Assembly (NCBI GenBank): GCA_001643675.2
Contig: LSRY02000010.1
Location: forward strand, 1,178,001 to 1,242,000
From: Monocercomonoides exilis PA203
Lineage: Eukaryota; Protista; Preaxostyla
Direction of reading: 5' to 3'
DNA length: 64,000 nucleotides
Numbering within the stretch: the first letter of the stretch is position 1; each line of letters starts with the position of its first letter. The translations under genes and the position numbers were made by a program. The notes beneath the pieces were generated by a model. It was not told the origin of the DNA. It searched no databases and saw only the letters and a list, made by a program, of their open reading frames with translations. Below, one piece after another: positions 1 through 64,000 of the stretch.

Positions 1-225
1 TTTTGAAACTGACAAGTCAAACTTCTCCACGTTAAACGGATTTGTAAAAAAAATTTCAATAACAAATCCAAAATTCACAAAATATGAAAAAGAAAATAGA
101 TAACTAATTAAAATGATAATAAAATCTGCTTCAAAAACTAGTCAACAAAAACACTTCCATAAATAAAAACAATTACATCAAAAGAATAGCAACTGCAATT
201 CAAATCACAAAATTGAAGCACTGAT

Positions 226-290
226 AAAACAAAACAAAACAAAACAAAACAAAACAAAACAAAACAAAATAAAATAAAAATAAAAATAAA
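226..290. repeat. (AAAAC)n / (AAAAAT)n microsatellite
   Basis: Tandem AAAAC units followed by AAAAAT units, directly visible. Confidence 0.9.
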
Positions 291-646
291 AATGGGTGAC
301 TTTTTTTTGCAATCATATTTTTTCACACAAAAATTTCGGTGCAAAATATCTCTTGAATATCAATAATAAGAATTCTAAAAGTGAAAACACTTTTTGAGTA
401 CATTTTTATCTTTGATTCGGAAATGCCATTTGTTCTAAAAAAACAATTATCATGCTTTTTCTCTTTAGAATTTAATTTTTTTTTCAAAAAAAGAACAATT
501 TTTGAAAAATCAACACCCCGAAAATTTTTATGATTTCAAAAATAATCACCCAAATAAAATAAATATTAAAATAAAAATTAAATCAAAAATAAAATCAAAA
601 ATAAAATCAAAAATCAAAAATCAAAACAAAGAGCCAAACACAAAAG

Positions 647-2107
647 GGCATATGCTCATTTTCCCTTACAAGCCAAAAATAATTCAAACGTCTTTGTTTT
701 TATTTATTAATTGCAGTAATGCATAAATAACATGTTAATAATAGCAGGTTTTAGTTATTTCAATTTTAAAAGTGAATGAAAAAATAAAAAATTATTGTTT
801 AAAATGGTCATAAATGTTAAGATTCAGAATATTCACTAGCATCTGCTCTATCTCCTGGGTTATCGTATTCTTTTTCATGAATTTCAACTGCTTCCTGCTC
901 AATTTGGGGAACATCTGCTTCATCGTCTCCTTCTCCATCATCATAGTCATGGGGAAATGCAGCTTCAGTAGGTTTGTAATTTGTAACATTCCTCACAAAT
1001 CTTGGGAATATCATTTCTTTTTGTCGTTGAAGCAAAAATGAAGCAAAAAAATCATCAATGAACTTTTCTTTGATTCCACATGGAGGCAATGATCTTCTGA
1101 AATGAGACCAACAACCTTCTATTAAATTTGTACATACTCCTGTTTCTGTATTTTTGAATTCGTATTTGTGGCAAACTATCTGATGTTTGTAACTTAAGTA
1201 ATTCAAGCACTTATATGCACACCACTCATCACTGAAAATAGATGTTCATTTCTGAATGATGGCTTCAATGATGGGAATCAGAGTCTCCTTTTTTCTGTTT
1301 GGAACTCTGATAATTAAACATTTTCCAATTTCATCATTTTCTTTTCTTTCCACTGCACCAAAAAGCCATATTTGTTTCTTCTTTTTCCCTTTGTGGAACT
1401 TTCTTTTTCTTTGTGTTGCCTCATCTATTTCCACAATGTATCCTTCTCCTCCAAGAACAAACCTCACACTCGACATTCGAATTCCAATTGATTCTCGAGC
1501 AACAGAATACCAATAACCGACTGTATTTCAACCAACTCCAGTCAAATATGAGCACTGATCAATTCGAAAATTTTGCTCGAAATGCAAAAGAATAAGAAAA
1601 ATTGAGTTGATTTTGATATGACTTCGATAAAAAGATGTCTCCTTCAAATATGAATTGAATTTGTTGCATGCTGAACATCTCCATGATCGATTTGTTTCAT
1701 CAACTGTTGTTAGTTTCATATATCTTCTACAAGATGGGCATTTTTTCGTTTCATCAAAGTTGATTATATGAATGAACCACTCCCAACTCTTTTCTAAATC
1801 TTGAAATAGCTTGTTATAATCAGTAACATCTGATTTTTTATCAGGAACAAGAGACATGTGTGTAAAAATAATTAATAAACATTTGATTATTTTTGTTATA
1901 AATACTCATATTAACAAATTTTCCATATTTTGTGCACAAACAAAAAATATCAATTATGGGATTTTTGATCTTTTCAAAAAATTTTTCATTTTTGATGAAC
2001 GATTTTCCGCTATTAATTTGAATTGATAATTGCTTGAAATAATATTTTTTATTGTTTTGAAAAAAAATATTTATAAAATTTCATGTTAGGTTAAGTGTGC
2101 ACTTGCC
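647..2107 (-). mobile_element. Putative extent of the Merlin-like DNA transposon (degenerate TIRs)
   Basis: Left end GGCATATGCTCATTTTCCCT at 647 matches the reverse complement of the right end (GGCAAGTGCACACTTAACCT, ending 2107) at 14/20. Flanks CACAAAAG and (C)ACAAACAC resemble a decayed TSD. Similarity of 610-646 to 2907-2943 stops exactly at 646. Confidence 0.4.
817..1857 (-). pseudogene. Merlin/ISXO2 (IS1595-superfamily) DDE transposase, interrupted by two in-frame TGA codons
   Basis: ORFs 1528..1857, 1246..1476 and 817..1206 share one frame, broken only by TGA at 1528-1530 and 1246-1248. The read-through protein has a Zn ribbon (CPSC...WRCSAC), GGEGYIVEIDE, WLFGAVER, VPNRKKETLIPII, IFSDEWCAY and TNLIEGCWSHFR, which are ISXO2-type motifs. 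Confidence 0.85.
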
Positions 2108-2985
2108 ACAAACACTTGTTTATTTAAAAAATCGTGTTTTAAGCAAAAACAGTGAAATGAGAAAAAAAGGTCAAAAATTAAATTGAAAATGTTAAAAATA
2201 AGTTAAAATAATAATATAGGAATGTGGAATGCTGATGCTGTGGATTTAAACGCTCGGTACAAAATATTTGCCGGAAAACCATCAAGTCTTTGATCTGGGT
2301 CCTAAAATTATAAAAAATATTAATAATATTTTGAATATAAAAATATCAAAATTTTCTTCAACAGAATTCTGAAAAACAAAAATATCAAGAAGTCTATTTA
2401 TTTTGTTTTTGATTTAAGCCTTTTTACAAATCAAAAAAGCAAAAATAAGTTACAAAAAAGAAGGGTTGAGATAAAATTTTGAGGTCAAGATAAAATTTGC
2501 ACCCTATATCAAAAAATTGATAAAATTCGCATGACCTTGTTGGGCAATTATTTTAAAAATTCATATACAAGCATAAAAACATATTTAAAAAATACTCTAA
2601 TAAAAATAAGTTTAACACGAACATGGAAAAATAATACATAATTTGCATATCCAAAAATCTCAAAACATGAATAAGAAAAATTATAACTCTTCTTAATGAA
2701 AATAACAGCTGCTTCAAGAACTGTGCAACAAAAGCACAGTCAAAAATTTCAATAAACTCATAAACAGCAAAAGCAACTGCAACTGAAATACTAGTTACAA
2801 AATTGAAACACTGAAAAAATTTATTCTAAGATGATAAAATAAAATAAAATAAAAAAATAAAAATAAAAATAAAATCGAAAATAAAATCGAAAATAAAATC
2901 GAAAATAAAATCAAAAATCAAAACAAAGAACCAAACACAAAAGTTTGTGTGTAATTGGTCTGTCATTCACTTTTCCACATGCTGC

Positions 2986-5680
2986 TCAGACCAGCCACGA
3001 AAACGAACACTTCCGCAGAATCTTTTCCCAAAGTTCATGAATATCAGGATTGGTGGGCGGTTCATCAAAAATACTTTGATTCTCGTTCTCTTTCGCGTTT
3101 TCTTCTTCTTCCTTCTTCTTCTTTGCTTCCTCCTCCGCTCTTTTCTTTTCGGCTTCCTCTGCCTCAACTTCTTCTGCCTCTTTTCGATCCTCCTCATCGT
3201 AATACTTGTTGATCTCATCAATCGCTGCACTCAGTTCTTCAACATTCAGCTCCCTTTGCGTCACATCTATCAGCCTCTGATCTTTCTCTTTTTCTCGCAT
3301 CTCCTTCGCTTTCGCCTTTGCTTCCTCTTTCTCCTTCTTCTCCAGCTCTACTCGTTCCGCCTCCTCTTTTTCTTTCTTTTTCTTTCTTCGCTCATCTGCC
3401 CGTATTTCCTGCATTTCTCTGCTCCTCTTGCTCGGAGCTAATGCCTGCCACACAAACAGTCCTTTCTTCAAATCCACCCTTCGCTTAATCCACTTCACAT
3501 CCCCTTTCACTAGATACAGCCCCACACAAAACATTACATATTCAACAAACAGCCACACCAGCATCGGGACCAGTGAAAGCATCATGTTTCTTTCCATTTT
3601 GTGCGCCCGCTCAATCAGCTCGTCTGTCACAACCACCGCTGACATGAACCGCTCTGCTCCTTCCCATGCCTCTCCACTCGAAGTGGGCGGGTCAAACTTC
3701 CCAATCCCGTCCAAGCACAGCGATGGAATAAGCACAATGACAATCCCAATAGCTGATCCAAACACAATCCCACAGCACCGCATGCTCTTGCTGCATATCG
3801 TCTCGAAATCATAAACTTTTGATAGCTTCATGTTGAAAGCAAGAATATGGATCGGGATGATTGTCAGGAACAGCGGAATGAATGTTATTGTCCACGAACT
3901 GGTAATGTTGTCTGTTTGGTGGCCAACACACCCAATCATTCCGATCACACACATTCGCGTTCACACAAAAAGAACAGAATAAATAAAATGAATAAAATAA
4001 ATGAATAGAATGAATAGAATGAACGAAATAATGATTTTTGTGCATCACAGATTCAATAAATAAATAAATAAATAAATAAAAATGCAATGTCTTGTTTCTC
4101 AATCAATTCGCATGCACGCACTCACCCACTCTCCTTTGAAACTTTGCATACAACACATCTTCAAAGAAAATAACACCCATGTGGAAATAAGCCCGGACAT
4201 AGTAAGAAAAAATGTGATAAAAGTGAGACTCATCCTCTCTGGAAGTCTCAGCCAGGAATTGTATTCAACAAGCCCCGCGAGCATTCCTCCAAAGAAGGCA
4301 AAAAAATTTAATAAAAGAGATAATAAAATGGTTTCTGCGCTTGTCATCAATCGCCCATCTTCTGTGAATTTTTGTGTGACAGCTTCTGTGGCTGTTGCTT
4401 TTCTGAAAAGAACATCATAACCAGCACCACTTACCTTGATGCTCCTTTGAGGATACGGTTTCGTCACTGGACCATCAACCAAGCGATTGCGAATGTTAAA
4501 CGTGTGCGCATCTCCATTCACAAAATTGTCAAGATTCTTGCACAAAAAGACAAATATCACAATTAGGCAAACTAACGGCGCAGTGTTCATTCCAAATGAT
4601 ATACAAAATTTCTTTCGCTTTACCAAATACAGAGTAAAGAAAAAGAAAAACAATGTCAGCGTCACCAATGCAACAGTGAACTGGCCCTTTGACCGAGAGA
4701 GGCTGAAAGAAAAAACCGATCTGGTGACTTTGTTCGTCAAAAGATTCGACACATGCTCATCATCAGCCAGCCTGTCGAAAACTGGCCCACGGATAAAATT
4801 CGTTGCGTAGAAGATGGCAAAGAAAAAGAAGAAAAGAAACAGCATCAGCGATATCCATGTCAATGTGAACAAAATAAAACTCATCCACGGATGTTCGATT
4901 GTGCTTTTCAGATCGTGCACATCCCTCCATAAACTTTTTCTTTTCCCAAACAGCACTTCTGGAAAAGTCCCATACAACCGAATAGTGTCCTTCCATCCTT
5001 TCGAGCTCAGACCAAACCGAGTCTTGTCCGCAACATCCTGAACACAGAGCAAAGCAAAATACAAATCAACAAATCAACAAAAACGAGAAGAAGCCCATCA
5101 AAAAGAGAGCCGCCCGCTGTGGCTGCTCTGGCACAGCACAAAATACACACATCTGCATTGTTTGGATCGTACGTGTCCAGATTCTGGAACTCATCCTGGC
5201 TCATGTAGATGTTGTCTCTCAGCCGCGGCAGCTCCTCAACCACAATCTCATGCCAGTACCTTCATCCAGCCAAATCCCGTCAAATTGCACATGAAAAAAT
5301 TAAAATGCATGTCATACTCGTCCGTATCCAGTATCTTTCGGAAAAACTTTGACGTCCCCATCAGCCTCATTTTCGTTTTTGTGTCACATTTTTTCAAAAT
5401 CCTGCCAAATTTTCAAAAATACATCAAAACCCAACTAAAAATTTCACACTGCTTCCATATTTCGATCGGCATATCTGCACCACCAGCATTCAACGCAAAC
5501 CTTCCATTAACCGCAAAAAAGCAAAAATCAAAAAATGCACACTTTTCACATCCACAAGATCGCAATACTCATCTGACGAGCTGCTGGACATCATGTCTCC
5601 ATCAATTTCAACCATGGCAACCGATCTTTTGAACATCATCTCATTTGTTGAATTGTTAATATAAACTGATGAATTCATCG
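2986..5680 (-). pseudogene. Multi-pass membrane protein with a Glu/Lys coiled-coil tail, disrupted (pseudogene or assembly indels)
   Basis: Hydrophobic ORFs 4099..5064 and 2986..3954 plus upstream pieces 5007..5243 and 5490..5678. Frame changes near 5260 and 5060 lack clean GT-AG introns. A GTGAGT donor near 4125 has no clear AG acceptor. Confidence 0.45.
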
Positions 5681-6319
5681 ATCTGGTGAATTATATGTTT
5701 TGTCAATTCACACACCTTTGCTCAACATTCGATATTCATTCATTACGTTCATTAGCATTGCTGGACAATCTGGTTATTTTCTGGGATGTCTTTATTTGCA
5801 ACAAAATCTAATTTTAATATGAATATTCACAAAATTCAAAAAAAATAAAAAATAAAAAAATAAAATATTTGAAAATAATTAAAAATTGAACAGAAATCCA
5901 ACAGTATTTATTTCAACACAGCCATCAAATCACAACGCATTTTCGATTGAAAGGGTGAGGATGGATAGAAGCTGGAACGAAGACTGTTCGTAGGTGCGAA
6001 GCACAGACATCCAAGATAAGAATACTGCTGATTGAGTTTTGAATTTCGTGCAGGAGGGTCAGAGTGCAGAAGACAACATGCAGTGTGTCCGAAATGGTTT
6101 GAATTTTTTGGTGCATAAGGTGTTTCATTTTCGTTTTTCGTTCAACTTCTATCGCATGCGACACGAAATAAGCTTATGTGAGTGAAATGGGTACTGTCTG
6201 AAGCGAAAAAAAAAATGATTTGCTTCTTGTTGCAGAATGTGCGCTTTGATGCATGTTAGTAACTGATAAGAATCATTGTTTTTTATTTATCCTTTTTCGA
6301 AACAATTCTGGTTTTTTGG

Positions 6320-6800
6320 CAGATAAAGGAGATGAAAAAGAATTCGAGAGTGAAACAGACTGGAACGAGAACTCGGAGAACGATCCGGCTGAGGAAGAAA
6401 GTGGGCTGTTTATTGGCATGGCTGATGAAGATATTGACTCAGAATAAAACCAGCAAGTGAAAATGGTTCAACAAGAAAAAGACTTCGAGGAGAAATGCTC
6501 TGGAGAACTGTCAGATGTCAGCAGCGAGGATGGTGCCGAAATGTGCAATTGAGACATCAAAGGTCTTATCGCTGAAACTGAGGAAGAAAATGGTTTGGAG
6601 AGAGGAAAAGAGAGCGAAGAAACAAAAATGCAACAGCTGCAGGCAAGAAAATGGAGAGGAAGAAAATGTCTGGGAGTCAGCTGTCTCATCTCCTTCATGT
6701 GACTGGTTGCATCTTCAAAGGATGACTTCTACGGAAGAGTCGAGCAGAAATGGTTCTGTTGTGGATGAGAACTGAGAAACAATGCGAAGAAAAACGATAC
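6320..6800 (+). pseudogene. Decayed acidic ORF fragment
   Basis: One frame reads DKGDEKEFESE...DIDSE*NQQVKMVQQEKDFEEK...EMCN*DIKGLIAETEEENG...; coding-like composition with several in-frame stops. Confidence 0.35.
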
Positions 6801-6959
6801 TGATATGTGCGGTAAGGATGCTGAAGCGACTTTTTGTTCCATGAAAAAGAAAAAAGGAAAAAAGAACATCTGCTTCGTTTTTGATTTCTCTCTGAGAGCA
6901 GTTGAAGGTTAATTAACAACAAAAGGATGAGGAGGAGGAATAGGAGAAGCAACTTGAAG

Positions 6960-7786
6960 AACACAATCAGTGGAAATGGCTGAGTGAAGCGGAATGGATG
7001 CGAGGCAGAGTATGAGAAGGCAAAGGGCGAAGTTTGAGGGAAATGATTAAACAATCCTTCGGATATTGAAAGATGAGATTTAGGATGCAGAGGGGATGGA
7101 AAAGGACGAGAGCTGGGGAAGAGCACAGAGGAGTCGAAGGAGAGGAGCAGGGAAAGAGCGGGAAAGAGCGAATATCAGGAATAGGGAGCTGAAGTATGTG
7201 AGAAAAGAGGCTGAGTGGAATTGACGTGAGATTTTATGAATGGAGGAATGAGCCAGAGAGGAGAAGGGAGTAAGGAGCGGGCATCTGGGAGGAGATTATT
7301 TGGGGTAGAGAAGAGGGGGAAGGAGAGGATGGCTGGTTGGGGGATGGCGAGGGAGAAGTTTGTGAGGGCGAGTGAGGAATGGGCAGAGAGGAAAAGTGGA
7401 GATTTTGTTGCTGGTTTCACTTGGCAAGTGGAGGAGCAGATGGTTGCAGCTGAGTGGTGTTGGGCAGTGATGAGTGGACAACCAGTGAGAGGGATGATAT
7501 TGAGATGAGTCACACACAAGGAGGTGTTGATGATATTCAGATTTGTTCGAATACAACAAGCATGAACGCTCGATGAGAATATGACTTTTGCTGCACCTAT
7601 GTCATTTTTATTGTAGTATTTGTTGCTGCTGTTTTCAATGCTGATCGTGCTTTTTGGCATCTCCCAATTCATTTCTTGCTGATATTGTTTTTCGGCAATT
7701 CCTCTGCCATTGCTGCAATTAACAACAATAATTATAAGAGCAACAATATTTATTGCAGCTTTTACGTTGGTGGAGATATTCGCCAT
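6960..7786 (-). pseudogene. Truncated 5' fragment (copy C) of the giant receptor-like family
   Basis: MANISTNVKAAINIVALIIIVVNCSNGRGIAEKQYQQEMNWEMPK...LLPDA is nearly identical to the N-termini at 21943 and 53812. Stop at 7175; decayed pyrimidine-rich similarity continues to about 6960. Confidence 0.85.
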
Positions 7787-8309
7787 GAATGTGGACGCTG
7801 AAATAAAATGAATTTGAAAAAGAAAAAGAAAAAGAAAATTCATTTTTGTTTATATAAGAAATCTGACAAAAACATCACAAAAGGATAATGTCATTCATTA
7901 CGCATTCACACCATATTACAGATTTTCGAACGATCGAATCTTGTGCAACTAAATTTAACTTGCATCGTTTTTTTCTCTCAACCAAATGAAAATTCTTTTC
8001 ATTTTCTATTTTTTCACAAAAAGAATTTGAAGTTTTTTTATTCAACTTCAATAATTCTCATTTTTATTTTCATTTTTTGACTTCAGAGTCGGAGTAATTT
8101 TGGAATCTCAATTCTTTTATTCAATGAGAAATCAATTCGATTATTTTTTTTTTGATCATTTCACTGAATAGCGTTTTTACTAATAATTTGTTTACAAATT
8201 AAAAAGAAAAATAAAAACCATTTTGACCCATCGACATGGTAAAATAAAAAAAGATCAAGAGAATGTGAAATGTCAGATATTAAAATTCAAAAATTAAAAA
8301 TTAAAAAAT

Positions 8310-11090
8310 TCATGTGCTTTGTTGTGATTGCCTGTAAGAAGCACCCTGCGCTGCTGCAGTTTGCTGGTAATATTGTTGTTGCTGCTGTTGCTGTTGCTGT
8401 TGCAGCTGATACTGCATCATCTGCTCTTGCGACATAGTTTGCTGGTACTCGGGCTGGCTCGAATAAAGCGTCCTCGACCCCATCTGCGCAGCCATCTGCA
8501 GGGCAGCTGCCACAGTGGCCGAAGGCGATGCGGAGGGGCGGTACATCGACACAGACGTCATCGGATAGTACGTCCCCTGGTACATCACCCCCGTCATCCC
8601 TTGCTGCTGCTCCATTCCCGCTGTCCCCATCCCAGGCATCGGCGCAGGCGCAGGAGGGGAGGCAAGCGAAGATGAAGCCACAGGAGCAGCTGATCCGGCA
8701 GGAGGCGCAACACCATTTGAACCAACGCTTCCTCCAGGCGCTGTGATGGTGCTTCCGATGCTCGCAGCAGGCTGGCCCGAGGCTGAGGCAACAGGAAGCC
8801 TGGAAGAAAGAGGCGGGAAGTAGTTGTGGTACATCTGAGGCATCGACGACAGCGCCGCCGGCTCCTCTTTCTTCCGCTGGTGCATCCCTTCGCTCCACCG
8901 CCCCACTTTGCCTCCGCGCCGTGAGCCTCTCACACCACGCACTTCGAGTTCTGAAGCAGAGTAGCCATCGTCTGAGAAGTCTTCGTCGTCGTCGTCGTCT
9001 TCGTCCCCTGCTTTGAACTCGGAGTCGCTCTCATCGCCGTAGCTGTCGTACATCTTGCTCTTTCTCCTCCTCCTCTTCTCCTTCACCTCGCCCGCCAGCA
9101 TCGTCATCGTGTCCTTGCGCCTCGGGTGTCTGCCTCCGCTTTCATCGTCCTCGTCCTCGTCGTAGTCGTCCTGCTCGTCCAGCCCAGACTCCCCCGCCAG
9201 CGTCGACGCCAGCTCCTCCTCTAGCGCCTCCCCACGCAAATACTCATCTCTGCTGGCACTGCCGCCGCGAGAACCAGAAATAGAAGAGGAGCTCAGTGAA
9301 GAAGAAGAAGAAGAAGAGGCTGAGGAAGAAGAGGAAAGCGCAGATGCGATTTTCGGCGCAAGTGCTGCTTTGGGACGGAGCACAGCTGCCAACGTGTCGA
9401 AGCAGTTCTCAAAGTCTTTGTATGGAAGTGGTGTGGATTTTTTGCCGGCTGAAGATAGTAAACGAAGAATAAGAAAAATAATATTTTTATTTTTTTAAAA
9501 AAAAGATTATAATTATGTTTTCGCACATGAAAAGAAAGATATGAAGAAACGAAGAAACGAAGAAATAAAGGAAGAAAGAAAGCATTTCAAAGTTACTCAT
9601 GTAAAAGACAATCCAAACCTTTAACACAAGTCTCCTTCAGCCCAATGATGTCCTCTATTGTCTGTGCGCCTGCATGCTTCTCTTTGTTGGACACGTGGCA
9701 TATGCGGGGCGTAAGCTGCTCGTAATAGAGGCATTTTTCATCAGCCGTCAGAGGCTCATAAGTTGGAGTGTGCACGTGGCAGTACTGGACTGTGAGTGTA
9801 TCGCGACTCAAAGACGGGTTAGGGATGGTTTCGAAGCATAGAGCATCTATTGTTCAATATATCATTTCATAAGCGCAATGGGAAAATTAAGTAACAAATG
9901 CGATAAATGATAAAATAAATAAATAAATAAAATTGTTTATGATTAAAATTATCAATAATATTTAATTAAGAACACTTCAAAAATAAATAATTCAAACTTC
10001 TTGCAGCACAGTGGACATGAAAGTTGTTTTTGCAGCCATCAACACTGCATCTAACTGTTGCACCAGTTGGATTGTAGCAAATACAGCAAGATTCTTTAAA
10101 TCGATACTTTTTTATATTTTCAATGTTTGCACAGCCTTCCTCAAACGTGATCTGAAATAAAGAAAAATAATGAAACAATTATAAAAAAATGACGTGTTGA
10201 TTTTTTGTTTTCCATTGAAAAAAATAACTAAAAAATGGCACAAACTTCTGGAATATGAATTGCACATGATGCATGAATCCATCCTGCACCACCTGCCAAC
10301 TCACTCATAGCTCCACCAAGATGTCCACACAGCTTACATCGCAATTTTTGATTGGGTTTTCCATCAGGTGTTCGTGATTTTATTCCTTTTCTATTATTTT
10401 TTAAAAAATGAATTTTGTTTAAAAAACTAAAAGAAAAGAAAAAGTTGAAAAATTCAAACGAGCAAGGTCGGCAGAGCCAAGTTTCCTGCCCAACTTCTTC
10501 ATCTGTAATACCATAGCAATATTGATGGACGGCAGTTTGGCACCCATCACAATAGACGATAAGATCTTCTTGTGATGCTTCCATTTGACCGCATACCGAA
10601 CAAGTTCTTTCTAATAACGTTTCAGCAATTCAAAAAAATAAAATAAAAGCAATTTATGAATCATAAATATGTTGAAAAATCGAACAAAATGGGTAAAAGA
10701 ATTAAAATTGAAAAAAAAAATGGAAATTTTATTTTTCCATCAGAATAAAATTATATGATTTATTATTTTCTTGAATACAAAAATTAATAAAGCACGCTCT
10801 CCACGAAAAAAAATATTAACGCTTGTTACTTTCAAACCTTCTTCAGGTATCTCATCATCAAGAATGTCACATGGTTTGAATTTATAAGGGGGCTCTTCTT
10901 CTTCTGGATCAGTTTTAATGGGGTTTTGAAGTGTCGTTGTAGCTATTTAGTTATTTTATATTCAAATGTTATGGTAAATAATTCATGATTAAATTCCATA
11001 TGTAAAACAAATGAAGGGAATCTAAACAATTCAAAAATGTTATTCCAAACTCATCGGTGGAAGACCTTTCCGTTTGGGTTTTGCTGACAT
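8310..11090 (-). CDS. PZP (PHD - Zn knuckle - extended PHD) chromatin protein, BRPF/JADE/AF10/Nto1-like, with acidic and poly-Gln tail; 7 exons
   Basis: Splicing six GTTTG..AG introns gives a continuous frame from ATG 11090: CSVC...LIVYCDGCQTAVHQYCYG...WLCRPC, CKLCGHLGGAM...WIHASCAIHIPE, CCICYNPTGATVRCSVDGCKNNFHVHCA. Confidence 0.85.
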
Positions 11091-11418
11091 GAAATTGCAA
11101 ACAGTTTTTTAAAAAGATAAAAAATCTGAAGAAAAAAGATAGATCTTAACCGTTATTGAGATTCGTTTCAATGAAAGATTTTTCTTTGATCGTTGCCCCA
11201 TAAATAAGCATTGAAAAAGAAAAAAACAAATAATATCGAAAATTAACAAATGCAGAAGTGATTTTTCGCACGTTCTGGAATATATTGAGTATTGCACATG
11301 CAACTACAGAGCTTTTCTTTTTGTATCCGAACAATATCAACAGCAGAGATCTTTGCTATCTTTTTCGAATTAAAGTCAGAATTTAGATCCTATGGTAAGA
11401 ACATTCAATTATAATTGT

Positions 11419-13018
11419 TCATTCGTCTCCAATAGGTGAGGAAATGCGCTGCGAAGTTTTCGGTGGTGAACGAGGAGAGTGTGGAGTCGGAGACAAAGTT
11501 TGAATTGAAGATAACTCCATTGTTGAAGCACTTCTTAATCCTTGCTCGGTAATGACGAAGGGAATCGAAAGAGAAAACACGGAAACTGGACTTTTTAATA
11601 CAGTAGCTATCCGTATTGGAAGTTGCGTCGATGGGTCAAGACACTTTTTTTATGAAAGTTACAACAATTTGCAGCAGTTTTAGAAGCACAAAGAAAATAA
11701 AAAGAAATAATGATTGAGAAATAATATGAAATATCACATAAAAGAAAGAAAAGAACTAACCATTTTAAGTGCAATTCTATGAGTGACTGATTGAGTCCAC
11801 GAATCCCCCAGCGCAGGAACAAGGCGAGCTTCCCCTGATTGGCTCGTTCCAAAAGGAAGAGGAGACGGAGAAGGAGGAGACGGAGATGATGAAGATGAAG
11901 ATGAACTTGCTGTGGAAGACGATGGAAATGGTTTCGTTGTGACTTGATTCGTGCACACAACAGCAACATTATTCTGCCTGGCAATATTTTGAAGAGAAGA
12001 GCCGATGTCATGTATAATTCTCATTCTTTGCTGTCCATCATTCGTAAATGCATGACGTAGACATGCGGAGATTGAATCGACTACGACAAGCCGAACATTT
12101 GGATGAGATTGTAAAAATTGAGTCATGGATTTTATTGTTGCAATCAAAGTCGTATGAGTGTGAGTTCGAAAAACGAAAATACGACTCAAAAGTACTTCAA
12201 TCGAAGGACATCTTTGTATTCGTTGTAAAAATCAAAAACATTTTCATTTTTAAAAACAATTTAATAAAAAAAATAAATAAATACTCTGGTATCGATGAGA
12301 CTAACGATTTTGCCATTGCTTCAACTCTGTCAGGCATAAATGAGCCTTCAGTGTCTGAGATTAATTATATATACGAATTTTACTCGGTATAATTTTTCAT
12401 TAAAAACAAAAACATCAAACCAATATAGACAGCTTCAGGACTTTCTCCACAATGAAAGGCTGGAAGCTGAACTGCAAGGCAAAGCTGCATTGCAATTTGC
12501 GTCTTTCCTGTTCCCGGACTTCCACCTGAAAACAAAAAAGAAAAAATACTTTTAATTCTCACGGATGGAAGAATGAAAAAAATGATATACAAAATTCTGT
12601 GATTGTGCCAAAAGGAATTCCTTTTCCGAGAGCCGTATCCAATTCTTCACAAAGTGTTGGAATTGTTGGCATTGAAGCATGATGTTGAAGAAGTTCCCAT
12701 GCTGATGTTGATTGAAATTTATGTGATAATTGAACTTCCTTAAATTGCTGGGATATTTCCGAACTATCTTGTTTGGATTCTTTCCCACTGAATGCCTTAT
12801 ATATTTTTAGAATGTCATGAGCTTTTTCAATGGTGCATTCGAGTTCTATTGTAAATATTTGAAACTATTATTAAAAAATCGAACGAGAGATTGTAACCTT
12901 CCGCAAGATCAGATGGAGATATCCTTTCTAAATCTTCTGCAAAATTAAATCCAGAATTATGAAGAACACTCAATTGAGAAGGCGAAAAAGGAAATGTATC
13001 CAACGATACGCGAGACAT
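11419..13018 (-). CDS. RAD51C: RAD51 paralog C; 6 exons
   Basis: Spliced frame gives Walker A CGSPGTGKTQIAMQLCLAVQLP, AVYIDTEGSF, Walker B LVVVDS, AVVCTNQVTTK and LVPALGDSW (typical of RAD51C). Stop TGA at 11419. Confidence 0.85.
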
Positions 13019-13201
13019 TTATTTTTGTGGGTAGGATCTTTTGTTTTTTGAGATGAAGAAACAAAATTTTGGAAAGAAATGGAAAATAAAATTATCAAAT
13101 AAATAAAAACAAGACGTTATTTTTTCATAAATTAATGTAAATATATGTGAATAATGAATTATTTTTTAAAAAAGAGATTTGTTTGTTGAAATGGAAATTA
13201 T

Positions 13202-15995
13202 CTATTTTTTCTTATTAGACTTATTTTTAGAATTTTTCTCATGACTTATATCTGGAGTTTTTAACGGATCCTTTGTTTTTGATGCTAATGCTTGTTTGTT
13301 TTTGTTCTCCTCTGCCTGAGGTGGAATACGTCTTCTTATATCTTTATTCTCTTCTTTTTCCTGCAACAACTGACTGCTTTGCACCTCCTCTTCCTCCTTC
13401 ACCGTTCCCTTTTCTGGATCTTCCTTCTCGCTTTCGCTGCTGTCCTCCTCGCCGCCTCCGCCCAGCTGCCGGATGAGGTTCTGCACTGCGGGGTCGTTCT
13501 CATCCAGCGGCTCAGACTTTACCACGATCACAATCACAATCACAAAGAACAGCACAATAAACAGAACCACCCCAATGATGATTCCTGTCTGATGATCGGT
13601 GATCCAGTTCGTGAAGTGGTCTGCCTTCGACAGCGGCTCTGCCATCGACCCGGAGGGCGCAATGGCGCTGCGTCCAATACCAACAAGCCACTGGGTAAGA
13701 GAAGAAGCATTAAGAGGCCTCAATGAATGTGTTTTCGCTCCACTTCCAGTCGCTGCTGCTCCTTCTCCTTCTTTCTTATTGCCCTTTTCCTTCAGCTCTG
13801 GAAAGTCGAGGGGAGAGTTGTTCACTGCGAGGCTGTCTGGGAGCGTCCATGTGTCTTCTGAAGTGGCATTGTAGACAAACACCACTGCGTGTTCAGAAGG
13901 CGAAGAAGGCGACGCGATTTCGTCTTGCTTCAGCCCAAACCACTTGTCAAACCGCACATATTTCGTAGTGTTCAGAATAGAGAAGTACAGCTTGCCGCTG
14001 ACATCTGGAGGAATAAGCGGATTAGCCAGCGATGTATTGGTATCAGATAATGACAGCTTAGGCAATGGAAGAGAAGAAGAAACAGAAGAAGAAGCAGAAG
14101 AAGAATCGTGTTTCATTGCATTTGCACTTCCTTCCACACGCGGACACATCAGATCCCACGACAGCCTCATAAACGACTGCTTCCGTTGGGCAAGCAAAGC
14201 TCCGTCAGTTGCAACACGCACTCTTTCTGCGTCTGCACTGAGCGGCTCTGAAGGAATCGCCAAAATCACACTGAGCGCATTAGCCTCTTCCATCCAGTCG
14301 CCCAGTGCCGACGTGTACTCAGCAGAGGGCGGGTTCAGGTTGCGGAAGACAAACAGAGAAATCAGCTTCGCCAGCGTCTGCGTGCTCTTCTTGACGGTCA
14401 GAACAGGCTCTGAAGCGCTGCTCTCGTATTTGTCTGTGCCCAACAAGAGCACCACGTCTGGGCGAAACGGCGGAGGCGGGCCAGATTTGAGGGTGAGTCG
14501 TTGGGCTGCGGTGGAAGGAGAGTTGGCTGAGCAGCGCGGAAGAGGCTGCTGTGGCACTGATGTGGCGGTGAGGTTCCGAGTGTGGGCCCTCATCCCGTTT
14601 TTCTCGATGAAAGGCGAGATGAAAGAAGAGCTTGAAGAAGAAGAAGAAGAAGAAGAGAAATCCACTTTTTCCTCTTCCGAATCTGATGATGTTGTAGTTT
14701 CACTCTCTTTCGCTACTTTTCTTCCAGAGTAGCACTGCGGAATCTGCACAGAAGAAGCCTCGCTTTCGGAAGTGAATGGGAAAACAGACACGAAATGGCC
14801 ATTTACACCCGCCGCAAGCAGCAAGAACTTGCTCTCGTCGCTCATCCACTCGAGATACTTGTCAATGCTCTGTGATGGCTGAGGCAGCTGCACGCCGTCA
14901 AGAGAACACTGCCGCCCTCTTTCAGACAGAATCAATCTCAATGTATCTTTAACATCTTCGAGTGATGAGTAGTTTTCTGATGATTGACTGGACTTTTGAG
15001 TACGGGAAGGAGCGCTTTCTTTTTCTTTTTGGTTCGCATTGGAGTTTTCTGTCTGTTTGTTTGATGGCATGTGAAGAAGAGGTGTTGTGTCAACAATAAA
15101 ATACCGCGAAAGTGTGTGTCTCTGATGCTGTGATAGGATGGAGAAGATTTCGGCTGGCTGAATGTTCAAAGCTGATTCGGGCTTTGGCTCGGATTTCATA
15201 GCCTTTTCAACAATAAAATCTTTAGAGACAACACTGGGATGTGTGAATAAATAAAAATTATTAAACTGAGCATCCAATCCAAATTCTGGCTCTTTTTGAG
15301 GCTTTGTCAATACATCTAAAACCTCAATAATGCTAAAATCAGTAACAAAAGGCTTCTCAACCATCTTTCTGACGTATGCGTCAAATGAAGCTGCTGTTCT
15401 CTCCCCGGTGTATTCCTGAATCGGATGTCCTGAAAAAATTTGAATTTCATTCAAATTATAAAATTTAAAAAAAGCTTTGTACCATTTTCAAAAACAATGA
15501 TTGTTGGATATGCTTTAACTCCCATTCTTTTTCTCAAATGCTTTTGACTCTCACACTCAACGTTTCCGTAACTTACGCCTGGAGGAGCAATATTTGCTGC
15601 TTTAATCCATTCCGGCTCCATTGCAGCACATCGATGACACCTTGTAAAAAGAAATGAACTTATTGATAAATATTTAACACATATTACACAAACCAATGAG
15701 CATAAAATCGCTGGGTCAATTTTTTCAATATCATATAAATAAATTTGCAGTAAAAATTCAAGGAAATAAGTACAAGAACATACAACTCTTTAAACATTTC
15801 AAGTTTTAAAATAAACATGATAATGTATCATTTGAAACAATAAAAACATTAAGCAAGCAATAATGAATTTTAAGCAAACATCCATATTCCTTTTTCTGTT
15901 AATTGGTCAAAATAATCATTTTTCAATTCAACAACCGATGAAGTCCCTTCGGAATAAATACATAAAAATAATAATAGAAAAAGTGATTTGAGCAT
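13202..15995 (-). CDS. Type I membrane thioredoxin/PDI-family protein (TMX-like), active site WCHRC; 5 exons
   Basis: Signal peptide MLKSLFLLLFLCIYSEG; spliced GIWIVRFYAHWCHRC...GVKAYPTI...EYTGERTAASF. C-terminal TM helix IIIGVVLFIVLFFVIVIVIVV and a Lys-rich tail. Exons 15995-15880, 15787-15784, 15710-15694, 15640-~15482, ~15430-13202. Confidence 0.85.
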
Positions 15996-16284
15996 CCTTG
16001 CTTTGTTGCTCAAATATTCTCCTCAACAAAATACGATAACAGAACAAAAATAATTATGCTTGAATACCCATATAAATTAATTTATTTCTAAGAGAATTTA
16101 ATTTCATTTTTTATTAATGTTGTAATTGAATTTTGAATTTAAATCATTGAAATTCCTTTATACTGCTATTAATATTTTGAATAAAAAGTAACAGCTATTT
16201 TTCTTTTAAAGAAATTATAAGTTGTCATGTCAACTTTGACGTGAAAAGAGACCTCAAACCATTAACACATATATTTTATCAAAA

Positions 16285-16719
16285 ATGATTTCCATTTATT
16301 ATGCAATATGTTGCTTACTGGCGATTGTTAATTGCGAACAGTCTCTTCGCAGAAAATGCGAAAATCTTCAACTTGATGCAACTGAACTGAGACATCAATG
16401 TGGAGCTAAATGCCAGGTATTTCTTATTGATTTTAATTTAATATCAAGCACTCTTTGATGTATTTGAATTTAGAACGAACTTTCCACGTGCTTTGAAGAC
16501 AGTTATCCTCAGTGCTCTGAAATGTGCTCAAAAGAATCTGATGAAGAAAAACAAGATGAATGCATGAAAGGATGCATTTCACAGAAGGCATTCGTTTGTC
16601 TTGACGTTCATAGATTTTGTAACACAGGATGCAATCGACAAGCTAATCAAATACTTCTCGACGGAGGCTGCATTAGAAAACGACAACGCCCCCAAGAACA
16701 AAATAAAGCTAACAATTAA
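16285..16719 (+). CDS. Small secreted cysteine-rich protein (125 aa, 2 exons)
   Basis: Exon 16285-16416 (MISIYYAICCLLAIVNC signal-like) and exon 16474-16719 join in frame across a GT..AG intron. There are 12 Cys after the signal, including four CxxxC motifs. Confidence 0.75.
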
Positions 16720-16918
16720 TTCTAATTGTTTGCATGAATTCCACACTTCATTTAAATGTATTTGCCACAAGTGAAACAAGTAATTTTTTTGAAACAAATT
16801 TTTGCGTATTTCTTTTTAAAGAAAATTTTTTTAACTCGTACAAGAATTATAAGTTCATGTTTTTTATTTTCTTCGAGAATAAGCCTGTTATTTGAAAATG
16901 TAACCATAATATACTTTC

Positions 16919-19900
16919 ATGGAGTCAAAACCTTCTTGGATTCGAGAAGGAAGGGCTAAAGTTCATGTTGGAACAGATGTTTTTTATAACCCCGTTCAAT
17001 GTTTTAATAGAGATATGAGCATGCTTGCGGCGATGATTGCTGCTGAAGATATGAAAGAGGAATATGAAATAAAGCAAAAAAAGCGCTCTTCTTCAAAACT
17101 TAGAAGGAATCAAGATGAAGAGCAGAATTACACCAATAAAGATATGCTCCAAAAAGAAAATGAAGCAAAACTTCGACCAAAAATATGTGAAGAAGATGGA
17201 AAAACGGAAAACTTTCCAGGTTTAAAAGTTCTTGATGCACTTGCTGCATCTGGCCTTCGAGCTCTTCGTTACTATCTTGAAGTTCCTTACGTTAGCACTG
17301 CTTATGCTAATGATTTTGATGAAGATGCTGTGAAATCAATTTTCCAAAATATCGAGTTAAACAATATTAATCCTTCTTGTTTTCATGCAAATCAAGGAGA
17401 TGCAAGGTTTGTAAACTTTTCAGAAGAGTGCCGCAATGTTGACTTTTATTGTTTGCAAATGCTTCAACACTTGATATTGAAATAAACATTTCAGTTTTTA
17501 TATGTTATTGAATAAAAACCAGAAAACATATTTCAATATCATTGATCTTGATCCTTATGGAACTGCAGCTCCTTTTATTGATGCTGCGATTCAATCTGTT
17601 GCGGATGGAGGGCTGCTTGCTGTGACATGCACAGATATGGGCGTTCTTGCAGGCAATCATATTGATACTTGCTATAACAAATACGGAGTTGTTGCTCACA
17701 AAGCAAAATATTGCCACGAAATGGCGCTTCGCATTCTTCTTTCGACACTCGCCACGCGTGCTGCACTTCACGGAAAATACATTGTTCCGCAGCTGTCTCT
17801 ATCAGTCGATTTTTATGTGCGCTGCTTTGTGAGAGTGTTTATATCGCCCACAAAAGCGAAGGAAACGGGATGCCATCTGAGCTGGCTGTGGCAGTGCAAC
17901 AGCTGCCCGGCCTTTTGGCTCCAGTGCATCATGGAAAAGAAGAGCGAAAAGGAAGCCAAGAAAAAGATGGAAAAATCATCTTACATTCCAGCTGGTAAAG
18001 AGACAGAGGAAACAACGTTCAAAGACAACGTGACTGAGAAGTTTCATGTGCAGGCTGGACTTCCGTTTTCTCCTGTGCCTTCTCTTTTCTCCTCCTCCTC
18101 CTCCACTTCTTCTTCTTCTTCGAGTCTTCAGGCGAATGATCGCTGCCCCTGCTGCCGTGTGGGGAGAGTGAATCTTGGAGGTCCTATTTGGAGCAGCCCG
18201 CTGCACTCAAAGCCGTTTTTGATGAAGATGACACAGAAACTGATGGAAAGCTCAGAAACGATAGAGGAAAGTGAAGAAGATGGAGAGAAGAAGGAAGGAA
18301 AGGGAGAAAGTGAAGGAGAAGAAGAAAAAGAGAAGGATATGAAAGAAGAGAAGCCAAAAAGAGGGATATTTCGAACAAAGAAAAGAATGCTGGGAACACT
18401 CGGGGTTTTGCTAAGGGTTTGAAATTATTCACATTAACCACAAAAAAATTTTTTTATTTGAAAAACGAAATCAAAACAATTTAACTTCTTCATTTCTTGT
18501 ATCTATTTTTTTTTTTCCTTCTCTTTCATTCCATTATTTGTTCTAACAGGAATTACCAGATGTTCCACTTTACTATTCATACAGCGATTTGTGCGGGTTC
18601 TTTTCAGTTAGCTCTCCTCCACCTTCGACTTTTATGTTTGTCAATTGAAAAAAAATTATTATTGTTATTATTCTTTTTTTTTTTCACGCTATTTCTTCAA
18701 AAATCACTTTTAATGAATTTTATTTATTTCTTTCTCTTTCTTTCTCTCTTCTCTCTTCTCTCTTCTCTCTTCTCTCTTTCTCTTTCTCTTTCTCTCTCTC
18801 TCTCTTTCTCTCTTTCTCTCTTTCTCTCTTTCTCTCTTTCTCTCTTTCTCTCTTTCTCTCTCTCTGTTCTTTCTATTTACCAGTTCTTATCTTCTTCTGC
18901 GCAAATATTCCGTGTCTCAGTCGCATTGCGGACCAACATTTATCAAAACGACTGCTCCACCGATGGTTGTGTTTGACTTCTTCAAGCATCTCATTCAGCA
19001 GCGCACCCCACAAAGATATCTGAAAGCGATTCAAACAGAGGGAAAATTGTGTGAATGTGCTGATGATGAAGCTAATGATGATGCTGGAGACGAAAGCTCG
19101 AATGAATTAGAAGCAGAAGAAAGAGGCGAAAACGATAAGATTGAAGAGAAGAAAGAGAAAAATGAAGAAGATAAAACTGACAATACAAATGCACATTTGT
19201 GCGAGAAGGATATTGAACAAGCCAACAAGAAGGCACAAAATGAGAAAATGACTTCAGATTCAGCTTCAATAAAAGCATTGCTTCCAGCGCCTCGTCCTAC
19301 AAGAACGCAAAAACTGAAGGAAAACCGTGTGCCGGCGCTGAGGGGAATTATGCAGTCGAATTATGAGCCACTGCCGGCAACTGTATCTGCAGAAGTCGAA
19401 AGTATCACGATTGACCAGATAGAAGAGTCGCTGTATGGGAAAGTGGTGAATGGGAATGGAGAAAATGATGGGGAAACATCTTCTTCTTCTTCAGTAGCAA
19501 CGAAATCATCATCGTCATCGACATCAGCAGCAAAAGAAGCAAAAGAAACGACAACTTCTGTTTCCTCTTCTTTATCTCCTTCATCCGAAGAGTCAAGCAA
19601 AGATTCCTCCAAATCTTTATGCTCTTCTCTTTCTGAAGAAGCGCAAAAGGCACTTGAAGAAGCCAAAACGCATATTTTGACTGTTATGCACTTGACTTTG
19701 AGTGAAATTGCGCCTCGTTCAGGGAAAACAGTGAAAACATCTCCAGTTGATGCATCAGAAGACAAGTTTGCACTGCCGGTTCCACGATTTATTATGGCGG
19801 AAAAGGGGTTTGGACCAAAAGCGAAGGCACATAAAGGGTTTGATTATATATGTTTGTATTTATATTTTGAATAATGTTTTTGTTTGAATTTGCTTTAAAT

Positions 19901-20160
19901 AAAACTACAATTTTGGATTTGCTTATTAATTTATAAATTTATCAATTTATTAAAAAACTTTCAGTGAAGTATCCGAGAAGAGGAAGCAAAAGATGGCACA
20001 AAAAGAAGAAGAAAAGAGAAAAGAAAGAGAAAGAATGAGAATGGAATATGCGAAAGTGTACGGTCCGAAAGAGAAAACTTTAAGCAAAAAGGAGAAAAAG
20101 AAGTTGGAAAAAATGCAATCGAGCACAAGCTCGCAAGACGTGAGCAATCACATATCATGA
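16919..20160 (+). CDS. TRM1: tRNA (guanine26-N2)-dimethyltransferase; 5 exons
   Basis: VFYNPVQCFNRDMS, VLDALAASGLRALRY, IIDLDPYGTAAPFIDAA, GGLLAVTCTD, HEMALRILL, GGPIWSSPLH, ELPDVPLYY and SQSHCGPTFIKTTAP. Four GTTTG..AG introns restore the frame to TGA 20158-20160. Confidence 0.93.
18728..18872. repeat. CT-rich microsatellite inside TRM1 intron 3
   Basis: Long (CT)n/(CTTT)n polypyrimidine run ending before the acceptor AG at ~18882. Confidence 0.85.
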
Positions 20161-20309
20161 ATTATTTAATTTTGAATATTCACTTTTTTGAAAATTACTT
20201 AAAATCCATCTCGCATATTTAATACATCAAAATACTATCAGGCGCTTTTGTGTTTTGCTTAAAATAAGGAGAACTTCGTGAACTGAAAAGAATAATCAGA
20301 AAGGATATA

Positions 20310-21274
20310 GGGTCAGTAATTTATCATATCCCCTTTTTTTTTATCGGGACATAAATTTTCTGGCTCTCAAGAGCACTTTCAGAAAAAAATAAATAATAGA
20401 AAATAATTAATATATTATAATATACTATTTCAGAAAATATTTTTTCAAATTTTAATTTTTGTGAAAAGATCTGGTGTTTTTTGTTTTATTTTTAAGATCA
20501 AAGACTTGCTCGTATTTTCATGAGCTTTTTGTTTTGAGATTTTTAAGTATTGTTATTGTTATTGAACATAACTTCTTTATAATTTTGGTTATTTTTCATT
20601 GTTTAACACTTCGTTTTTTTATTATTTTTTGCATTTCACTAAATTTCGACAAATTGAAGAATGCGTCTGAATAAATAAGTTTTTTCGTTAATTTGAAAGC
20701 GTAAATATATTAATTATCAACAAATAAAGGTAATCAGAAATAAGAAAATCTTTAATTTTTAATGATCGAGATTATTATTCAAAAAAACATGTTTTTGTGT
20801 ATTTTTGTGTTTTTAACTTCAAATCATATTTTTCATTTCAAAATTTTGGTGATACACATATCAATCAGTTTTTTAACTATTCTTTTATGAACAAAAACAT
20901 GCTAACTCTAATTTCACATTTTATTTTTAATTTTATCGAAATTTAGTGAAATGCAAAAAATAATAAAAAAACGAAGTGTTAAACAATGAAAAATAACCAA
21001 AATTATAAAGAAGTTATGTTCAATAACAATAACAATACTTAAAAATCTCAAAACAAAAAGCTCATGAAAATACGAGCAAGTCTTTGATCTTAAAAATAAA
21101 ACAAAAAACACCAGATCTTTTCACAAAAATTAAAATTTGAAAAAATATTTTCTGAAATAGTATATTATAATATATTAATTATTTTCTATTATTTATTTTT
21201 TTCTGAAAGTGCTCTTGAGAGCCAGAAAATTTAGGTCCCGATTAATTTTTTGGGTACCGACAAATTTCTGACCC
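20310..21274. mobile_element. 965-bp foldback/MITE element with ~345-bp inverted arms, TA-flanked
   Basis: TA|GGGTCAG...CTGACCC|TA. Arms ~20310-20655 and ~20930-21274 are reverse complements, which explains the mirror ORFs 20474+ and 21111-. No coding capacity. Confidence 0.85.
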
Positions 21275-21942
21275 TAATGCAAATTTCATACATTAATATA
21301 GCAAAAAAAAAAATAAATAAATAAATAAAAAGAAAATAAACTATTTGTTTCAAACTTTTTCTGCAACCTTATCATCACAGGTTTTTGATTCCCATGACAA
21401 AATTAATTATTTAAAATTAAAAATTGGAAAAAATATTAGTTAATTCTGTGCAACACAAAAATCAAAAAAATACATATACATTCATGACAAGACAAAACAA
21501 AACCCAATTAATAAAAATAACAACAACAACAATAATAATTTCCTATTGTCAATGAAAAACTATCACATGAAACATTTCGTTTGTCTGAAAAGAATTTTCG
21601 TTGGAAAGCGATTCATTTTCCTTCAACAATGAAAAGTTTCAACCTATAAAATTGAATTTATTGCTTTTCAAAAATTATTAGAATTTGAATATCCAAAAAT
21701 TGTATTCCTTGAAAAGAAACTCTTATAAATACAAAAAAGAGAATAATACGCTTTTCTTTTGAAATCAAAAACAAAAACAAACATTAAACTCAGACAAAAA
21801 ATTCAGCTTCAATATGAAAAAGTTAAAAAATAAATTTTTATTCATCAAGAATTATGTTCAACAAAAATTAATTTTTTCGGAAACAAACAAATATATTGGG
21901 CGCAGGGATTTTTATTTTAAAGTTATTTTCCTATCTTCTTCC

Positions 21943-24900
21943 ATGGCGAATATCTTCACCAGCGCAAAAGCTGCAATAAATATTGTTGCTCTTATAATTA
22001 TTGTTGTTAATTGCAGCAATGGCAGAGGAATTGCCGAAAAACAATATCAGCAAGAAATGAATTGGGAGATGCCAAAAAGCACGATCAGCATTGAAAACAG
22101 CAGCAACAAATACTACAATAAAAATGACATAGGTGCAGCAAAAGTCATATTCTCATCGAGCGTTCGTGCTTGTTGTATTCGAACAAATCTGAATATCATC
22201 AACACCTCCTTGTGTGTGACTCATCTCACATTAGCGCCTCTCGCTGGTTGTCCACTCATCACTGCCCAACACCACTCAGCTGCCACCATCTGCTCCTCCA
22301 TTTGCCAAGTCAACCCAGCAACAAAATCTCCACTTTTCCTCTCTGCCCATGCCTCACTCGCCCTCACCAACTTCTCCCTCACCATCCACCAGCCAGACAT
22401 CCTCTCCTTCCCCCTTTTCTCCGCCCCAAACAATCTCCTTCCAGATGCCCACTCCCCAATCCCCACCTCCTTCTCCATCTCCCACTCCTCTTTCTCCTCG
22501 TTCATCTCCCTCATCCAGCCCTTCCTTTTTTCTCCTTCTTCTTCCCGTCTCCATAACCATCACCAATCCCATACCCACCTCCAAATCCACCTCAATCTCC
22601 ATCTCTCAAACACCCTCTTCTCCAACATCTCCTCTCCTCAATCCCATCCATCTCTTCCATTCCTTCCCTCATACTCACTCAACCCATTCACCTCAACCAC
22701 TTCTTCCTCTTCTTCCATTTCCACCAACACCAACACCAATTCAATCCCCTCCTTCTCCCTTCACTCATCCCTCTCCATCCGCTCAACCATCTTCAAACAC
22801 ACTCACAACCCCATCGATGGAGCCATCCTCCCTTCTCTTAACAACCCATCCACTTCTCTCTCTGCCTTCAACGCTTCTTTTCTCCACCAAACACGTTCTT
22901 TGTCAAATGATGCTGTGGTACATATTGGAACCGAATCTCAACGAGAAACACCTGGAAGATTGACTTCATTTGATGAGAACAATCATCGCTTCGAATGGTG
23001 CGAATGGAATAATTCTGGAGATGGCTCATCTGGAGGTGCGCTTAATGTTGAATGCACAAATGCAAATCTAACAATCTGTTCCTGTTCATATACAAAATGC
23101 TCAAGTAAAGGACATGGTGGAGCGTTATACTGCTTGTATTTGTCAAATGTTATCATCACCAAATCCAATTTCACAAACTGTTCTGCTGCTCATGGAGGAG
23201 CAGCCCACACCGCTTATCCACAGCAAAATTCTATTTATTTGCATTCAGATAATAAAATTGAAAATTGTTCAATATCTAGTTGGTGTGGGACTGGCTGGTA
23301 TTTTTACATTGGCGCTTTTCCATTAAATGGACAGTTCTTGTTTTCCAAATGCAAATGCATTACAAATTTTGGTGGTGATTCTGCTGGTTCTATAACATTT
23401 TATAATCCTCCGGCATCAAAGCCAAATATTTTTAAAATTAATGACTGTCAGTTTATAAACAACAAATTGAATTCTTCTTCAACATATGGTGGCGCTGCCA
23501 TTTACAGCTATTCAACTTATGCCTGGATGAGTGGGACAAAATTCATCTCCTTCTGTTTCTTCGATGGCAATACAGCTGCAAATGGCAGAGGAAACGATGT
23601 ATTCTTCGGTGATAGTTATATCAGCCAATCTCCATTCGAGAATTGCGGATCGACAACCTTATCCAAAAGAGTATGGAATGCGGGAACAGCAGATAACTCC
23701 AATTTCAATGGTTGGTTACCATTTGTAATGCCAAATAAAGTTGTTGCCAACAGCGGAATGGATGCAGATGCCTGTGGCAGACAAGGGCAAACCCCATGCG
23801 CCACTATCGAATATGCTTTGTTCGGCTTTGTTTTTTTTGAATATACTTCCCTTACCCTCCTGAACTCTTCCTTCACTCCTTCTCAGGTACTCTCTTTCCG
23901 TGCCCCAAATGCAAAAATCACTGGAATTGGAACAGATGCAACCATCATCGCCTCCAGTGGCATTCCTCAACCATCATCATCATCTTCTTCTTCATTTTCT
24001 TCATCATCTTCCTCTTCACCAGATCCATCTGCCTCTTCTGCCCTCTTCCAACAAACTCAGGGCTCCCTCACAGTCTCTGCCCTCGCCATCGCCCACAACT
24101 CCACAAACCCCATCACCCCCATCCTCTTCCACCTCTCCGGTAACTCCCCTTCCCTCAACCTCAACACAACCACCATCACCGGAACAACCCCATCTTCATC
24201 ATCAATCACAACTCCCCTCTTCTTCCTCACTGCTGGCTCCCTCGCCCTCAACCACACAGCAATCACCCAACTCACCCTCAACAGCCAAAGCATCTTCCAC
24301 CTCACCTCCCTCACCGCTCCCCTCACCCTCAACTCCTCCAACATCACCCACATCACCTCCACTGCCACCCCCACCAGCTGTGTCCTCTCCTCTGCCACCT
24401 CCCCTGCCCTCTCCATCTCCCTCACCAACTGCACCATGACCAACATCAACTCAGAACAGTTGAGCCAACAAACTGCCACCAATGGCGGGTGCATCTCATT
24501 CGCCTCATCTGCCCCTGCCAACACATTTTCAGTGAGTGATTCCACCTTTTCCAGCTGTTCTGTGAGCGAGGATACAAGTTCTGGAGGAAGAGGCGGTGCT
24601 CTCATGATCGAGTTCAACCATGGCTCACAAGTGTCAGAATCCTCCTTTTGCATCACCAATATCGTGTTTTCAGGCAACAAGGCCAGTGTCGGAAGAGATG
24701 TGTATTTTGTGTGTGAATCCCTTGTCGCTTCTGTGAAGGAACCCTTGTTCACTTTCATGAGAAGCATCACTCAGAAAGACAACTCGGTTGTTGGACATGA
24801 CAGAACAGAAGCATTCGGTGATTGGGATGTGGATTTGTTTATATTCTTTGAAGGTTTCTTTTCTGACACGATATATGTTGATGGAACATCTGGAGTGGAG

Positions 24901-27900
24901 AATGCGTATTGTGGAATGGAGAAGGCACCATGTTTGAATGTGAATTATGGGATGGAGCGTTTGAAGAGACCACAGATTGTTCTGCAGGAGATTATTGTGT
25001 GTTCAAAATCAAAGATGGAAGGGTGTGTAAATATGAGCGGGATGAGTTTGAAGGCAAAAATTAAGGCAATTGTCGAAATCGAATGCCAAAGGGAAGTGAG
25101 TGGATCTGAAGAATGCGTTCTGAAATCAGCATCACTGACAGAAATGAAATTTATTGGAATTGTTGTTCCTTCAAGTTTCAGCAGAACAATCACTGATGTG
25201 ATTGAATCGGGCACTCAAAATGGCGAATTGCATATGAAGAACTGTGAGATGAGTGTTTTTGGAGGGAAGCAAAATACAATTGCATTTTTCTTGATCAAAT
25301 CGACAGGAAAGATGATTGAACTGGACTCTGTCACGATTTCAGATGTGAAATCAGCAGTCTCGTTGTTTTCACTTTCGCTTTCAACAGGAAATGTGAATGA
25401 ACAGGAATACAAGGTGAAACTGTTGAATTGCACACTGGAAGGATTGGAGATTGATAGCGGAGTTGCAGTAGAGGGCAAGGCAGCCGTATTTGAAGGGAAT
25501 GTGGGAGTTGAAATGGTGATGAATGGAAGTACAATTAACGGGACATTGTCAGAGAAGAGCAAAGAAGGAGGAGCACTGCAGATAGCGTTGAGTGAAGGAG
25601 GATTTATGACAATTGAAAATAGCTCATTTTCTGGATGTGTCTGTGAGAACGGGAGTGAGAGAGGAAAAGGAGGATTCTTGTATTTGGATTGCCAAAATTG
25701 CTTTGAAGAAAAGCCATTTATTTTTGATGTTGGAGTGACTTTTGAGAACAATAATGCAGCAATTGGAAAAAATGTGTTCATTTTGGGAAAGGATTTTAAT
25801 TCTTCTGTGACAAATGCTTCGTTCAAGTTTGATTATTCATCAATGATAGATGATAAAAATTTGTTTGTGGGAAGTGATAGAAAACATCAAGAAAAGGATT
25901 TGTTCATGTTCCTCGTTCCATTCAGCTCATTTGAGATATTTATTTCATCGAGTGGATTTGATGTTGCAAGATGTGGAAGCGAAGAAGAGCCATGTTTCAC
26001 GATGTGGAAAGGGATGGAAAACATGAAAAAGGAGAATGGAAAGAAGACAATGCAAATTGAAGGATCAACTGTTATTCGAGATTCATTCAACTTATCCAAT
26101 TTATTGATCAAAAAAGCTACTTCAATAGGAGAAGAGAACACGAAAACAGTCTTGAATTTTGAAAAGGCAGCTGGAAGTCAACTGGAGTATTTCATGGGAA
26201 ATGATGATCATCTTGAATTGACGAATATCCATCTCCAACTGACGTCTGGATTTGACAATTCAGCCAAAACAATTATTTCAAACAAAGAAGGAGCTTTGGT
26301 GATAACTGGATGTTCATTCCATTCAGAGGCAGAAGTGAACAATGGATTTGATTGTGTATTTGTGGATGCGATTGGAGGAACTGTGGAAGTGAATGATTTG
26401 TCTGTTGAATCATGCGATGTTGGAGATAGCATTTTTGTCATTCACGATGCTGGAGTTGTTTGCCATTTTGTGAATGTTCGAGTGGAATCATTGAATGAAA
26501 GCAGAGGATGCATTTTGTCAATCAAGAAATCTGAAGCAGGATTGAAAATTAATGAAGAAGATGAAGAATGTGTGAATATTGAGATTGGCAAATCATCATT
26601 TTCAGGAGTGAAGAGAAGTGACAATGGAGCAAGCATTTTGGAGTCAATGAGCGAGAAAAAGATTTGCTTGGTTGTGAATGAGAGCAGCATAACAGAAGAT
26701 AAAGCAGAATTGAGTGAAAAAGGAGGGGCAATATTTTTCACATTGGGAAAGTCTGGTTCAATGAAAATAGTTGAATCAACAATCAGTCATTGCAGCTGCA
26801 GTATTGGTTCAGGGAAAGGAGGGGGAGTGTATTTGGCAACAAAGGAAACAGGGCTTCTCAATTTCACATTTGTGGGGATGAAGTTCAGTGCAAATACAGC
26901 AAAAGTGGGGAATGATATTTTCATTGAATGCTTCAACATCTCATCACAGATCAATGAAACTCAATTTCAATTTGATCTTCGAGAAGGTCATTATTCACGA
27001 ATTAATGTGATATATGGAAGAGATGAATGCGATTATCCGAATGATACAGATCTGATTGGATTTGTAACAATCCATCAGAGCGATATAATAATTGTTAGTA
27101 GTATAAATGGTTCAAATGACAGACAATGTGGAACAAACACACTTCCATGTGATTCGATTGATTATGGCCTTCTACATTTGACTTCAGAGCTAATAAGTCA
27201 AATTCTCATTGTTGAAGAGAGTGTAATAAGTGGAGAGATAAATTTGAAAGAGATGTGCTTGAGCTCGAAGAATAGAGATTTATGCAAAGTTGAAGTGAAA
27301 CAAGGAATTGAAAAAACAAAGGATTCTGTAATTTCAACAACAGGAGAAGTTTCTTTATTGAGAATAAGATTTGTGTTTGATTCAGATTTCATTTCTTCAC
27401 ATGAATCATTAATATCACCGGAGGGAGGGATTCTTGAAATTATGAATTGTTCTTTTTCGTCAAAACAACCTAATGAAGAAGGAAATGCAACTTTTGCAGA
27501 CATTCAATTTCACATTTTCAACATGGCAAAAGGAGAATTACAACTTGACGGATGTTCTTTGTCAAATCTCATTCTTCAAAAATCTGCATTATATCTTTTA
27601 TCTCCTCTTCCATCAGTTATTGATTCATTAACAATATCCAATTCAACAATGGAAACTTCTCTGTTAGATATTAATGAATGTGGTCAATTAACAATTAAGG
27701 ATTTCAATACAGAAAATATCACAGTTGAAGGAAATGAAGAATCATTGATATCTTGCCTGTCAGCGAAAAAGACAATTCAATTGACAAATTGCACAATGTG
27801 TGGAGTCAGTTCAAAGACCGCAAAAGGGAAATTGATGAAATTGGAGAATTGCTTGGATGTGAAAATGGACAGTTGCGTTTTTGATGGAAGTGCAAAGGAA

Positions 27901-29982
27901 AGAAATGAAAAGAATTTGAATTCCGAAGGGGAGATGTGCAAATGGGATGGATCTCTTGTGGATGTTGCGAAGAGTTCAGTGGTGATGAAAGATTCAACAA
28001 TTGCAAATTCACCAGAAGGTGGAATAACAATGAATGGAGGGGCATTGACTGTTAATGATGGAAGATTTGAAAACAACAATCCATCAATTGAAAGATATCC
28101 ATCATTGAGAAGAAATATCATCTGTTCAGATTCTGGAACATTGAATGTGGTGAGTTTGAAAGGAGGAGATGGAGTTTTGCCAAACACTTCACTTTGGATG
28201 TTAAATGAAGGGTGCAGTTTTGAAGGGATTGTTTCAGAGAGAGATTCATCATTCTTCATTCCAGTTCTGGAAAGTGTGGAAGCAAAGGAAGAAGCTGATA
28301 GAATGAAGCTGATATTCAAAGGAATGCTTCTTATCCCATGTAATCTATCATTCTCGGTTGTGAAGAGGAAGGGAGAAGAGAAGGAGATTGAAAAACATGA
28401 TTTTGATTCAAATGGATTTTTGTCAGAAAGAGAAGCAGAAGGACGTGTTGTAAAAGATCTCATCAGAAGTTGTGGAGATGAAGTCGAAGTTAGTGTGTAT
28501 GTTTTGTTTGGAAATACAGAATCTCCTTCATCAACAAATTCAATCGTTCTGAAGAATGCAAGTGAAAATCAGTCAAGCGGAAATGAAAAGATTGTTGAAG
28601 GAGGAAAAGAAGGGAAATCGTTATGGATGTGGATTGTGATAGTTATGGCAGTTGTTCTATTAATTATTCTGATTATATCAATAATATTGGCGATGAGATG
28701 GAGAAAGCAAAAGAGAAGAACAGAAGAATTGGAGATAATCGTGGAAGACAATATTAAAAAGGATCCGAAGCTGATTGAGATGGTGACGATGGAGATGTCA
28801 CCAGAGGAGCAGTGGAGGAGAGCTGAGAGGGAGGCAGAGAAAAAGAACGATGAAAGGATGAAGAAGAGAATAAATGGAAAGCAGATGGTGCATTCTGAGT
28901 CCGAAGAGCATTTGCTGTCTGAGAGTGGATCAACAGAATACATCTTGGGAAAGGATTCAGACAAGATTCCAGAATGGGCACTGGAGAAGGCTGACGAGAA
29001 AGAAGAAGATATTTCGAGAAAGAGAACTCCATCTCCATCCATTTCATCCACTTCAACAACAGATACTTCAGACACGGAATCCACATTTGTTCGCATGGAA
29101 GATGCTTGTCCGACCACCTCGTCGATGTCGAACTTGGTGGATGCCATGGCCTGTTCGTCTCCTCATGAGAAGCTGATTGTGGACTTGAGGGATTCGCTGT
29201 TCATGTTGCTTCATGGAAGGAATAAGACAAAGGAGATGGCAATAGGAAGTTTGCAGGAGAGGGAGCAGACAGCTGCCCAAATCCTGTTCTGGGTAGCCAA
29301 TCTCGCGCTTCACTCATTTGACGAAATGGAAAATCCTCTTCAATCTCTTTCCAATCTGAGCCCTCACATTGTGTTGTTCTCTGAGCACATGGTCATCTGC
29401 ATTGTGATGCACTCAGATCTTTTATCAGATGACAGTTCAGACTCATCATCCATCTCTTCATCAACTATTGTGACATCTGCCAGTGATAATGATGATGATG
29501 ATGACTCTCTGCCTTCATCGGCTTTTGAGGATGAAGATTATTACAAAAAAGAGTGTTTAAGGTGGAAGGCACCAGAGCTGCTGATGAACAAAAACATTGG
29601 AGCAACAAATGAATCAGTTTCATTCTCGATTGGGATGATGCTGTGGGAGTGCTTGACACTTCAAATACCGTTTGGAGATTATGAAGCAGAGATAGCAGGG
29701 CAGAAGATATCCAATGGTGAAAGGCCAAGCTTGGAGAGTGTGAGTGAATCGAGACTTCACAATCTGGTGTTGAGTTGCTTGTTGCAGAAAGTGGGAAGCA
29801 GGCCAACGCTGCTGGATGTGAAGAAGGAACTGTTTGGGATGTATGGAAAAGGCGGATGGGTGATGACAGAAACGGATGCAGTGGGGGTTGTGCCGATCAG
29901 GGTTAATTATGGAAGTGGAAGGAGAAGGGAAAGCGGAGCGATATCAAAAGAAATATTGCTTGTTGAGGAGAAAAATGAATGA
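21943..29982 (+). CDS. Giant intronless receptor-like protein A: signal peptide, beta-helix/Pmp-like GGA repeats, TM helix, pseudokinase C-lobe
   Basis: Open frame from 21814; likely start MANIF at 21943, where homology with copy C begins and a signal-like segment follows. GGA(I/L) and FxxNxA motifs, four Gx(D/E)..CG....PC modules, TM LWMWIVIVMAVVLLIILIISIILAM, then LRWKAPELL..SFSIGMMLWECLTLQIPF..GERP..RPT. Confidence 0.88.
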   Translation: MANIFTSAKAAINIVALIIIVVNCSNGRGIAEKQYQQEMNWEMPKSTISIENSSNKYYNKNDIGAAKVIFSSSVRACCIRTNLNIINTSLCVTHLTLAPLAGCPLITAQHHSAATICSSICQVNPATKSPLFLSAHASLALTNFSLTIHQPDILSFPLFSAPNNLLPDAHSPIPTSFSISHSSFSSFISLIQPFLFSPSSSRLHNHHQSHTHLQIHLNLHLSNTLFSNISSPQSHPSLPFLPSYSLNPFTSTTSSSSSISTNTNTNSIPSFSLHSSLSIRSTIFKHTHNPIDGAILPSLNNPSTSLSAFNASFLHQTRSLSNDAVVHIGTESQRETPGRLTSFDENNHRFEWCEWNNSGDGSSGGALNVECTNANLTICSCSYTKCSSKGHGGALYCLYLSNVIITKSNFTNCSAAHGGAAHTAYPQQNSIYLHSDNKIENCSISSWCGTGWYFYIGAFPLNGQFLFSKCKCITNFGGDSAGSITFYNPPASKPNIFKINDCQFINNKLNSSSTYGGAAIYSYSTYAWMSGTKFISFCFFDGNTAANGRGNDVFFGDSYISQSPFENCGSTTLSKRVWNAGTADNSNFNGWLPFVMPNKVVANSGMDADACGRQGQTPCATIEYALFGFVFFEYTSLTLLNSSFTPSQVLSFRAPNAKITGIGTDATIIASSGIPQPSSSSSSSFSSSSSSSPDPSASSALFQQTQGSLTVSALAIAHNSTNPITPILFHLSGNSPSLNLNTTTITGTTPSSSSITTPLFFLTAGSLALNHTAITQLTLNSQSIFHLTSLTAPLTLNSSNITHITSTATPTSCVLSSATSPALSISLTNCTMTNINSEQLSQQTATNGGCISFASSAPANTFSVSDSTFSSCSVSEDTSSGGRGGALMIEFNHGSQVSESSFCITNIVFSGNKASVGRDVYFVCESLVASVKEPLFTFMRSITQKDNSVVGHDRTEAFGDWDVDLFIFFEGFFSDTIYVDGTSGVENAYCGMEKAPCLNVNYGMERLKRPQIVLQEIIVCSKSKMEGCVNMSGMSLKAKIKAIVEIECQREVSGSEECVLKSASLTEMKFIGIVVPSSFSRTITDVIESGTQNGELHMKNCEMSVFGGKQNTIAFFLIKSTGKMIELDSVTISDVKSAVSLFSLSLSTGNVNEQEYKVKLLNCTLEGLEIDSGVAVEGKAAVFEGNVGVEMVMNGSTINGTLSEKSKEGGALQIALSEGGFMTIENSSFSGCVCENGSERGKGGFLYLDCQNCFEEKPFIFDVGVTFENNNAAIGKNVFILGKDFNSSVTNASFKFDYSSMIDDKNLFVGSDRKHQEKDLFMFLVPFSSFEIFISSSGFDVARCGSEEEPCFTMWKGMENMKKENGKKTMQIEGSTVIRDSFNLSNLLIKKATSIGEENTKTVLNFEKAAGSQLEYFMGNDDHLELTNIHLQLTSGFDNSAKTIISNKEGALVITGCSFHSEAEVNNGFDCVFVDAIGGTVEVNDLSVESCDVGDSIFVIHDAGVVCHFVNVRVESLNESRGCILSIKKSEAGLKINEEDEECVNIEIGKSSFSGVKRSDNGASILESMSEKKICLVVNESSITEDKAELSEKGGAIFFTLGKSGSMKIVESTISHCSCSIGSGKGGGVYLATKETGLLNFTFVGMKFSANTAKVGNDIFIECFNISSQINETQFQFDLREGHYSRINVIYGRDECDYPNDTDLIGFVTIHQSDIIIVSSINGSNDRQCGTNTLPCDSIDYGLLHLTSELISQILIVEESVISGEINLKEMCLSSKNRDLCKVEVKQGIEKTKDSVISTTGEVSLLRIRFVFDSDFISSHESLISPEGGILEIMNCSFSSKQPNEEGNATFADIQFHIFNMAKGELQLDGCSLSNLILQKSALYLLSPLPSVIDSLTISNSTMETSLLDINECGQLTIKDFNTENITVEGNEESLISCLSAKKTIQLTNCTMCGVSSKTAKGKLMKLENCLDVKMDSCVFDGSAKERNEKNLNSEGEMCKWDGSLVDVAKSSVVMKDSTIANSPEGGITMNGGALTVNDGRFENNNPSIERYPSLRRNIICSDSGTLNVVSLKGGDGVLPNTSLWMLNEGCSFEGIVSERDSSFFIPVLESVEAKEEADRMKLIFKGMLLIPCNLSFSVVKRKGEEKEIEKHDFDSNGFLSEREAEGRVVKDLIRSCGDEVEVSVYVLFGNTESPSSTNSIVLKNASENQSSGNEKIVEGGKEGKSLWMWIVIVMAVVLLIILIISIILAMRWRKQKRRTEELEIIVEDNIKKDPKLIEMVTMEMSPEEQWRRAEREAEKKNDERMKKRINGKQMVHSESEEHLLSESGSTEYILGKDSDKIPEWALEKADEKEEDISRKRTPSPSISSTSTTDTSDTESTFVRMEDACPTTSSMSNLVDAMACSSPHEKLIVDLRDSLFMLLHGRNKTKEMAIGSLQEREQTAAQILFWVANLALHSFDEMENPLQSLSNLSPHIVLFSEHMVICIVMHSDLLSDDSSDSSSISSSTIVTSASDNDDDDDSLPSSAFEDEDYYKKECLRWKAPELLMNKNIGATNESVSFSIGMMLWECLTLQIPFGDYEAEIAGQKISNGERPSLESVSESRLHNLVLSCLLQKVGSRPTLLDVKKELFGMYGKGGWVMTETDAVGVVPIRVNYGSGRRRESGAISKEILLVEEKNE

Positions 29983-30312
29983 ATGAATGGAAATATGATA
30001 AGATGTGTGACACTGAAAATCATTCAAGGAACAAATATTTGATTAATTGGGTGTGTGAAGAAAAGAAAGAAATATGAATGGTTGTTGCGATGAAAACAGG
30101 TTGGATATTGGACAAACAGCAATTATGAAAAGCAACACCTTCGAAATAAGAAGAAATGATTTTTAAAACGAGATTGAAGGAGGAAAAAAAAAACAGAAAA
30201 GTGGTTTTTAAATCACGAATTATTTGGAATGGCAAAAATGTTTTTTTCTCAAAATATTGAAATGAATGATGTTTTTGTTCAAATTCGATTAGATGTTCAT
30301 TTTTTTGGAATA

Positions 30313-30524
30313 TGGCTGATCCTTTTTGAAATCAAACTTTTGTTCGAGTTTTGATGATAAAATTTTCCTCAATGGGAAAATAAAGATTATTTATCTTTGT
30401 ATGTATATCTTGATTGAAAGTTTTAACTTGTGTTTTGCTCTTTTTTTTTTCCTTATTCTCATTGAGACAAAAATTTTTTGGTTGAAAACTCGAATGAAAG
30501 TTTGATTTCAAAAAGGATCAGCCA
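30313..30524. mobile_element. Small MITE-like element with ~40-bp TIRs in the 3' flank of gene A
   Basis: TA|TGGCTGATCCTTTTTGAAATCAAACTTT...AAAGTTTGATTTCAAAAAGGATCAGCCA|TA. Confidence 0.65.
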
Positions 30525-33397
30525 TACGCTTTGAAGTTTTCATTTATTTTGACTTTCGTCCTATTTATTTTGTTTATGACATTGCATGAATAATTGTTTT
30601 TGAAGCTATATCATTGTTTTTTCAAAATAGATATTCTTTATTTTTCAAAAATTTATTAAGTTTTGAGAGACAAATGAAAAATTTTTCAATTCTTTTGTTG
30701 GATGTTTTTGATATTTATTTCTCTCTCTTCTTTTTGTCTTGTTATAACTCCATTACAAATCAAAATGCTTGATATTTTTCCTTCATTCAGTTTTTTTGTT
30801 CATTTTCCCAACTGGCAGGTTTTATTTCGAGTATTTATGTGTGTTTTTATTTGAAGGTTTTCTTGTAATTCTTGTAATTCAAATATTTCTTTTTTCAACA
30901 CCTTTTATATTCAGCATCCACTTCATTCTTACAACAAAAATAATGCAAATTTGTTAATGTTAAAGACAGGGGAACAAAAATTTCTTCATTAGACACAAAA
31001 TGAAAAATGAAAATGAAAAGAAGAAAGAAATGAAAAGAAGCCAACATCATTTGTTTAATAAAGAAAAAATAGTTTTTTTCTTTTTTTTTTTTTAAATGAA
31101 AATTAAAATAAACTATTACTAAAACTTCTTAAGATTTTTCAAAGCACTTTGGAAAAGATTTGTTGATAGCATCTGTAATATCTGGTCGTTGTTTCTCTTT
31201 TGTCAGTGACAAATTGAGAAAAAAATATTCCTCAACTGACATTTAGTTTCGAATATAATAAATATTGGGAACTTGACCATATTTATTTAAACTTCGATTT
31301 TTTCAAAATAATAAAAATTGCAGTATATCGATTTTCAAATTAATTATTGCAGTAATTAAGAATTACAATATCGTTAAAAATAACCCTTTTTGACAAATCA
31401 TAAATATCTTGTTAGTCATTTTGTCATTTTTTTCAATTTTCTCTTGTAATGTCACAGAGGCATAAGGGAAAAATTGAAGTTATGAGCAAATTTTTCCAAT
31501 AAATTAATAGATTAATAAATAAATTAATAAATAAATATTCTTATTCACTTTTAAAGGAATGCATATTTGATAGAGCTGAAAAGAGAAATGTTATTGAAAA
31601 GATTCAAATAACAAATATTTTTGAAAAAGAGAGAATTTTCTTGAAATAAAAGACAACTATTCTTGGATTTTCACAGAAAATGGTTCACAACATGTCAACA
31701 ATAACACAATATTCGATAATGCAGAACAGCGAAATCTGATTGTTCAATATTCGATTCAATCAATTGAAAAGAACACTTGCCTCAACATCCCGAATCTCTG
31801 TTTGTTATTTTTTCCATTTTTTGATTTTGAATGTGTTATTCTATTCGAAAATGAAAGTGGAAATTTTTCACATTTTTTTTTAACTGCACACATTTTTATC
31901 TATTTGAACACTCAGTAATTGAAATCGATAAAAATGTCAGAAGTCTCAAATAGAATAAAAATTTTTCTTTTTTATCTTTTCAAGAAAATGGCACATGAGG
32001 GAAAATACAAACTTTCAAGCTTTTTTTTGAACAAATGGGGGAAAATTTTTCTTTTCAAGCATTTTCAATAAAAAATAATGCACTTTTAATTGACTTTTTT
32101 TGATAAAAATACACAATAAAAATGATTCCATTATTCTACATTCGTGAAATGCCACTAAACTTCATGTTGTAAAATCAATGATATCTGATCCCTGATGTGC
32201 AAATCCAATTTTTTGAAAATCAGAGAAAGCGAAACAAAGTTATTAGTGAAGCAAATTTTTTGAACTTTGTGCATAAAAAGCTTGAAAGTCCATATTTTTC
32301 CCCAAATCATTTATTCTTAAATGAACGCATCACTTCATTAAACTTACAGAGATTTCAAAATAAATAGAATTCTGCTATCTGCAAACAAGTATCAAAGAAT
32401 TCATTTCTTTATGCTTTGTGACATGATAAATAGATTAAATGATCTGAATCCATTTCAATTGATCTTTTTTATCACAAAAAGCTCATCCAAGGAACAAAAT
32501 TTTTAAATGAAAAAATTTGAAATGTCAAATTCTGTCACATTTGTTTTGCCCGTATTTGATCAACTCTTTTTTTTTTGATTATTTTTTAAATAATAAGGTA
32601 ATGAAATAATCATGTTGATTTTCAATAATACCAATTGTTTTTTGTTTTGAAAGAGTTTTTCTAGAGTTTAAAATATTTCGAAGTTTTTGATTAAATCATA
32701 ATTAAAAATGATTTTTTTCAAATCCAGAACAATTAATTTCTATTTATAACCAAATATCAAATGTCAATAAGATCAAAATGTGTTGCAATTATCACTTATT
32801 TGTCTTTTGCAATAAAACTTAAAACAAAATGAGCATATTTGTCTTTAATAATAATTGATTCATATTTTTGAAAGCCATAACATTTCACAAAGTTTTCATG
32901 AAAATAAATCTTTGTGTGTGTTGTTCAATTTGAAAAATCCCGAATGTTTTGTTGAAAAAATAAAAGTAATATTTCATGTTTTTATTCAATTTCTATTCAC
33001 TTGAACGAATCTCATAAGAATGTTTAAATAATATTACAAAGTCACAGCTTCCATTTTTGTGAAGTTTCGCAAGTTTCAACAAAAATTTGATCAGCTCATG
33101 ATATATTAATTTATTTGATATTTAAACGTTTTCGACCTGGGTGATTATTTTTGAAATCATCCATTTTTTCGGAGAATGTGTAATTTTCTCTTTCACGGTT
33201 GTTTGCAAAAGAATTTCCATAAAAGCGTTTCGTGTTTAAAAATTACTGTCTTTCAAATGCATGTTATCATTAAAAGACAGAGAAGCACATTTAAGATTTT
33301 AATGAAAATATTAGATTGATTTCTAAATGTTAGCAATAAATTGTCAATTCGAAATTTTTGATTGGAAAAACATGAAATCAAAAAGAATCACACACCT

Positions 33398-33637
33398 GGG
33401 TAATTATTTTCGAAAAGTCGCAAATGTTTAATTTTCAAATAAATCAAAAATTTCATATCTTGATCAAATTTCGGTTCCCGCTCATGCAACTTCACAGCAA
33501 TGTGTTAAATAGCATTGTCAAATTATATCCTTCGCTTTGGTGAAGTTACATGAGCGGGAACAGAAATTTGATCTAGATATGAAATTTTTTATTTATTTGA
33601 AAATTAAGCATTTGCGACTTTTCAAAAATAATTACCC
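33398..33637. mobile_element. 240-bp hairpin/MITE with ~100-bp imperfect arms, flanked by ACCT
   Basis: ACCT|GGGTAATTATTTTCGAAAAGTCGCAAATG...CATTTGCGACTTTTCAAAAATAATTACCC|ACCT; decayed partial copies at ~33055-33160 and ~33860-33890. Confidence 0.75.
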
Positions 33638-33944
33638 ACCTAACAAAAAAATACCACATAAAACGATTTTTCATTTAATACATATTTCGATGAGCATTTA
33701 ATAAACATTGCATCACATGTAATTTTCTGTTTTCAAAAATTATTTAAAGCTTAAACAAAGAAATGTGAATAATTCATGAAAGACTCTGCAAAAACAAAAA
33801 GAATATTCTTGGAATTTTTAAAGGTCAATATGTTTGTTTCATTTCCTCACCAGATATAAAACATTTGCGACTTTTCCAAAAGAAGACCCATATGTTGCAT
33901 TTTTTTTGCAAATTGTTTATTTCTTCTGTTTCTACGAACGGAAT

Positions 33945-34046
33945 AAAAAAAAAAATAAAAATAAAAAATAAAAAATAAAAAATAAAAAATAAAAAATAAA
34001 AAATAAAAAATAAAAAATAAAAAATAAAAAATAAAAAATAAAAAAA
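33945..34046. repeat. (AAAAAAT/AAAAATA)n tandem repeat
   Basis: Directly visible heptamer array. Confidence 0.9.
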
Positions 34047-34185
34047 TCTTTCTTTTCAACTGATAGACAAAAGAAGGAAGAAACTATTATTGCGCATGGA
34101 AAGATTGTTTGAAAAGAAAAAGTTTGCTCAAAAAGAATTCTGTACCCTTTATAAGAATTATTTTAATGAATTTTTTATTTTCCCA

Positions 34186-37100
34186 ATGATTAAACGCACA
34201 ATACAATTGTATAATAGAGGAAAATGGAAATCCGCATTAAGTTGCATCGAAAAGGTAGTACAAATGGATGAGTCATTTCCTACATTTCAGATATTAAAAG
34301 CATCAATTATTTCTCATTCTTCTGGATTCTCTGATGATAATTCCTTGCTTGAGAAATTATTACGCTATATCTCCAATAACTTCAAACAGTTTAAGCTCGT
34401 ATGTGCAACTGTTGAACGAAGCCAACGACTGGAACATTTGTATTATTTTATTTTACAACTATTTCTCGCAGAACCGAACGAAACGACAGCATTGCTGGTA
34501 TATTTACTGTCAGTCAGACTTCAAGGAATTGCAAATCAATATCATGTGTGCCAGTTCTTTTTTTTTTAATTATTTATTTCTTCAATAGGTTTTAATAAAA
34601 TTGGCCCCGTATATTAAAAGAGATCGATATCAACAACTTCTCACACTTCTATTTGCTCAAACATCATTGTGTCATACGTACGAAATGAGTAGAGAACCAA
34701 TTTTGCGATGTGTGCAGACGATCAACCATTATCTCCAAGGAAAAGAAAAATTTCAGAAACATTTCGTACGTGATGCTTTTTATCTGATGGCCAAATCCAA
34801 AAACATGGATTTATTCGAGGAGCTGCTTTTTGATCCCAAATATAATTATCCCTTTGTTAACAGTTCAGCAAAATGGGCATTTATAGCTTCTGTTTTATCG
34901 ATGCATGCAAAAGAAGAAGATTTCGAAATGAGGCGAAAAGAAACTTCTAAATTCAAATCCTCGGAGAGATGGGCAGATGTAAACCGCATTTGCAAATACC
35001 TTATGCTCACAACAGCTAATGAGACACCAATTGGATTTGAACTTATCATGCTATATTTGGATTCTGTGATTCATCTGTCTCACACAGTAGCTTCTCCATT
35101 ATTAGAAAGCATCGAACCAGGATTTTTCGATGAATTTGCTGCAAGGCATCTGAAACAAACAGAAGAAGAAGATGAAGTTATTTCTGCAAAGAAACCTTCA
35201 ATATCCAAAAAATTATTAGAAACAACTCTCTCAAACCCGTTTTTTGTTCGAAAGTCGCCCTGCAATCAATGCTCGCCTTTTCTTTCAAAGAGCGGCTCAG
35301 TGTGGATGAATGAGAGCAAAAAGAAAGCTGAAAGCTTGGTAACAGAAGAGAACCTACGCAACAGGAGTATTGCAGAGAACAGCTTTCATCCTTCATTACT
35401 GGAACCAGATTTTGACAGCAAAAGTATTTTTGCTCTATTTGAGTGGCTGAAAGCAACATTTAGCACCAATAGAAACGTGTTTCTGGGAGAAATGGAGTAC
35501 GTTCGCAGGCTTATTGGCGTGGCTTTTGTGCACATTTCATTTCCATGGAGCGCCAACGATCGCAACAAGACTGTTCCAGTCTCCACATCCTTTGCCTCTT
35601 CTTCCTCTCTCGTCACTCCGCTCGACTGGAAGATGTTTTCACAGTGCAGCTCGTCTGCTTTCTGGGATAACCCAATGAAATCCTCATCATTTCCCTTTCA
35701 GTTACTACCATCTCAATGGGATCCGTTGAGCGCTTCTTTTTCTCGAGGTACAAAGCTGTTTGATGACACCATATTTCGCGCATATCAGCCTAGGTGTTCT
35801 GACTTCTCTTCTCTGGCTTCTTCTTTTGTTTCCACTTCATCCTCAACCTGTTGCCTTCAACCGCTTTTCCCTGTTGCCTCTGAGCAGCGTCTGTTTTATC
35901 CGTTCTCTGCTCCGCCAGACATCACTCTGTATCCACTCACAACATTGGCACAAAAGCAAGGAACTCCAAATCAGATTACATCTTCACTTCATTCTCCAAC
36001 AAGCACACAGTCAAATTCAACAATACCTTCTGCTTCTATTTCACCTGCTTCTTCATCTGCATCTGCATCTGCATCTTCATCAGGATCAAAGCCACTTCCT
36101 TCACTTTCATCCAGCACAGGTGCCAGCCGTTTCGACTTCTCTGTTAGCAATCATCATGTGGCAGTCGTATCACCTCATTCATTCACTTCATCCACAATTT
36201 ACCAACATCTTCCACCACATCAGCACTTCTTCCCTTCCTCGTTCATTCCAGTGTTTGTCGACACACACAGCATCAACATCCTTTCTAACTCTTCGTTGCA
36301 TTCCTTCTCCACATTCCCTTCTTCTGCCGAATGCACAGACCCCGAATCTGCTGCACACGAACACCATCTCCTGCATCTTATAGAAGATTACACTGACCGC
36401 TTCTTCCATCTCGCAGACACTGCTGTTGAGGTACTTCCATTTGCTCGCCTGCTTTCCAGCAGCTCAATCGATGAACTGAACAGCCATCTCGATCAGAGAT
36501 ACACAACACTCAAAAAGAGAATGCAGGCCACACCGACACGAAAGCCAGGTGCTCAAACAGCATCTGTCCAGCCTTCATCTTCAACCACCTCCTCTTCCAA
36601 TCCAACTCAATCACCTCAGTCAAATCAAACAACTCAAGTTTCTCAAGTAACTCAAGTAACCCAATCACTTCATTCTTCCACTTCATCGCCTCCATCTTCC
36701 TCCTCTGGCTCGAACCCACCCAATCTGCAAGACTTTCCCGTTGACAAGCGGTTGAACATCTGCATCTGTGACCATTGGAGCCCCTATGACTTCATGCTTG
36801 CAGTGAAAGTGAATGTGACGCTGCTGCTGATCTGCCTGGGAAGACTCGACAAGATTCGTGTGGATGTCATCAAGACCAACCTTATTCTCGGTATGCATCT
36901 GGTGAATGTACTGCGGGATACACTACCTTCTTATGTGTCGCTGGAACAACTTCTGAAGGAAGATTCAAAAGAGTTACCATCAAATCCTTCTTCTTCTTCT
37001 TCTTCTTCTTCTTTATCTCCTCTTTCTGATTCATTTCCTTCTCTTGTGCATATTTCCAATCCATCTATTTGCGTTCCTTCTCCTTCGTCAGATTACTCAA

Positions 37101-40100
37101 TCTCTCAGCTCCTCAAATCATCCATCCAACGTCCCGTGCTTCTTGCTGACTGGGCAGAATACAACACAGTTGGTCTGCAGATGAAGCTGTGCATCCTTCG
37201 TCTCTTCCACCTGCACTTCGCAACCACCCACAGCACACCACAGATGCTGGAGCTGCTTGCGATGAGCGAGGCGCAGGACGATGCGAAGAAGTTTGGAAAT
37301 GGCTCGCGTGATGTTCTGCTGCTGCTGGCGCGGGTGCAGCTGCTGAGAGAGACAGGGGCGGTGGCTACGGCGCTGGTGCAGTTTATGAAGTGTGTGAGTG
37401 ATATTCGGGAGGGCAAGCAGCAGAGTATTGCTCAAATGAGCAGAGTGGAGTGGGATACAAGCACGACTTCGAAGAGGCATAAAGCAGAGATGCTGAAGAA
37501 GTTGGTGGAGAGGGAGATAAGTGAAGAAGAAGAAGAAGGATCGGGAAGTACTGAAATTATCACTGTTTCGCATGCTAAGCAGGCATTTTTCACTGAGCAG
37601 TCGTGGAAAGAGAGAGAAGAGCTGAAGCAAAATATGCTTGTTAATAGACAAAGATGCAGAATGCTTGAAGTTTACGAAAACGATGAAATAAAAATGGAAG
37701 TTGATGATGATGACGATGAAAGAAATAAGACTTCAGATTCTTCCAACGAGAACAAAGAAAAAGAGCAAAATTCATCTGAAGCCAAATCCAGCACAGATAT
37801 CAAAGAAGATTTCACACTGACTTCAAAACAGCAGCAGCAGCAGCAGCAACAGCGTCAGCCAGAAGACTTCATTGAAGAAATTAACCCGCTTAGCTCGTCG
37901 TGGATCATGCGCCATTCGTCTGTGTTTGTTCTGGGATTTGCGCATCTCCTGTTGCGAGACTCGCTATTTGCGTGGGAGCCCTTCAGTGTGTACTATCTGC
38001 TCAATACGACCGAGCAGGCAGTGAGAGAAGCGAAGATGATGAATTCAGCTCTCTTGATGGATGCACACGCAGCGGGGGACATGGAAAAAATGGAGGACAG
38101 TGTGCAGCTGAAGCGGCGGCTGGATTTCTCAATGGAAGAATTCTGTGCGAAAGTGAATGTGAAGCTGATGGAGATGACGACGCTGACACTTGTGACGTCA
38201 ACCGCTCCAAATCTGCTGGAGGACACAGCAATGCTTGCAGCAGAGCTGATGAATCAGACGAGAACAGAACGAGTGGTGGCAGACGAAGGAACAGACATTG
38301 AGCTTCCGCTGGTGGCGAGGCCGAGCTCATTCTCTCCGAGGATGAAGTGGATAATGCTCGTGAATAGAATTGCACTACTGGTTTCGAATGCAAACACGGC
38401 GATTTATGACTGCGGATTCATTCCAGTTTATGGATTTTTGAAATGGAATGTTTGCATTTGCTTTGGATATATCTGCTTGTTGGAATGAACTTTTGGATGC
38501 TTTTTCGATTTGATTGGGAAAATCATTTCCTTTTTTCTTTTCTTTTCTTTTTCTTTTTATTGATAATAATTTTTCGTATTTTATTGATTATTATATTCAA
38601 ATTTTCTTTATCTTGATTTTTTTTTATAAATATATTCCATTAGGAAAATGAGATGCGCTGTATGTATCTTGTATATGCTCTCTTTGTCACTTTATACGCC
38701 TCCTTCAAATCATCCACCATCAAAAGCAACAACCAGCAGTACTCCACACAACCGCCCATTCGCCTCGAGCAGCCTATCACCGACCCATCCTCACTCTCCA
38801 AGTCTGCCATTAAGCCTCAACAGCAAGTCAGACAACCCCAACAGCAGCTGCTCTATCCGATGCCTCTCAACGACTGCGAGGAAGAGTTTCCTCCACTACC
38901 TCAGATGTCCCGCCAGACAACACTGTTTGCCATTGCACTTTATGCTCATTCTTTGTCTGCTCTCTCTGCTGTCTCCCGCACTGCTGAGCAGCCGCAGCTG
39001 AGTCTGTATCGCAATCCGTCTTTGAGAGAAGTACTAGCGGAGGCAACAAGAGAATGTGCCACAAAAGAATTGGTGTTCTCCACACGATTCATTCATCAAA
39101 CAGCTCTTGTGCAGAAGCTGCTGCAGCCGCTGCCTAATTTGTATTCGGAGAAAAGTGTGATTGGACTGCCGAAAACCACTTCAATGAAATTGGATGAATT
39201 TTCAGGTGATTTGGAAACAGTGAATCAGAATTCACAGCAAAGCTCTTCAATTTCAAAGGAAAAAGAAGCGTTGCAATCAAAATCTGGTGAAGAGCAAAGC
39301 CGAACAAGTGCGCAAACTTCATCAACTGGTTCATCAAGTGAAATGAATTCATCTTCTGTGCAAACGCCTTCCTCCTCCTCCTCATCATCATCATTAACAT
39401 CTTCTTCTTCTGCATTGCCTTCAATTTCCTCTGCTTCACCAGAATCATTTCCAGATGCCTCTTCATCTCTTACTGCCGCTGAAGCTCTTCAACTGAAAGA
39501 TGCTATTTCTCCACATGTCACATCACCAACCACGATGATGCTGCCTTTTGTGCTGTTTTCATTCAATTTCTTCAAACTGGCACATCTTTTCCAGGAGTTT
39601 TTCCGCTTCTTCGGAGTAATTGACAATCCTGCTGATGAGAGTGACGAAGGCAGCGGTAGAGGGAGCTCATCCCCAACATCTTCCTCTTCCTCTTCCTCTT
39701 CCTCTTCCTCTTCTTCCACTTCTTTCATTCCACCAGATCCCAAAAGCGTTCCATATGTTCTGACACTTTCCTATTCCAGCATGAACCCTGACGAGCTCAA
39801 CCGAATCTCGTCCTCTTTCTCTGACCCTGTTCTTTCTTCTTATTTATCCCCTTCTCAGACGTCACCGATGATGCTTCCTCCCTTTTTCACTGAGCCAATT
39901 TTAGCACAGCTCCCCTTCGAGTCGCTGACACGAAGCACAAACGTGCCGGCTGAGTTGAAAGAGATGATTTCTGTCATCATGACGCTCTTCACAGACATCA
40001 GCAGTGCGATCTGCTCGCTGGGGGCAACTTACCCTATTCAGATGCAGTTTCTTGCATCTGTTTCGTTCTTCATTATATTTTGCGCTGCGCCTGTCACGTC

Positions 40101-40891
40101 TTTTCTTGTTGATTGGGTTCATCTGACGAACAAAAGAGGATGGAAGCTGCTGAAAACAACTCCGGTTTGGATTATTTACTGTTCTTTTGATATTTTTTTT
40201 TTCAAATATATTCTCATTCGATTAATGAAAACTTTGATATTTTCACTCTTTATGCACTAATTTAAATTCATTTTATTTTTTTTTACCAAATTATTTGCTA
40301 CACTGTTTATTTCCAAAAAGATGGGGAGCATCAAGAATTCCTTGAAAATGCTGAAAAACAAAGCGCTTTTGGAGATTGGGCGTGTGTGCAACTGTCTTCA
40401 CACTCACTCCATCTGCCCTCTCATCACATCGGAACAAGCAAGTAACAAATTTCCATCCAACCTTTCTTCAGCTTCTTCTTCATCGTCTTCTGCTTCTTTA
40501 CCAAATCCATTCTCGTCTGCATCTCAGATTGCCAAAAAGACTAAGCACACACTCTTCCACATCGATAGTATTCCGGTTTGTTGTTATCATTAATTGAAAA
40601 TAGTTTAAATAATAATAATTATTTTTTTGAAACATTCGTGCGAATTTTTATGTTTATAAAACAACCAATTAATATGACAACAAATTCCTTCATTCCATCT
40701 TATTGCTTAATTTGAAATTTGTATCTTTGATTACACTAACAATTTTTCCTTATGAATCACAGGAATTTGCGCCAACCCCACTTCATCTGAATACCATTAA
40801 CAGCATCTCTTCGTCCCTTCAAACAACATTCACTCGTCAAGAAAATGAGCTTCTACAGTGCATAACATATCTCCAAACTATCAAATTTTGA
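34186..40891 (+). CDS. Large helical-repeat protein, probably NatB auxiliary subunit (NAA25/MDM20)-like, with Ser-rich insertions; 5 exons
   Basis: Introns 34546-34588, 38450-38643, ~40165-40320 and ~40576-40761 join the ORFs in frame. The N-terminal TPR-like segment (YNRGKWKSALSCIEK..FQILKASI), LLLARVQLLRETGA and AGDMEKMEDSVQLKRRLDFS resemble NAA25 segments by recall. Gene model is strong, identity moderate. Confidence 0.55.
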
Positions 40892-41149
40892 TCAACCTTC
40901 AAAAAATAAAAGTTATTTTCAAGACTTCTTTTTCTTTTCTTTTTGAGGCCATCTCTTTTTTAGACCATCTATTCATCCATTATGTGAGGGGTGAGATGAT
41001 TGGCAAAGTGGTGCTTGAGGAAATGATATGATTAATAAACAAAAAAAGAAAGAAAAAGCGAAAAAAGTAATTATAAATATTAAAATATTCATCTAAGTAT
41101 AACAAAAAAAGAATGGATAAGAGAGTGAAAGGAGGAGAAGATATTAGAC

Positions 41150-41935
41150 CTACAGCTTTTCTTCCTCTTTTCCATCTGCTGTATGTTGAGCGTATGGTTC
41201 GAGTTCCAAAATGGGGCATAATGGTTCGTGAATTTCTTCAATTTGTGGTTTGAAGTCAAGGAGTTTCGCCAAAACAATCTTAAATATATTTTTGACGTTT
41301 ATAGAAATTCTGGCACTCGCAAAGATAAGTGGGCATTTCATTGCTTTTGCATAAGCACGTGCTTTATTTACTGTTGAAGCTTGAGTTTCTGGTGGCAAGG
41401 CAATAAATAAATCAAATTTCGTTCCAACCAAAAATGGTGCAGCTTTCTGAAAGAAAATATAACATTCACAATCAAGGAGAAAAAAGCGTTCAAACCTTAT
41501 TGAATTTTCGAGCTTGTCTGTACCATTCTTTAACTCCAACAAGAGTTGACTCTCGAGTTAGATCAAACATAAACAAGATAGCTGATGCATCGTTACAAAC
41601 AAGAGGCAGCATATTAACAAATTCTTTTGCTCCTAAACAACGAATTTTGCTAAAACAACGAATAAAAAATGTCCAATAAGTGCAAGCCTCCCAAATCCCA
41701 AATGTTAAATACAACTTCTTGTCCTCTGATTTTTTGTTTTTTTTCCATGAAATTCACACCTAATTACGGAAAAAATAACTTGAATTGACGAACTTAACAG
41801 AATTCTCAAACCAAGCGTCAAAATATAATCTTCATCGAATTCATTTTGTACGTATTTGACCATCAAAGATGTTTTTCCAATTTGCTGGTCACCGACCATG
41901 CCAATTTTAAATGAAAGAGCTTCACTCTCGGACAT
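41150..41935 (-). CDS. SPG1: Spg1/Tem1-family small GTPase; 4 exons
   Basis: KIGMVGDQQIGKTSLMVKYV..FDEDYILTLGVNFMEK..IWDLGG..EFVNMLPLVCNDA..FMFDLTR..VGTKFDLF..ARAYAKAMKCPLIF..INVKNIFKIVLAK: the diagnostic Spg1/Tem1 sequence. Confidence 0.93.
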
Positions 41936-42373
41936 TCCAATAGTATTAGATCTTTAACCCACAAGACATAAAATTATGATCTTTGTGACTTTGATTAACA
42001 ATAAGATGAAACAAAATTCATTTCGTATAAACATCCTTTCATGTAATACATATTCATTAAAGGATGTGCGCGTAGAAAAACTTTATTTTTCAAGTTATTT
42101 ACTTTTATGTGTGGCAATAACAAAATGAGATTCTTCTTCTCTATCAAGAATATTTTTTTATCAAATATAAAAAAATAATTAATAAATAAATGCTAACGAA
42201 AAGTTAATTGAAATTTATGACTATTTAAAAACGATGCAACTCTGATCACAAAGGTCGTTTGGAGCATCTGAAGGCTTCATTTAGGCACACTTATCTTCAA
42301 ATGAATCTGCAAAGGCTCACGTTTTCATTATTAAACAAAGTGAAGATGAAATTCCATATTTCTTTAAAGAGTT

Positions 42374-44419
42374 TCATTTGACTTTATTCTCTTTTTTCTT
42401 TTGTTTTGGTAGTATTTCGTGTAAAAATGCCCTTGCAAGAGGCAAAGAGGCAGCAATGCTATTTTCAATTTGAGGTGATGGTTGAGTAGAACTTGAAGAA
42501 GAGGAAGAGGAGGAGGAGGAGGAGGAAGAAGAAGATGATGATGTTGACGATGCCTCAGAAAAGAAAATGTGATTGAAAACGTCTCGTGCTTTGTTGATAA
42601 TGACATCACGAGCATTTGTAGCTGGAGACAATTCTCCTTCTGAAGTGGATGTAGAATCATTGGAAGAAGGTGAAGTGGAAGAGGAAGAGGAAGAGGAAGA
42701 GGAAGATTTTGTGTTTGTCGCTTGAAGATTTGAAAGAACTACTTTTGGCAAAAGAAGAAGTGTCACATCAGCTGTGAATTCAGCACATCTTTGAACGATC
42801 CTTTCCTCTCGCTGCTCTTCTTCGTCCTTTTTCATTCTCAACAGCTCGGCCTTCCAAAGCTTCCTCCTCGGCATTGTTCCACCAAATCCCGCGCCTCGTG
42901 TGCTTTGCTCGTAGTTGTCGCTGAGCTCATCGTCATAATCGTCGTCCAAATCCCCCAAATCATCCTCTTCTCCGCTTTCTCTACTCCACTCATCGTCTTC
43001 TCTGCTCTCTTCGTCGTGATAATCGGAGTCGATGTCAGACAGCCTTCCTCGGCAGCGCTGCTGCAGCCTCGTTTTGGGCCCGCTTCTTTGCGGCGTGCTG
43101 CTCCTGCCTCTGCTCAAAGGGCGCGGTGGAAGGCTGCATCTGCGTGTGGATGAAGTCGATGAAAGATTCTGAGTGGATGCTTCTGAAGGATACTCTCCTG
43201 TTTGCCGCCTCCCTCTTTCAAGCAACCGCCTTCGCTCCATTCGCTGCTCTCTTTCGAGCCTTTCGCGCTCTTTTTCTTTCTGAATGACAATAAGCTCTGT
43301 TTCTTTTAACCTCATAGCAGCACATTTGCGGCAAAACACCAGAGTGAATAAAGTCTCACTTTTATTTTGAGAGCATGGTGAAATGGTTCCAAGTATTACG
43401 ATGTTTGATGAGGGAGTTAATAACGGCTGAAGCAAGCGAGTAAGTCTTGAGTTGCGAAACGGAATGAAAGGCAAAGAATTGCGACGCGCTGAAGACGAAA
43501 AAGAAGATGATGTGGAAGAAAAGCTTGACGATGCTAATGACTGAACCACCAAGCACAGTGAGGATAAAGAACGATTAATTGATTTTGCTTCGTCTAACCT
43601 TTTCCCGACAGAACCTGTCTTCTTTATTCTTTCGGACCCAGCAAGATCAACAAAAGCCAAGCAACTTGTTTGAATTTTTGATGTTGGAACAGGACTTGAC
43701 GAACTCGATGCAAAAGGTATGTTATCATCATCTTCACCAACAGTTTTGGATTCGATTGTGAAGGTTAATATTGTGTGAGATCGCGATGACGTAGAATTCA
43801 TCATGGTTGGAGCAATTGCACGACGTGTCAGTCCAATGTTAATTACAGAAATGGCTTCTTCTTCGCTTGTTACTTCAACTTCTCTTTGACCATCAACAGT
43901 TGGTCTTGGATGGAATATTGTAGCAGAGCGAATAAGAACAACTCCACCACTTGGATCCAATAAATCAAATACATCATCTCTGTACATTTGAAGAAAAGAT
44001 ATTCTAATGTTCCATGCTTTGTTCAGTGGCGATGAATTGATAAAAGAAAAAATCTGTTTGATGGAAAATGGAATAATACCCAAGCTTGACGTTGATAATT
44101 TTCCTATTGTTCCCATAGTATACGTTTTTCCTGTTCCAGTTTGTCCATAAGTTATAATTGTTCCATTTTGACCATTCATTACAGATTTTACGAGTTCATA
44201 AGCAGATCCAGCATAAACTTGCTTTTGGTCTGCTTCCATCGGATAGACTTTATTAAAATGAAATACCCTTTGCAAGTCAAAGCTCGTTTGTATGGATATA
44301 GTGGGATTTTTTGAATCAGAATCAGAATGAATAATCAAATCTTCAGAAGCATTCTTAAACTCGTCTTCAAACGGTGGCCGGATGCGAATTTGCACAGATA
44401 TAGATCCTTCTCCGTGCAT
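42374..44419 (-). CDS. Kinesin motor protein (N-terminal motor, low-complexity tail)
   Basis: VQIRIRP, P-loop YGQTGTGKTYTM, switch I NSTSSRSH, switch II VDLAGSER, INRSL, IPFRNSRLTRLLQ. First in-frame ATG at 44419; the frame is open to 44476. Confidence 0.92.
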   Translation of the reverse strand: MHGEGSISVQIRIRPPFEDEFKNASEDLIIHSDSDSKNPTISIQTSFDLQRVFHFNKVYPMEADQKQVYAGSAYELVKSVMNGQNGTIITYGQTGTGKTYTMGTIGKLSTSSLGIIPFSIKQIFSFINSSPLNKAWNIRISFLQMYRDDVFDLLDPSGGVVLIRSATIFHPRPTVDGQREVEVTSEEEAISVINIGLTRRAIAPTMMNSTSSRSHTILTFTIESKTVGEDDDNIPFASSSSSPVPTSKIQTSCLAFVDLAGSERIKKTGSVGKRLDEAKSINRSLSSLCLVVQSLASSSFSSTSSSFSSSARRNSLPFIPFRNSRLTRLLQPLLTPSSNIVILGTISPCSQNKSETLFTLVFCRKCAAMRLKETELIVIQKEKERERLEREQRMERRRLLERGRRQTGEYPSEASTQNLSSTSSTRRCSLPPRPLSRGRSSTPQRSGPKTRLQQRCRGRLSDIDSDYHDEESREDDEWSRESGEEDDLGDLDDDYDDELSDNYEQSTRGAGFGGTMPRRKLWKAELLRMKKDEEEQREERIVQRCAEFTADVTLLLLPKVVLSNLQATNTKSSSSSSSSSSTSPSSNDSTSTSEGELSPATNARDVIINKARDVFNHIFFSEASSTSSSSSSSSSSSSSSSSSSTQPSPQIENSIAASLPLARAFLHEILPKQKKKENKVK

Positions 44420-45411
44420 ATCCACTTGTATTTTATTTTCAGCTGCTTTAAGTTCTTTTTCAAAAATTTTAAACAAAAATTTTGACCCATAATAAATAAT
44501 ATTGTCTCATTTTTCAAAAAGTGATTTTTACCAAAAAATCATATTAAATGAATAATTATAAAAGAAAGTTATCGAATTTACAATCAAAATTTTAATAGTT
44601 TTAAAATGGACAAGTTTTTGTTCAAAATTAAAACCGATTTTTCAGTTATCATTTCTTTTTTCATTTTCGTATCGGTAAAAAATCTGTATAGTCAATATCT
44701 TTTTGTATGTGAACTATTTATATAATTCTTCATTTTTTCATGATAAATTGAGTATTATAAAATGGTTTTTATTCCGATGAAATCATGGAATATTTACATT
44801 TTGAAAATAAAAATAATTATATTGCTTGCATAATTGTTAATTGATTCATTAAAAAACTTACGTTTTTAATAGTTTTCGATGAATTAAATGATGAGTAATT
44901 GAAATGCTTAGTGCAAAAGATAATAAAAACGGTTTTTATGTGATAAATGAAGAAATTTTTGTTCCCCTGTCTTTAAAATCAACTATTTTGCTTTATTTTT
45001 GTTGAAAGAAAGAAGTGGTTGCTGAATATAAAAGGTGTTGAAAAAAGAAATATTTGAATTACAAGAATTACAAGAAAACCTTCAAATAAAAACACACATA
45101 AATACTCGAAATAAAACCTGCCAGTTGGGAAAATGAACAAAAAAACTGAATGAAGGAAAAATATCAAGCATTTTGATTTGTAATGGAGTTATAACAAGAC
45201 AAAAAGAAGAGAGAGAAATAAATATCAAAAACATCCAACAAAAGAATTGAAAAAAATTTCATTTGTCTCTCAAAACTTAATAAATTTTTGAAAAATAAAG
45301 AATATCTATTTTGAAAAAACAATGATATAGCTTCAAAAACAATTATTCATGCAATGTCATAAACAAAATAAATAGGACGAAAGTCAAAATAAATGAAAAC
45401 TTCAAAGCGTA

Positions 45412-45623
45412 TGGCTGATCCTTTTTGAAATCAAACTTTCATTCGAGTTTTCAACCAAAAAATTTTTGTCTCAATGAGAATAAGGAAAAAAAAAAGAGCA
45501 AAACACAAGTTAAAACTTTCAATCAAGATATACATACAAAGATAAATAATCTTTATTTTCCCATTGAGGAAAATTTTATCATCAAAACTCGAACAAAAGT
45601 TTGATTTCAAAAAGGATCAGCCA
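45412..45623. mobile_element. Second copy of the small MITE-like element (3' flank of gene B)
   Basis: Same TIR pair as 30313-30524, duplicated with the arm. Confidence 0.65.
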
Positions 45624-45952
45624 TATTCCAAAAAAATGAACATCTAATCGAATTTGAACAAAAACATCATTCATTTCAATATTTTGAGAAAAAAACATTT
45701 TTGCCATTCCAAATAATTCGTGATTTAAAAACCACTTTTCTGTTCTTTTTTCCTCCTTCAATCTCGTTTTAAAAATCATTTCTTCTTATTTCGAAGGTGT
45801 TGCTTTTCGTAATTGCTGTTTGTCCAATATCCAACCTGTTTTCATCGCAACAACCATTCATATTTCTTTCTTTTCTTCACACACCCAATTAATCAAATAT
45901 TTGTTCCTTGAATGATTTTCAGTGTCACACATCTTATCATATTTCCATTCAT

Positions 45953-48900
45953 TCATTCATTTTTCTCCTCAACAAGCAATATTTCTTTTGATATCGCTCC
46001 GCTTTCCCTTCTCCTTCCACTTCCATAATTAACCCTGATCGGCACAACCCCCACTGCATCCGTTTCTGTCATCACCCATCCGCCTTTTCCATACATCCCA
46101 AACAGTTCCTTCTTCACATCCAGAAGCGTTGGCCTGCTTCCCACTTTCTGCGACAAGCAACTCAATACCAGATTGTGAAGTCTCGATTCACTCACACTCT
46201 CCAAGCTTGGCCTTTCACCATTGGATATCTTCTGCCCAGCAACCTCTGCTTCATACTCTCCAAATGGGATCTGAAGTGTCAAGCACTCCCACAACATCAT
46301 CCCAATCGAGAATGAAACAGATTCCTTTGTTGCACTCATCTTCTTGTTGATCAGCAGTTCTGGTGCCTTCCACCTCAAACACTCTTTCTTGAAGGCATCC
46401 TCATCCTCAAAAGCCGATGAAGGCAGAGAGTCATCATCATCATCATTATCACTGGCAGATGTCACAATAGTTGATGAAGAGATGGATGATGAGTCTGAAC
46501 TGTCATCTGATAATAAGTCAGAATGCATCACAATGCAGATCACCATGTGCTCAGAGAACAGCACAATATGAGGACTAAGATTTGCTAAAGACTGAAGAGG
46601 ATTTTCCATTTCATTAAAGGAATGAAGAGCAAGATTAGCAACCCAGAACAGAATCTGAGCAGCTGTCTGCTCCCTCTCCTGCAAACTTCCTATTGCCATC
46701 TCCTTTGTCTTATTCCTTCCATGAAGAAGCATGAACAGCGAATCCCTCAAGTCCACAATCAGCTTCTCGTGAGGAGACGAACAGGCCATGGCATCCACCA
46801 AGTTCGACATCGACGAGGTGGTCGGACAAGCATCTTCCATGCGAACAAATGTGGATTCCGTGTCTGAAGTATCTGTTGTTGAAGTGGATGAGATAGAAGG
46901 TGATGGAGTTCTCTTTCTCGAAATATCTTCTTCTTTCTCATCAGCCTTCTCCAGTGCCCATTCTGGAATCTTGTCTGAATCCTTTCCCAAAATGTATTCT
47001 GTTGATCCACTCTCAGATAAAAGGTACTCTTCAGACTCAGAATGCGCCATCTGCTTCCCATTCATTCTCTTCTTTATTCTCTCACAATTCTTCTCCTCAG
47101 CCTCTCTTTCTGCTCTCTTCCACTGCTCTTCCGGTGACATTTCCATTGTGACCATCTCAATCAGTTTCGGATCCTTCTTCACTGTATCATTCACAATCTC
47201 TTCCAGTTCTTCTGTTCTTCTCTTTTGCTTTCTCCATCGCATCGCCAATATTATTGATATAATCAGAATAATTAACAGAACAACTGCCATAACTATCACA
47301 ATCCACATCCATAACGATTTCCCTTCTTTTCCTCCTTCAACAATCCTTTCATCCCCATTTGTCTTTGTTTCACTTGCATTCTTCAGAATAAATGACTGAG
47401 TTGACGAAGGAGATTCTGCATTCCCAAACAAAATATTAACGCTCACCTCAACATCATTTCCACAACTGCTGATGAGATCCTTTGCCACACTTCCTTCTGC
47501 TTCTCTTTCTGATAAAAATCCATCTGAATCAAAATCATGCTTTTCAATATCTTTCTCTTCACCTTTCCTCTTCACAACTGAGAATGACAGATTACATGGG
47601 ATAAGAAGCATTCCTTTGAATATCAGCTTCATTCTATCAGCTTCTTCCTTTGCTTCCACACTTTCCAGAACTGGAATGAAGAATGATGAATCTCTCTCTG
47701 AAACAATCCCTTCAAAACTGCACCCTTCATTTAACATCCAAAGTGAAGTGTTTGGCAAAACTCCATCTCCTCCTTTCAAACTCACCACATTCAATGTTCC
47801 AGAATCTGAACAGATGATATTTCTTCTCAATGATGGATATCTTTCAATTGATGGATTGTTGTTTTCAAATCTTCCATCATTAACAGTCAATGCCCCTCCA
47901 CTTATTGTTATTCCACCATCTGGTGAATTCGATATTGTTGAATCTTTCATCATCACAGAACTCTTCACAACATCCACAAGAGATCCTTCCCATCTGCACA
48001 TCTCTTCTTCTTCATTAAAATTCTGCTCATTTATTTCTTTTGAACTTCCATCAAAAATGCAACTGTCCATTTTCACATCCAAGCAATTCTCCAATTTCAT
48101 CAATTTCCCTTTTGCTTTGTTTGAGCCAGCTCCACCAATTGTGCAATTTGCCAATTGCATCTTCTTTTTCGCTGACAGGCAAGATATCAATGATTCTTCA
48201 TCTCCTTCAACTGTGATATTTTCTGTATTGAAATCCTCAAGTGTAAATTGTCCACATTCATTTATATCTATCAGAGAAATTTCACTTGTTGAATTGCAAA
48301 TGGTTAATGAATCAATAACTGATGGAAGAGAAGATGAAAGATATATTGCTGTTTCTTGAAGAATGAGATTTGATATCTTGCATTCCATAAGTTGCAATTC
48401 TCCGTTTTTCATATTAATAATACAAAATGGAATGTTTGCAAAATCTTCTTTTCCTTCTTCATTAGGTTGTTTTGACGAAAAAGAACAATTCATAATTTCA
48501 AGAATTCCTCCTTCCGGTGAAATAAGTGATTCGTGAGAAGAGATGAAATTCGAGTCAAATACAAAGCTGACTCTCAGCAATGAAACTTCTCCTGTTGTTG
48601 TTACCAAAGCATCCCTTGTTCTTTCAATCCCTGATTGCACTTCAACTTCACAATATTCTCTCTTCTTCGAACTCAAACTCATTTCCTTCAGATTTATCTC
48701 TCCACTTATTACACTCTCTTCAACAATGAGAATTTGACTTATTAGCTCTGAAGTCAAATGTAGAAGGCCATGATCAATCGAATAACATGGAAGTGTATTT
48801 GTTCCACATTGTCTGTCATTTGAACCATTTATACTACTAACAATTATTATATCGCTCTGATGGATTGTTACAAATCCAATCAGATCTGTATCATTCGGAT

Positions 48901-51900
48901 AATCGCATTCATCTCTTCCATATATCACATTAATTCGTGAATAATGACCTTCTCGAAGATCAAATTGAAATTGAGTTTCATTGATCTGTGATGAGATGTT
49001 GAAGCATTCAATGAAAATATCATTCCCCACTTTTGCTGTATTTGCACTGAACTTCATCCCCACAAATGTGAAATTGAGAAGCCCTGTTTCCTTTGTTGCC
49101 AAATACACTCCTCCTCCTCTTCCCGTGATACCGCTGCAGCTACAATGACTGATTGTCGAGTCAATCATCTTCATCGATCCAGATGCACCCAATGTGAAGA
49201 ATATTGCCCCTCCTTTTTCACTTGTTTCTGTTTTGGCTTCTGTTATGCTGCTCTCATTCACAACTAAATCTATCTTTTTCTCACTTGCTGACTCAAAAAT
49301 GCTTGCTCCATTGTCACTTCTCTTCACTCCTGAAATTGATGAATTGCTAATTTTGAGATTCATTTCCTTTCCTTCTTCATTTATCTTCAATCCTGGTTCA
49401 AATTTCTTGATCGATAAAATACATCCTTTGCTTTCATTTAACGAATCCACCCGAACATTCACAAAATAGCAAGTTATTCCAGAATCATGAATGACAAACA
49501 TGCTGTTTCCAACATTGCATGATTCAACAGACAAATCATTCACTTCCACATTTCCTCCAATCATATCCACAAATGCACAATCAAATCCATTGTTCACTCC
49601 TGCCTCTGAATGGAATGAACATTCAGTAATAGCCAAAGCTCCATTTTTGTTTGAAATGATTGCTTTGGCTGAGTTGTCAAATCCCGATGTTAACTGGAGC
49701 TGGATATTCGTCAATTCAAGATGATCATCATTTTCCATGAAATATTCCAGTTGACTTCCAATTGACTTTTCAAAATTCAATATTGCTTTCGAGTTCTCTT
49801 TTCCCATCTTTACACTCTTTTTGATCTGATAATTGGAAACATCGAATGAATCTCGAATGAAAGCTGATCCTTCAATTTGAATCGTTTTCGTTTCATCTCC
49901 TTCTTTCACATTTTTCATCACTTTCCACATTGATTGACATGGTTCTTCTTCACTTCCACAACGAGCCACATCAAATCCTTCTGATGAGATAAATATCTCA
50001 AATGAGCTGTATGGAATAAGGAACATGAACAAATCTTTGTCTGAATGAAAATCATCACTTCCAACAAACAAATTGCTGTCATTTATCATTGATGAGTAAT
50101 TGAAGTGGAATGAATCATTTGTCACAGAACTATTCAAATCCTTTCCCCAAATGAACACATTTTTTCCATTGGTTGCTTTGTTGTTCTCAAAAGTTACGCC
50201 AACATTAAAAATAAATGGATTTTCATTCAAACAATTTTGATAATCCAAATACAAGAATCCTCCTTTTCCATTGCCTGATGAAAGTGAACAAAATGACACA
50301 TTTGTTGATTTGATCACCAAATCTTCATTCCCTTTCAATGTCACCCTTGCAACACCTCCTTCTTCACTTCTTGAGTTCTCAATATTTGAAAAGTTGCTGT
50401 TTTCAAGCAAAACAGAAGAAGCCATCACAAATGGAGATTTGGAAAATGAGGTTCCTTTTAAACTGCATCCCTTCAATGTGCAACTTCCAGTGGTTGTTGT
50501 TATCAATGAGTATTGAATGATATCTGATGATGATTGAATTTCAAATAAACAGTTTACGAGTCGAAGAACTCCACTCGATGAAACCAATGAATTAATATTT
50601 GGCTCAAATTGACTTGGAATTTGGAGCTTCAAAGACAACAAGCTGAGTGAAACTGTTGATGAAATAACAGATGAAGTTGTTGCAGAATCTCCATTGATTC
50701 TCTCTTCAAAATGAACAATCTTGTGTTTAATGGTATCTCCTTCATTCACACACCCTTCAATCGCAAATGCATCTGCGAATGAATAAATATCTTCTATTGT
50801 CCCTTCATCTTTCACTTTCACTTTCCTTTCTCCTTCTGTCCCACTTCTGTCAATGTGATTAATCCCACTTTTCATCGATTCGCATGGGAATATTTCACTT
50901 CCACACCCCAATGTGTCATGTCCATCTGTCGACACAGTCACCTCCACCCACTTCAGTCCAACAAGAAACACTCGAAGATCCATTTCCCCATAAATCCCAT
51001 CTTCTCCAACAAATGCATTCCCATCCTCCTTGTAACCTGAGCAATCAAATGCAAAACGCTCTGTATTCACACTGTTGACCAGATTGCTGCTCTTCACAAA
51101 TATGTTCTTCCCAACTTCTGCCCTGCATTCACAAAATGAAATAGATGATAGCATAAATCCCCCTTCATTCAAGTTGCAATCCAAAAATATTCCACCACCT
51201 CTTCCTCCGTTATTCACGTCCTCGCTCACACAACAGCTGGAAAAGGTGGAATCACTCACTGAAAATGTGTTGGCAGGGGCAGATGAGGCGAATGAGATGC
51301 ACCCGCCATTGGTGGCAGTTTGTTGGCTCAACTGTTCTGAGTTGATGTTGGTCATGGTGCAGTTGGTGAGGGAGATGGAGAGGGCAGGGGAGGTGGCAGA
51401 GGAGAGGACACAGCTGGCGGGTGTGGCAGTGGAGGTGATATCGGTGATGTTGGAGGAGTTGAGGGAGAGAGGATTTGTGAGGGAGGTGAGCTGGAAGATG
51501 CTTTGGCTGTTGAGAGTGAGTTGGGTGATTGCCGTGTGGTTGAGGGTGAGGGAGCCAGCAGTGAGGAAGAAGAGGGGAGTTTTTATAGTTATGGAGGTTG
51601 TTCCGGTGATGGTGGTTGTGTTGAGGTTGAGGGAAGGGGAATTATCGGAGAGGTGGAAGAGGATGGGGGTGATGGGGTTTGTGGAGTTGTGAGCGATGGC
51701 GAGGGCAGAGACCGTGAGGGAGCCCTGTGTTTGTTGGAAGAGGGTAGAAGAGGCAGATGGATCAGGTGAAGAAGAAGAGGAAGATGAAGGCTGAGGAATG
51801 CCATATGAAGAGATAATTGTGGTATCTGAGCCATTTCCGGTGATTTTGGTGTCAACTGCGCTGAAAGTGAGTGTTTGAGAAGGAATAAATATTGAGTTGA

Positions 51901-53812
51901 GGAGAGTGAGGGAGGTGTTTTGGAGGTGGGAAATGAAGCCGTTGAGGGCATACTCAATGGTGGCACATGGTGTGTGCTGAGGTCTACCACAGATTTCCAT
52001 ATCAATTCCGCTATTGGACACGATTTTGTTCTGGGCTATGAGAGGGAGCCAGCTGTTATACTCTGTGTTATCAGCTGTTTCACAATTCCACACTCTTTTT
52101 GTTGAGGTTGTTGAACAACAATTTTCGAATGGTGATTGAGTGATACTTGTTCCATTGAAGAATGCATCATTTCCTCTTCCATTTATTGCGGAGTTTCCAT
52201 CAAAAAAACAAAATATGATGAATTTCACTTCATTCATCCAATCATACGTTCTGGTGCAACACAGAGCAGCGCCACCGTAGGTAGTTGGATTTTCTACTTT
52301 ATTTCCGATGAACTGGCACTCTTGGAGCAAGCACTGTTTTGGTTTTTCTGGTGGATGCCAATTAAACGTGACTGCTCCTGCCGTATCTCCACCAGTATTT
52401 GCAACACAGATGCAATTTTTAAACAAGAATTTTGCATCTGATGGCATGTTATCGAGACCAAAATACCAACCAGTCCCATAAGCGTTTGTTATTTCACAGC
52501 TTTCCACTCTATTATCTGAGAATGTCCAAACAGCATTTGATTGTGGATGCCATATTGCGGCTGCTCCTCCACCAGATGCAGAGCAGTTTGTAATATTGGA
52601 TTTTGTGATTTCCATTTTCAACAAACTTGCACAATACAAAGCTCCACCATTTCCATTGCTTGAACAATTATTGAATGAACAAGAAGTGATTGTGAGATTT
52701 GCATTTGTGCTAATAACTTTAAGTGCACCACCATAATCATTCCCACCATTTGAATCATTCCATTCGCACCACTCAAAGCGATGGCTGTTCTCATCAAACG
52801 AAGTCAGTCTTCCAGGTTTCGCTCTTTGGGTTTCGGATCCGACATGCACGACAGCAGTATTTGATGAAGAGCGTGTTTGGTGGAAGAAAGAAGTGTTGAA
52901 GGTAGAGAGAGAAGTGGATGGACTGTTGAGGTTGGGGAGAATGGCGCCATCGATGGGGTTGTGAGTGTGTTTGAAGACGGTTGAGCGGATGGAGAAGGAG
53001 GAGTGAAGGGAGAAGGAGGGGATTTTATTGACGTTGGTGGAAGAACAGGAAGAGGTGGATGATGTGAATGAATTGAGTGAGCGTGAAGGAAGGGATGGAG
53101 AAGATTGAAGTGATTGAGGAGAGGAGATGTTGGAGAAGAGGGTGTTTGAGAGATGGAGATTAAGGTGGATTTGGAGGTGGGGATGGGATTGGTGATGGTT
53201 ATGGAGACGGGAAGAAGAAGGAGAAAAAAGGAAGGGCTGGATGAGGGAGATGAACGAGGAGAAAGAGGAGTGGGAGATGGAGAAGGAGGTGGGGATTGGG
53301 GAGTGGGCATCTGGAAGGAGATTGTTTGGGGCGGAGAAAAGGGGGAAGGAGAGGATGTCTGGCTGGTGGATGGTGAGGGAGAAGTTGGTGAGGGCGAGTG
53401 AGGCATGGGCAGAGAGGAAAAGTGGAGATTTTGTTGCTGGGTTGACTTGGCAAATGGAGGAGCAGATGGTGGCAGCTGAGTGGTGTTGGGCAGTGATGAG
53501 TGGACAACCAGCGAGAGGCGCTAATGTGAGATGAGTCACACACAAGGAGGTGTTGATGATATTCAGATTTGTTCGAACACAACAAGCACGAACACTCGAT
53601 GAGAATATGTTTTGTGCTGTGACAATATTATGATTATTGTAGTATTTGTTGCTGCTGTTTTCAATGCTGATCGTGCTTTTTGGCATCTCCCAATTCATTT
53701 CTTGCTGATATTGTTTTTCGGCAATTCCTCTGCCATTGCTGCAATTAACAACAATAATTATAAGAGCAACAATATTTATTGCAGCTTTTGCGCTGGTGAA
53801 GATATTCGCCAT
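45953..53812 (-). CDS. Giant intronless receptor-like protein B (paralog of A)
   Basis: Frame open to 53941; likely start MANIF at 53812. Same domain order as A with near-identical termini and diverged internal ectodomain blocks. Confidence 0.88.
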   Translation of the reverse strand: MANIFTSAKAAINIVALIIIVVNCSNGRGIAEKQYQQEMNWEMPKSTISIENSSNKYYNNHNIVTAQNIFSSSVRACCVRTNLNIINTSLCVTHLTLAPLAGCPLITAQHHSAATICSSICQVNPATKSPLFLSAHASLALTNFSLTIHQPDILSFPLFSAPNNLLPDAHSPIPTSFSISHSSFSSFISLIQPFLFSPSSSRLHNHHQSHPHLQIHLNLHLSNTLFSNISSPQSLQSSPSLPSRSLNSFTSSTSSCSSTNVNKIPSFSLHSSFSIRSTVFKHTHNPIDGAILPNLNSPSTSLSTFNTSFFHQTRSSSNTAVVHVGSETQRAKPGRLTSFDENSHRFEWCEWNDSNGGNDYGGALKVISTNANLTITSCSFNNCSSNGNGGALYCASLLKMEITKSNITNCSASGGGAAAIWHPQSNAVWTFSDNRVESCEITNAYGTGWYFGLDNMPSDAKFLFKNCICVANTGGDTAGAVTFNWHPPEKPKQCLLQECQFIGNKVENPTTYGGAALCCTRTYDWMNEVKFIIFCFFDGNSAINGRGNDAFFNGTSITQSPFENCCSTTSTKRVWNCETADNTEYNSWLPLIAQNKIVSNSGIDMEICGRPQHTPCATIEYALNGFISHLQNTSLTLLNSIFIPSQTLTFSAVDTKITGNGSDTTIISSYGIPQPSSSSSSSPDPSASSTLFQQTQGSLTVSALAIAHNSTNPITPILFHLSDNSPSLNLNTTTITGTTSITIKTPLFFLTAGSLTLNHTAITQLTLNSQSIFQLTSLTNPLSLNSSNITDITSTATPASCVLSSATSPALSISLTNCTMTNINSEQLSQQTATNGGCISFASSAPANTFSVSDSTFSSCCVSEDVNNGGRGGGIFLDCNLNEGGFMLSSISFCECRAEVGKNIFVKSSNLVNSVNTERFAFDCSGYKEDGNAFVGEDGIYGEMDLRVFLVGLKWVEVTVSTDGHDTLGCGSEIFPCESMKSGINHIDRSGTEGERKVKVKDEGTIEDIYSFADAFAIEGCVNEGDTIKHKIVHFEERINGDSATTSSVISSTVSLSLLSLKLQIPSQFEPNINSLVSSSGVLRLVNCLFEIQSSSDIIQYSLITTTTGSCTLKGCSLKGTSFSKSPFVMASSVLLENSNFSNIENSRSEEGGVARVTLKGNEDLVIKSTNVSFCSLSSGNGKGGFLYLDYQNCLNENPFIFNVGVTFENNKATNGKNVFIWGKDLNSSVTNDSFHFNYSSMINDSNLFVGSDDFHSDKDLFMFLIPYSSFEIFISSEGFDVARCGSEEEPCQSMWKVMKNVKEGDETKTIQIEGSAFIRDSFDVSNYQIKKSVKMGKENSKAILNFEKSIGSQLEYFMENDDHLELTNIQLQLTSGFDNSAKAIISNKNGALAITECSFHSEAGVNNGFDCAFVDMIGGNVEVNDLSVESCNVGNSMFVIHDSGITCYFVNVRVDSLNESKGCILSIKKFEPGLKINEEGKEMNLKISNSSISGVKRSDNGASIFESASEKKIDLVVNESSITEAKTETSEKGGAIFFTLGASGSMKMIDSTISHCSCSGITGRGGGVYLATKETGLLNFTFVGMKFSANTAKVGNDIFIECFNISSQINETQFQFDLREGHYSRINVIYGRDECDYPNDTDLIGFVTIHQSDIIIVSSINGSNDRQCGTNTLPCYSIDHGLLHLTSELISQILIVEESVISGEINLKEMSLSSKKREYCEVEVQSGIERTRDALVTTTGEVSLLRVSFVFDSNFISSHESLISPEGGILEIMNCSFSSKQPNEEGKEDFANIPFCIINMKNGELQLMECKISNLILQETAIYLSSSLPSVIDSLTICNSTSEISLIDINECGQFTLEDFNTENITVEGDEESLISCLSAKKKMQLANCTIGGAGSNKAKGKLMKLENCLDVKMDSCIFDGSSKEINEQNFNEEEEMCRWEGSLVDVVKSSVMMKDSTISNSPDGGITISGGALTVNDGRFENNNPSIERYPSLRRNIICSDSGTLNVVSLKGGDGVLPNTSLWMLNEGCSFEGIVSERDSSFFIPVLESVEAKEEADRMKLIFKGMLLIPCNLSFSVVKRKGEEKDIEKHDFDSDGFLSEREAEGSVAKDLISSCGNDVEVSVNILFGNAESPSSTQSFILKNASETKTNGDERIVEGGKEGKSLWMWIVIVMAVVLLIILIISIILAMRWRKQKRRTEELEEIVNDTVKKDPKLIEMVTMEMSPEEQWKRAEREAEEKNCERIKKRMNGKQMAHSESEEYLLSESGSTEYILGKDSDKIPEWALEKADEKEEDISRKRTPSPSISSTSTTDTSDTESTFVRMEDACPTTSSMSNLVDAMACSSPHEKLIVDLRDSLFMLLHGRNKTKEMAIGSLQEREQTAAQILFWVANLALHSFNEMENPLQSLANLSPHIVLFSEHMVICIVMHSDLLSDDSSDSSSISSSTIVTSASDNDDDDDSLPSSAFEDEDAFKKECLRWKAPELLINKKMSATKESVSFSIGMMLWECLTLQIPFGEYEAEVAGQKISNGERPSLESVSESRLHNLVLSCLSQKVGSRPTLLDVKKELFGMYGKGGWVMTETDAVGVVPIRVNYGSGRRRESGAISKEILLVEEKNE

Positions 53813-54337
53813 GGAAGAAGATAGGAAAATAACTTTAAAATAAAAATCCCTGCGCCCAATATATTTGTTTGTTTCCGAAAAAATTAATTTTTGTTGAACA
53901 TAATTCTTGATGAATAAAAATTTATTTTTTAACTTTTTCATATTGAAGCTGAATTTTTTGTCTGAGTTTAATGTTTGTTTTTGTTTTTGATTTCAAAAGA
54001 AAAGCGTATTATTCTCTTTTTTGTATTTATAAGAGTTTCTTTTCAAGGAATACAATTTTTGGATATTCAAATTCTAATAATTTTTGAAAAGCAATAAATT
54101 CAATTTTATAGGTTGAAACTTTTCATTGTTGAAGGAAAATGAATCGCTTTCCAACGAAAATTCTTTTCAGACAAACGAAATGTTTCATGTGATAGTTTTT
54201 CAATACAATAGGGGATAAGTATTTTTATTGTTATCGTTATTATTTGGGTTTTGTTTTGTCTCGTAATGTGTGTTTGAAAATATTGATTTTTGAATTTCAT
54301 AAAATTAACTGATATTTTATCCAATTTTTAATATATA

Positions 54338-54753
54338 CAGATATCGCATAAAATACCGGACATCGCACAAAATACCGGACATCGCACAAAATACCGGACA
54401 AGGTCGATTACACAATAACAGCAAGAGGAATAATTCTGACAATTTTCCTCAAAACACATCTCATTAATACAAACTCATTTTAAAAACGAGACTTTCAAAA
54501 CGACTTCATTTGTGCTCAGAAAAAATTATTTCTGAAATCTCGGAGAAACTCAAAATCAAATTTCTCCGAGATTTCAATAATAATTTTTTTAAATATTCTG
54601 TCGACACAAAAATGAAAGTTTTGTATATCAAATGAGTTTGTATTTATGAGATGTGTTTTGAGGAAAATTGTCAGAATTATTCCTCTTGCTGTTATTGTGT
54701 AATCGACCTTGTCCGGTATTTTGTGCGATGTCCGGTATTTTATGCGATATCTG
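54338..54753. mobile_element. 416-bp pogo/Tc1-mariner-type MITE, TA-flanked, with 19-bp subterminal repeats
   Basis: TA|CAGATATCGCATAAAATACCGGAC...GTCCGGTATTTTATGCGATATCTG|TA. ATCGCA(T/C)AAAATACCGGAC occurs three times on the left and twice on the right. Inner hairpin TGAAATCTCGGAGAAA...TTTCTCCGAGATTTCA. Confidence 0.88.
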
Positions 54754-55343
54754 TATATATATATTGTTGTTGTTGTTGTTGTTGTTAAAAATTGTATTGC
54801 GTTTTATAGCAATTGGATACTGCCTGGAAAAGTTGTCAAAAACCCGACAAAAGCATTTATGGTTTTTGTTTCTTTTATAAATTTTTTGACAAATTTTTTG
54901 TTTTCATGCAATTCTTTGTTAACGTGAAATAAGCTATTAGATGTGTAACTTTCTTTCGAAATTAACTTTATTTTTTTCCAAATTGTTTGAACAAATATAG
55001 AGGCTCTTGGTTCATCTTTTTATTTACATTTTTTTCTTTATTGGCACTTTTTTTTTAAATAAAAATTAATCTGACCCACAAATGATATTTTATAATATAT
55101 TTATGGTATATATACAAATGTCAAGTATTCTCATATTAAAATTTTGAAAGATATCCAATTTCTTGTGGAGGGGAAATGGAGGGGTTCACGTCCTTCCATT
55201 GAGCTTTCATGAGAAATTGGACTGCACAAAGGTTTGTAAATATTTCTAATTCATTCAAAAATATAAATATTAATTAAAAATTCTTTAATGAGAATAAATA
55301 AATAAAAAAATTTATTAACGATCATTACCAAATATATATATAT

Positions 55344-56366
55344 ATGAAATTGCTAGTGAAAAAGATAGCTGAAGCGGCGCAGATGCGGCTGAAGGAAGCA
55401 ATGTCTTCATTGCATTACGGAAAATATAGTTTAAGATTAGAAAGGATTGCACACATTGTAAATGACAACGTTATCGGGCTGGTCGACGGGGTTAAATACT
55501 GTGGAATAAGCAAAAAATCTTTGGAGCACGCAGTTAAATCCATAAAAAACGGCAGACCAATTGCAAAAGTTGGGCACCCACCAATTATCAGCGGTGAAAA
55601 AGAAAAGCAATTCTTGGAAGAAGTCACAATAGAATCTCGATCTGGGACAAGCCTCACATTAAGAAAAGCGCGTGATCTGGTTTGCAATTGATATTTGAAT
55701 TGTATATGAATTTTTATTTCGATGGAAAATATAATTAACGATAGTGAAGAAGAGGAGAAAATGAAGAAAAGAAGAAAAAGACAGTCACTCTGAAGACGGT
55801 TCACGCATTCATAAAGCGCCATCCGGAATTGAAGTCATCGCTTTCAAAGCAAGTTGATATAAACAGACTTGCAGCATCTTGTCAGAAAGTTCTAAAGAAG
55901 TGGTCCACCAAATTACAAGCATAACACGATGAAAACAAATATCCCGAGGAACTAATCTTCAATATCGATGAATCTTCGCTTCGAATTCCAACTTCTACAC
56001 GTGGCGTTGTTGTTCATCCTGCAGGATGAACAAGCTGGATTCAAAAAGACTGCCGAACGGATGCAGAATGCCACTCTCGTTGCTGGAATCGATGCTGATG
56101 GCTTCTCGCTTCCGTCTGTCGTGCTGTTGCCGAGCGCAACTCTTCCAAAAGAATAAACTACGCTATAAACGCCGTTGCTAGATATTTGGCCAAACACAAA
56201 TGGCTGGATGGACAAAACACCATTCAAAAAATACGCCTTAACAGTTCTGCTGCCAGCTATCATTGACAGAAGAAAACGTTTCTTGAAGGAATCTCATCGT
56301 TGCCTTCTTCTCCTGGACTCGCACTCATCACGGGCTGATCCAACCATATGGGTGATTTTTTTTTGA
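55344..56366 (+). pseudogene. pogo/Tigger (CENP-B-type HTH + DDE_1) transposase pseudogene, truncated, one probable intron
   Basis: KVGHPPIISGEKEKQF, RFHAFIKRHPEL, YPEELIFNIDESSL, ATLVAGIDADG..LP, NTNGWMDK..F, CLLLLDSHSSR. In-frame TAA stops and a frameshift near 56020; GTTTG..AG intron at ~55680-55745. Confidence 0.85.
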
Positions 56367-56819
56367 TATCATAAAAAAAGATCAAAAATTGAAAAAAGAA
56401 TATTAATTGTGGTATTTATTGATCATATAGTAAAATTGATTTTTGACAAGTATTTAGCTTTTATTTCTGTCATATATATTTGTTTTATTTTTTCTCCCCA
56501 AAAAGACATACCTTTTTAATGTTTTTGGTGAAAAAGGATTTTATGATCAAGTTTCAAAAAATATTAAAAAATCAATCTTTAAAAGGAAAATATAATTTCA
56601 AGTTTCAAAACTTGCAATACAAAAATTTTTGAAGAAAATATTATTTGTTGAACATTATGGATGGCTTTATATACATAAAATTTGTGAATTTTCAAAAGAA
56701 GTTGCGATGCATTTAATATTAATTTTGCTGAAACTTCATCATTAAGTTCCTGTTGTTGCTGAGCAGTTCAACGGATTCGTCAAATGGAGATAATGTTGAA
56801 AAGGATGCAACAAACAACG

Positions 56820-57012
56820 GGAACAAAATCGTTGCAAATGGTGGAATTGATGCAGATGCTTGTAGCAAAACACAGAAAAACCCATTTGCCACGATGGAGC
56901 ATGTTCTCGGATGCGTTGCTCCCTTCAGCGATGCTTCTCTCTCTCTTCTCATCTCCACTTTCACTCCCACAAAGACTCTCACCTTCAGCGCGGTCGATAC
57001 AAAATTCACTGT
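56820..57012 (+). pseudogene. Internal fragment (copy D) of the giant receptor-like family
   Basis: NKIVANGGIDADACSKTQKNPFATMEHVL...SLSLLISTFTPTKTLTFSAVDTKFT aligns with A (NKVVANSGMDADACGRQGQTPCATIEYAL) and B (TLTFSAVDTKIT). Confidence 0.8.
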
Positions 57013-57169
57013 ATGCGATATTATTTTTCCAATTCTCAAATAAATTTCTTCTAATTCTGATGGCTTTTCATTTCACTTCATATTCATGAATTTTCATCTT
57101 CTTTTCAACAGGAGTTCATATCATCATTTATCTTTCATAGAGCCCAAAATTTGCACAGGTTATTTTATT

Positions 57170-60100
57170 TCTTCTTCTTTTCTTCAAATAGCATTTCTTC
57201 AATCATATCAACAAGCTCTTCAAAACCTTCAATTTCTTTTGCCACTCCCATTTCTCCTTTTTCATCCGCTGCAGACGCACTTATTTCATAGATTTGTCCT
57301 TCGATTATTGATCTTCCTGAAACAACCGCTTTCTCTCTTTGTTTCATCTTCTGCGATATATTGAAGGCGCATGACATTATGCAATCTCTCGAAGATCATC
57401 CACATAATCGTTCGTTCCAAATAACGTTTTCTACTCTGCTCCTTTTGTTTTCTGTGAATTCTTTCAATCTCAAAATGAATTATGCAGAGGCAACCTTCAT
57501 GGATTGTGCACCCGATGATCGGCTTTTCTTGGTTTGATATTGAATCACTTCCGTTGACATATAATTTCAGCTGATATTCTGCGATAGAATAAATAATCCT
57601 TTTGTTCTTCCGAAAAGAAAATGAAAGATGACGCTTGGCCCTGAATTCGATGAGAATTTGAATGAAATGGAAATGACATTTTTTTTGTTGTTCGTTGAAG
57701 AAGGTTGATGAAAAATAAGGAGTTGAAGGAGAAAATGAAGACAATACAAAAGGATATAAAGGATGAAGTTGCGATTGATAAAAATCATGTGGTATATAAA
57801 TATTATCATTAATCTGGTTGCTCCTTCGTCTTTGTATTAATCTTGCTCTTCTGTCTGTTCGACTGTTCATCAAGCACAATGAAGCACTATCGCCCTGACT
57901 GCATATGGCAAATGTATTACTTTGATTCAATCTCTGCTGTTCTTGTTCCATTGTCTTTCCAGTTCAATCATCACTTTCATCATCTATTTCCATATAACAT
58001 GAATCTTCATCAAATTCGATATCAGCACCGTCATCATCATTATCACTCTCGTTTTTGAATTACAAATTCATTTCGCTCATCAGGCGCATCCACCACACAA
58101 GTGAATGCGGATCAGAAAGAGACGAAGGAAAGCGTCTGTGAAGAGGTTGAAACATGTGCGGAACAAGTGGTAACTGTGTCGCCTTTGCAATTCGATTGAA
58201 GTCCCAAGGAGAAGAAGAGGTGGAAGACTGTGATAAATCAAGCAATGAATAAGAACAAGGTGATTTTGATGTCTCAGCCAACGAAGGTGATAAGGGCGAA
58301 GATGAATTAGTTTGAGAAGAGGGATGCATTAATGAATAACTTGAAGCGCCAAGCAGTCAAGAAACACAAAACTTTGGTGAAGAAAATGAAGTTTGACGGA
58401 AAATAGGGTGAACTTGTTGAATTTCAAATAAACACGAAGAAGTTTTGTCTATCTGTTCTTCATTCTTTTTCGTTTGAATTCTATCTTTCATTTTTGAATC
58501 AGAATCAGACTCATTCTCCGAATCATGCCTTTTCCAACTCTCTTTTTCATCGCGTTTTCTTTTTTCAATCTTTTCCTTCAGATTTTTGCTCAAAGAAAAT
58601 TGAGTAAGTTCTATTTCTTTCCTTTTCAGCTTTTCCATCAAAACAGTTCTGGCAACTGCTTCCTTTTGCCTCATTTGTCTGAAATACGTTGGATTCTTCT
58701 GCTTTAATTCTGCCCTCCGCTGCTTCATAGCTGTTGACACAACAAACATCAGCTCATTTTCTTCTTTGCTAAGATTAGACATCCCGTCTGCTTCCTCAAA
58801 ACGGCGTCGTCGAAGTAATTTTGGATTATTGTTTGAATATGAAAAAGAAGAAGATGGAGCGAATGAATCCTAATGTGGTGGAGTTGAAGTTATCGAATAG
58901 TCATTTTCTTGTCTCAGTCTTCTTTCTCTTCTCCATAACGCACGAGCACATCCAATCCTCTTTGGGAGCACGTCTTTTCTCTTCATCTTTTCTGTCGTGT
59001 CTGCCCATCTCCACATTCTCATTTGCCATCGATGGAGTAGTCAGTGCTCGTGGAACAACACCACTATCACACAAAGATGGGTGTGTTTGTGTCTCCACTC
59101 CCTGAAGAAGGAAGCGCAGAGTGGGGTCTTCGAGCGAAGGAGCAGACAGATCTCCGCATAGAATGATTGGATGGATGCGCTGGGCAATCGGCTGTGTGGA
59201 GGCAGAGTTGAGAACACGATCGCCTCATATCTTTTGTGGAAATTGCATCTCGTCTCTTTAAGTGTCACATCTCTGTTGATTCCCCGTGTGAGCTGCATCA
59301 GCTGCATGAGGCGGATGGAGCTGGCTGCTGAAGGAGAGATTGAAGAAGGAGAAAACGAAGAGGATGTTGACGAATATGGCTGTTGCTGTGTTTGAGAAAC
59401 AGATTGGTTTGGCAGGTCAAACAAAAGAGCATTCACAACGAATATCTTTTTTGAGGGGACGAAATGTCGCGTTGATGAAACAGCCTGCGATTGTTGAGAA
59501 AGAATGACCGTTTGTGTCCGAGTGAGTGGAAGACGCCTTCTGAACATCACACGAGACGATGAAGAGGAAGAGTGAATTGGGCAAATATGCTTTTGATGAT
59601 TTCTGCCTGTTGAATCTTTGTGATGATGATGATGACGATGATGACGGCGATGATGATGACTTCTTTGAATATTATCATCAGGAAAGTGTGAAGGCGAAGA
59701 TTGCATTTCTACCAATTGACCATCTTTTTCTTTTTTCGTTTCATCGTTTTGTCTATCTTCTTTTGTTCTCTCTGTTAATTCATCACTTTCTTTCTCCTTC
59801 TCTTCTTCTTCCTCTTCATCATCACTGTAACTTTCAGACTCAAACACTTCCTCGTTCTCCTTTGCACAGCCTCTCTCATCTCATTCCACGCATCCTGGTC
59901 AGCATCTTCATACACAAGCCACTCTTTTATCAGTTCACCCAGCCACATTTCTCTTCGCAGGCGCTGCGGCTTCGGTGACAGCATTGAAGCAGCTTTCTTT
60001 TTCTTTGCGGCTGCTTGCTGTTGAGAGGGAACAGGATACACAGGAAACGAATGCCTTGAACTGGAACGCGGAAGCATCGCATCTGAAATCAATGACCTCT

Positions 60101-62330
60101 TTTGAACAATAGCAGTTTCATTCACATTTTCAATAGGAAGATTTCCTGTTTGCTCTTTTGGTGAAACCTCTTTTCTGTTTGTTTCTGTCTTTTGTGCTTG
60201 TTCTTTCACCGTGTTGATTGCATCCAAAGGATCAAAAGCGATTTGCTCAGACGAAGAAAGGTGCAATTTGTTTGGAGTCGAAGGACTTTTCCCTCCTTCT
60301 AGGGCAAGCGGCCGAATAGCAGGAGGAGTTGAAGCAGAAGAAGCAGAGGTAATAACAGGAGATGAAGATGAAGACGATAAAGATGACGAAGAAGTTTGCT
60401 GAGTTACGGATTTTTCATTTTCCTTTGTTCGAATTGGAATGGACTGAGGTTGAATAGCGGGAGAAGAAGCACCCGAACTTGGTGAAGAGGTTGAAAGAGC
60501 TGGTGATTCTGAGTCTATTTTGTGATCCTTTTTGAGATGAGCATCCAAAGTCTTCAGGGCCAACAGAAGAAACTGAGTTCTTTCTTCTGTTGTGAGAAAT
60601 GAAGAAAGATGCCAACTACGAGAAAGATAGCGAAGAAAACAGCTTCGACAGAGCATCTCTTCTTCCAGGAACACTGCTCTGATTGAATGTTCTTATCCCT
60701 TTCTCCTTCTGAAACATCAAAGGTGATCCTTTCCCTGCTCATTTCATTCCCTTCCTGAGTGTCGCCTCTGCTTCCTCTTTGTATGGCCACCAGCCCCTCC
60801 ACTTCATCCCCCTTCCTCTTCTCAACTCCGCCCTGCTCTGCCTCAGACCACTCTTCAGCGCACTCATCAGATCCAGCTTCGCCCTTGTCTGCCTCGTATC
60901 GGCAACCGCAAACACAGGCACTTTTCGCATCTTCCACACAAATTGCACATTTTCCTCGCTTTTGATGCGAACATGGCGGCAAGGCACATCCAATTCATCG
61001 CTCAAATCTTCCAGGTCAGAATTAGCTACATCATTCAGCATTCAGTCCAATTTCCGCTCTCTTGTCAAGATTGGCGTTTGGCTTTCTTTCGCCTCTTGTT
61101 GCGCCTCGCTGGCCATTTTGTTCTCTTTCTGGTTTGTTGGCGTGCCTGTCTCAAGGTGTGGTTGTAGTATTCCTTGGATGCTGCTAAACAGATTCTTGTC
61201 TTTTTCTTCTTTCTCCATTTTCCTGCGCTCCCGCTCTTCTTTCTCCTTCTTCTTCTTCTGTATCTCCTGTTGTTTCATCAGCCGAAGCAGTTTTTCTCTC
61301 TGATCATCAGATTCCAATGAACAAAACGTGATCTTCGCTTCTTCATCGTCCACCTTCCCTTTCTCATTCTGAAACTCATCTTGCATCGCCCTTGTCACTT
61401 CTCTGTTGAAATTCTTCATCCCCATCACACCCAACGTCACCCCTCCTCCTCCTCCTCCTCCTCCTCCTCCAATTCCTCCTCCTATTCCAATTCCTATTCC
61501 TCCAACAGCAGGTGATAGCGGAGTTGTCGGTGCACCAACAGCCCCTCTCCCCATCTCCATCTCTTGGCTGTACACAATCAACGCTCTCCCTCCGACTCCT
61601 CTCCATCCGCCGTCCATTCGCTTCCCTCGCGTAAAGTGTATCGTTCCAAAGGCGCCTCTTCCTGAAGTATATTGCTTAGGCTGTGGAGAAGGTGATGGTG
61701 TTGGAGAGGTATTTGCTGTTGTGTTCTGTTGTTGTGGTTGTTGCTGCTGTTTTTGCTGAGCTTGCGATGAAAGAGGCTCTGGCTTTGGCTCATCTGAATG
61801 CGTTTCGTCTTTTTTGCCGTTTTGAATTGATTCTTTCGCGTTTGCATTCTTTTCTGCTTCTGTTTGATAGTCTTTCTTTTGAAGTCTTTCAACACTTTCC
61901 TGAGCTTCATTGTTTTCATTTCCTTTCTTTTTCATCGAAGCACTTTGTTTTGTTTCAGTGTCATTTGCATCATCATCGTATGCTCCTTCCTTTTCACTCA
62001 CATCGCTCTCCAAACTATCAGTTGATTCGTCATCTGATAGAATTCCCCCAACATTCACCACATTCTCATAGCTCATCAGCTTCAGAATATTCTCATCGTC
62101 TGCATTGTCCTCTTCATACAGCCATCCATCCCCTGAGCTTATGTTCCGTCAGTCTTCATCATCGAATTCTTCTCAACTTCTTCGGAACACTGTCAGAATC
62201 TTTCTTAGCTTCTTTCACTCCCAGCTCATCTTCATCTTTCTTGTTTTGTCTGTGGAGCTTATCCAATACTTTATAAAGTTCTTTTCTTCACTTTCCAATC
62301 TTTCACACAATGATTTTGTTCTGTGACATT
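57170..62330 (-). pseudogene. Large low-complexity protein gene relic with in-frame stops and frameshifts
   Basis: Collinear same-strand ORFs 61042..62076, 60739..61041, 59775..60674, 59041..59847, 58357..58782 and others are joined by an in-frame TGA (61042) and frame changes without AT-rich intron sequence. No recognisable domain. Confidence 0.55.
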
Positions 62331-63221
62331 TCATATTTCCGACACACTTCCTAATGAAGTGAAATGTTGATAATTTGATAATAATTTCAAATCACACATA
62401 AACAGCAATACAATAATTAATTTTTGAGTATTTTGCAAATTGATAATAAAAACAAACTTTGTCAAAAATGAACAAGAATTAATATAGTCACATTGAATAG
62501 TCTTTCTCTTTGTTTCATCAAAAATTGTCTATGTGCCAAACAAAATTACCAGTTTCTAAATAAATAGGTCAAAATTCTTATATTAATGAAAAATAACAAC
62601 GATTTGTAACAAACCTTTTATACAGCTTTGTCATTACAAGTCAGACGTCCTCACATATTAAATATATAGAATGACTGAAAAAAAATAAGAAAAATCTTCG
62701 AAGACAGTGCATGGGAAACAATTCATTTCACACAACACTTCATCCCAAATAAAAAATATGTTAAAAAACAAATTATTACCAACTTTTTCCACTAACAGAT
62801 TTTCAAAAAAAGCATCAGACATGTTTATTATTGTTATTTATTCACATTGAGCAAAATAGATCATGGTATTCTTAATGGCGCCATTAATAATAATTTGTAT
62901 TTTTTATGATCAAAAATTTCAAAAATTTTTCAAAATTTTTTATTTTTGTTTCATTTAATTTGTGAATATTATTGCTTTATTAATGCAAACATTTCATCAG
63001 AAATTGGTTTTGATTTTTTTATTGTATGATTAAAGGTGAAAAAAATTAATTTTACTCAAAGAAATATTTTATTGGTATTTTTTTTATTAAAAATGTTAAT
63101 TAAAAATGAAAAACAATTACAAAAAAAATAAATATTTATTCAATAAGTTGATAAAATGTTAATCCTGACTTCCATCCTTCCAATGATAAATTTTTCCAAT
63201 ACTGATTCCATTTATCAAATG

Positions 63222-64000
63222 CTAGCAGTGAAAAACCTCATCGTCGCATTCAAAGAAAATGCTTTTCTCTTCAATCAAATGCTTTTTATCCTTCACAACT
63301 GCAATGAAATGTCCATCTTTGAATTTTGATGTTGAATGAATCACAGTTCCACAAAGCTGATATTTTGCTGCAATCATATTATTGTCAGAGAAGAATTTCA
63401 GGGAAGTTTTTGCTTTCAAAGGATCAAAAAAGCAGATATCAAAAGGGCCATTTCCTTTTTCAGCAACAAACAGTTGAGTTGGAGGGGGATTGACTGATGA
63501 AGGTGTCAGATTGTTATGAAACACACACAAAACACAGGGAAAAGCATCAAGCCTGATCCATTTCAATTCAATTCTTCCAGTTGAACATTTTCCACACACC
63601 TGTTTCATTTGATCCTCCTCCTCTTTCACGACAGAAAAATAAGAATTTAAACCTTCAACAATATCAGCGTTTGATATTGGCACCTCCAACGTGATTCCCC
63701 TTGGCTTTGAAGTCAATTGATTACAAGACTGACATTTCATAAACTTGTGACTATGAAGTTGAAACTTTTTAATAACGCAATCATCCTCCTCCGACAATAA
63801 CTCCAGAAATTTTTCATATGTTGAAAGAGAACCTTTAGGTTCCGACAATGGTCCAAAATTATTCTCATGCATCTGAATCATTCTCTTCGTTCCCCAAAAG
63901 AATTTCTGAAAATCACACCCACTCAAACATTGCAGAACCAATTGAAGCGATTGTCGATCTGTTAAGTTTCTTTTGCTCGAAAAGCTCCTTCCCAAATCCA
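63222..64000 (-). CDS. USP/UCH (peptidase C19)-like domain, 5'-incomplete, catalytic Cys apparently missing
   Basis: VLQCL Cys-box remnant, CQSC/CGKC Zn pair, KYQLCGTVIH....GHFIAVVK His box and FFECDD. The ORF approaches the window edge. Confidence 0.6.
   Translation of the reverse strand, partial: DLGRSFSSKRNLTDRQSLQLVLQCLSGCDFQKFFWGTKRMIQMHENNFGPLSEPKGSLSTYEKFLELLSEEDDCVIKKFQLHSHKFMKCQSCNQLTSKPRGITLEVPISNADIVEGLNSYFSVVKEEEDQMKQVCGKCSTGRIELKWIRLDAFPCVLCVFHNNLTPSSVNPPPTQLFVAEKGNGPFDICFFDPLKAKTSLKFFSDNNMIAAKYQLCGTVIHSTSKFKDGHFIAVVKDKKHLIEEKSIFFECDDEVFHC

Follow-up and report, generated by a model that had tools for sequence, protein, structure and literature searches.

Can a pair of giant receptor genes, lying in opposite orientation on either side of a group of ordinary genes, act as an invertible locus that shuffles receptor halves, or does such an arrangement record a more ordinary history? 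The question is raised by a stretch of 64,000 nucleotides (hereafter the window) from contig LSRY02000010.1 of Monocercomonoides exilis PA203, an amitochondriate protist isolated as a gut commensal. A first-pass annotation of the window had proposed that crossovers between two inverted arms could flip the genes between them without loss and create reciprocal chimeric receptors. Here we present a computational analysis of the arms, of the receptor genes that they carry, and of the relatives of these genes elsewhere in the genome.

Results

The inverted architecture put forward in the first-pass annotation, ~9.5-kb arms around a 14-kb core, is real, as demonstrated by self-BLAST, a repeat finder and the presence of two intact convergent ORFs. 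Self-BLAST of the window returned one inverted repeat pair at 21416-24598 and 54332-51193 (84% identity) and a second block at 25663-30990 and 50269-44946 (91%). Together with the boundaries from pairwise alignment, these results delimit arm A (21416..30990, plus strand) and arm B (44946..54332, minus strand), each composed of a 5' flank, a receptor gene and a 3' flank. Both arms join unique sequence on each side. Their homology extends into the non-coding flanks and stops abruptly, as in a palindrome with a spacer, and past the outer and inner arm ends none was found above shuffled controls, whether the flanking MITEs were kept or removed. The spacer orientation in this model of the locus is taken from one long-read assembly.

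The flanks are of two ages. In the shared 5' non-coding flank (21416..21942, plus strand; partner 53813-54332) the outer stretch 21428-21552 is ~80% alike, with indels, and the arms are 100% identical from 21553. The shared 3' non-coding flank (29983..30990, plus strand; partner 44946-45952) is 99-100% identical over 29983-30916 and ~88% alike in the last 75 bp (30917-30990), so that old edges enclose inner flanks of 99-100% identity. The earlier observation that the flanks are near-identical while much of the ectodomain is not is borne out by these values and by an identity of 33-46% over 24550-25669. Genome-wide, the 5' flank of arm A matches only its counterpart in arm B, at 94% over the whole flank, and a copy on contig C5, at 71-73%. 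For the 3' flank, a small dispersed repeat aside, these two are again the only matches, at 99% (arm B) and 84-89% (C5). The dispersed repeat is a hairpin of ~215 bp (30310..30526; arm B twin 45410-45625) with many matches of 70-76% across the genome in both orientations. An RNA-run contig maps to 29887-30153, at the end of gene A and the shared 3' flank.

The C5 matches belong to a third copy of the unit (about C5:1447113-1457579), which is single, and whose homology to A extends ~80-100 bp beyond both arm ends; the ends of the unit are consequently nested, not fixed. Judged from coordinates and identities alone, this copy serves as a putative unconverted control for conversion. Two MITE-like elements lie close to the outer arm ends and outside the duplication. 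The first, 170 bp beyond arm A, is palindromic and 906 bp long (20340..21245), with 323-nt arms that are 98% complementary and with about 40 or more full-length genome copies (80-97%). The second, 25 bp beyond arm B, is a hairpin of ~400 bp (54359..54756) with 139-nt arms that are 94% complementary; it gave 555 first-look candidates in the genome, of which 40 were scored (75-87%).

The single-copy spacer (30991..44945; 13,955 bp) holds ordinary genes, as delimited by self-BLAST, the repeat finder and ORFs. A kinesin gene (42374..44476, minus strand; PF00225, E 3e-81) adjoins arm B, followed by a Ras-family small GTPase with at least two exons (41150..41935, minus strand; PF00071/PF08477 on two ORF pieces). 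The first-pass labels for these two, the latter as Spg1, are supported at family level by Pfam. The label "NAA25-like" for ORF 34601-38488 is not supported: it had no Pfam match, and an atlas search gave only weak generic matches below 0.9. The same applies to the two large ORFs of the spacer as a whole (34601..40260, plus strand; 1295 and 535 aa), which are unassigned to any family, with no Pfam match at E<=1 beyond noise and atlas matches such as virilizer and MEI1. A dispersed repeat of ~385 bp (31082..31465; at least 40 genome copies, 77-83%) is situated 90 bp from the inner end of arm A. Neither Pfam nor the atlas revealed a transposase or recombinase domain in the spacer or in the flanking ORFs tested, in agreement with the earlier remark that no site-specific recombinase is visible.

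Receptor genes A (21814..29982, plus strand; intact ORF of 2722 aa) and B (45953..53941, minus strand; intact ORF of 2662 aa) share one architecture according to the ORF list, Pfam and a hydropathy and motif scan, and their products are 74% identical. The true start of both is probably Met44 (21943 in A, 53812 in B), where similarity across the family begins. Gene A encodes a signal-like helix, an ectodomain of ~2200 aa, a membrane helix (aa 2267-2297) and a kinase-like tail. The tails match PF07714 at 33-35 bits (A 33.2; cut-off 23.1) in the C-lobe only, which is also the only part to which PDB kinases align. The motif scan found APE; HRD, DFG and the glycine loop were absent. An active receptor tyrosine kinase would carry the glycine loop, the VAIK lysine, HRD and DFG, and the tail is a probable pseudokinase. 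Features of the ectodomain resemble Beta_helix, Chlam_PMP and DUF1565, which is a lead only. The family members described here can be summarized as giant type-I membrane proteins in which a beta-helix-like ectodomain is combined with a degenerate kinase tail.

Genes A and B are members of the "protein tyrosine kinase / TKL" family (PMC6759080, PMC8767320), the largest in the 82-Mb genome of M. exilis. A genome search gave 8102 first-look candidates, among which 16 near-full-length paralogous matches were scored, several with one or two in-frame stops; a family motif was found in 224 genome copies versus 0 in the control. The window itself contains a truncated copy limited to the N-terminal ~212 codons (7187..7825, minus strand; ORF 7175-7843), 94% identical to A in DNA over 7266-7787.

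The identity between the arms is a mosaic. Fourteen exact tracts, 68-569 bp long and 3.3 kb taken together, are interspersed with stretches that are 33-90% alike. Calculated per 100 codons, dS is 0 in the tracts and 0.4 to >2 beside them, and dN/dS ranges from 0.04 to 0.8. The mosaic is thus present at synonymous sites, and selection on the protein is not the explanation. Both genes are under purifying selection; positive selection was rejected as a source of the variable stretches, dN/dS being below 1 in every 100-codon window. In a Sawyer-type permutation test 11 A-B fragments were longer than in any of 2000 permutations, and no other paralogue comes closer than 80-92% within the identical tracts. 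These tracts are clear evidence of past recombination between the arms. The exact tracts within coding sequence (68-395 bp) all keep to one reading frame in A and B, as previously noted, so that a crossover in any of them would leave a pair of intact chimeras and invert the spacer with nothing lost. The computed flip amounts to 14.1-32.6 kb, which replaces the 31-45 kb given before.

Both genes also contain tracts from dispersed paralogues. In segment trees built from 15 of the more than 200 paralogues, A and B are sisters at 21900-22700, 28400-29000 and 29200-29800 (98-100% support), whereas B groups with paralogue L002 at 23100-23900 (95/97), and A groups with L002/L003 at 24600-25600 (100/98) and 27250-27700 (95/96). 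Over 22815-26850 each gene has at least one other paralogue that is nearer to it than the partner is. The middle cassette of gene A (24560..25669, plus strand) is 33-46% identical to B and 86-94% identical to L002 (C2:825732-833723). That of gene B (50263..51241, minus strand) is of a second type, common in the family, with 40 scored matches of 80-87%; the best among the matches listed (87%) lies at C2:1078491-1079469, and among the 15 sampled paralogues the cassette forms a long branch. The closest paralogues on C2 lie near 1074-1079 kb and 1121-1126 kb. At 28400-29000 A and B are ~15% apart yet well-supported sisters, directly beside tracts of 100% identity. This should be interpreted with some caution since, with only 15 of more than 200 paralogues sampled, such ~15%-diverged sister stretches could be imports from unsampled donors and not old divergence.

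The same pattern is found throughout the family. Exact tracts of at least 60 bp occur in 86 of 136 paralogue pairs, and neighbouring pairs on contig C47 have common flanks and tracts of up to 557 bp. Exact tracts and flanks are likewise common to other pairs, inverted and tandem, whose members lie 57-70 kb apart. In a partial motif map, close family neighbours are inverted rather than tandem in 24 of 32 cases, from which it could be hypothesized that the inverted arrangement is favoured for some reason.

Discussion

Our results favor, with a probability of roughly 0.78, an old tail-to-tail inverted segmental duplication whose arms were homogenised by each other and diversified by dispersed paralogues. 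Opposed arms, tracts identical at silent sites beyond chance, and older divergence at the edges and in distant copies are all found. According to this explanation a ~9.6-kb unit (the gene, 0.5 kb of 5' flank and 1 kb of 3' flank) would have been copied in reverse 14 kb off, beside the kinesin gene. Double-strand breaks in either copy would then have been mended by homologous recombination. The nearby partner arm, as the usual template, would have given rise to the tracts, in the non-coding flanks as well, over which the arms are now 100% identical, and dispersed paralogues, as occasional templates, to the tracts and the whole middle cassette that are nearer to other members than to the partner. 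Now and then a crossover may, as a by-product, invert the spacer and exchange gene halves; the explanation does not need this. The anatomy, the mosaic, the partner switching and the third copy are read directly from the DNA; break repair as the cause, as well as the order of events, we infer. M. exilis has been reported to lack non-homologous end joining and to possess a fairly complete homologous-recombination pathway (PMC6759080). On sequence grounds, what is recorded here is gene conversion rather than inversion, and the process is family-wide, not peculiar to A and B. Gene conversion and crossover arise from the same intermediates, and past or present inversion is consequently compatible with such a record.

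A recent duplication could in principle account for the same mosaic if the arms were identical until lately and all divergence was imported from other paralogues, without repeated exchange between the arms. The stretch in which each gene is nearer to another paralogue than to its partner, the common type of the B middle cassette and the large donor pool (224 motif copies) are consistent with this proposal, which we nevertheless regard as unlikely. The arm edges are 12-20% diverged, with indels, and have no counterpart in other paralogues save the more distant C5 copy, so that their divergence is not importable. Moreover, the sister stretch at 28400-29000 abuts tracts of 100% identity despite its ~15% divergence, and at least one later homogenising event would be required anyway.

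The reading of the first-pass annotation, in which recurrent crossovers between the arms flip 14-33 kb and make chimeric receptors, and in which the architecture is kept for this purpose, has in our view only a slim chance of being correct. The arms have demonstrably recombined, in-frame tracts would give intact reciprocal chimeras with the spacer genes kept, the organism relies on homologous recombination, and close neighbours in the partial map tend to be inverted. Receptor pairs of equal score on contig C25, judged from coordinates and identities alone, are additional leads only. However, the locus lacks a recombinase and short conserved recombination sites, the ends of the unit are not fixed, and a like mosaic is found between tandem and distant paralogues, which cannot shuffle by inversion. 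The diversity of A and B stems largely from other family members, not from exchange between the two, and the excess of inverted neighbours would be equally expected if direct repeats were lost by deletion in a recombination-prone genome. Slimmer still is the chance of a broader version, in which, in an organism that mends breaks solely by homologous recombination, inverted giant receptor pairs are recombinase-free flip-flop loci. Mitotic crossovers within their in-frame identical tracts would then regularly invert the genes in between and yield reciprocal chimeras, and the inverted arrangement would be favoured genome-wide for permitting shuffling with no deletion of essential genes.

An assembly artefact, in the form of an inverted join made in error or of a repeat that was collapsed or mis-polished, was also considered, since the family is highly repetitive, overlaps the "unclassified repeats" of the published assembly (PMC8767320), and the orientation derives from one assembly. 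This is very improbable. With a 26% difference in protein and a distinct middle cassette in each, the arms are two real loci; both run into unique sequence on either side. DNA contigs of 2016 and 2022 contain A-specific pieces as well as B letters, with letters of both kinds next to the identical tracts, and the runs of both years display no second variant in these tracts, which disposes of the collapse that the first-pass annotation had allowed for. These contigs (60-500 nt, on 25100-31099) end at every shared tract, and their depths were used qualitatively. The public runs comprise four DNA runs from a single sample and RNA runs from a synthetic community. A giant DNA transposon carrying the 14-kb core, with the arms as its very long terminal inverted repeats, might be suggested by the MITE-like elements beside both outer ends. 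It is hardly credible, given a spacer without transposase domain, no matching target-site duplication outside the arms, two MITEs from unrelated families, and a C5 copy that is a single unit with nested rather than fixed ends.

Among known systems, sex-chromosome palindromes such as the human Y ampliconic regions place a unique spacer between inverted arms, kb to Mb in length, that undergo intrachromosomal gene conversion, inversion of the spacer by crossover being a known by-product. The A/B locus resembles them in its inverted arms around a unique spacer and in arm identity upheld by gene conversion. Y palindrome arms are ~99.9% identical throughout; the patchy identity of A and B, by contrast, reflects additional donation of sequence by a huge pool of dispersed paralogues. 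Such donation recalls the Plasmodium var and trypanosome VSG genes, mosaic surface genes of conserved frameworks and variable cassettes formed by ectopic gene conversion. Segmental exchange among many paralogues makes mosaic genes in all of these, but antigenic variation, expression sites and mutually exclusive expression are not indicated for the M. exilis receptors. In bacterial invertible loci and shufflons, where the two orientations coexist, inversion requires a dedicated recombinase as well as short specific sites. The re-joining of gene halves by inversion is the outcome proposed for A and B, but their locus has neither recombinase nor short sites: in pairwise alignment no conserved short site marks the points where an inversion would end, the homology being kb-scale and comprising the 9.6 kb of gene and flanks.

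Giardia, also a metamonad with a large family of surface-protein genes, offers a further comparison. Its VSP pairs consist of mostly identical ORFs 2-4 kb apart with non-coding DNA between them, are arranged head-to-head or tail-to-tail, and have near-identical flanks that give way to abrupt divergence after 139-729 bp (PMC2996952), compared with ~0.5 and 1 kb in M. exilis; family members recombine in both organisms. The M. exilis genes are, in contrast, four times longer and 74% alike in a mosaic, with 14 kb and at least four ordinary genes between them. The proteins are unrelated (a cysteine-rich VSP versus a beta-helix receptor pseudokinase), and expression switching in Giardia is epigenetic, not by inversion.

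In conclusion, nothing shows a flipping switch at this locus, which followed the ordinary evolutionary route of a large gene family. The mechanism is well known from other systems, and the finding is of use as annotation and does not amount to a new kind of system. In the published assembly papers the family receives no more than a count and a mention as a source of "unclassified repeats" (PMC6759080, PMC8767320). With the C5 copy and the decayed arm edges as an internal control for conversion, the locus is also a testable place for asking whether crossover-driven inversion occurs in a eukaryote without end joining. Above all it provides a clean, well-bounded case of how the largest gene family of M. 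exilis diversifies, by local duplication in either orientation followed by distance-dependent conversion that homogenises neighbours and imports cassettes from afar.

Architecture of the locus

Self-comparison of the window resolves two inverted arms, in which 21416-24598 pairs with 54332-51193 at 84% identity and 25663-30990 pairs with 50269-44946 at 91%. The outer limits of the arms are 21416/54332 and the inner ones 30990/44946, and no homology extends past these ends, also when the adjoining repeat elements are removed. Each arm contains an intact, intron-free receptor ORF, gene A at 21814-29982 (+ strand, 2722 aa) and gene B at 45953-53941 (- strand, 2662 aa); the genes are convergent and their proteins 74% identical. 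The true starts are probably at 21943 (A) and 53812 (B), since it is from codon 44 onwards that the sequence resembles other members of the family and a gene fragment nearby. Together with the sliding identity comparison, these results confirm the first-pass annotation in its description of inverted arms with convergent receptor genes, near-identical flanks and unlike ectodomain parts.

Other traces of the family lie nearby. A truncated piece at 7187-7825 (- strand), 14.1 kb upstream of gene A and inverted relative to it, holds the first ~212 codons only at 94% DNA identity to gene A, and 7266-7820 forms with 21909-22463 a second, short inverted-repeat pair. The 63 codons at 56822-57010 (+ strand), 2.5 kb outside arm B and 48% identical to receptor aa 641-703, probably remain from an older member of the family.

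Small repeats adjoin the arms. A palindromic, 906-bp MITE-like element (20340-21245; 323-nt arms, 98% complementary, around a 260-nt centre) lies 170 bp outside arm A and has about 40 or more full-length genome copies at 80-97% identity. At 54359-54756, 25 bp beyond the outer end of arm B, is a ~400-bp hairpin MITE-like element of an unrelated family, for which the genome has 555 first-look candidates; a short tandem repeat (~54336-54400) precedes it. The 3' flank shared by both arms and by a further copy on contig C5 contains a ~215-bp dispersed hairpin repeat (30310-30526 and 45410-45625), and a ~385-bp dispersed repeat occupies 31082-31465, in the part of the spacer that adjoins arm A. Upstream of arm A is an ordinary housekeeping gene, a tRNA methyltransferase-family ORF at 17502-18422 (+ strand; N2,N2-dimethylguanosine family PF02005, E 7.5e-55).

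The receptor family

The sole Pfam match in both proteins is the C-terminal half of a tyrosine/serine-threonine kinase domain, above the curated cut-off, and solved kinases align to the C-lobe only of the receptor tail. In this kinase-like tail, probably a pseudokinase, a motif scan detected APE but neither a glycine loop nor HRD nor DFG. Hydropathy indicates a signal-like helix (aa 47-65) and a single membrane helix (aa 2267-2297). Pfam gives no match to the ~2200-aa ectodomain, whose language-model features resemble those of right-handed beta-helix, Chlamydia PMP and DUF1565 families, which is a lead rather than proof. The nearest atlas cluster is from Preaxostyla.

A search of the genome (82.3 Mb, 101 contigs) returned 8102 first-look family candidates; the 16 near-full-length paralogous matches that were scored have 71-76% protein identity, and several are reported to carry one or two in-frame stops. 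The genome contains 224 occurrences of a 24-nt family motif, as against 0 for the control. Genes A and B belong to the 'protein tyrosine kinase / TKL' family, which the genome papers describe as the largest in M. exilis and as overlapping unclassified repeats (PMC6759080; PMC8767320). RNA-run contigs match the cassette of gene A itself (25153-25305) and 29887-30153, reaching the first 170 nt past the stop codon, which suggests that gene A is transcribed, with the caveat that RNA libraries can contain DNA.

Exchange between the arms

Identity between A and B is patchy. In 200-bp sliding windows it is 100% at 21559-21958, 22359-22558, 26870-27069, 28070-28269 and 29870-30869, 58-90% in most of the remainder, and 33-46% over 24550-25669; 14 exact tracts of 68-569 bp total 3.3 kb. 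Protein selection does not account for this mosaic: synonymous divergence ranges from 0 to >2 per 100-codon window, with dN/dS at 0.04-0.8 throughout. In a Sawyer-type test on an alignment of A, B and 15 sampled paralogues (4317 polymorphic columns), 11 A-B fragments exceeded the longest run of all 2000 permutations. Since, in addition, the best other paralogue is just 80-92% alike in the long fragments, the long tracts are exchanges between the two arms, and not universally conserved sequence.

The read evidence consists of contigs from four DNA runs (2016 and 2022) of a single sample and from RNA runs of a synthetic community. Over 25100-31099 these are 60-500 nt long and end at shared tracts; A-specific stretches are found in the DNA of 2016 as well as in that of 2022, and the 'other letters' near tract borders are mostly those of B. 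No second variant occurs inside the identical tracts in these run contigs, which argues against mis-polishing and against collapse, the artefact by which the first-pass annotation allowed that its proposal might fall.

The clearest signal for the recombination history is in the flanks. Their inner parts are 99-100% identical between A and B, whereas the arm edges have decayed, to ~80% with indels in the outermost 125 bp and to ~88% in the innermost 75 bp. The whole ~9.7-kb unit (gene and flanks) occurs a third time, at about C5:1447113-1457579 (- strand), where its flanks are only 71-73% (5') and 84-89% (3') identical to those of A. From the decayed edges, the homogeneous inner flanks and the more diverged C5 flanks, the duplication appears old, and the inner parts of the neighbouring arms appear recently homogenised. 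Homology between C5 and A continues ~80-100 bp beyond both A/B arm ends, whereas that between C5 and B stops at the arm end. The end points are nested. Of the copies, arm B appears to be the derived one, being shorter, and the unit lacks the fixed ends of a mobile element.

Exchange with dispersed paralogues

Over 22815-26850 both A and B are nearer to some other paralogue than to each other, and maximum-likelihood trees of seven segments reveal partner switching with strong support. A and B are sisters at 21900-22700 (support 100/99), 28400-29000 (100/100) and 29200-29800 (98/99). B groups with L002, a paralogue 370 kb away on the same contig, at 23100-23900 (95/97), and A groups with L002 and a further paralogue, L003, at 24600-25600 (100/98) and 27250-27700 (95/96); the tree for 25700-26800 gave no resolved grouping. 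Gene B carries in its middle a second type of cassette, present in at least 40 copies, of which the best-matching (87%) is 150 kb away on the same contig. Immediately before the hypervariable cassette, ~450 bp of ectodomain DNA (24100-24560) are almost invariant in 17/17 genes (24-mers with 2-3 differences in 408 cells), and this stretch could be a family-wide recombination anchor.

Exact tracts of at least 60 bp are common to 86 of the 136 pairs in the 17-gene set. A/B is followed in tract content by pairs of neighbours on contig C47 (two convergent, one tandem, at distances of 57-70 kb), which also have non-coding flanks in common.

Among the 100 of 224 motif sites that were listed, 24 of the 32 cases of family neighbours within 60 kb have opposite orientations (binomial p = 0.007). 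Family members are very abundant on contig C25, and several minus/plus pairs there score identically against a query from the window, as near-identical inverted copies would. Such head-to-head pairs, 6-15 kb apart, include 1520521-1521498 (-) with 1528727-1529704 (+), 1547437 (-) with 1553428 (+), 1496457 (-) with 1502400 (+), and 2050302 (-) with 2065302 (+). The excess of inverted neighbours may mean that duplication is often inverted, or that tandem copies are deleted in a genome prone to recombination; both explanations are simpler than one by selection for shuffling.

Does the locus invert?

The first-pass annotation proposed that crossover between the arms flips the spacer and creates two intact chimeric receptors. 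Recombination between the arms is real, and substrate and geometry are as that proposal held: all coding exact tracts are in the same reading frame in A and B, and a crossover would indeed invert the spacer and yield two intact chimeras, although the inverted segment would be 14.1-32.6 kb and not 31-45 kb. In other organisms conversion goes along with crossover in some cases, so the spacer may have flipped at some past time. However, recurrent inversion for receptor shuffling as a function of the locus is very improbable: a domain search of the spacer found no recombinase or transposase, in agreement with the earlier failure to see a site-specific recombinase; the arm ends have no short specific recombination sites; and the sequence holds no trace of a past flip and no sign of a programmed process. 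Of the spacer genes named earlier, the kinesin stands, Spg1 stands as a Ras-family GTPase, and the 'NAA25-like' label of one of two large ORFs of unknown family is unsupported. The locus lacks the defining features of a site-specific invertible switch, namely a recombinase and short specific sites, and those of a giant-inverted-repeat transposon, having no transposase domain in the spacer and nested end points.

Our results favor an inverted segmental duplication that is old and that gene conversion has shaped, a reading to which we assign a probability of roughly 0.78. M. exilis reportedly lacks non-homologous end joining, and its homologous-recombination pathway is described as comparatively complete (PMC6759080). 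Breaks in the long, repetitive receptor genes would be repaired from whichever homologous template is found, mostly the other arm, 14-32 kb off, and sometimes a distant paralogue.

The closest described case is in another metamonad, Giardia, in which 14 inverted pairs of identical vsp surface-protein genes lie head to head or tail to tail, with flanks identical until an abrupt divergence 139-729 bp from the gene and with evidence that family members recombine (PMC2996952). Unlike the Giardia pairs, the M. exilis pair has a 14-kb spacer that bears genes and only patchy identity, and its genes are of a different size. Sex-chromosome palindromes undergo arm-to-arm conversion, and var and VSG families show ectopic mosaicism; by analogy, the mechanism at the M. 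exilis locus resembles the two combined. Given the family-wide sharing of tracts, including that between the C47 neighbours, the A/B pair is not a special device but, at close range, the extreme of a conversion network that depends on distance.

What the first reader, a model, noticed from the sequence alone, without database searches (positions are those of the whole stretch)
21943..29982. Mosaic identity between paralogs A and B: constant frameworks alternating with variable cassettes
Seen: near-identical tracts at the first ~230 codons, 24030-24560 (QQTQGSL...SDSTFSSC), ~26825-27245 (vs ~48690-49110), ~28037-28350 (vs ~47580-47900), the TM helix, ~28945-29275 and ~29700 onward. These alternate with diverged tracts at ~22630-23990 and ~24560-25660, the latter a barely alignable module of different length. 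Inside the constant N-terminus A has KNDIGAAKVI (shared with copy C) while B has NHNIVTAQNI. Inference: sharp-edged identity that includes silent sites points to segmental gene conversion or module swapping rather than uniform divergence after one duplication.
Basis: partly seen in the sequence, partly recalled or inferred. Interest (0 to 1): 0.8.

Follow-up and report, generated by a model that had tools for sequence, protein, structure and literature searches.

The report
Mosaic inverted twin receptor-pseudokinase genes
Two neighbouring, oppositely oriented 8-kb genes of the mitochondrion-less gut flagellate Monocercomonoides exilis are true patchworks: stretches with no differences at all alternate with stretches as different as any two family members, because the pair has copied DNA onto each other and traded pieces with other family members, a common way for large surface-protein families to evolve.

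Summary
A (21943-29982, +) and B (53812-45953, -) are arms of a 9.5-kb inverted duplication. Eight A=B tracts hold 3,222 columns with 8 differences (dS 0.00-0.01). Between them dS is 0.2-0.54 in frameworks and 1.6 in the head module.

The reading as segmental conversion or module swapping is supported, with four corrections.
1. Identity runs into unique non-coding flanks (390/390 and 929/933 nt). The outermost 74-129 nt of the duplicated unit are only 84-89% identical, so the duplication is old and the identical tracts are recent A-B conversion.
2. Third paralogs take part. B is 98-99% identical to D (about 96 kb away, one in-frame stop) and to a gene on another contig, where A and B differ by 36-42%. 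A carries 224 nt identical to D.
3. The "barely alignable module" is not diverged orthologous sequence. A holds repeat unit a and B holds unit b (about 25% aa identity). At least 13 paralogs carry a and b in tandem.
4. The tract 24030-24373 is conserved family-wide, not A-B specific.

The genes belong to M. exilis's largest family (at least 530 proteins, published only as tyrosine kinases). They have beta-helix modules outside, a TM helix and a half-kinase tail. This scan found the same mosaicism on other windows of this genome. It is a new member of a known kind, of moderate interest.

The parts
21943..29982 (+). Gene A: 2,679-aa type I membrane protein. Order of parts: signal peptide, S/P-rich region, head module, S/T linker, repeat unit a, three further modules, stalk, TM helix, half-kinase tail.
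   Evidence: A single open frame. PF07714 matches the C-lobe only. CG..PC module ends at aa 611, 990, 1344 and 1729. The public gene model starts at internal Met 596.
45953..53812 (-). Gene B: 2,619-aa inverted paralog of A, carrying repeat unit b instead of a.
   Evidence: CG..PC motifs at aa 608, 970, 1285 and 1669.
21424..21552 (+). Upstream edge of the duplicated unit (partner 54330-54203). Old divergence: 84% identity plus 23 gap positions.
21553..22572 (+). A=B conversion tract covering 390 nt of 5' flank and the first 210 codons. It is two exact runs (569 and 395 nt) split by the 56-nt island 22122-22177.
   Evidence: Logan contigs show roughly 1.6-3x the depth of the A-specific tracts. 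The only other letter listed between 21553 and 22121 is a minority G>A at 22093, where other paralogs also contribute depth.
22122..22177 (+). Island. A has the version of copy C (KNDIGAAKVI), and B has 13 differences here. The best other match to B's version is C13:1197267 (92% over 48 nt).
23140..23990 (+). Head module, a variable cassette. A-B dS is 1.6. A has no relative above 78% anywhere in the genome. B's counterpart (52612-51812) is a composite of G-like, D-like and C7-like patches.
   Evidence: The AU test rejects A+B.
24030..24559 (+). S/T-rich linker. It is conserved at nucleotide level across the whole family (mean pairwise 89-94%, pS 0.17). Only 24374-24559 is an A-B-specific exact run.
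   Evidence: Contig depth is several hundred times that of unique tracts.
24559..25662 (+). Repeat unit a (368 aa) of gene A, modelled as a parallel beta-helix. It is 87% identical to the same unit in paralog G and absent from B.
50270..51229 (-). Repeat unit b (320 aa) of gene B. It is 88% identical to unit b of paralog E, about 25% aa identical to unit a, and absent from A.
26824..27243 (+). A=B conversion tract (420 nt, 3 differences).
28035..28346 (+). A=B conversion tract (312 nt, exact). It overlaps a 224-nt tract, 28243-28466, in which A is identical to paralog D. The different end points imply at least two events.
29044..29165 (+). A=B exact run in the cytoplasmic tail. A further run lies at 29422-29534.
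29812..30916 (+). A=B conversion tract covering the last 56 codons and 934 nt of unique 3' flank (1,105 columns, 5 differences).
30917..30990 (+). Downstream edge of the duplicated unit (partner 45019-44946). Identity is 66/74 (89%), and homology ends beyond it.
51863..52462 (-). Patches in B shared with paralog D (C2:1126741-1128082). There are 5 mismatches in 52462-52213 and 4 in 52112-51863, where A differs at 104 and 90 positions. 52012-51813 also matches the C7 gene with 4 mismatches in 200 nt.
7266..7786 (-). Copy C: an isolated N-terminal fragment (about 174 codons), 94.5% identical to A and 92.0% to B.

Best explanation
A and B are the two arms of an old inverted duplication of about 9.57 kb (A 21424-30990, B 54330-44946). 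Each arm holds one member of the giant receptor-pseudokinase family of Monocercomonoides exilis. The arms have since been re-edited by homologous-recombination repair that copies short stretches (about 80-1,100 nt) from a paralogous template, i.e. non-crossover gene conversion.

Two kinds of exchange are superimposed.
(i) Arm-to-arm conversion between A and B made at least eight tracts with essentially no differences. The two longest cover the gene ends plus the unique non-coding flanks, where no other paralog can serve as template.
(ii) Ectopic conversion with other family members is seen with D (about 96 kb away on the same contig), with G, and with a gene on contig C7. These patches fall inside the ectodomain, above all in B's head module, which is bracketed by two tracts conserved across the family.

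Separately, the two genes differ in repeat register. A kept beta-helix unit a and B kept the neighbouring unit b of an array that other paralogs carry as a-b. This is best explained by recombination between repeat units out of register, or by import of the region from a paralog of the other architecture.

Shown: the mosaic itself, zero dS in the tracts, third-party tracts, non-orthology of a and b, and older edges. Inferred: the repair mechanism, the direction of each transfer, and the register-shift origin of a-only and b-only genes.
For: Tracts: 8 A=B tracts hold 3,222 columns with 8 differences, against 39.7% differing columns outside them. dS is 0.00-0.01 inside and 0.20-0.54, 1.6 or saturated outside. 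Permutation gives p<0.001 for A-B, B-D, A-D and B-G runs.

Flanks and edges: the non-coding flanks are 390/390 and 929/933 identical, while the outermost edges are 84% (plus 23 gap positions) and 89% identical.

Segment trees: (A,B) has support 100 in the N-terminus, 26824-27243 and the tail. B groups with D (93) and with C7 (97) in the head, where the AU test rejects A+B at p 9.8e-8 and 9.7e-10.

Third-party patches: B differs from D at 5 of 250 and 4 of 250 positions where A differs at 104 and 90. A is identical to D over 224 nt. These patches are short, internal and flanked on both sides by non-donor sequence. The partners lie in inverted orientation (A-B), about 96 kb away (B-D), or on another contig (B-C7). 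Crossovers would have rearranged the chromosome, so non-crossover conversion is the economical reading.

Modules: a and b are each 87-88% identical to the same unit in other genes. They lie in tandem in at least 13 loci and in F, P10 and P13. They are about 25% aa identical to each other (E about 1e-13).

Family level: outside the tracts A-B identity equals the family mean, and A-B framework pS (0.27-0.34) equals the family mean of 0.34.

Reads: contigs of three DNA runs (2016 and 2022) reproduce A-specific 22986-23962 without a difference. The identical 5' tract has roughly 1.6-3x that depth in the two 2022 runs and about 1x in the shallow 2016 run. The only other letter listed there is a minority one at 22093.

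Literature: M. exilis lacks NHEJ and encodes a fairly complete homologous-recombination pathway (PMC6759080).
Against: In the framework segments (25700-26820, 27244-28034, 28347-29043) the AU test does not reject A+B as sisters (p 0.36-0.55). Ordinary old divergence could therefore account for those parts without ectopic exchange.

No near-identical donor exists in the assembly for A's head (best 76-78%), for unit a (87%) or for unit b (88%). Their history is not resolved.

Direction and reciprocity of transfers cannot be read from one genome.

The read evidence is from fragmented short-read contigs of the same strain.

The assembly was polished with ten rounds of Pilon (PMC8767320). This could turn 99% into 100% identity inside tracts, although it cannot create the mosaic.
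Confidence: 0.8

Rival explanations
1. One recent event, either a re-duplication or a single 9.4-kb arm-to-arm conversion from 21553 to 30916, made A and B identical throughout. All present differences are later imports from other paralogs, and the identical tracts are what is left over rather than separate new conversions.
For: Identity is highest exactly where no other paralog offers a template, namely the unique flanks, the signal-peptide region and the last 90 codons. Of the A-B framework differences, 89% are states also present in other sampled paralogs, and only 20 and 27 sites are private to A and B. B demonstrably holds imported patches.
Against: With flanks at 0-0.4% divergence, the imports would be very recent and should have near-identical donors. 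Genome-wide, A's head has nothing above 78%, and units a and b nothing above 87-88%. About two thirds of the interior would have to be overwritten while 1,323 nt of flank took 4 substitutions and one 1-nt gap. The 89% figure is also expected from homoplasy in a large, divergent family, and other pairs give 83-92%.
Confidence: 0.13
2. Assembly or polishing artefact. Canu consensus or ten rounds of Pilon with multi-mapping short reads copied one paralog's sequence onto the other and created false identical tracts or chimeric joints.
For: The assembly is Nanopore-based and was polished with Nanopolish and ten rounds of Pilon (PMC8767320). The family has hundreds of members. One site in the island region (22166) reads A instead of G in the only contig of run X2 that covers it.
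Against: Polishing changes single bases. It cannot produce alternating blocks of 0% and 15-40% divergence with indels. A-specific tracts 22986-23594 and 23565-23962 are reproduced without a difference by contigs of runs from 2016 and 2022. The identical 5' tract is one contig (21546-21995) at 164.8 depth, against 92-104 for the unique tracts, with one minority other letter listed nearby at 22093. That is what two truly identical copies give. Third-party patches are bounded by sequence unique to B.
Confidence: 0.04
3. There has been no exchange. Divergence after one duplication was uniform, and the identical tracts are simply under very strong purifying selection.
For: The tail is strongly constrained (dN/dS 0.09-0.13), and the linker is conserved family-wide.
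Against: Selection on protein does not remove synonymous differences. There is 1 synonymous difference in about 590 codons, against pS 0.27-0.39 next door. Nor does it keep 1,323 nt of AT-rich non-coding flank at 99.6-100%. In the tracts the other paralogs are only 80-92% identical to A. The head trees reject A+B.
Confidence: 0.01

Closest known systems
Segmental gene conversion in large surface-protein families of protists and bacteria (Plasmodium var, Trypanosoma VSG mosaics, Anaplasma msp2, Borrelia vlsE, Giardia VSP); named from my own knowledge
   Same: These are large families of surface proteins. Variable cassettes are bracketed by conserved tracts. Short patches are copied between paralogs, including from a copy with a premature stop (D). 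Individual genes are mosaics of a shared pool of variants.
   Different: There is no evidence here for an expression site, for silent donor archives, for directional transfer or for switching. The host is a commensal gut flagellate, and nothing here or in the papers read links the family to immune evasion. The conserved part is a cytoplasmic half-kinase, so the proteins look like receptors rather than coat antigens.
Sequence exchange in clustered plant receptor and resistance gene families (e.g. RPP8, PMC6771003; also Cf-9 and Xa21-type receptor kinases, from my own knowledge)
   Same: These are receptor-like proteins with a repeat-built variable ectodomain and a kinase-type tail. Paralogs are clustered. 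Intergenic exchange and unequal recombination change sequence and repeat number.
   Different: The repeat fold differs (beta-helix modules of about 320-390 aa rather than LRRs). The tail is not a complete kinase. The family is about ten-fold larger and dispersed over many contigs.
Arm-to-arm gene conversion in large inverted repeats (palindromes of primate sex chromosomes); from my own knowledge
   Same: Inverted duplicates on one chromosome are kept nearly identical by intrachromosomal conversion, including in non-coding sequence. The outer boundary of homology limits the tracts.
   Different: Here homogenisation is patchy (about one third of the arm) and competes with imports from hundreds of other paralogs. 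The arms are 9.5 kb with a spacer of about 14 kb that holds ordinary genes.
M. exilis 'protein tyrosine kinase' family (332 predicted, 320 TKL-like; PMC6759080) that overlaps 'unclassified repeats' (PMC8767320)
   Same: It is very probably the same gene family. The closest database proteins are MONOS_ models, a few of them named 'putative Protein tyrosine and serine/threonine kinase', and they carry PF07714.
   Different: In the passages of these two papers that I searched, the family appears only as kinases that overlap repeats. I found no description of the ectodomain, of the incompleteness of the kinase domain or of mosaicism. A further search found no paper linking Monocercomonoides with gene conversion or pseudokinases.

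Membership tests
Interlocus (segmental) gene conversion between paralogs | Tracts of (near-)zero synonymous divergence flanked by clearly diverged sequence | tested here: met
   dS is 0.000-0.011 in 8 tracts, against 0.20-0.54 or more outside. There are 8 differences in 3,222 columns, and the edges are sharp.
Interlocus (segmental) gene conversion between paralogs | Runs of identity longer than chance, given the pair's overall divergence (GENECONV-type permutation) | tested here: met
   A-B runs span 148-324 polymorphic sites, against a null 99.9th percentile of 51. B-D runs are 119 and 98, A-D 95, B-G 113 and 86. All have p<0.001. Caveat: site-rate heterogeneity is only partly controlled.
Interlocus (segmental) gene conversion between paralogs | Phylogenetic incongruence between adjacent segments | tested here: met
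   (A,B) has support 100 in the N-terminus, 26824-27243 and the tail. The AU test rejects A+B in 23140-23560 (p 9.8e-8) and 23561-23990 (p 9.7e-10). A+B is not rejected in the S/P-rich region, the two frameworks or the stalk/TM segment.
Interlocus (segmental) gene conversion between paralogs | Non-reciprocal transfer with an identifiable donor and acceptor | not testable with these tools
   One genome only. Direction would need an outgroup isolate or population data.
Active protein kinase (Pkinase / PK_Tyr_Ser-Thr) | Complete catalytic domain with an N-lobe (Gly-rich loop, VAIK lysine), an HRD catalytic loop and DFG | tested here: not met
   Pfam matches only profile positions 164-258 of 258. 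The PDB alignment starts at the DFG position of RET, which reads D-D-S here, and covers only the C-lobe. No N-lobe or HRD match was found.
M. exilis expanded 'tyrosine kinase-like' family | Close homology to annotated MONOS_ proteins carrying PF07714 | tested here: met
   530 proteins have E<=1e-5 to the tail region. The best 120 include the window's own two gene models (listed without a source name). The other 118 are all M. exilis, at 67-81% identity.
Right-handed parallel beta-helix (pectin-lyase-like) fold | Stacked three-strand coils forming a right-handed helix | tested here: inconclusive
   The AlphaFold2 model of unit a has pLDDT 88.6 and pTM 0.87 and is nearly all short strands. All listed Foldseek PDB matches are beta-helix proteins, but the matches are weak (best E 8e-4, TM 0.37-0.44). 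Pfam Beta_helix is below threshold (E 0.14).
Chlamydial Pmp-repeat proteins | Significant PF02415 repeats (GGA[ILV], FxxN) | tested here: not met
   PF02415 gives E 0.41 with no stretch passing. GGA-type motifs are present but are not diagnostic.
Programmed antigenic-variation cassette system | A single expression site fed unidirectionally from silent donor copies, with switching over time | not tested
   No time series or expression data were available. Only hints were found: partner D has a stop codon, and an RNA run holds exact A-specific contigs.

The most novel reading that the evidence does not exclude
The family is built for cassette exchange. Two tracts kept nearly identical at nucleotide level in hundreds of genes bracket the variable head module: the S/P-rich N-terminal region and the S/T linker (pS 0.17, against 0.34-0.55 elsewhere). 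They would serve as recombination anchors. In an organism without end-joining, every break in a receptor gene is then repaired from a paralog, broken copies such as D included. This would continually generate new ectodomain combinations on a constant signalling tail, a selected diversity-generating arrangement in a non-pathogenic, mitochondrion-less eukaryote.
Probability: 0.15. Interest if true: 0.75.

Novelty: new member of a known kind. Interest (0 to 1): 0.42.

Why it matters
The result shows, with clean internal controls, how the largest gene family of M. exilis evolves. Members recombine with each other rather than diverging independently. Trees, orthology calls and copy counts for this family, and the 'unclassified repeats' that cover about a third of the assembly, therefore cannot be read as simple duplication histories.

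The A/B pair is a useful natural experiment. The unique flanks record only arm-to-arm conversion, the outermost edges record the age of the duplication, and the interior records competition with the family pool.

It also corrects the published label. These are giant beta-helix receptor-like proteins with an incomplete kinase domain, not tyrosine kinases.

The general phenomenon is well known from other multigene families, and this scan already met it on other windows of this genome. The value is therefore confirmatory and descriptive rather than conceptual.

Tried and rejected
- Sequence fetching. I worked with 15 full-length paralogs, 15 3'-halves and one 5'-part. A whole-protein search of the genome failed once.
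- Alignment. E-INS-i alignment of the 17 genes timed out, so FFT-NS-2 was used instead.
- Quick trees. The quick trees suggested that A and B are not sisters in the frameworks. The AU test found better trees with A+B held together, so I withdrew that claim.
- B as parental copy. I considered B the parental copy because its upstream flank matches paralog P05. I rejected this because the match is a foldback repeat present in both orientations.
- Merlin transposon. I considered that A and B might be arms of a Merlin-type transposon, as earlier notes of this scan describe elsewhere. The spacer holds a kinesin and other ordinary genes, and Pfam named no transposase in the spacer ORFs I scanned (two 34601-40257 ORFs and the kinesin). 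A GTPase-like ORF is named only from its sequence.
- Module extraction. My first extraction of units a and b used overlapping columns and compared b with itself. This was redone.
- Private versus shared states. This test cannot separate exchange from homoplasy, so I use it only as 'consistent with'.
- Pfam on ectodomain modules. Nothing significant was found.
Full report
**What is there**

The window is G000:C2:1178001-1242000 of an 82.3-Mb, 101-contig assembly. The closest database proteins are all Monocercomonoides exilis MONOS_ models, and the assembly statistics match the published Nanopore assembly (PMC8767320).

Two very long open frames face each other tail to tail. Gene A is 21943-29982 on the + strand (2,679 aa from the Met that starts a signal peptide). 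Gene B is 53812-45953 on the - strand (2,619 aa). Between them lie ordinary genes: a kinesin and several unannotated ORFs, one of them GTPase-like by its sequence.

blastn shows that the homology is wider than the coding sequence. It runs from A 21416 to 30990 and from B 54332 to 44946, so this is an inverted duplication of about 9.5 kb per arm.

A third copy, C, is only an N-terminal fragment (7786-7266, -). It is 94.5% identical to A and 92.0% to B.

**The protein**

Pfam recognises only the C-terminal half of a kinase domain (profile positions 164-258 of 258). Against solved structures the alignment begins at the DFG position of RET, which reads D-D-S here, and covers only the C-lobe. So this is a kinase remnant, not an enzyme.

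The ectodomain is a chain of units of about 320-390 aa, each ending in a CG..PC motif. An AlphaFold2 model of one unit is confident (pLDDT 88.6). All its Foldseek matches are right-handed parallel beta-helices, though weakly (TM 0.37-0.44).

At least 530 proteins share the tail. The literature describes the family only as the largest family, 'tyrosine kinases', overlapping 'unclassified repeats' (PMC6759080; PMC8767320). The public gene models of A and B start at internal methionines (2,084 and 2,220 aa). The upstream part is open, and its signal peptide is conserved among paralogs.

**Checking the observation**

The exact runs of at least 80 nt are 21553-22121, 22178-22572, 24374-24559, 26824-27137, 27164-27243, 28035-28346, 29044-29165, 29422-29534, 29812-30125, 30192-30679 and 30682-30916.

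Merged, these are eight tracts of 3,222 columns with 8 differences. Outside them 39.7% of columns differ, and most tract edges have 13-17 differences within the next 60 columns.

Synonymous divergence by region:

| Region | dS |
|---|---|
| Identical tracts | 0.000-0.011 |
| S/T linker | 0.20 |
| Frameworks, stalk and tail | 0.34-0.54 |
| Head module | 1.6 |
| 24560-25662 | saturated |

Shuffling the order of polymorphic sites gives a null longest run of about 32 sites (99.9th percentile 51). The observed A-B runs are 148-324 sites.

**The ends of the duplicated unit date it**

The 5' flank 21553-21942 is 390/390 identical, and the 3' flank 29983-30916 is 929/933 identical. These flanks have no similarity to the flanks of other paralogs.

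Beyond them, still within the duplicated unit, identity drops. It is 84% with 23 gap positions in 21424-21552 and 66/74 in 30917-30990. After that the homology ends.

Conversion needs homology on both sides of a tract, so the outermost edges of a duplication escape it and keep the true age. The duplication is therefore old, with roughly 11-16% neutral divergence, of the same order as framework pS of 0.27-0.34. The identical tracts are recent arm-to-arm conversions.

**Third parties**

I scanned A and B in 150-nt windows against 15 full-length paralogs, 15 3' halves and one 5' part.

- Outside the A=B tracts, A-B identity is no higher than A's identity to other paralogs, and it equals the family mean. 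Framework pS for A-B (0.27-0.34) also equals the family mean of 0.34.
- B differs from paralog D (C2:1120989-1128082, about 96 kb away, same strand) at only 5 of 250 positions in 52462-52213 and 4 of 250 in 52112-51863. A differs from B there at 104 and 90 positions.
- 52012-51813 also matches a gene on contig C7 with 4 mismatches in 200 nt.
- 53289-53094 and 52582-52487 match paralog G.
- A is identical to D over 28243-28466 (224 nt). This overlaps the A=B tract 28035-28346 with different end points, so at least two events are stacked there.
- D carries one in-frame stop.

Segment trees agree with this. (A,B) has full support in the N-terminus, 26824-27243 and the tail. B groups with D (93) and C7 (97) in the two halves of the head, and the AU test rejects A+B there (p 9.8e-8 and 9.7e-10).

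In the frameworks and the stalk the AU test does not reject A+B. There the data do not require ectopic exchange.

The third-party patches are short and internal. Their partners are inverted, 96 kb away or on another contig, so crossovers would have rearranged the chromosome. Non-crossover gene conversion is the economical mechanism. This is an inference. It fits the reported absence of end-joining and the presence of homologous-recombination repair in M. exilis (PMC6759080).

**The 'barely alignable module'**

A's 24560-25700 finds other paralogs at 81-87% identity, and B's 51230-50230 finds others at 80-88%. In at least 13 loci both matches lie next to each other in the order a then b.

The alignment of 17 genes gives three architectures:

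| Architecture | Genes |
|---|---|
| a only | A, G, H |
| b only | B, D, E and six others |
| a-b in tandem | F, P10, P13 |

In the tandem genes, residues 1-362 match A's unit (72-79% aa) and residues 358-677 match B's unit (72-77% aa). Units a and b match each other at only about 25% (E about 1e-13).

So A and B do not carry diverged versions of one module. They carry different neighbouring repeat units. Both units begin with a similar GG.GG..(L)DC motif, and so does the next unit. Out-of-register recombination between units, or import from a gene of the other architecture, is therefore the likely origin. That origin is inferred, not shown.

- The tract 24030-24373 is 89-97% identical between A and B. 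Other paralogs are as close or closer, and family pS there is only 0.17. It is a family-wide constant tract, not an A-B tract.
- The island 22122-22177 is real. A and C share one version, and B has 13 differences in 56 nt. The best other match in the genome is 92% over 48 nt on contig C13. That is suggestive of a short import, but no more.

**Artefact check**

The assembly was made with Canu from Nanopore reads and polished with Nanopolish and ten rounds of Pilon. I laid the contigs of three DNA runs (2016 and 2022, same strain) and one RNA run on 21400-27300 (5,901 letters).

- The A-specific tracts 22986-23594 and 23565-23962 are reproduced without a difference in all three DNA runs.
- The identical 5' tract appears as one contig (21546-21995) at 164.8 depth in run X2, against 92-104 for the unique tracts. 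The ratio is about 2-3x in X1 and about 1x in the shallow X3.
- The only other letter listed in 21553-22121 is a minority G>A at 22093, where depth from other paralogs also piles up.
- This is what two truly identical copies give. Polishing cannot in any case create blocks of 15-40% divergence with indels.
- The RNA run holds exact A-specific pieces (23681-23840, 24801-24900). This hints at transcription, but DNA carry-over is not excluded.

**Rival readings**

The main rival is that one recent event made the arms identical throughout and everything that differs now was imported later.

- In its favour, identity is highest where no other template exists, and 89% of A-B framework differences are states also seen in other paralogs.
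- Against it, such recent imports should have near-identical donors. A's head has nothing above 78% in the genome, and units a and b nothing above 87-88%.
- The 89% figure is also the family norm (83-92%) and is expected from homoplasy.

I give this rival about 0.13, an artefact 0.04 and selection alone 0.01.

**Novelty**

Patchwork genes made by conversion among paralogs are standard for large surface-protein and receptor families. For M. exilis my searches found no description of it.

Earlier follow-ups of this scan reached the same conclusion on other windows of this genome (s1-464009, s1-463902, s1-463939, s1-464049). I treated those notes as leads and re-derived everything here.

This locus adds an inverted pair whose unique flanks and older edges separate arm-to-arm conversion from the age of the duplication. 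It also adds the a/b register difference and a stop-bearing partner (D). Nothing shows a programmed switching system.

Noticed in passing
window 20340-21245 and 54331-54760: A foldback (palindromic) element lies just upstream of each gene. The one near A has 323-nt arms, 98% complementary, with a 260-nt loop, and ends about 170 nt before the duplicated unit. The one near B has 139-nt arms at 94% plus 51-nt outer arms at 100%, and it abuts the duplication boundary at 54331. The two are unrelated in sequence. B's element also occurs, in both orientations, upstream of paralog P05 on contig C24. Palindromes at a duplication edge could be a cause (fold-back priming) or a coincidence.
   Followed up: partly
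window 24030-24560 (and 22218-22800): The S/T-rich linker is the most conserved part of the gene at nucleotide level across the family (mean pairwise 89-94%, pS 0.17). The strongly constrained tail has pS 0.55. Summed contig depth there is several hundred times that of unique tracts. This points either to a conversion hot spot or to a constraint on the DNA or RNA itself.
   Followed up: partly
G000:C2 about 1127645 (paralog D, loci L003+L031): Paralog D, the partner of the clearest B patches, has a single in-frame stop in its head module (…CENASL*ISSCSF…). The rest of the 2,396-aa alignment to B stays in one frame. It may be a recently disabled copy or a sequencing error.
   Followed up: partly
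window 56815-57011 (+): An isolated 197-nt fragment of a family head module (matching A aa 598-660), 80-85% identical to six paralogs, lies 3 kb upstream of B.
   Followed up: no
window 7266-7786 (-): Copy C is an N-terminal fragment whose homology starts exactly at the start codon and ends after about 174 codons, inside a 222-aa ORF. It is 94.5% identical to A.
   Followed up: partly
window 32017-32305: A dispersed repeat downstream of A matches the flanks of paralogs P13, L014 and L016 at 70-73% identity.
   Followed up: no
window 22166: In run X2 the only contig over the island region reads A instead of G (157.6 of 157.6 depth). X1 shows A in about a third of its depth, and X3 shows the reference letter. 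This may be heterogeneity in the culture or a consensus error.
   Followed up: no
window 21943-23730 and 53812-52613: The public gene models of A and B start at internal Met 596 and Met 400 (2,084 and 2,220 aa). They omit the signal peptide, the S/P-rich region and most of the head module, all of which are open and conserved among paralogs.
   Followed up: partly
paralogs D and E (G000:C2:1119489-1129300 and 1072786-1082800): D and E, direct repeats 46 kb apart, share long exact runs at their 3' ends and beyond the stop codon. They look like a second pair with homogenised ends.
   Followed up: no
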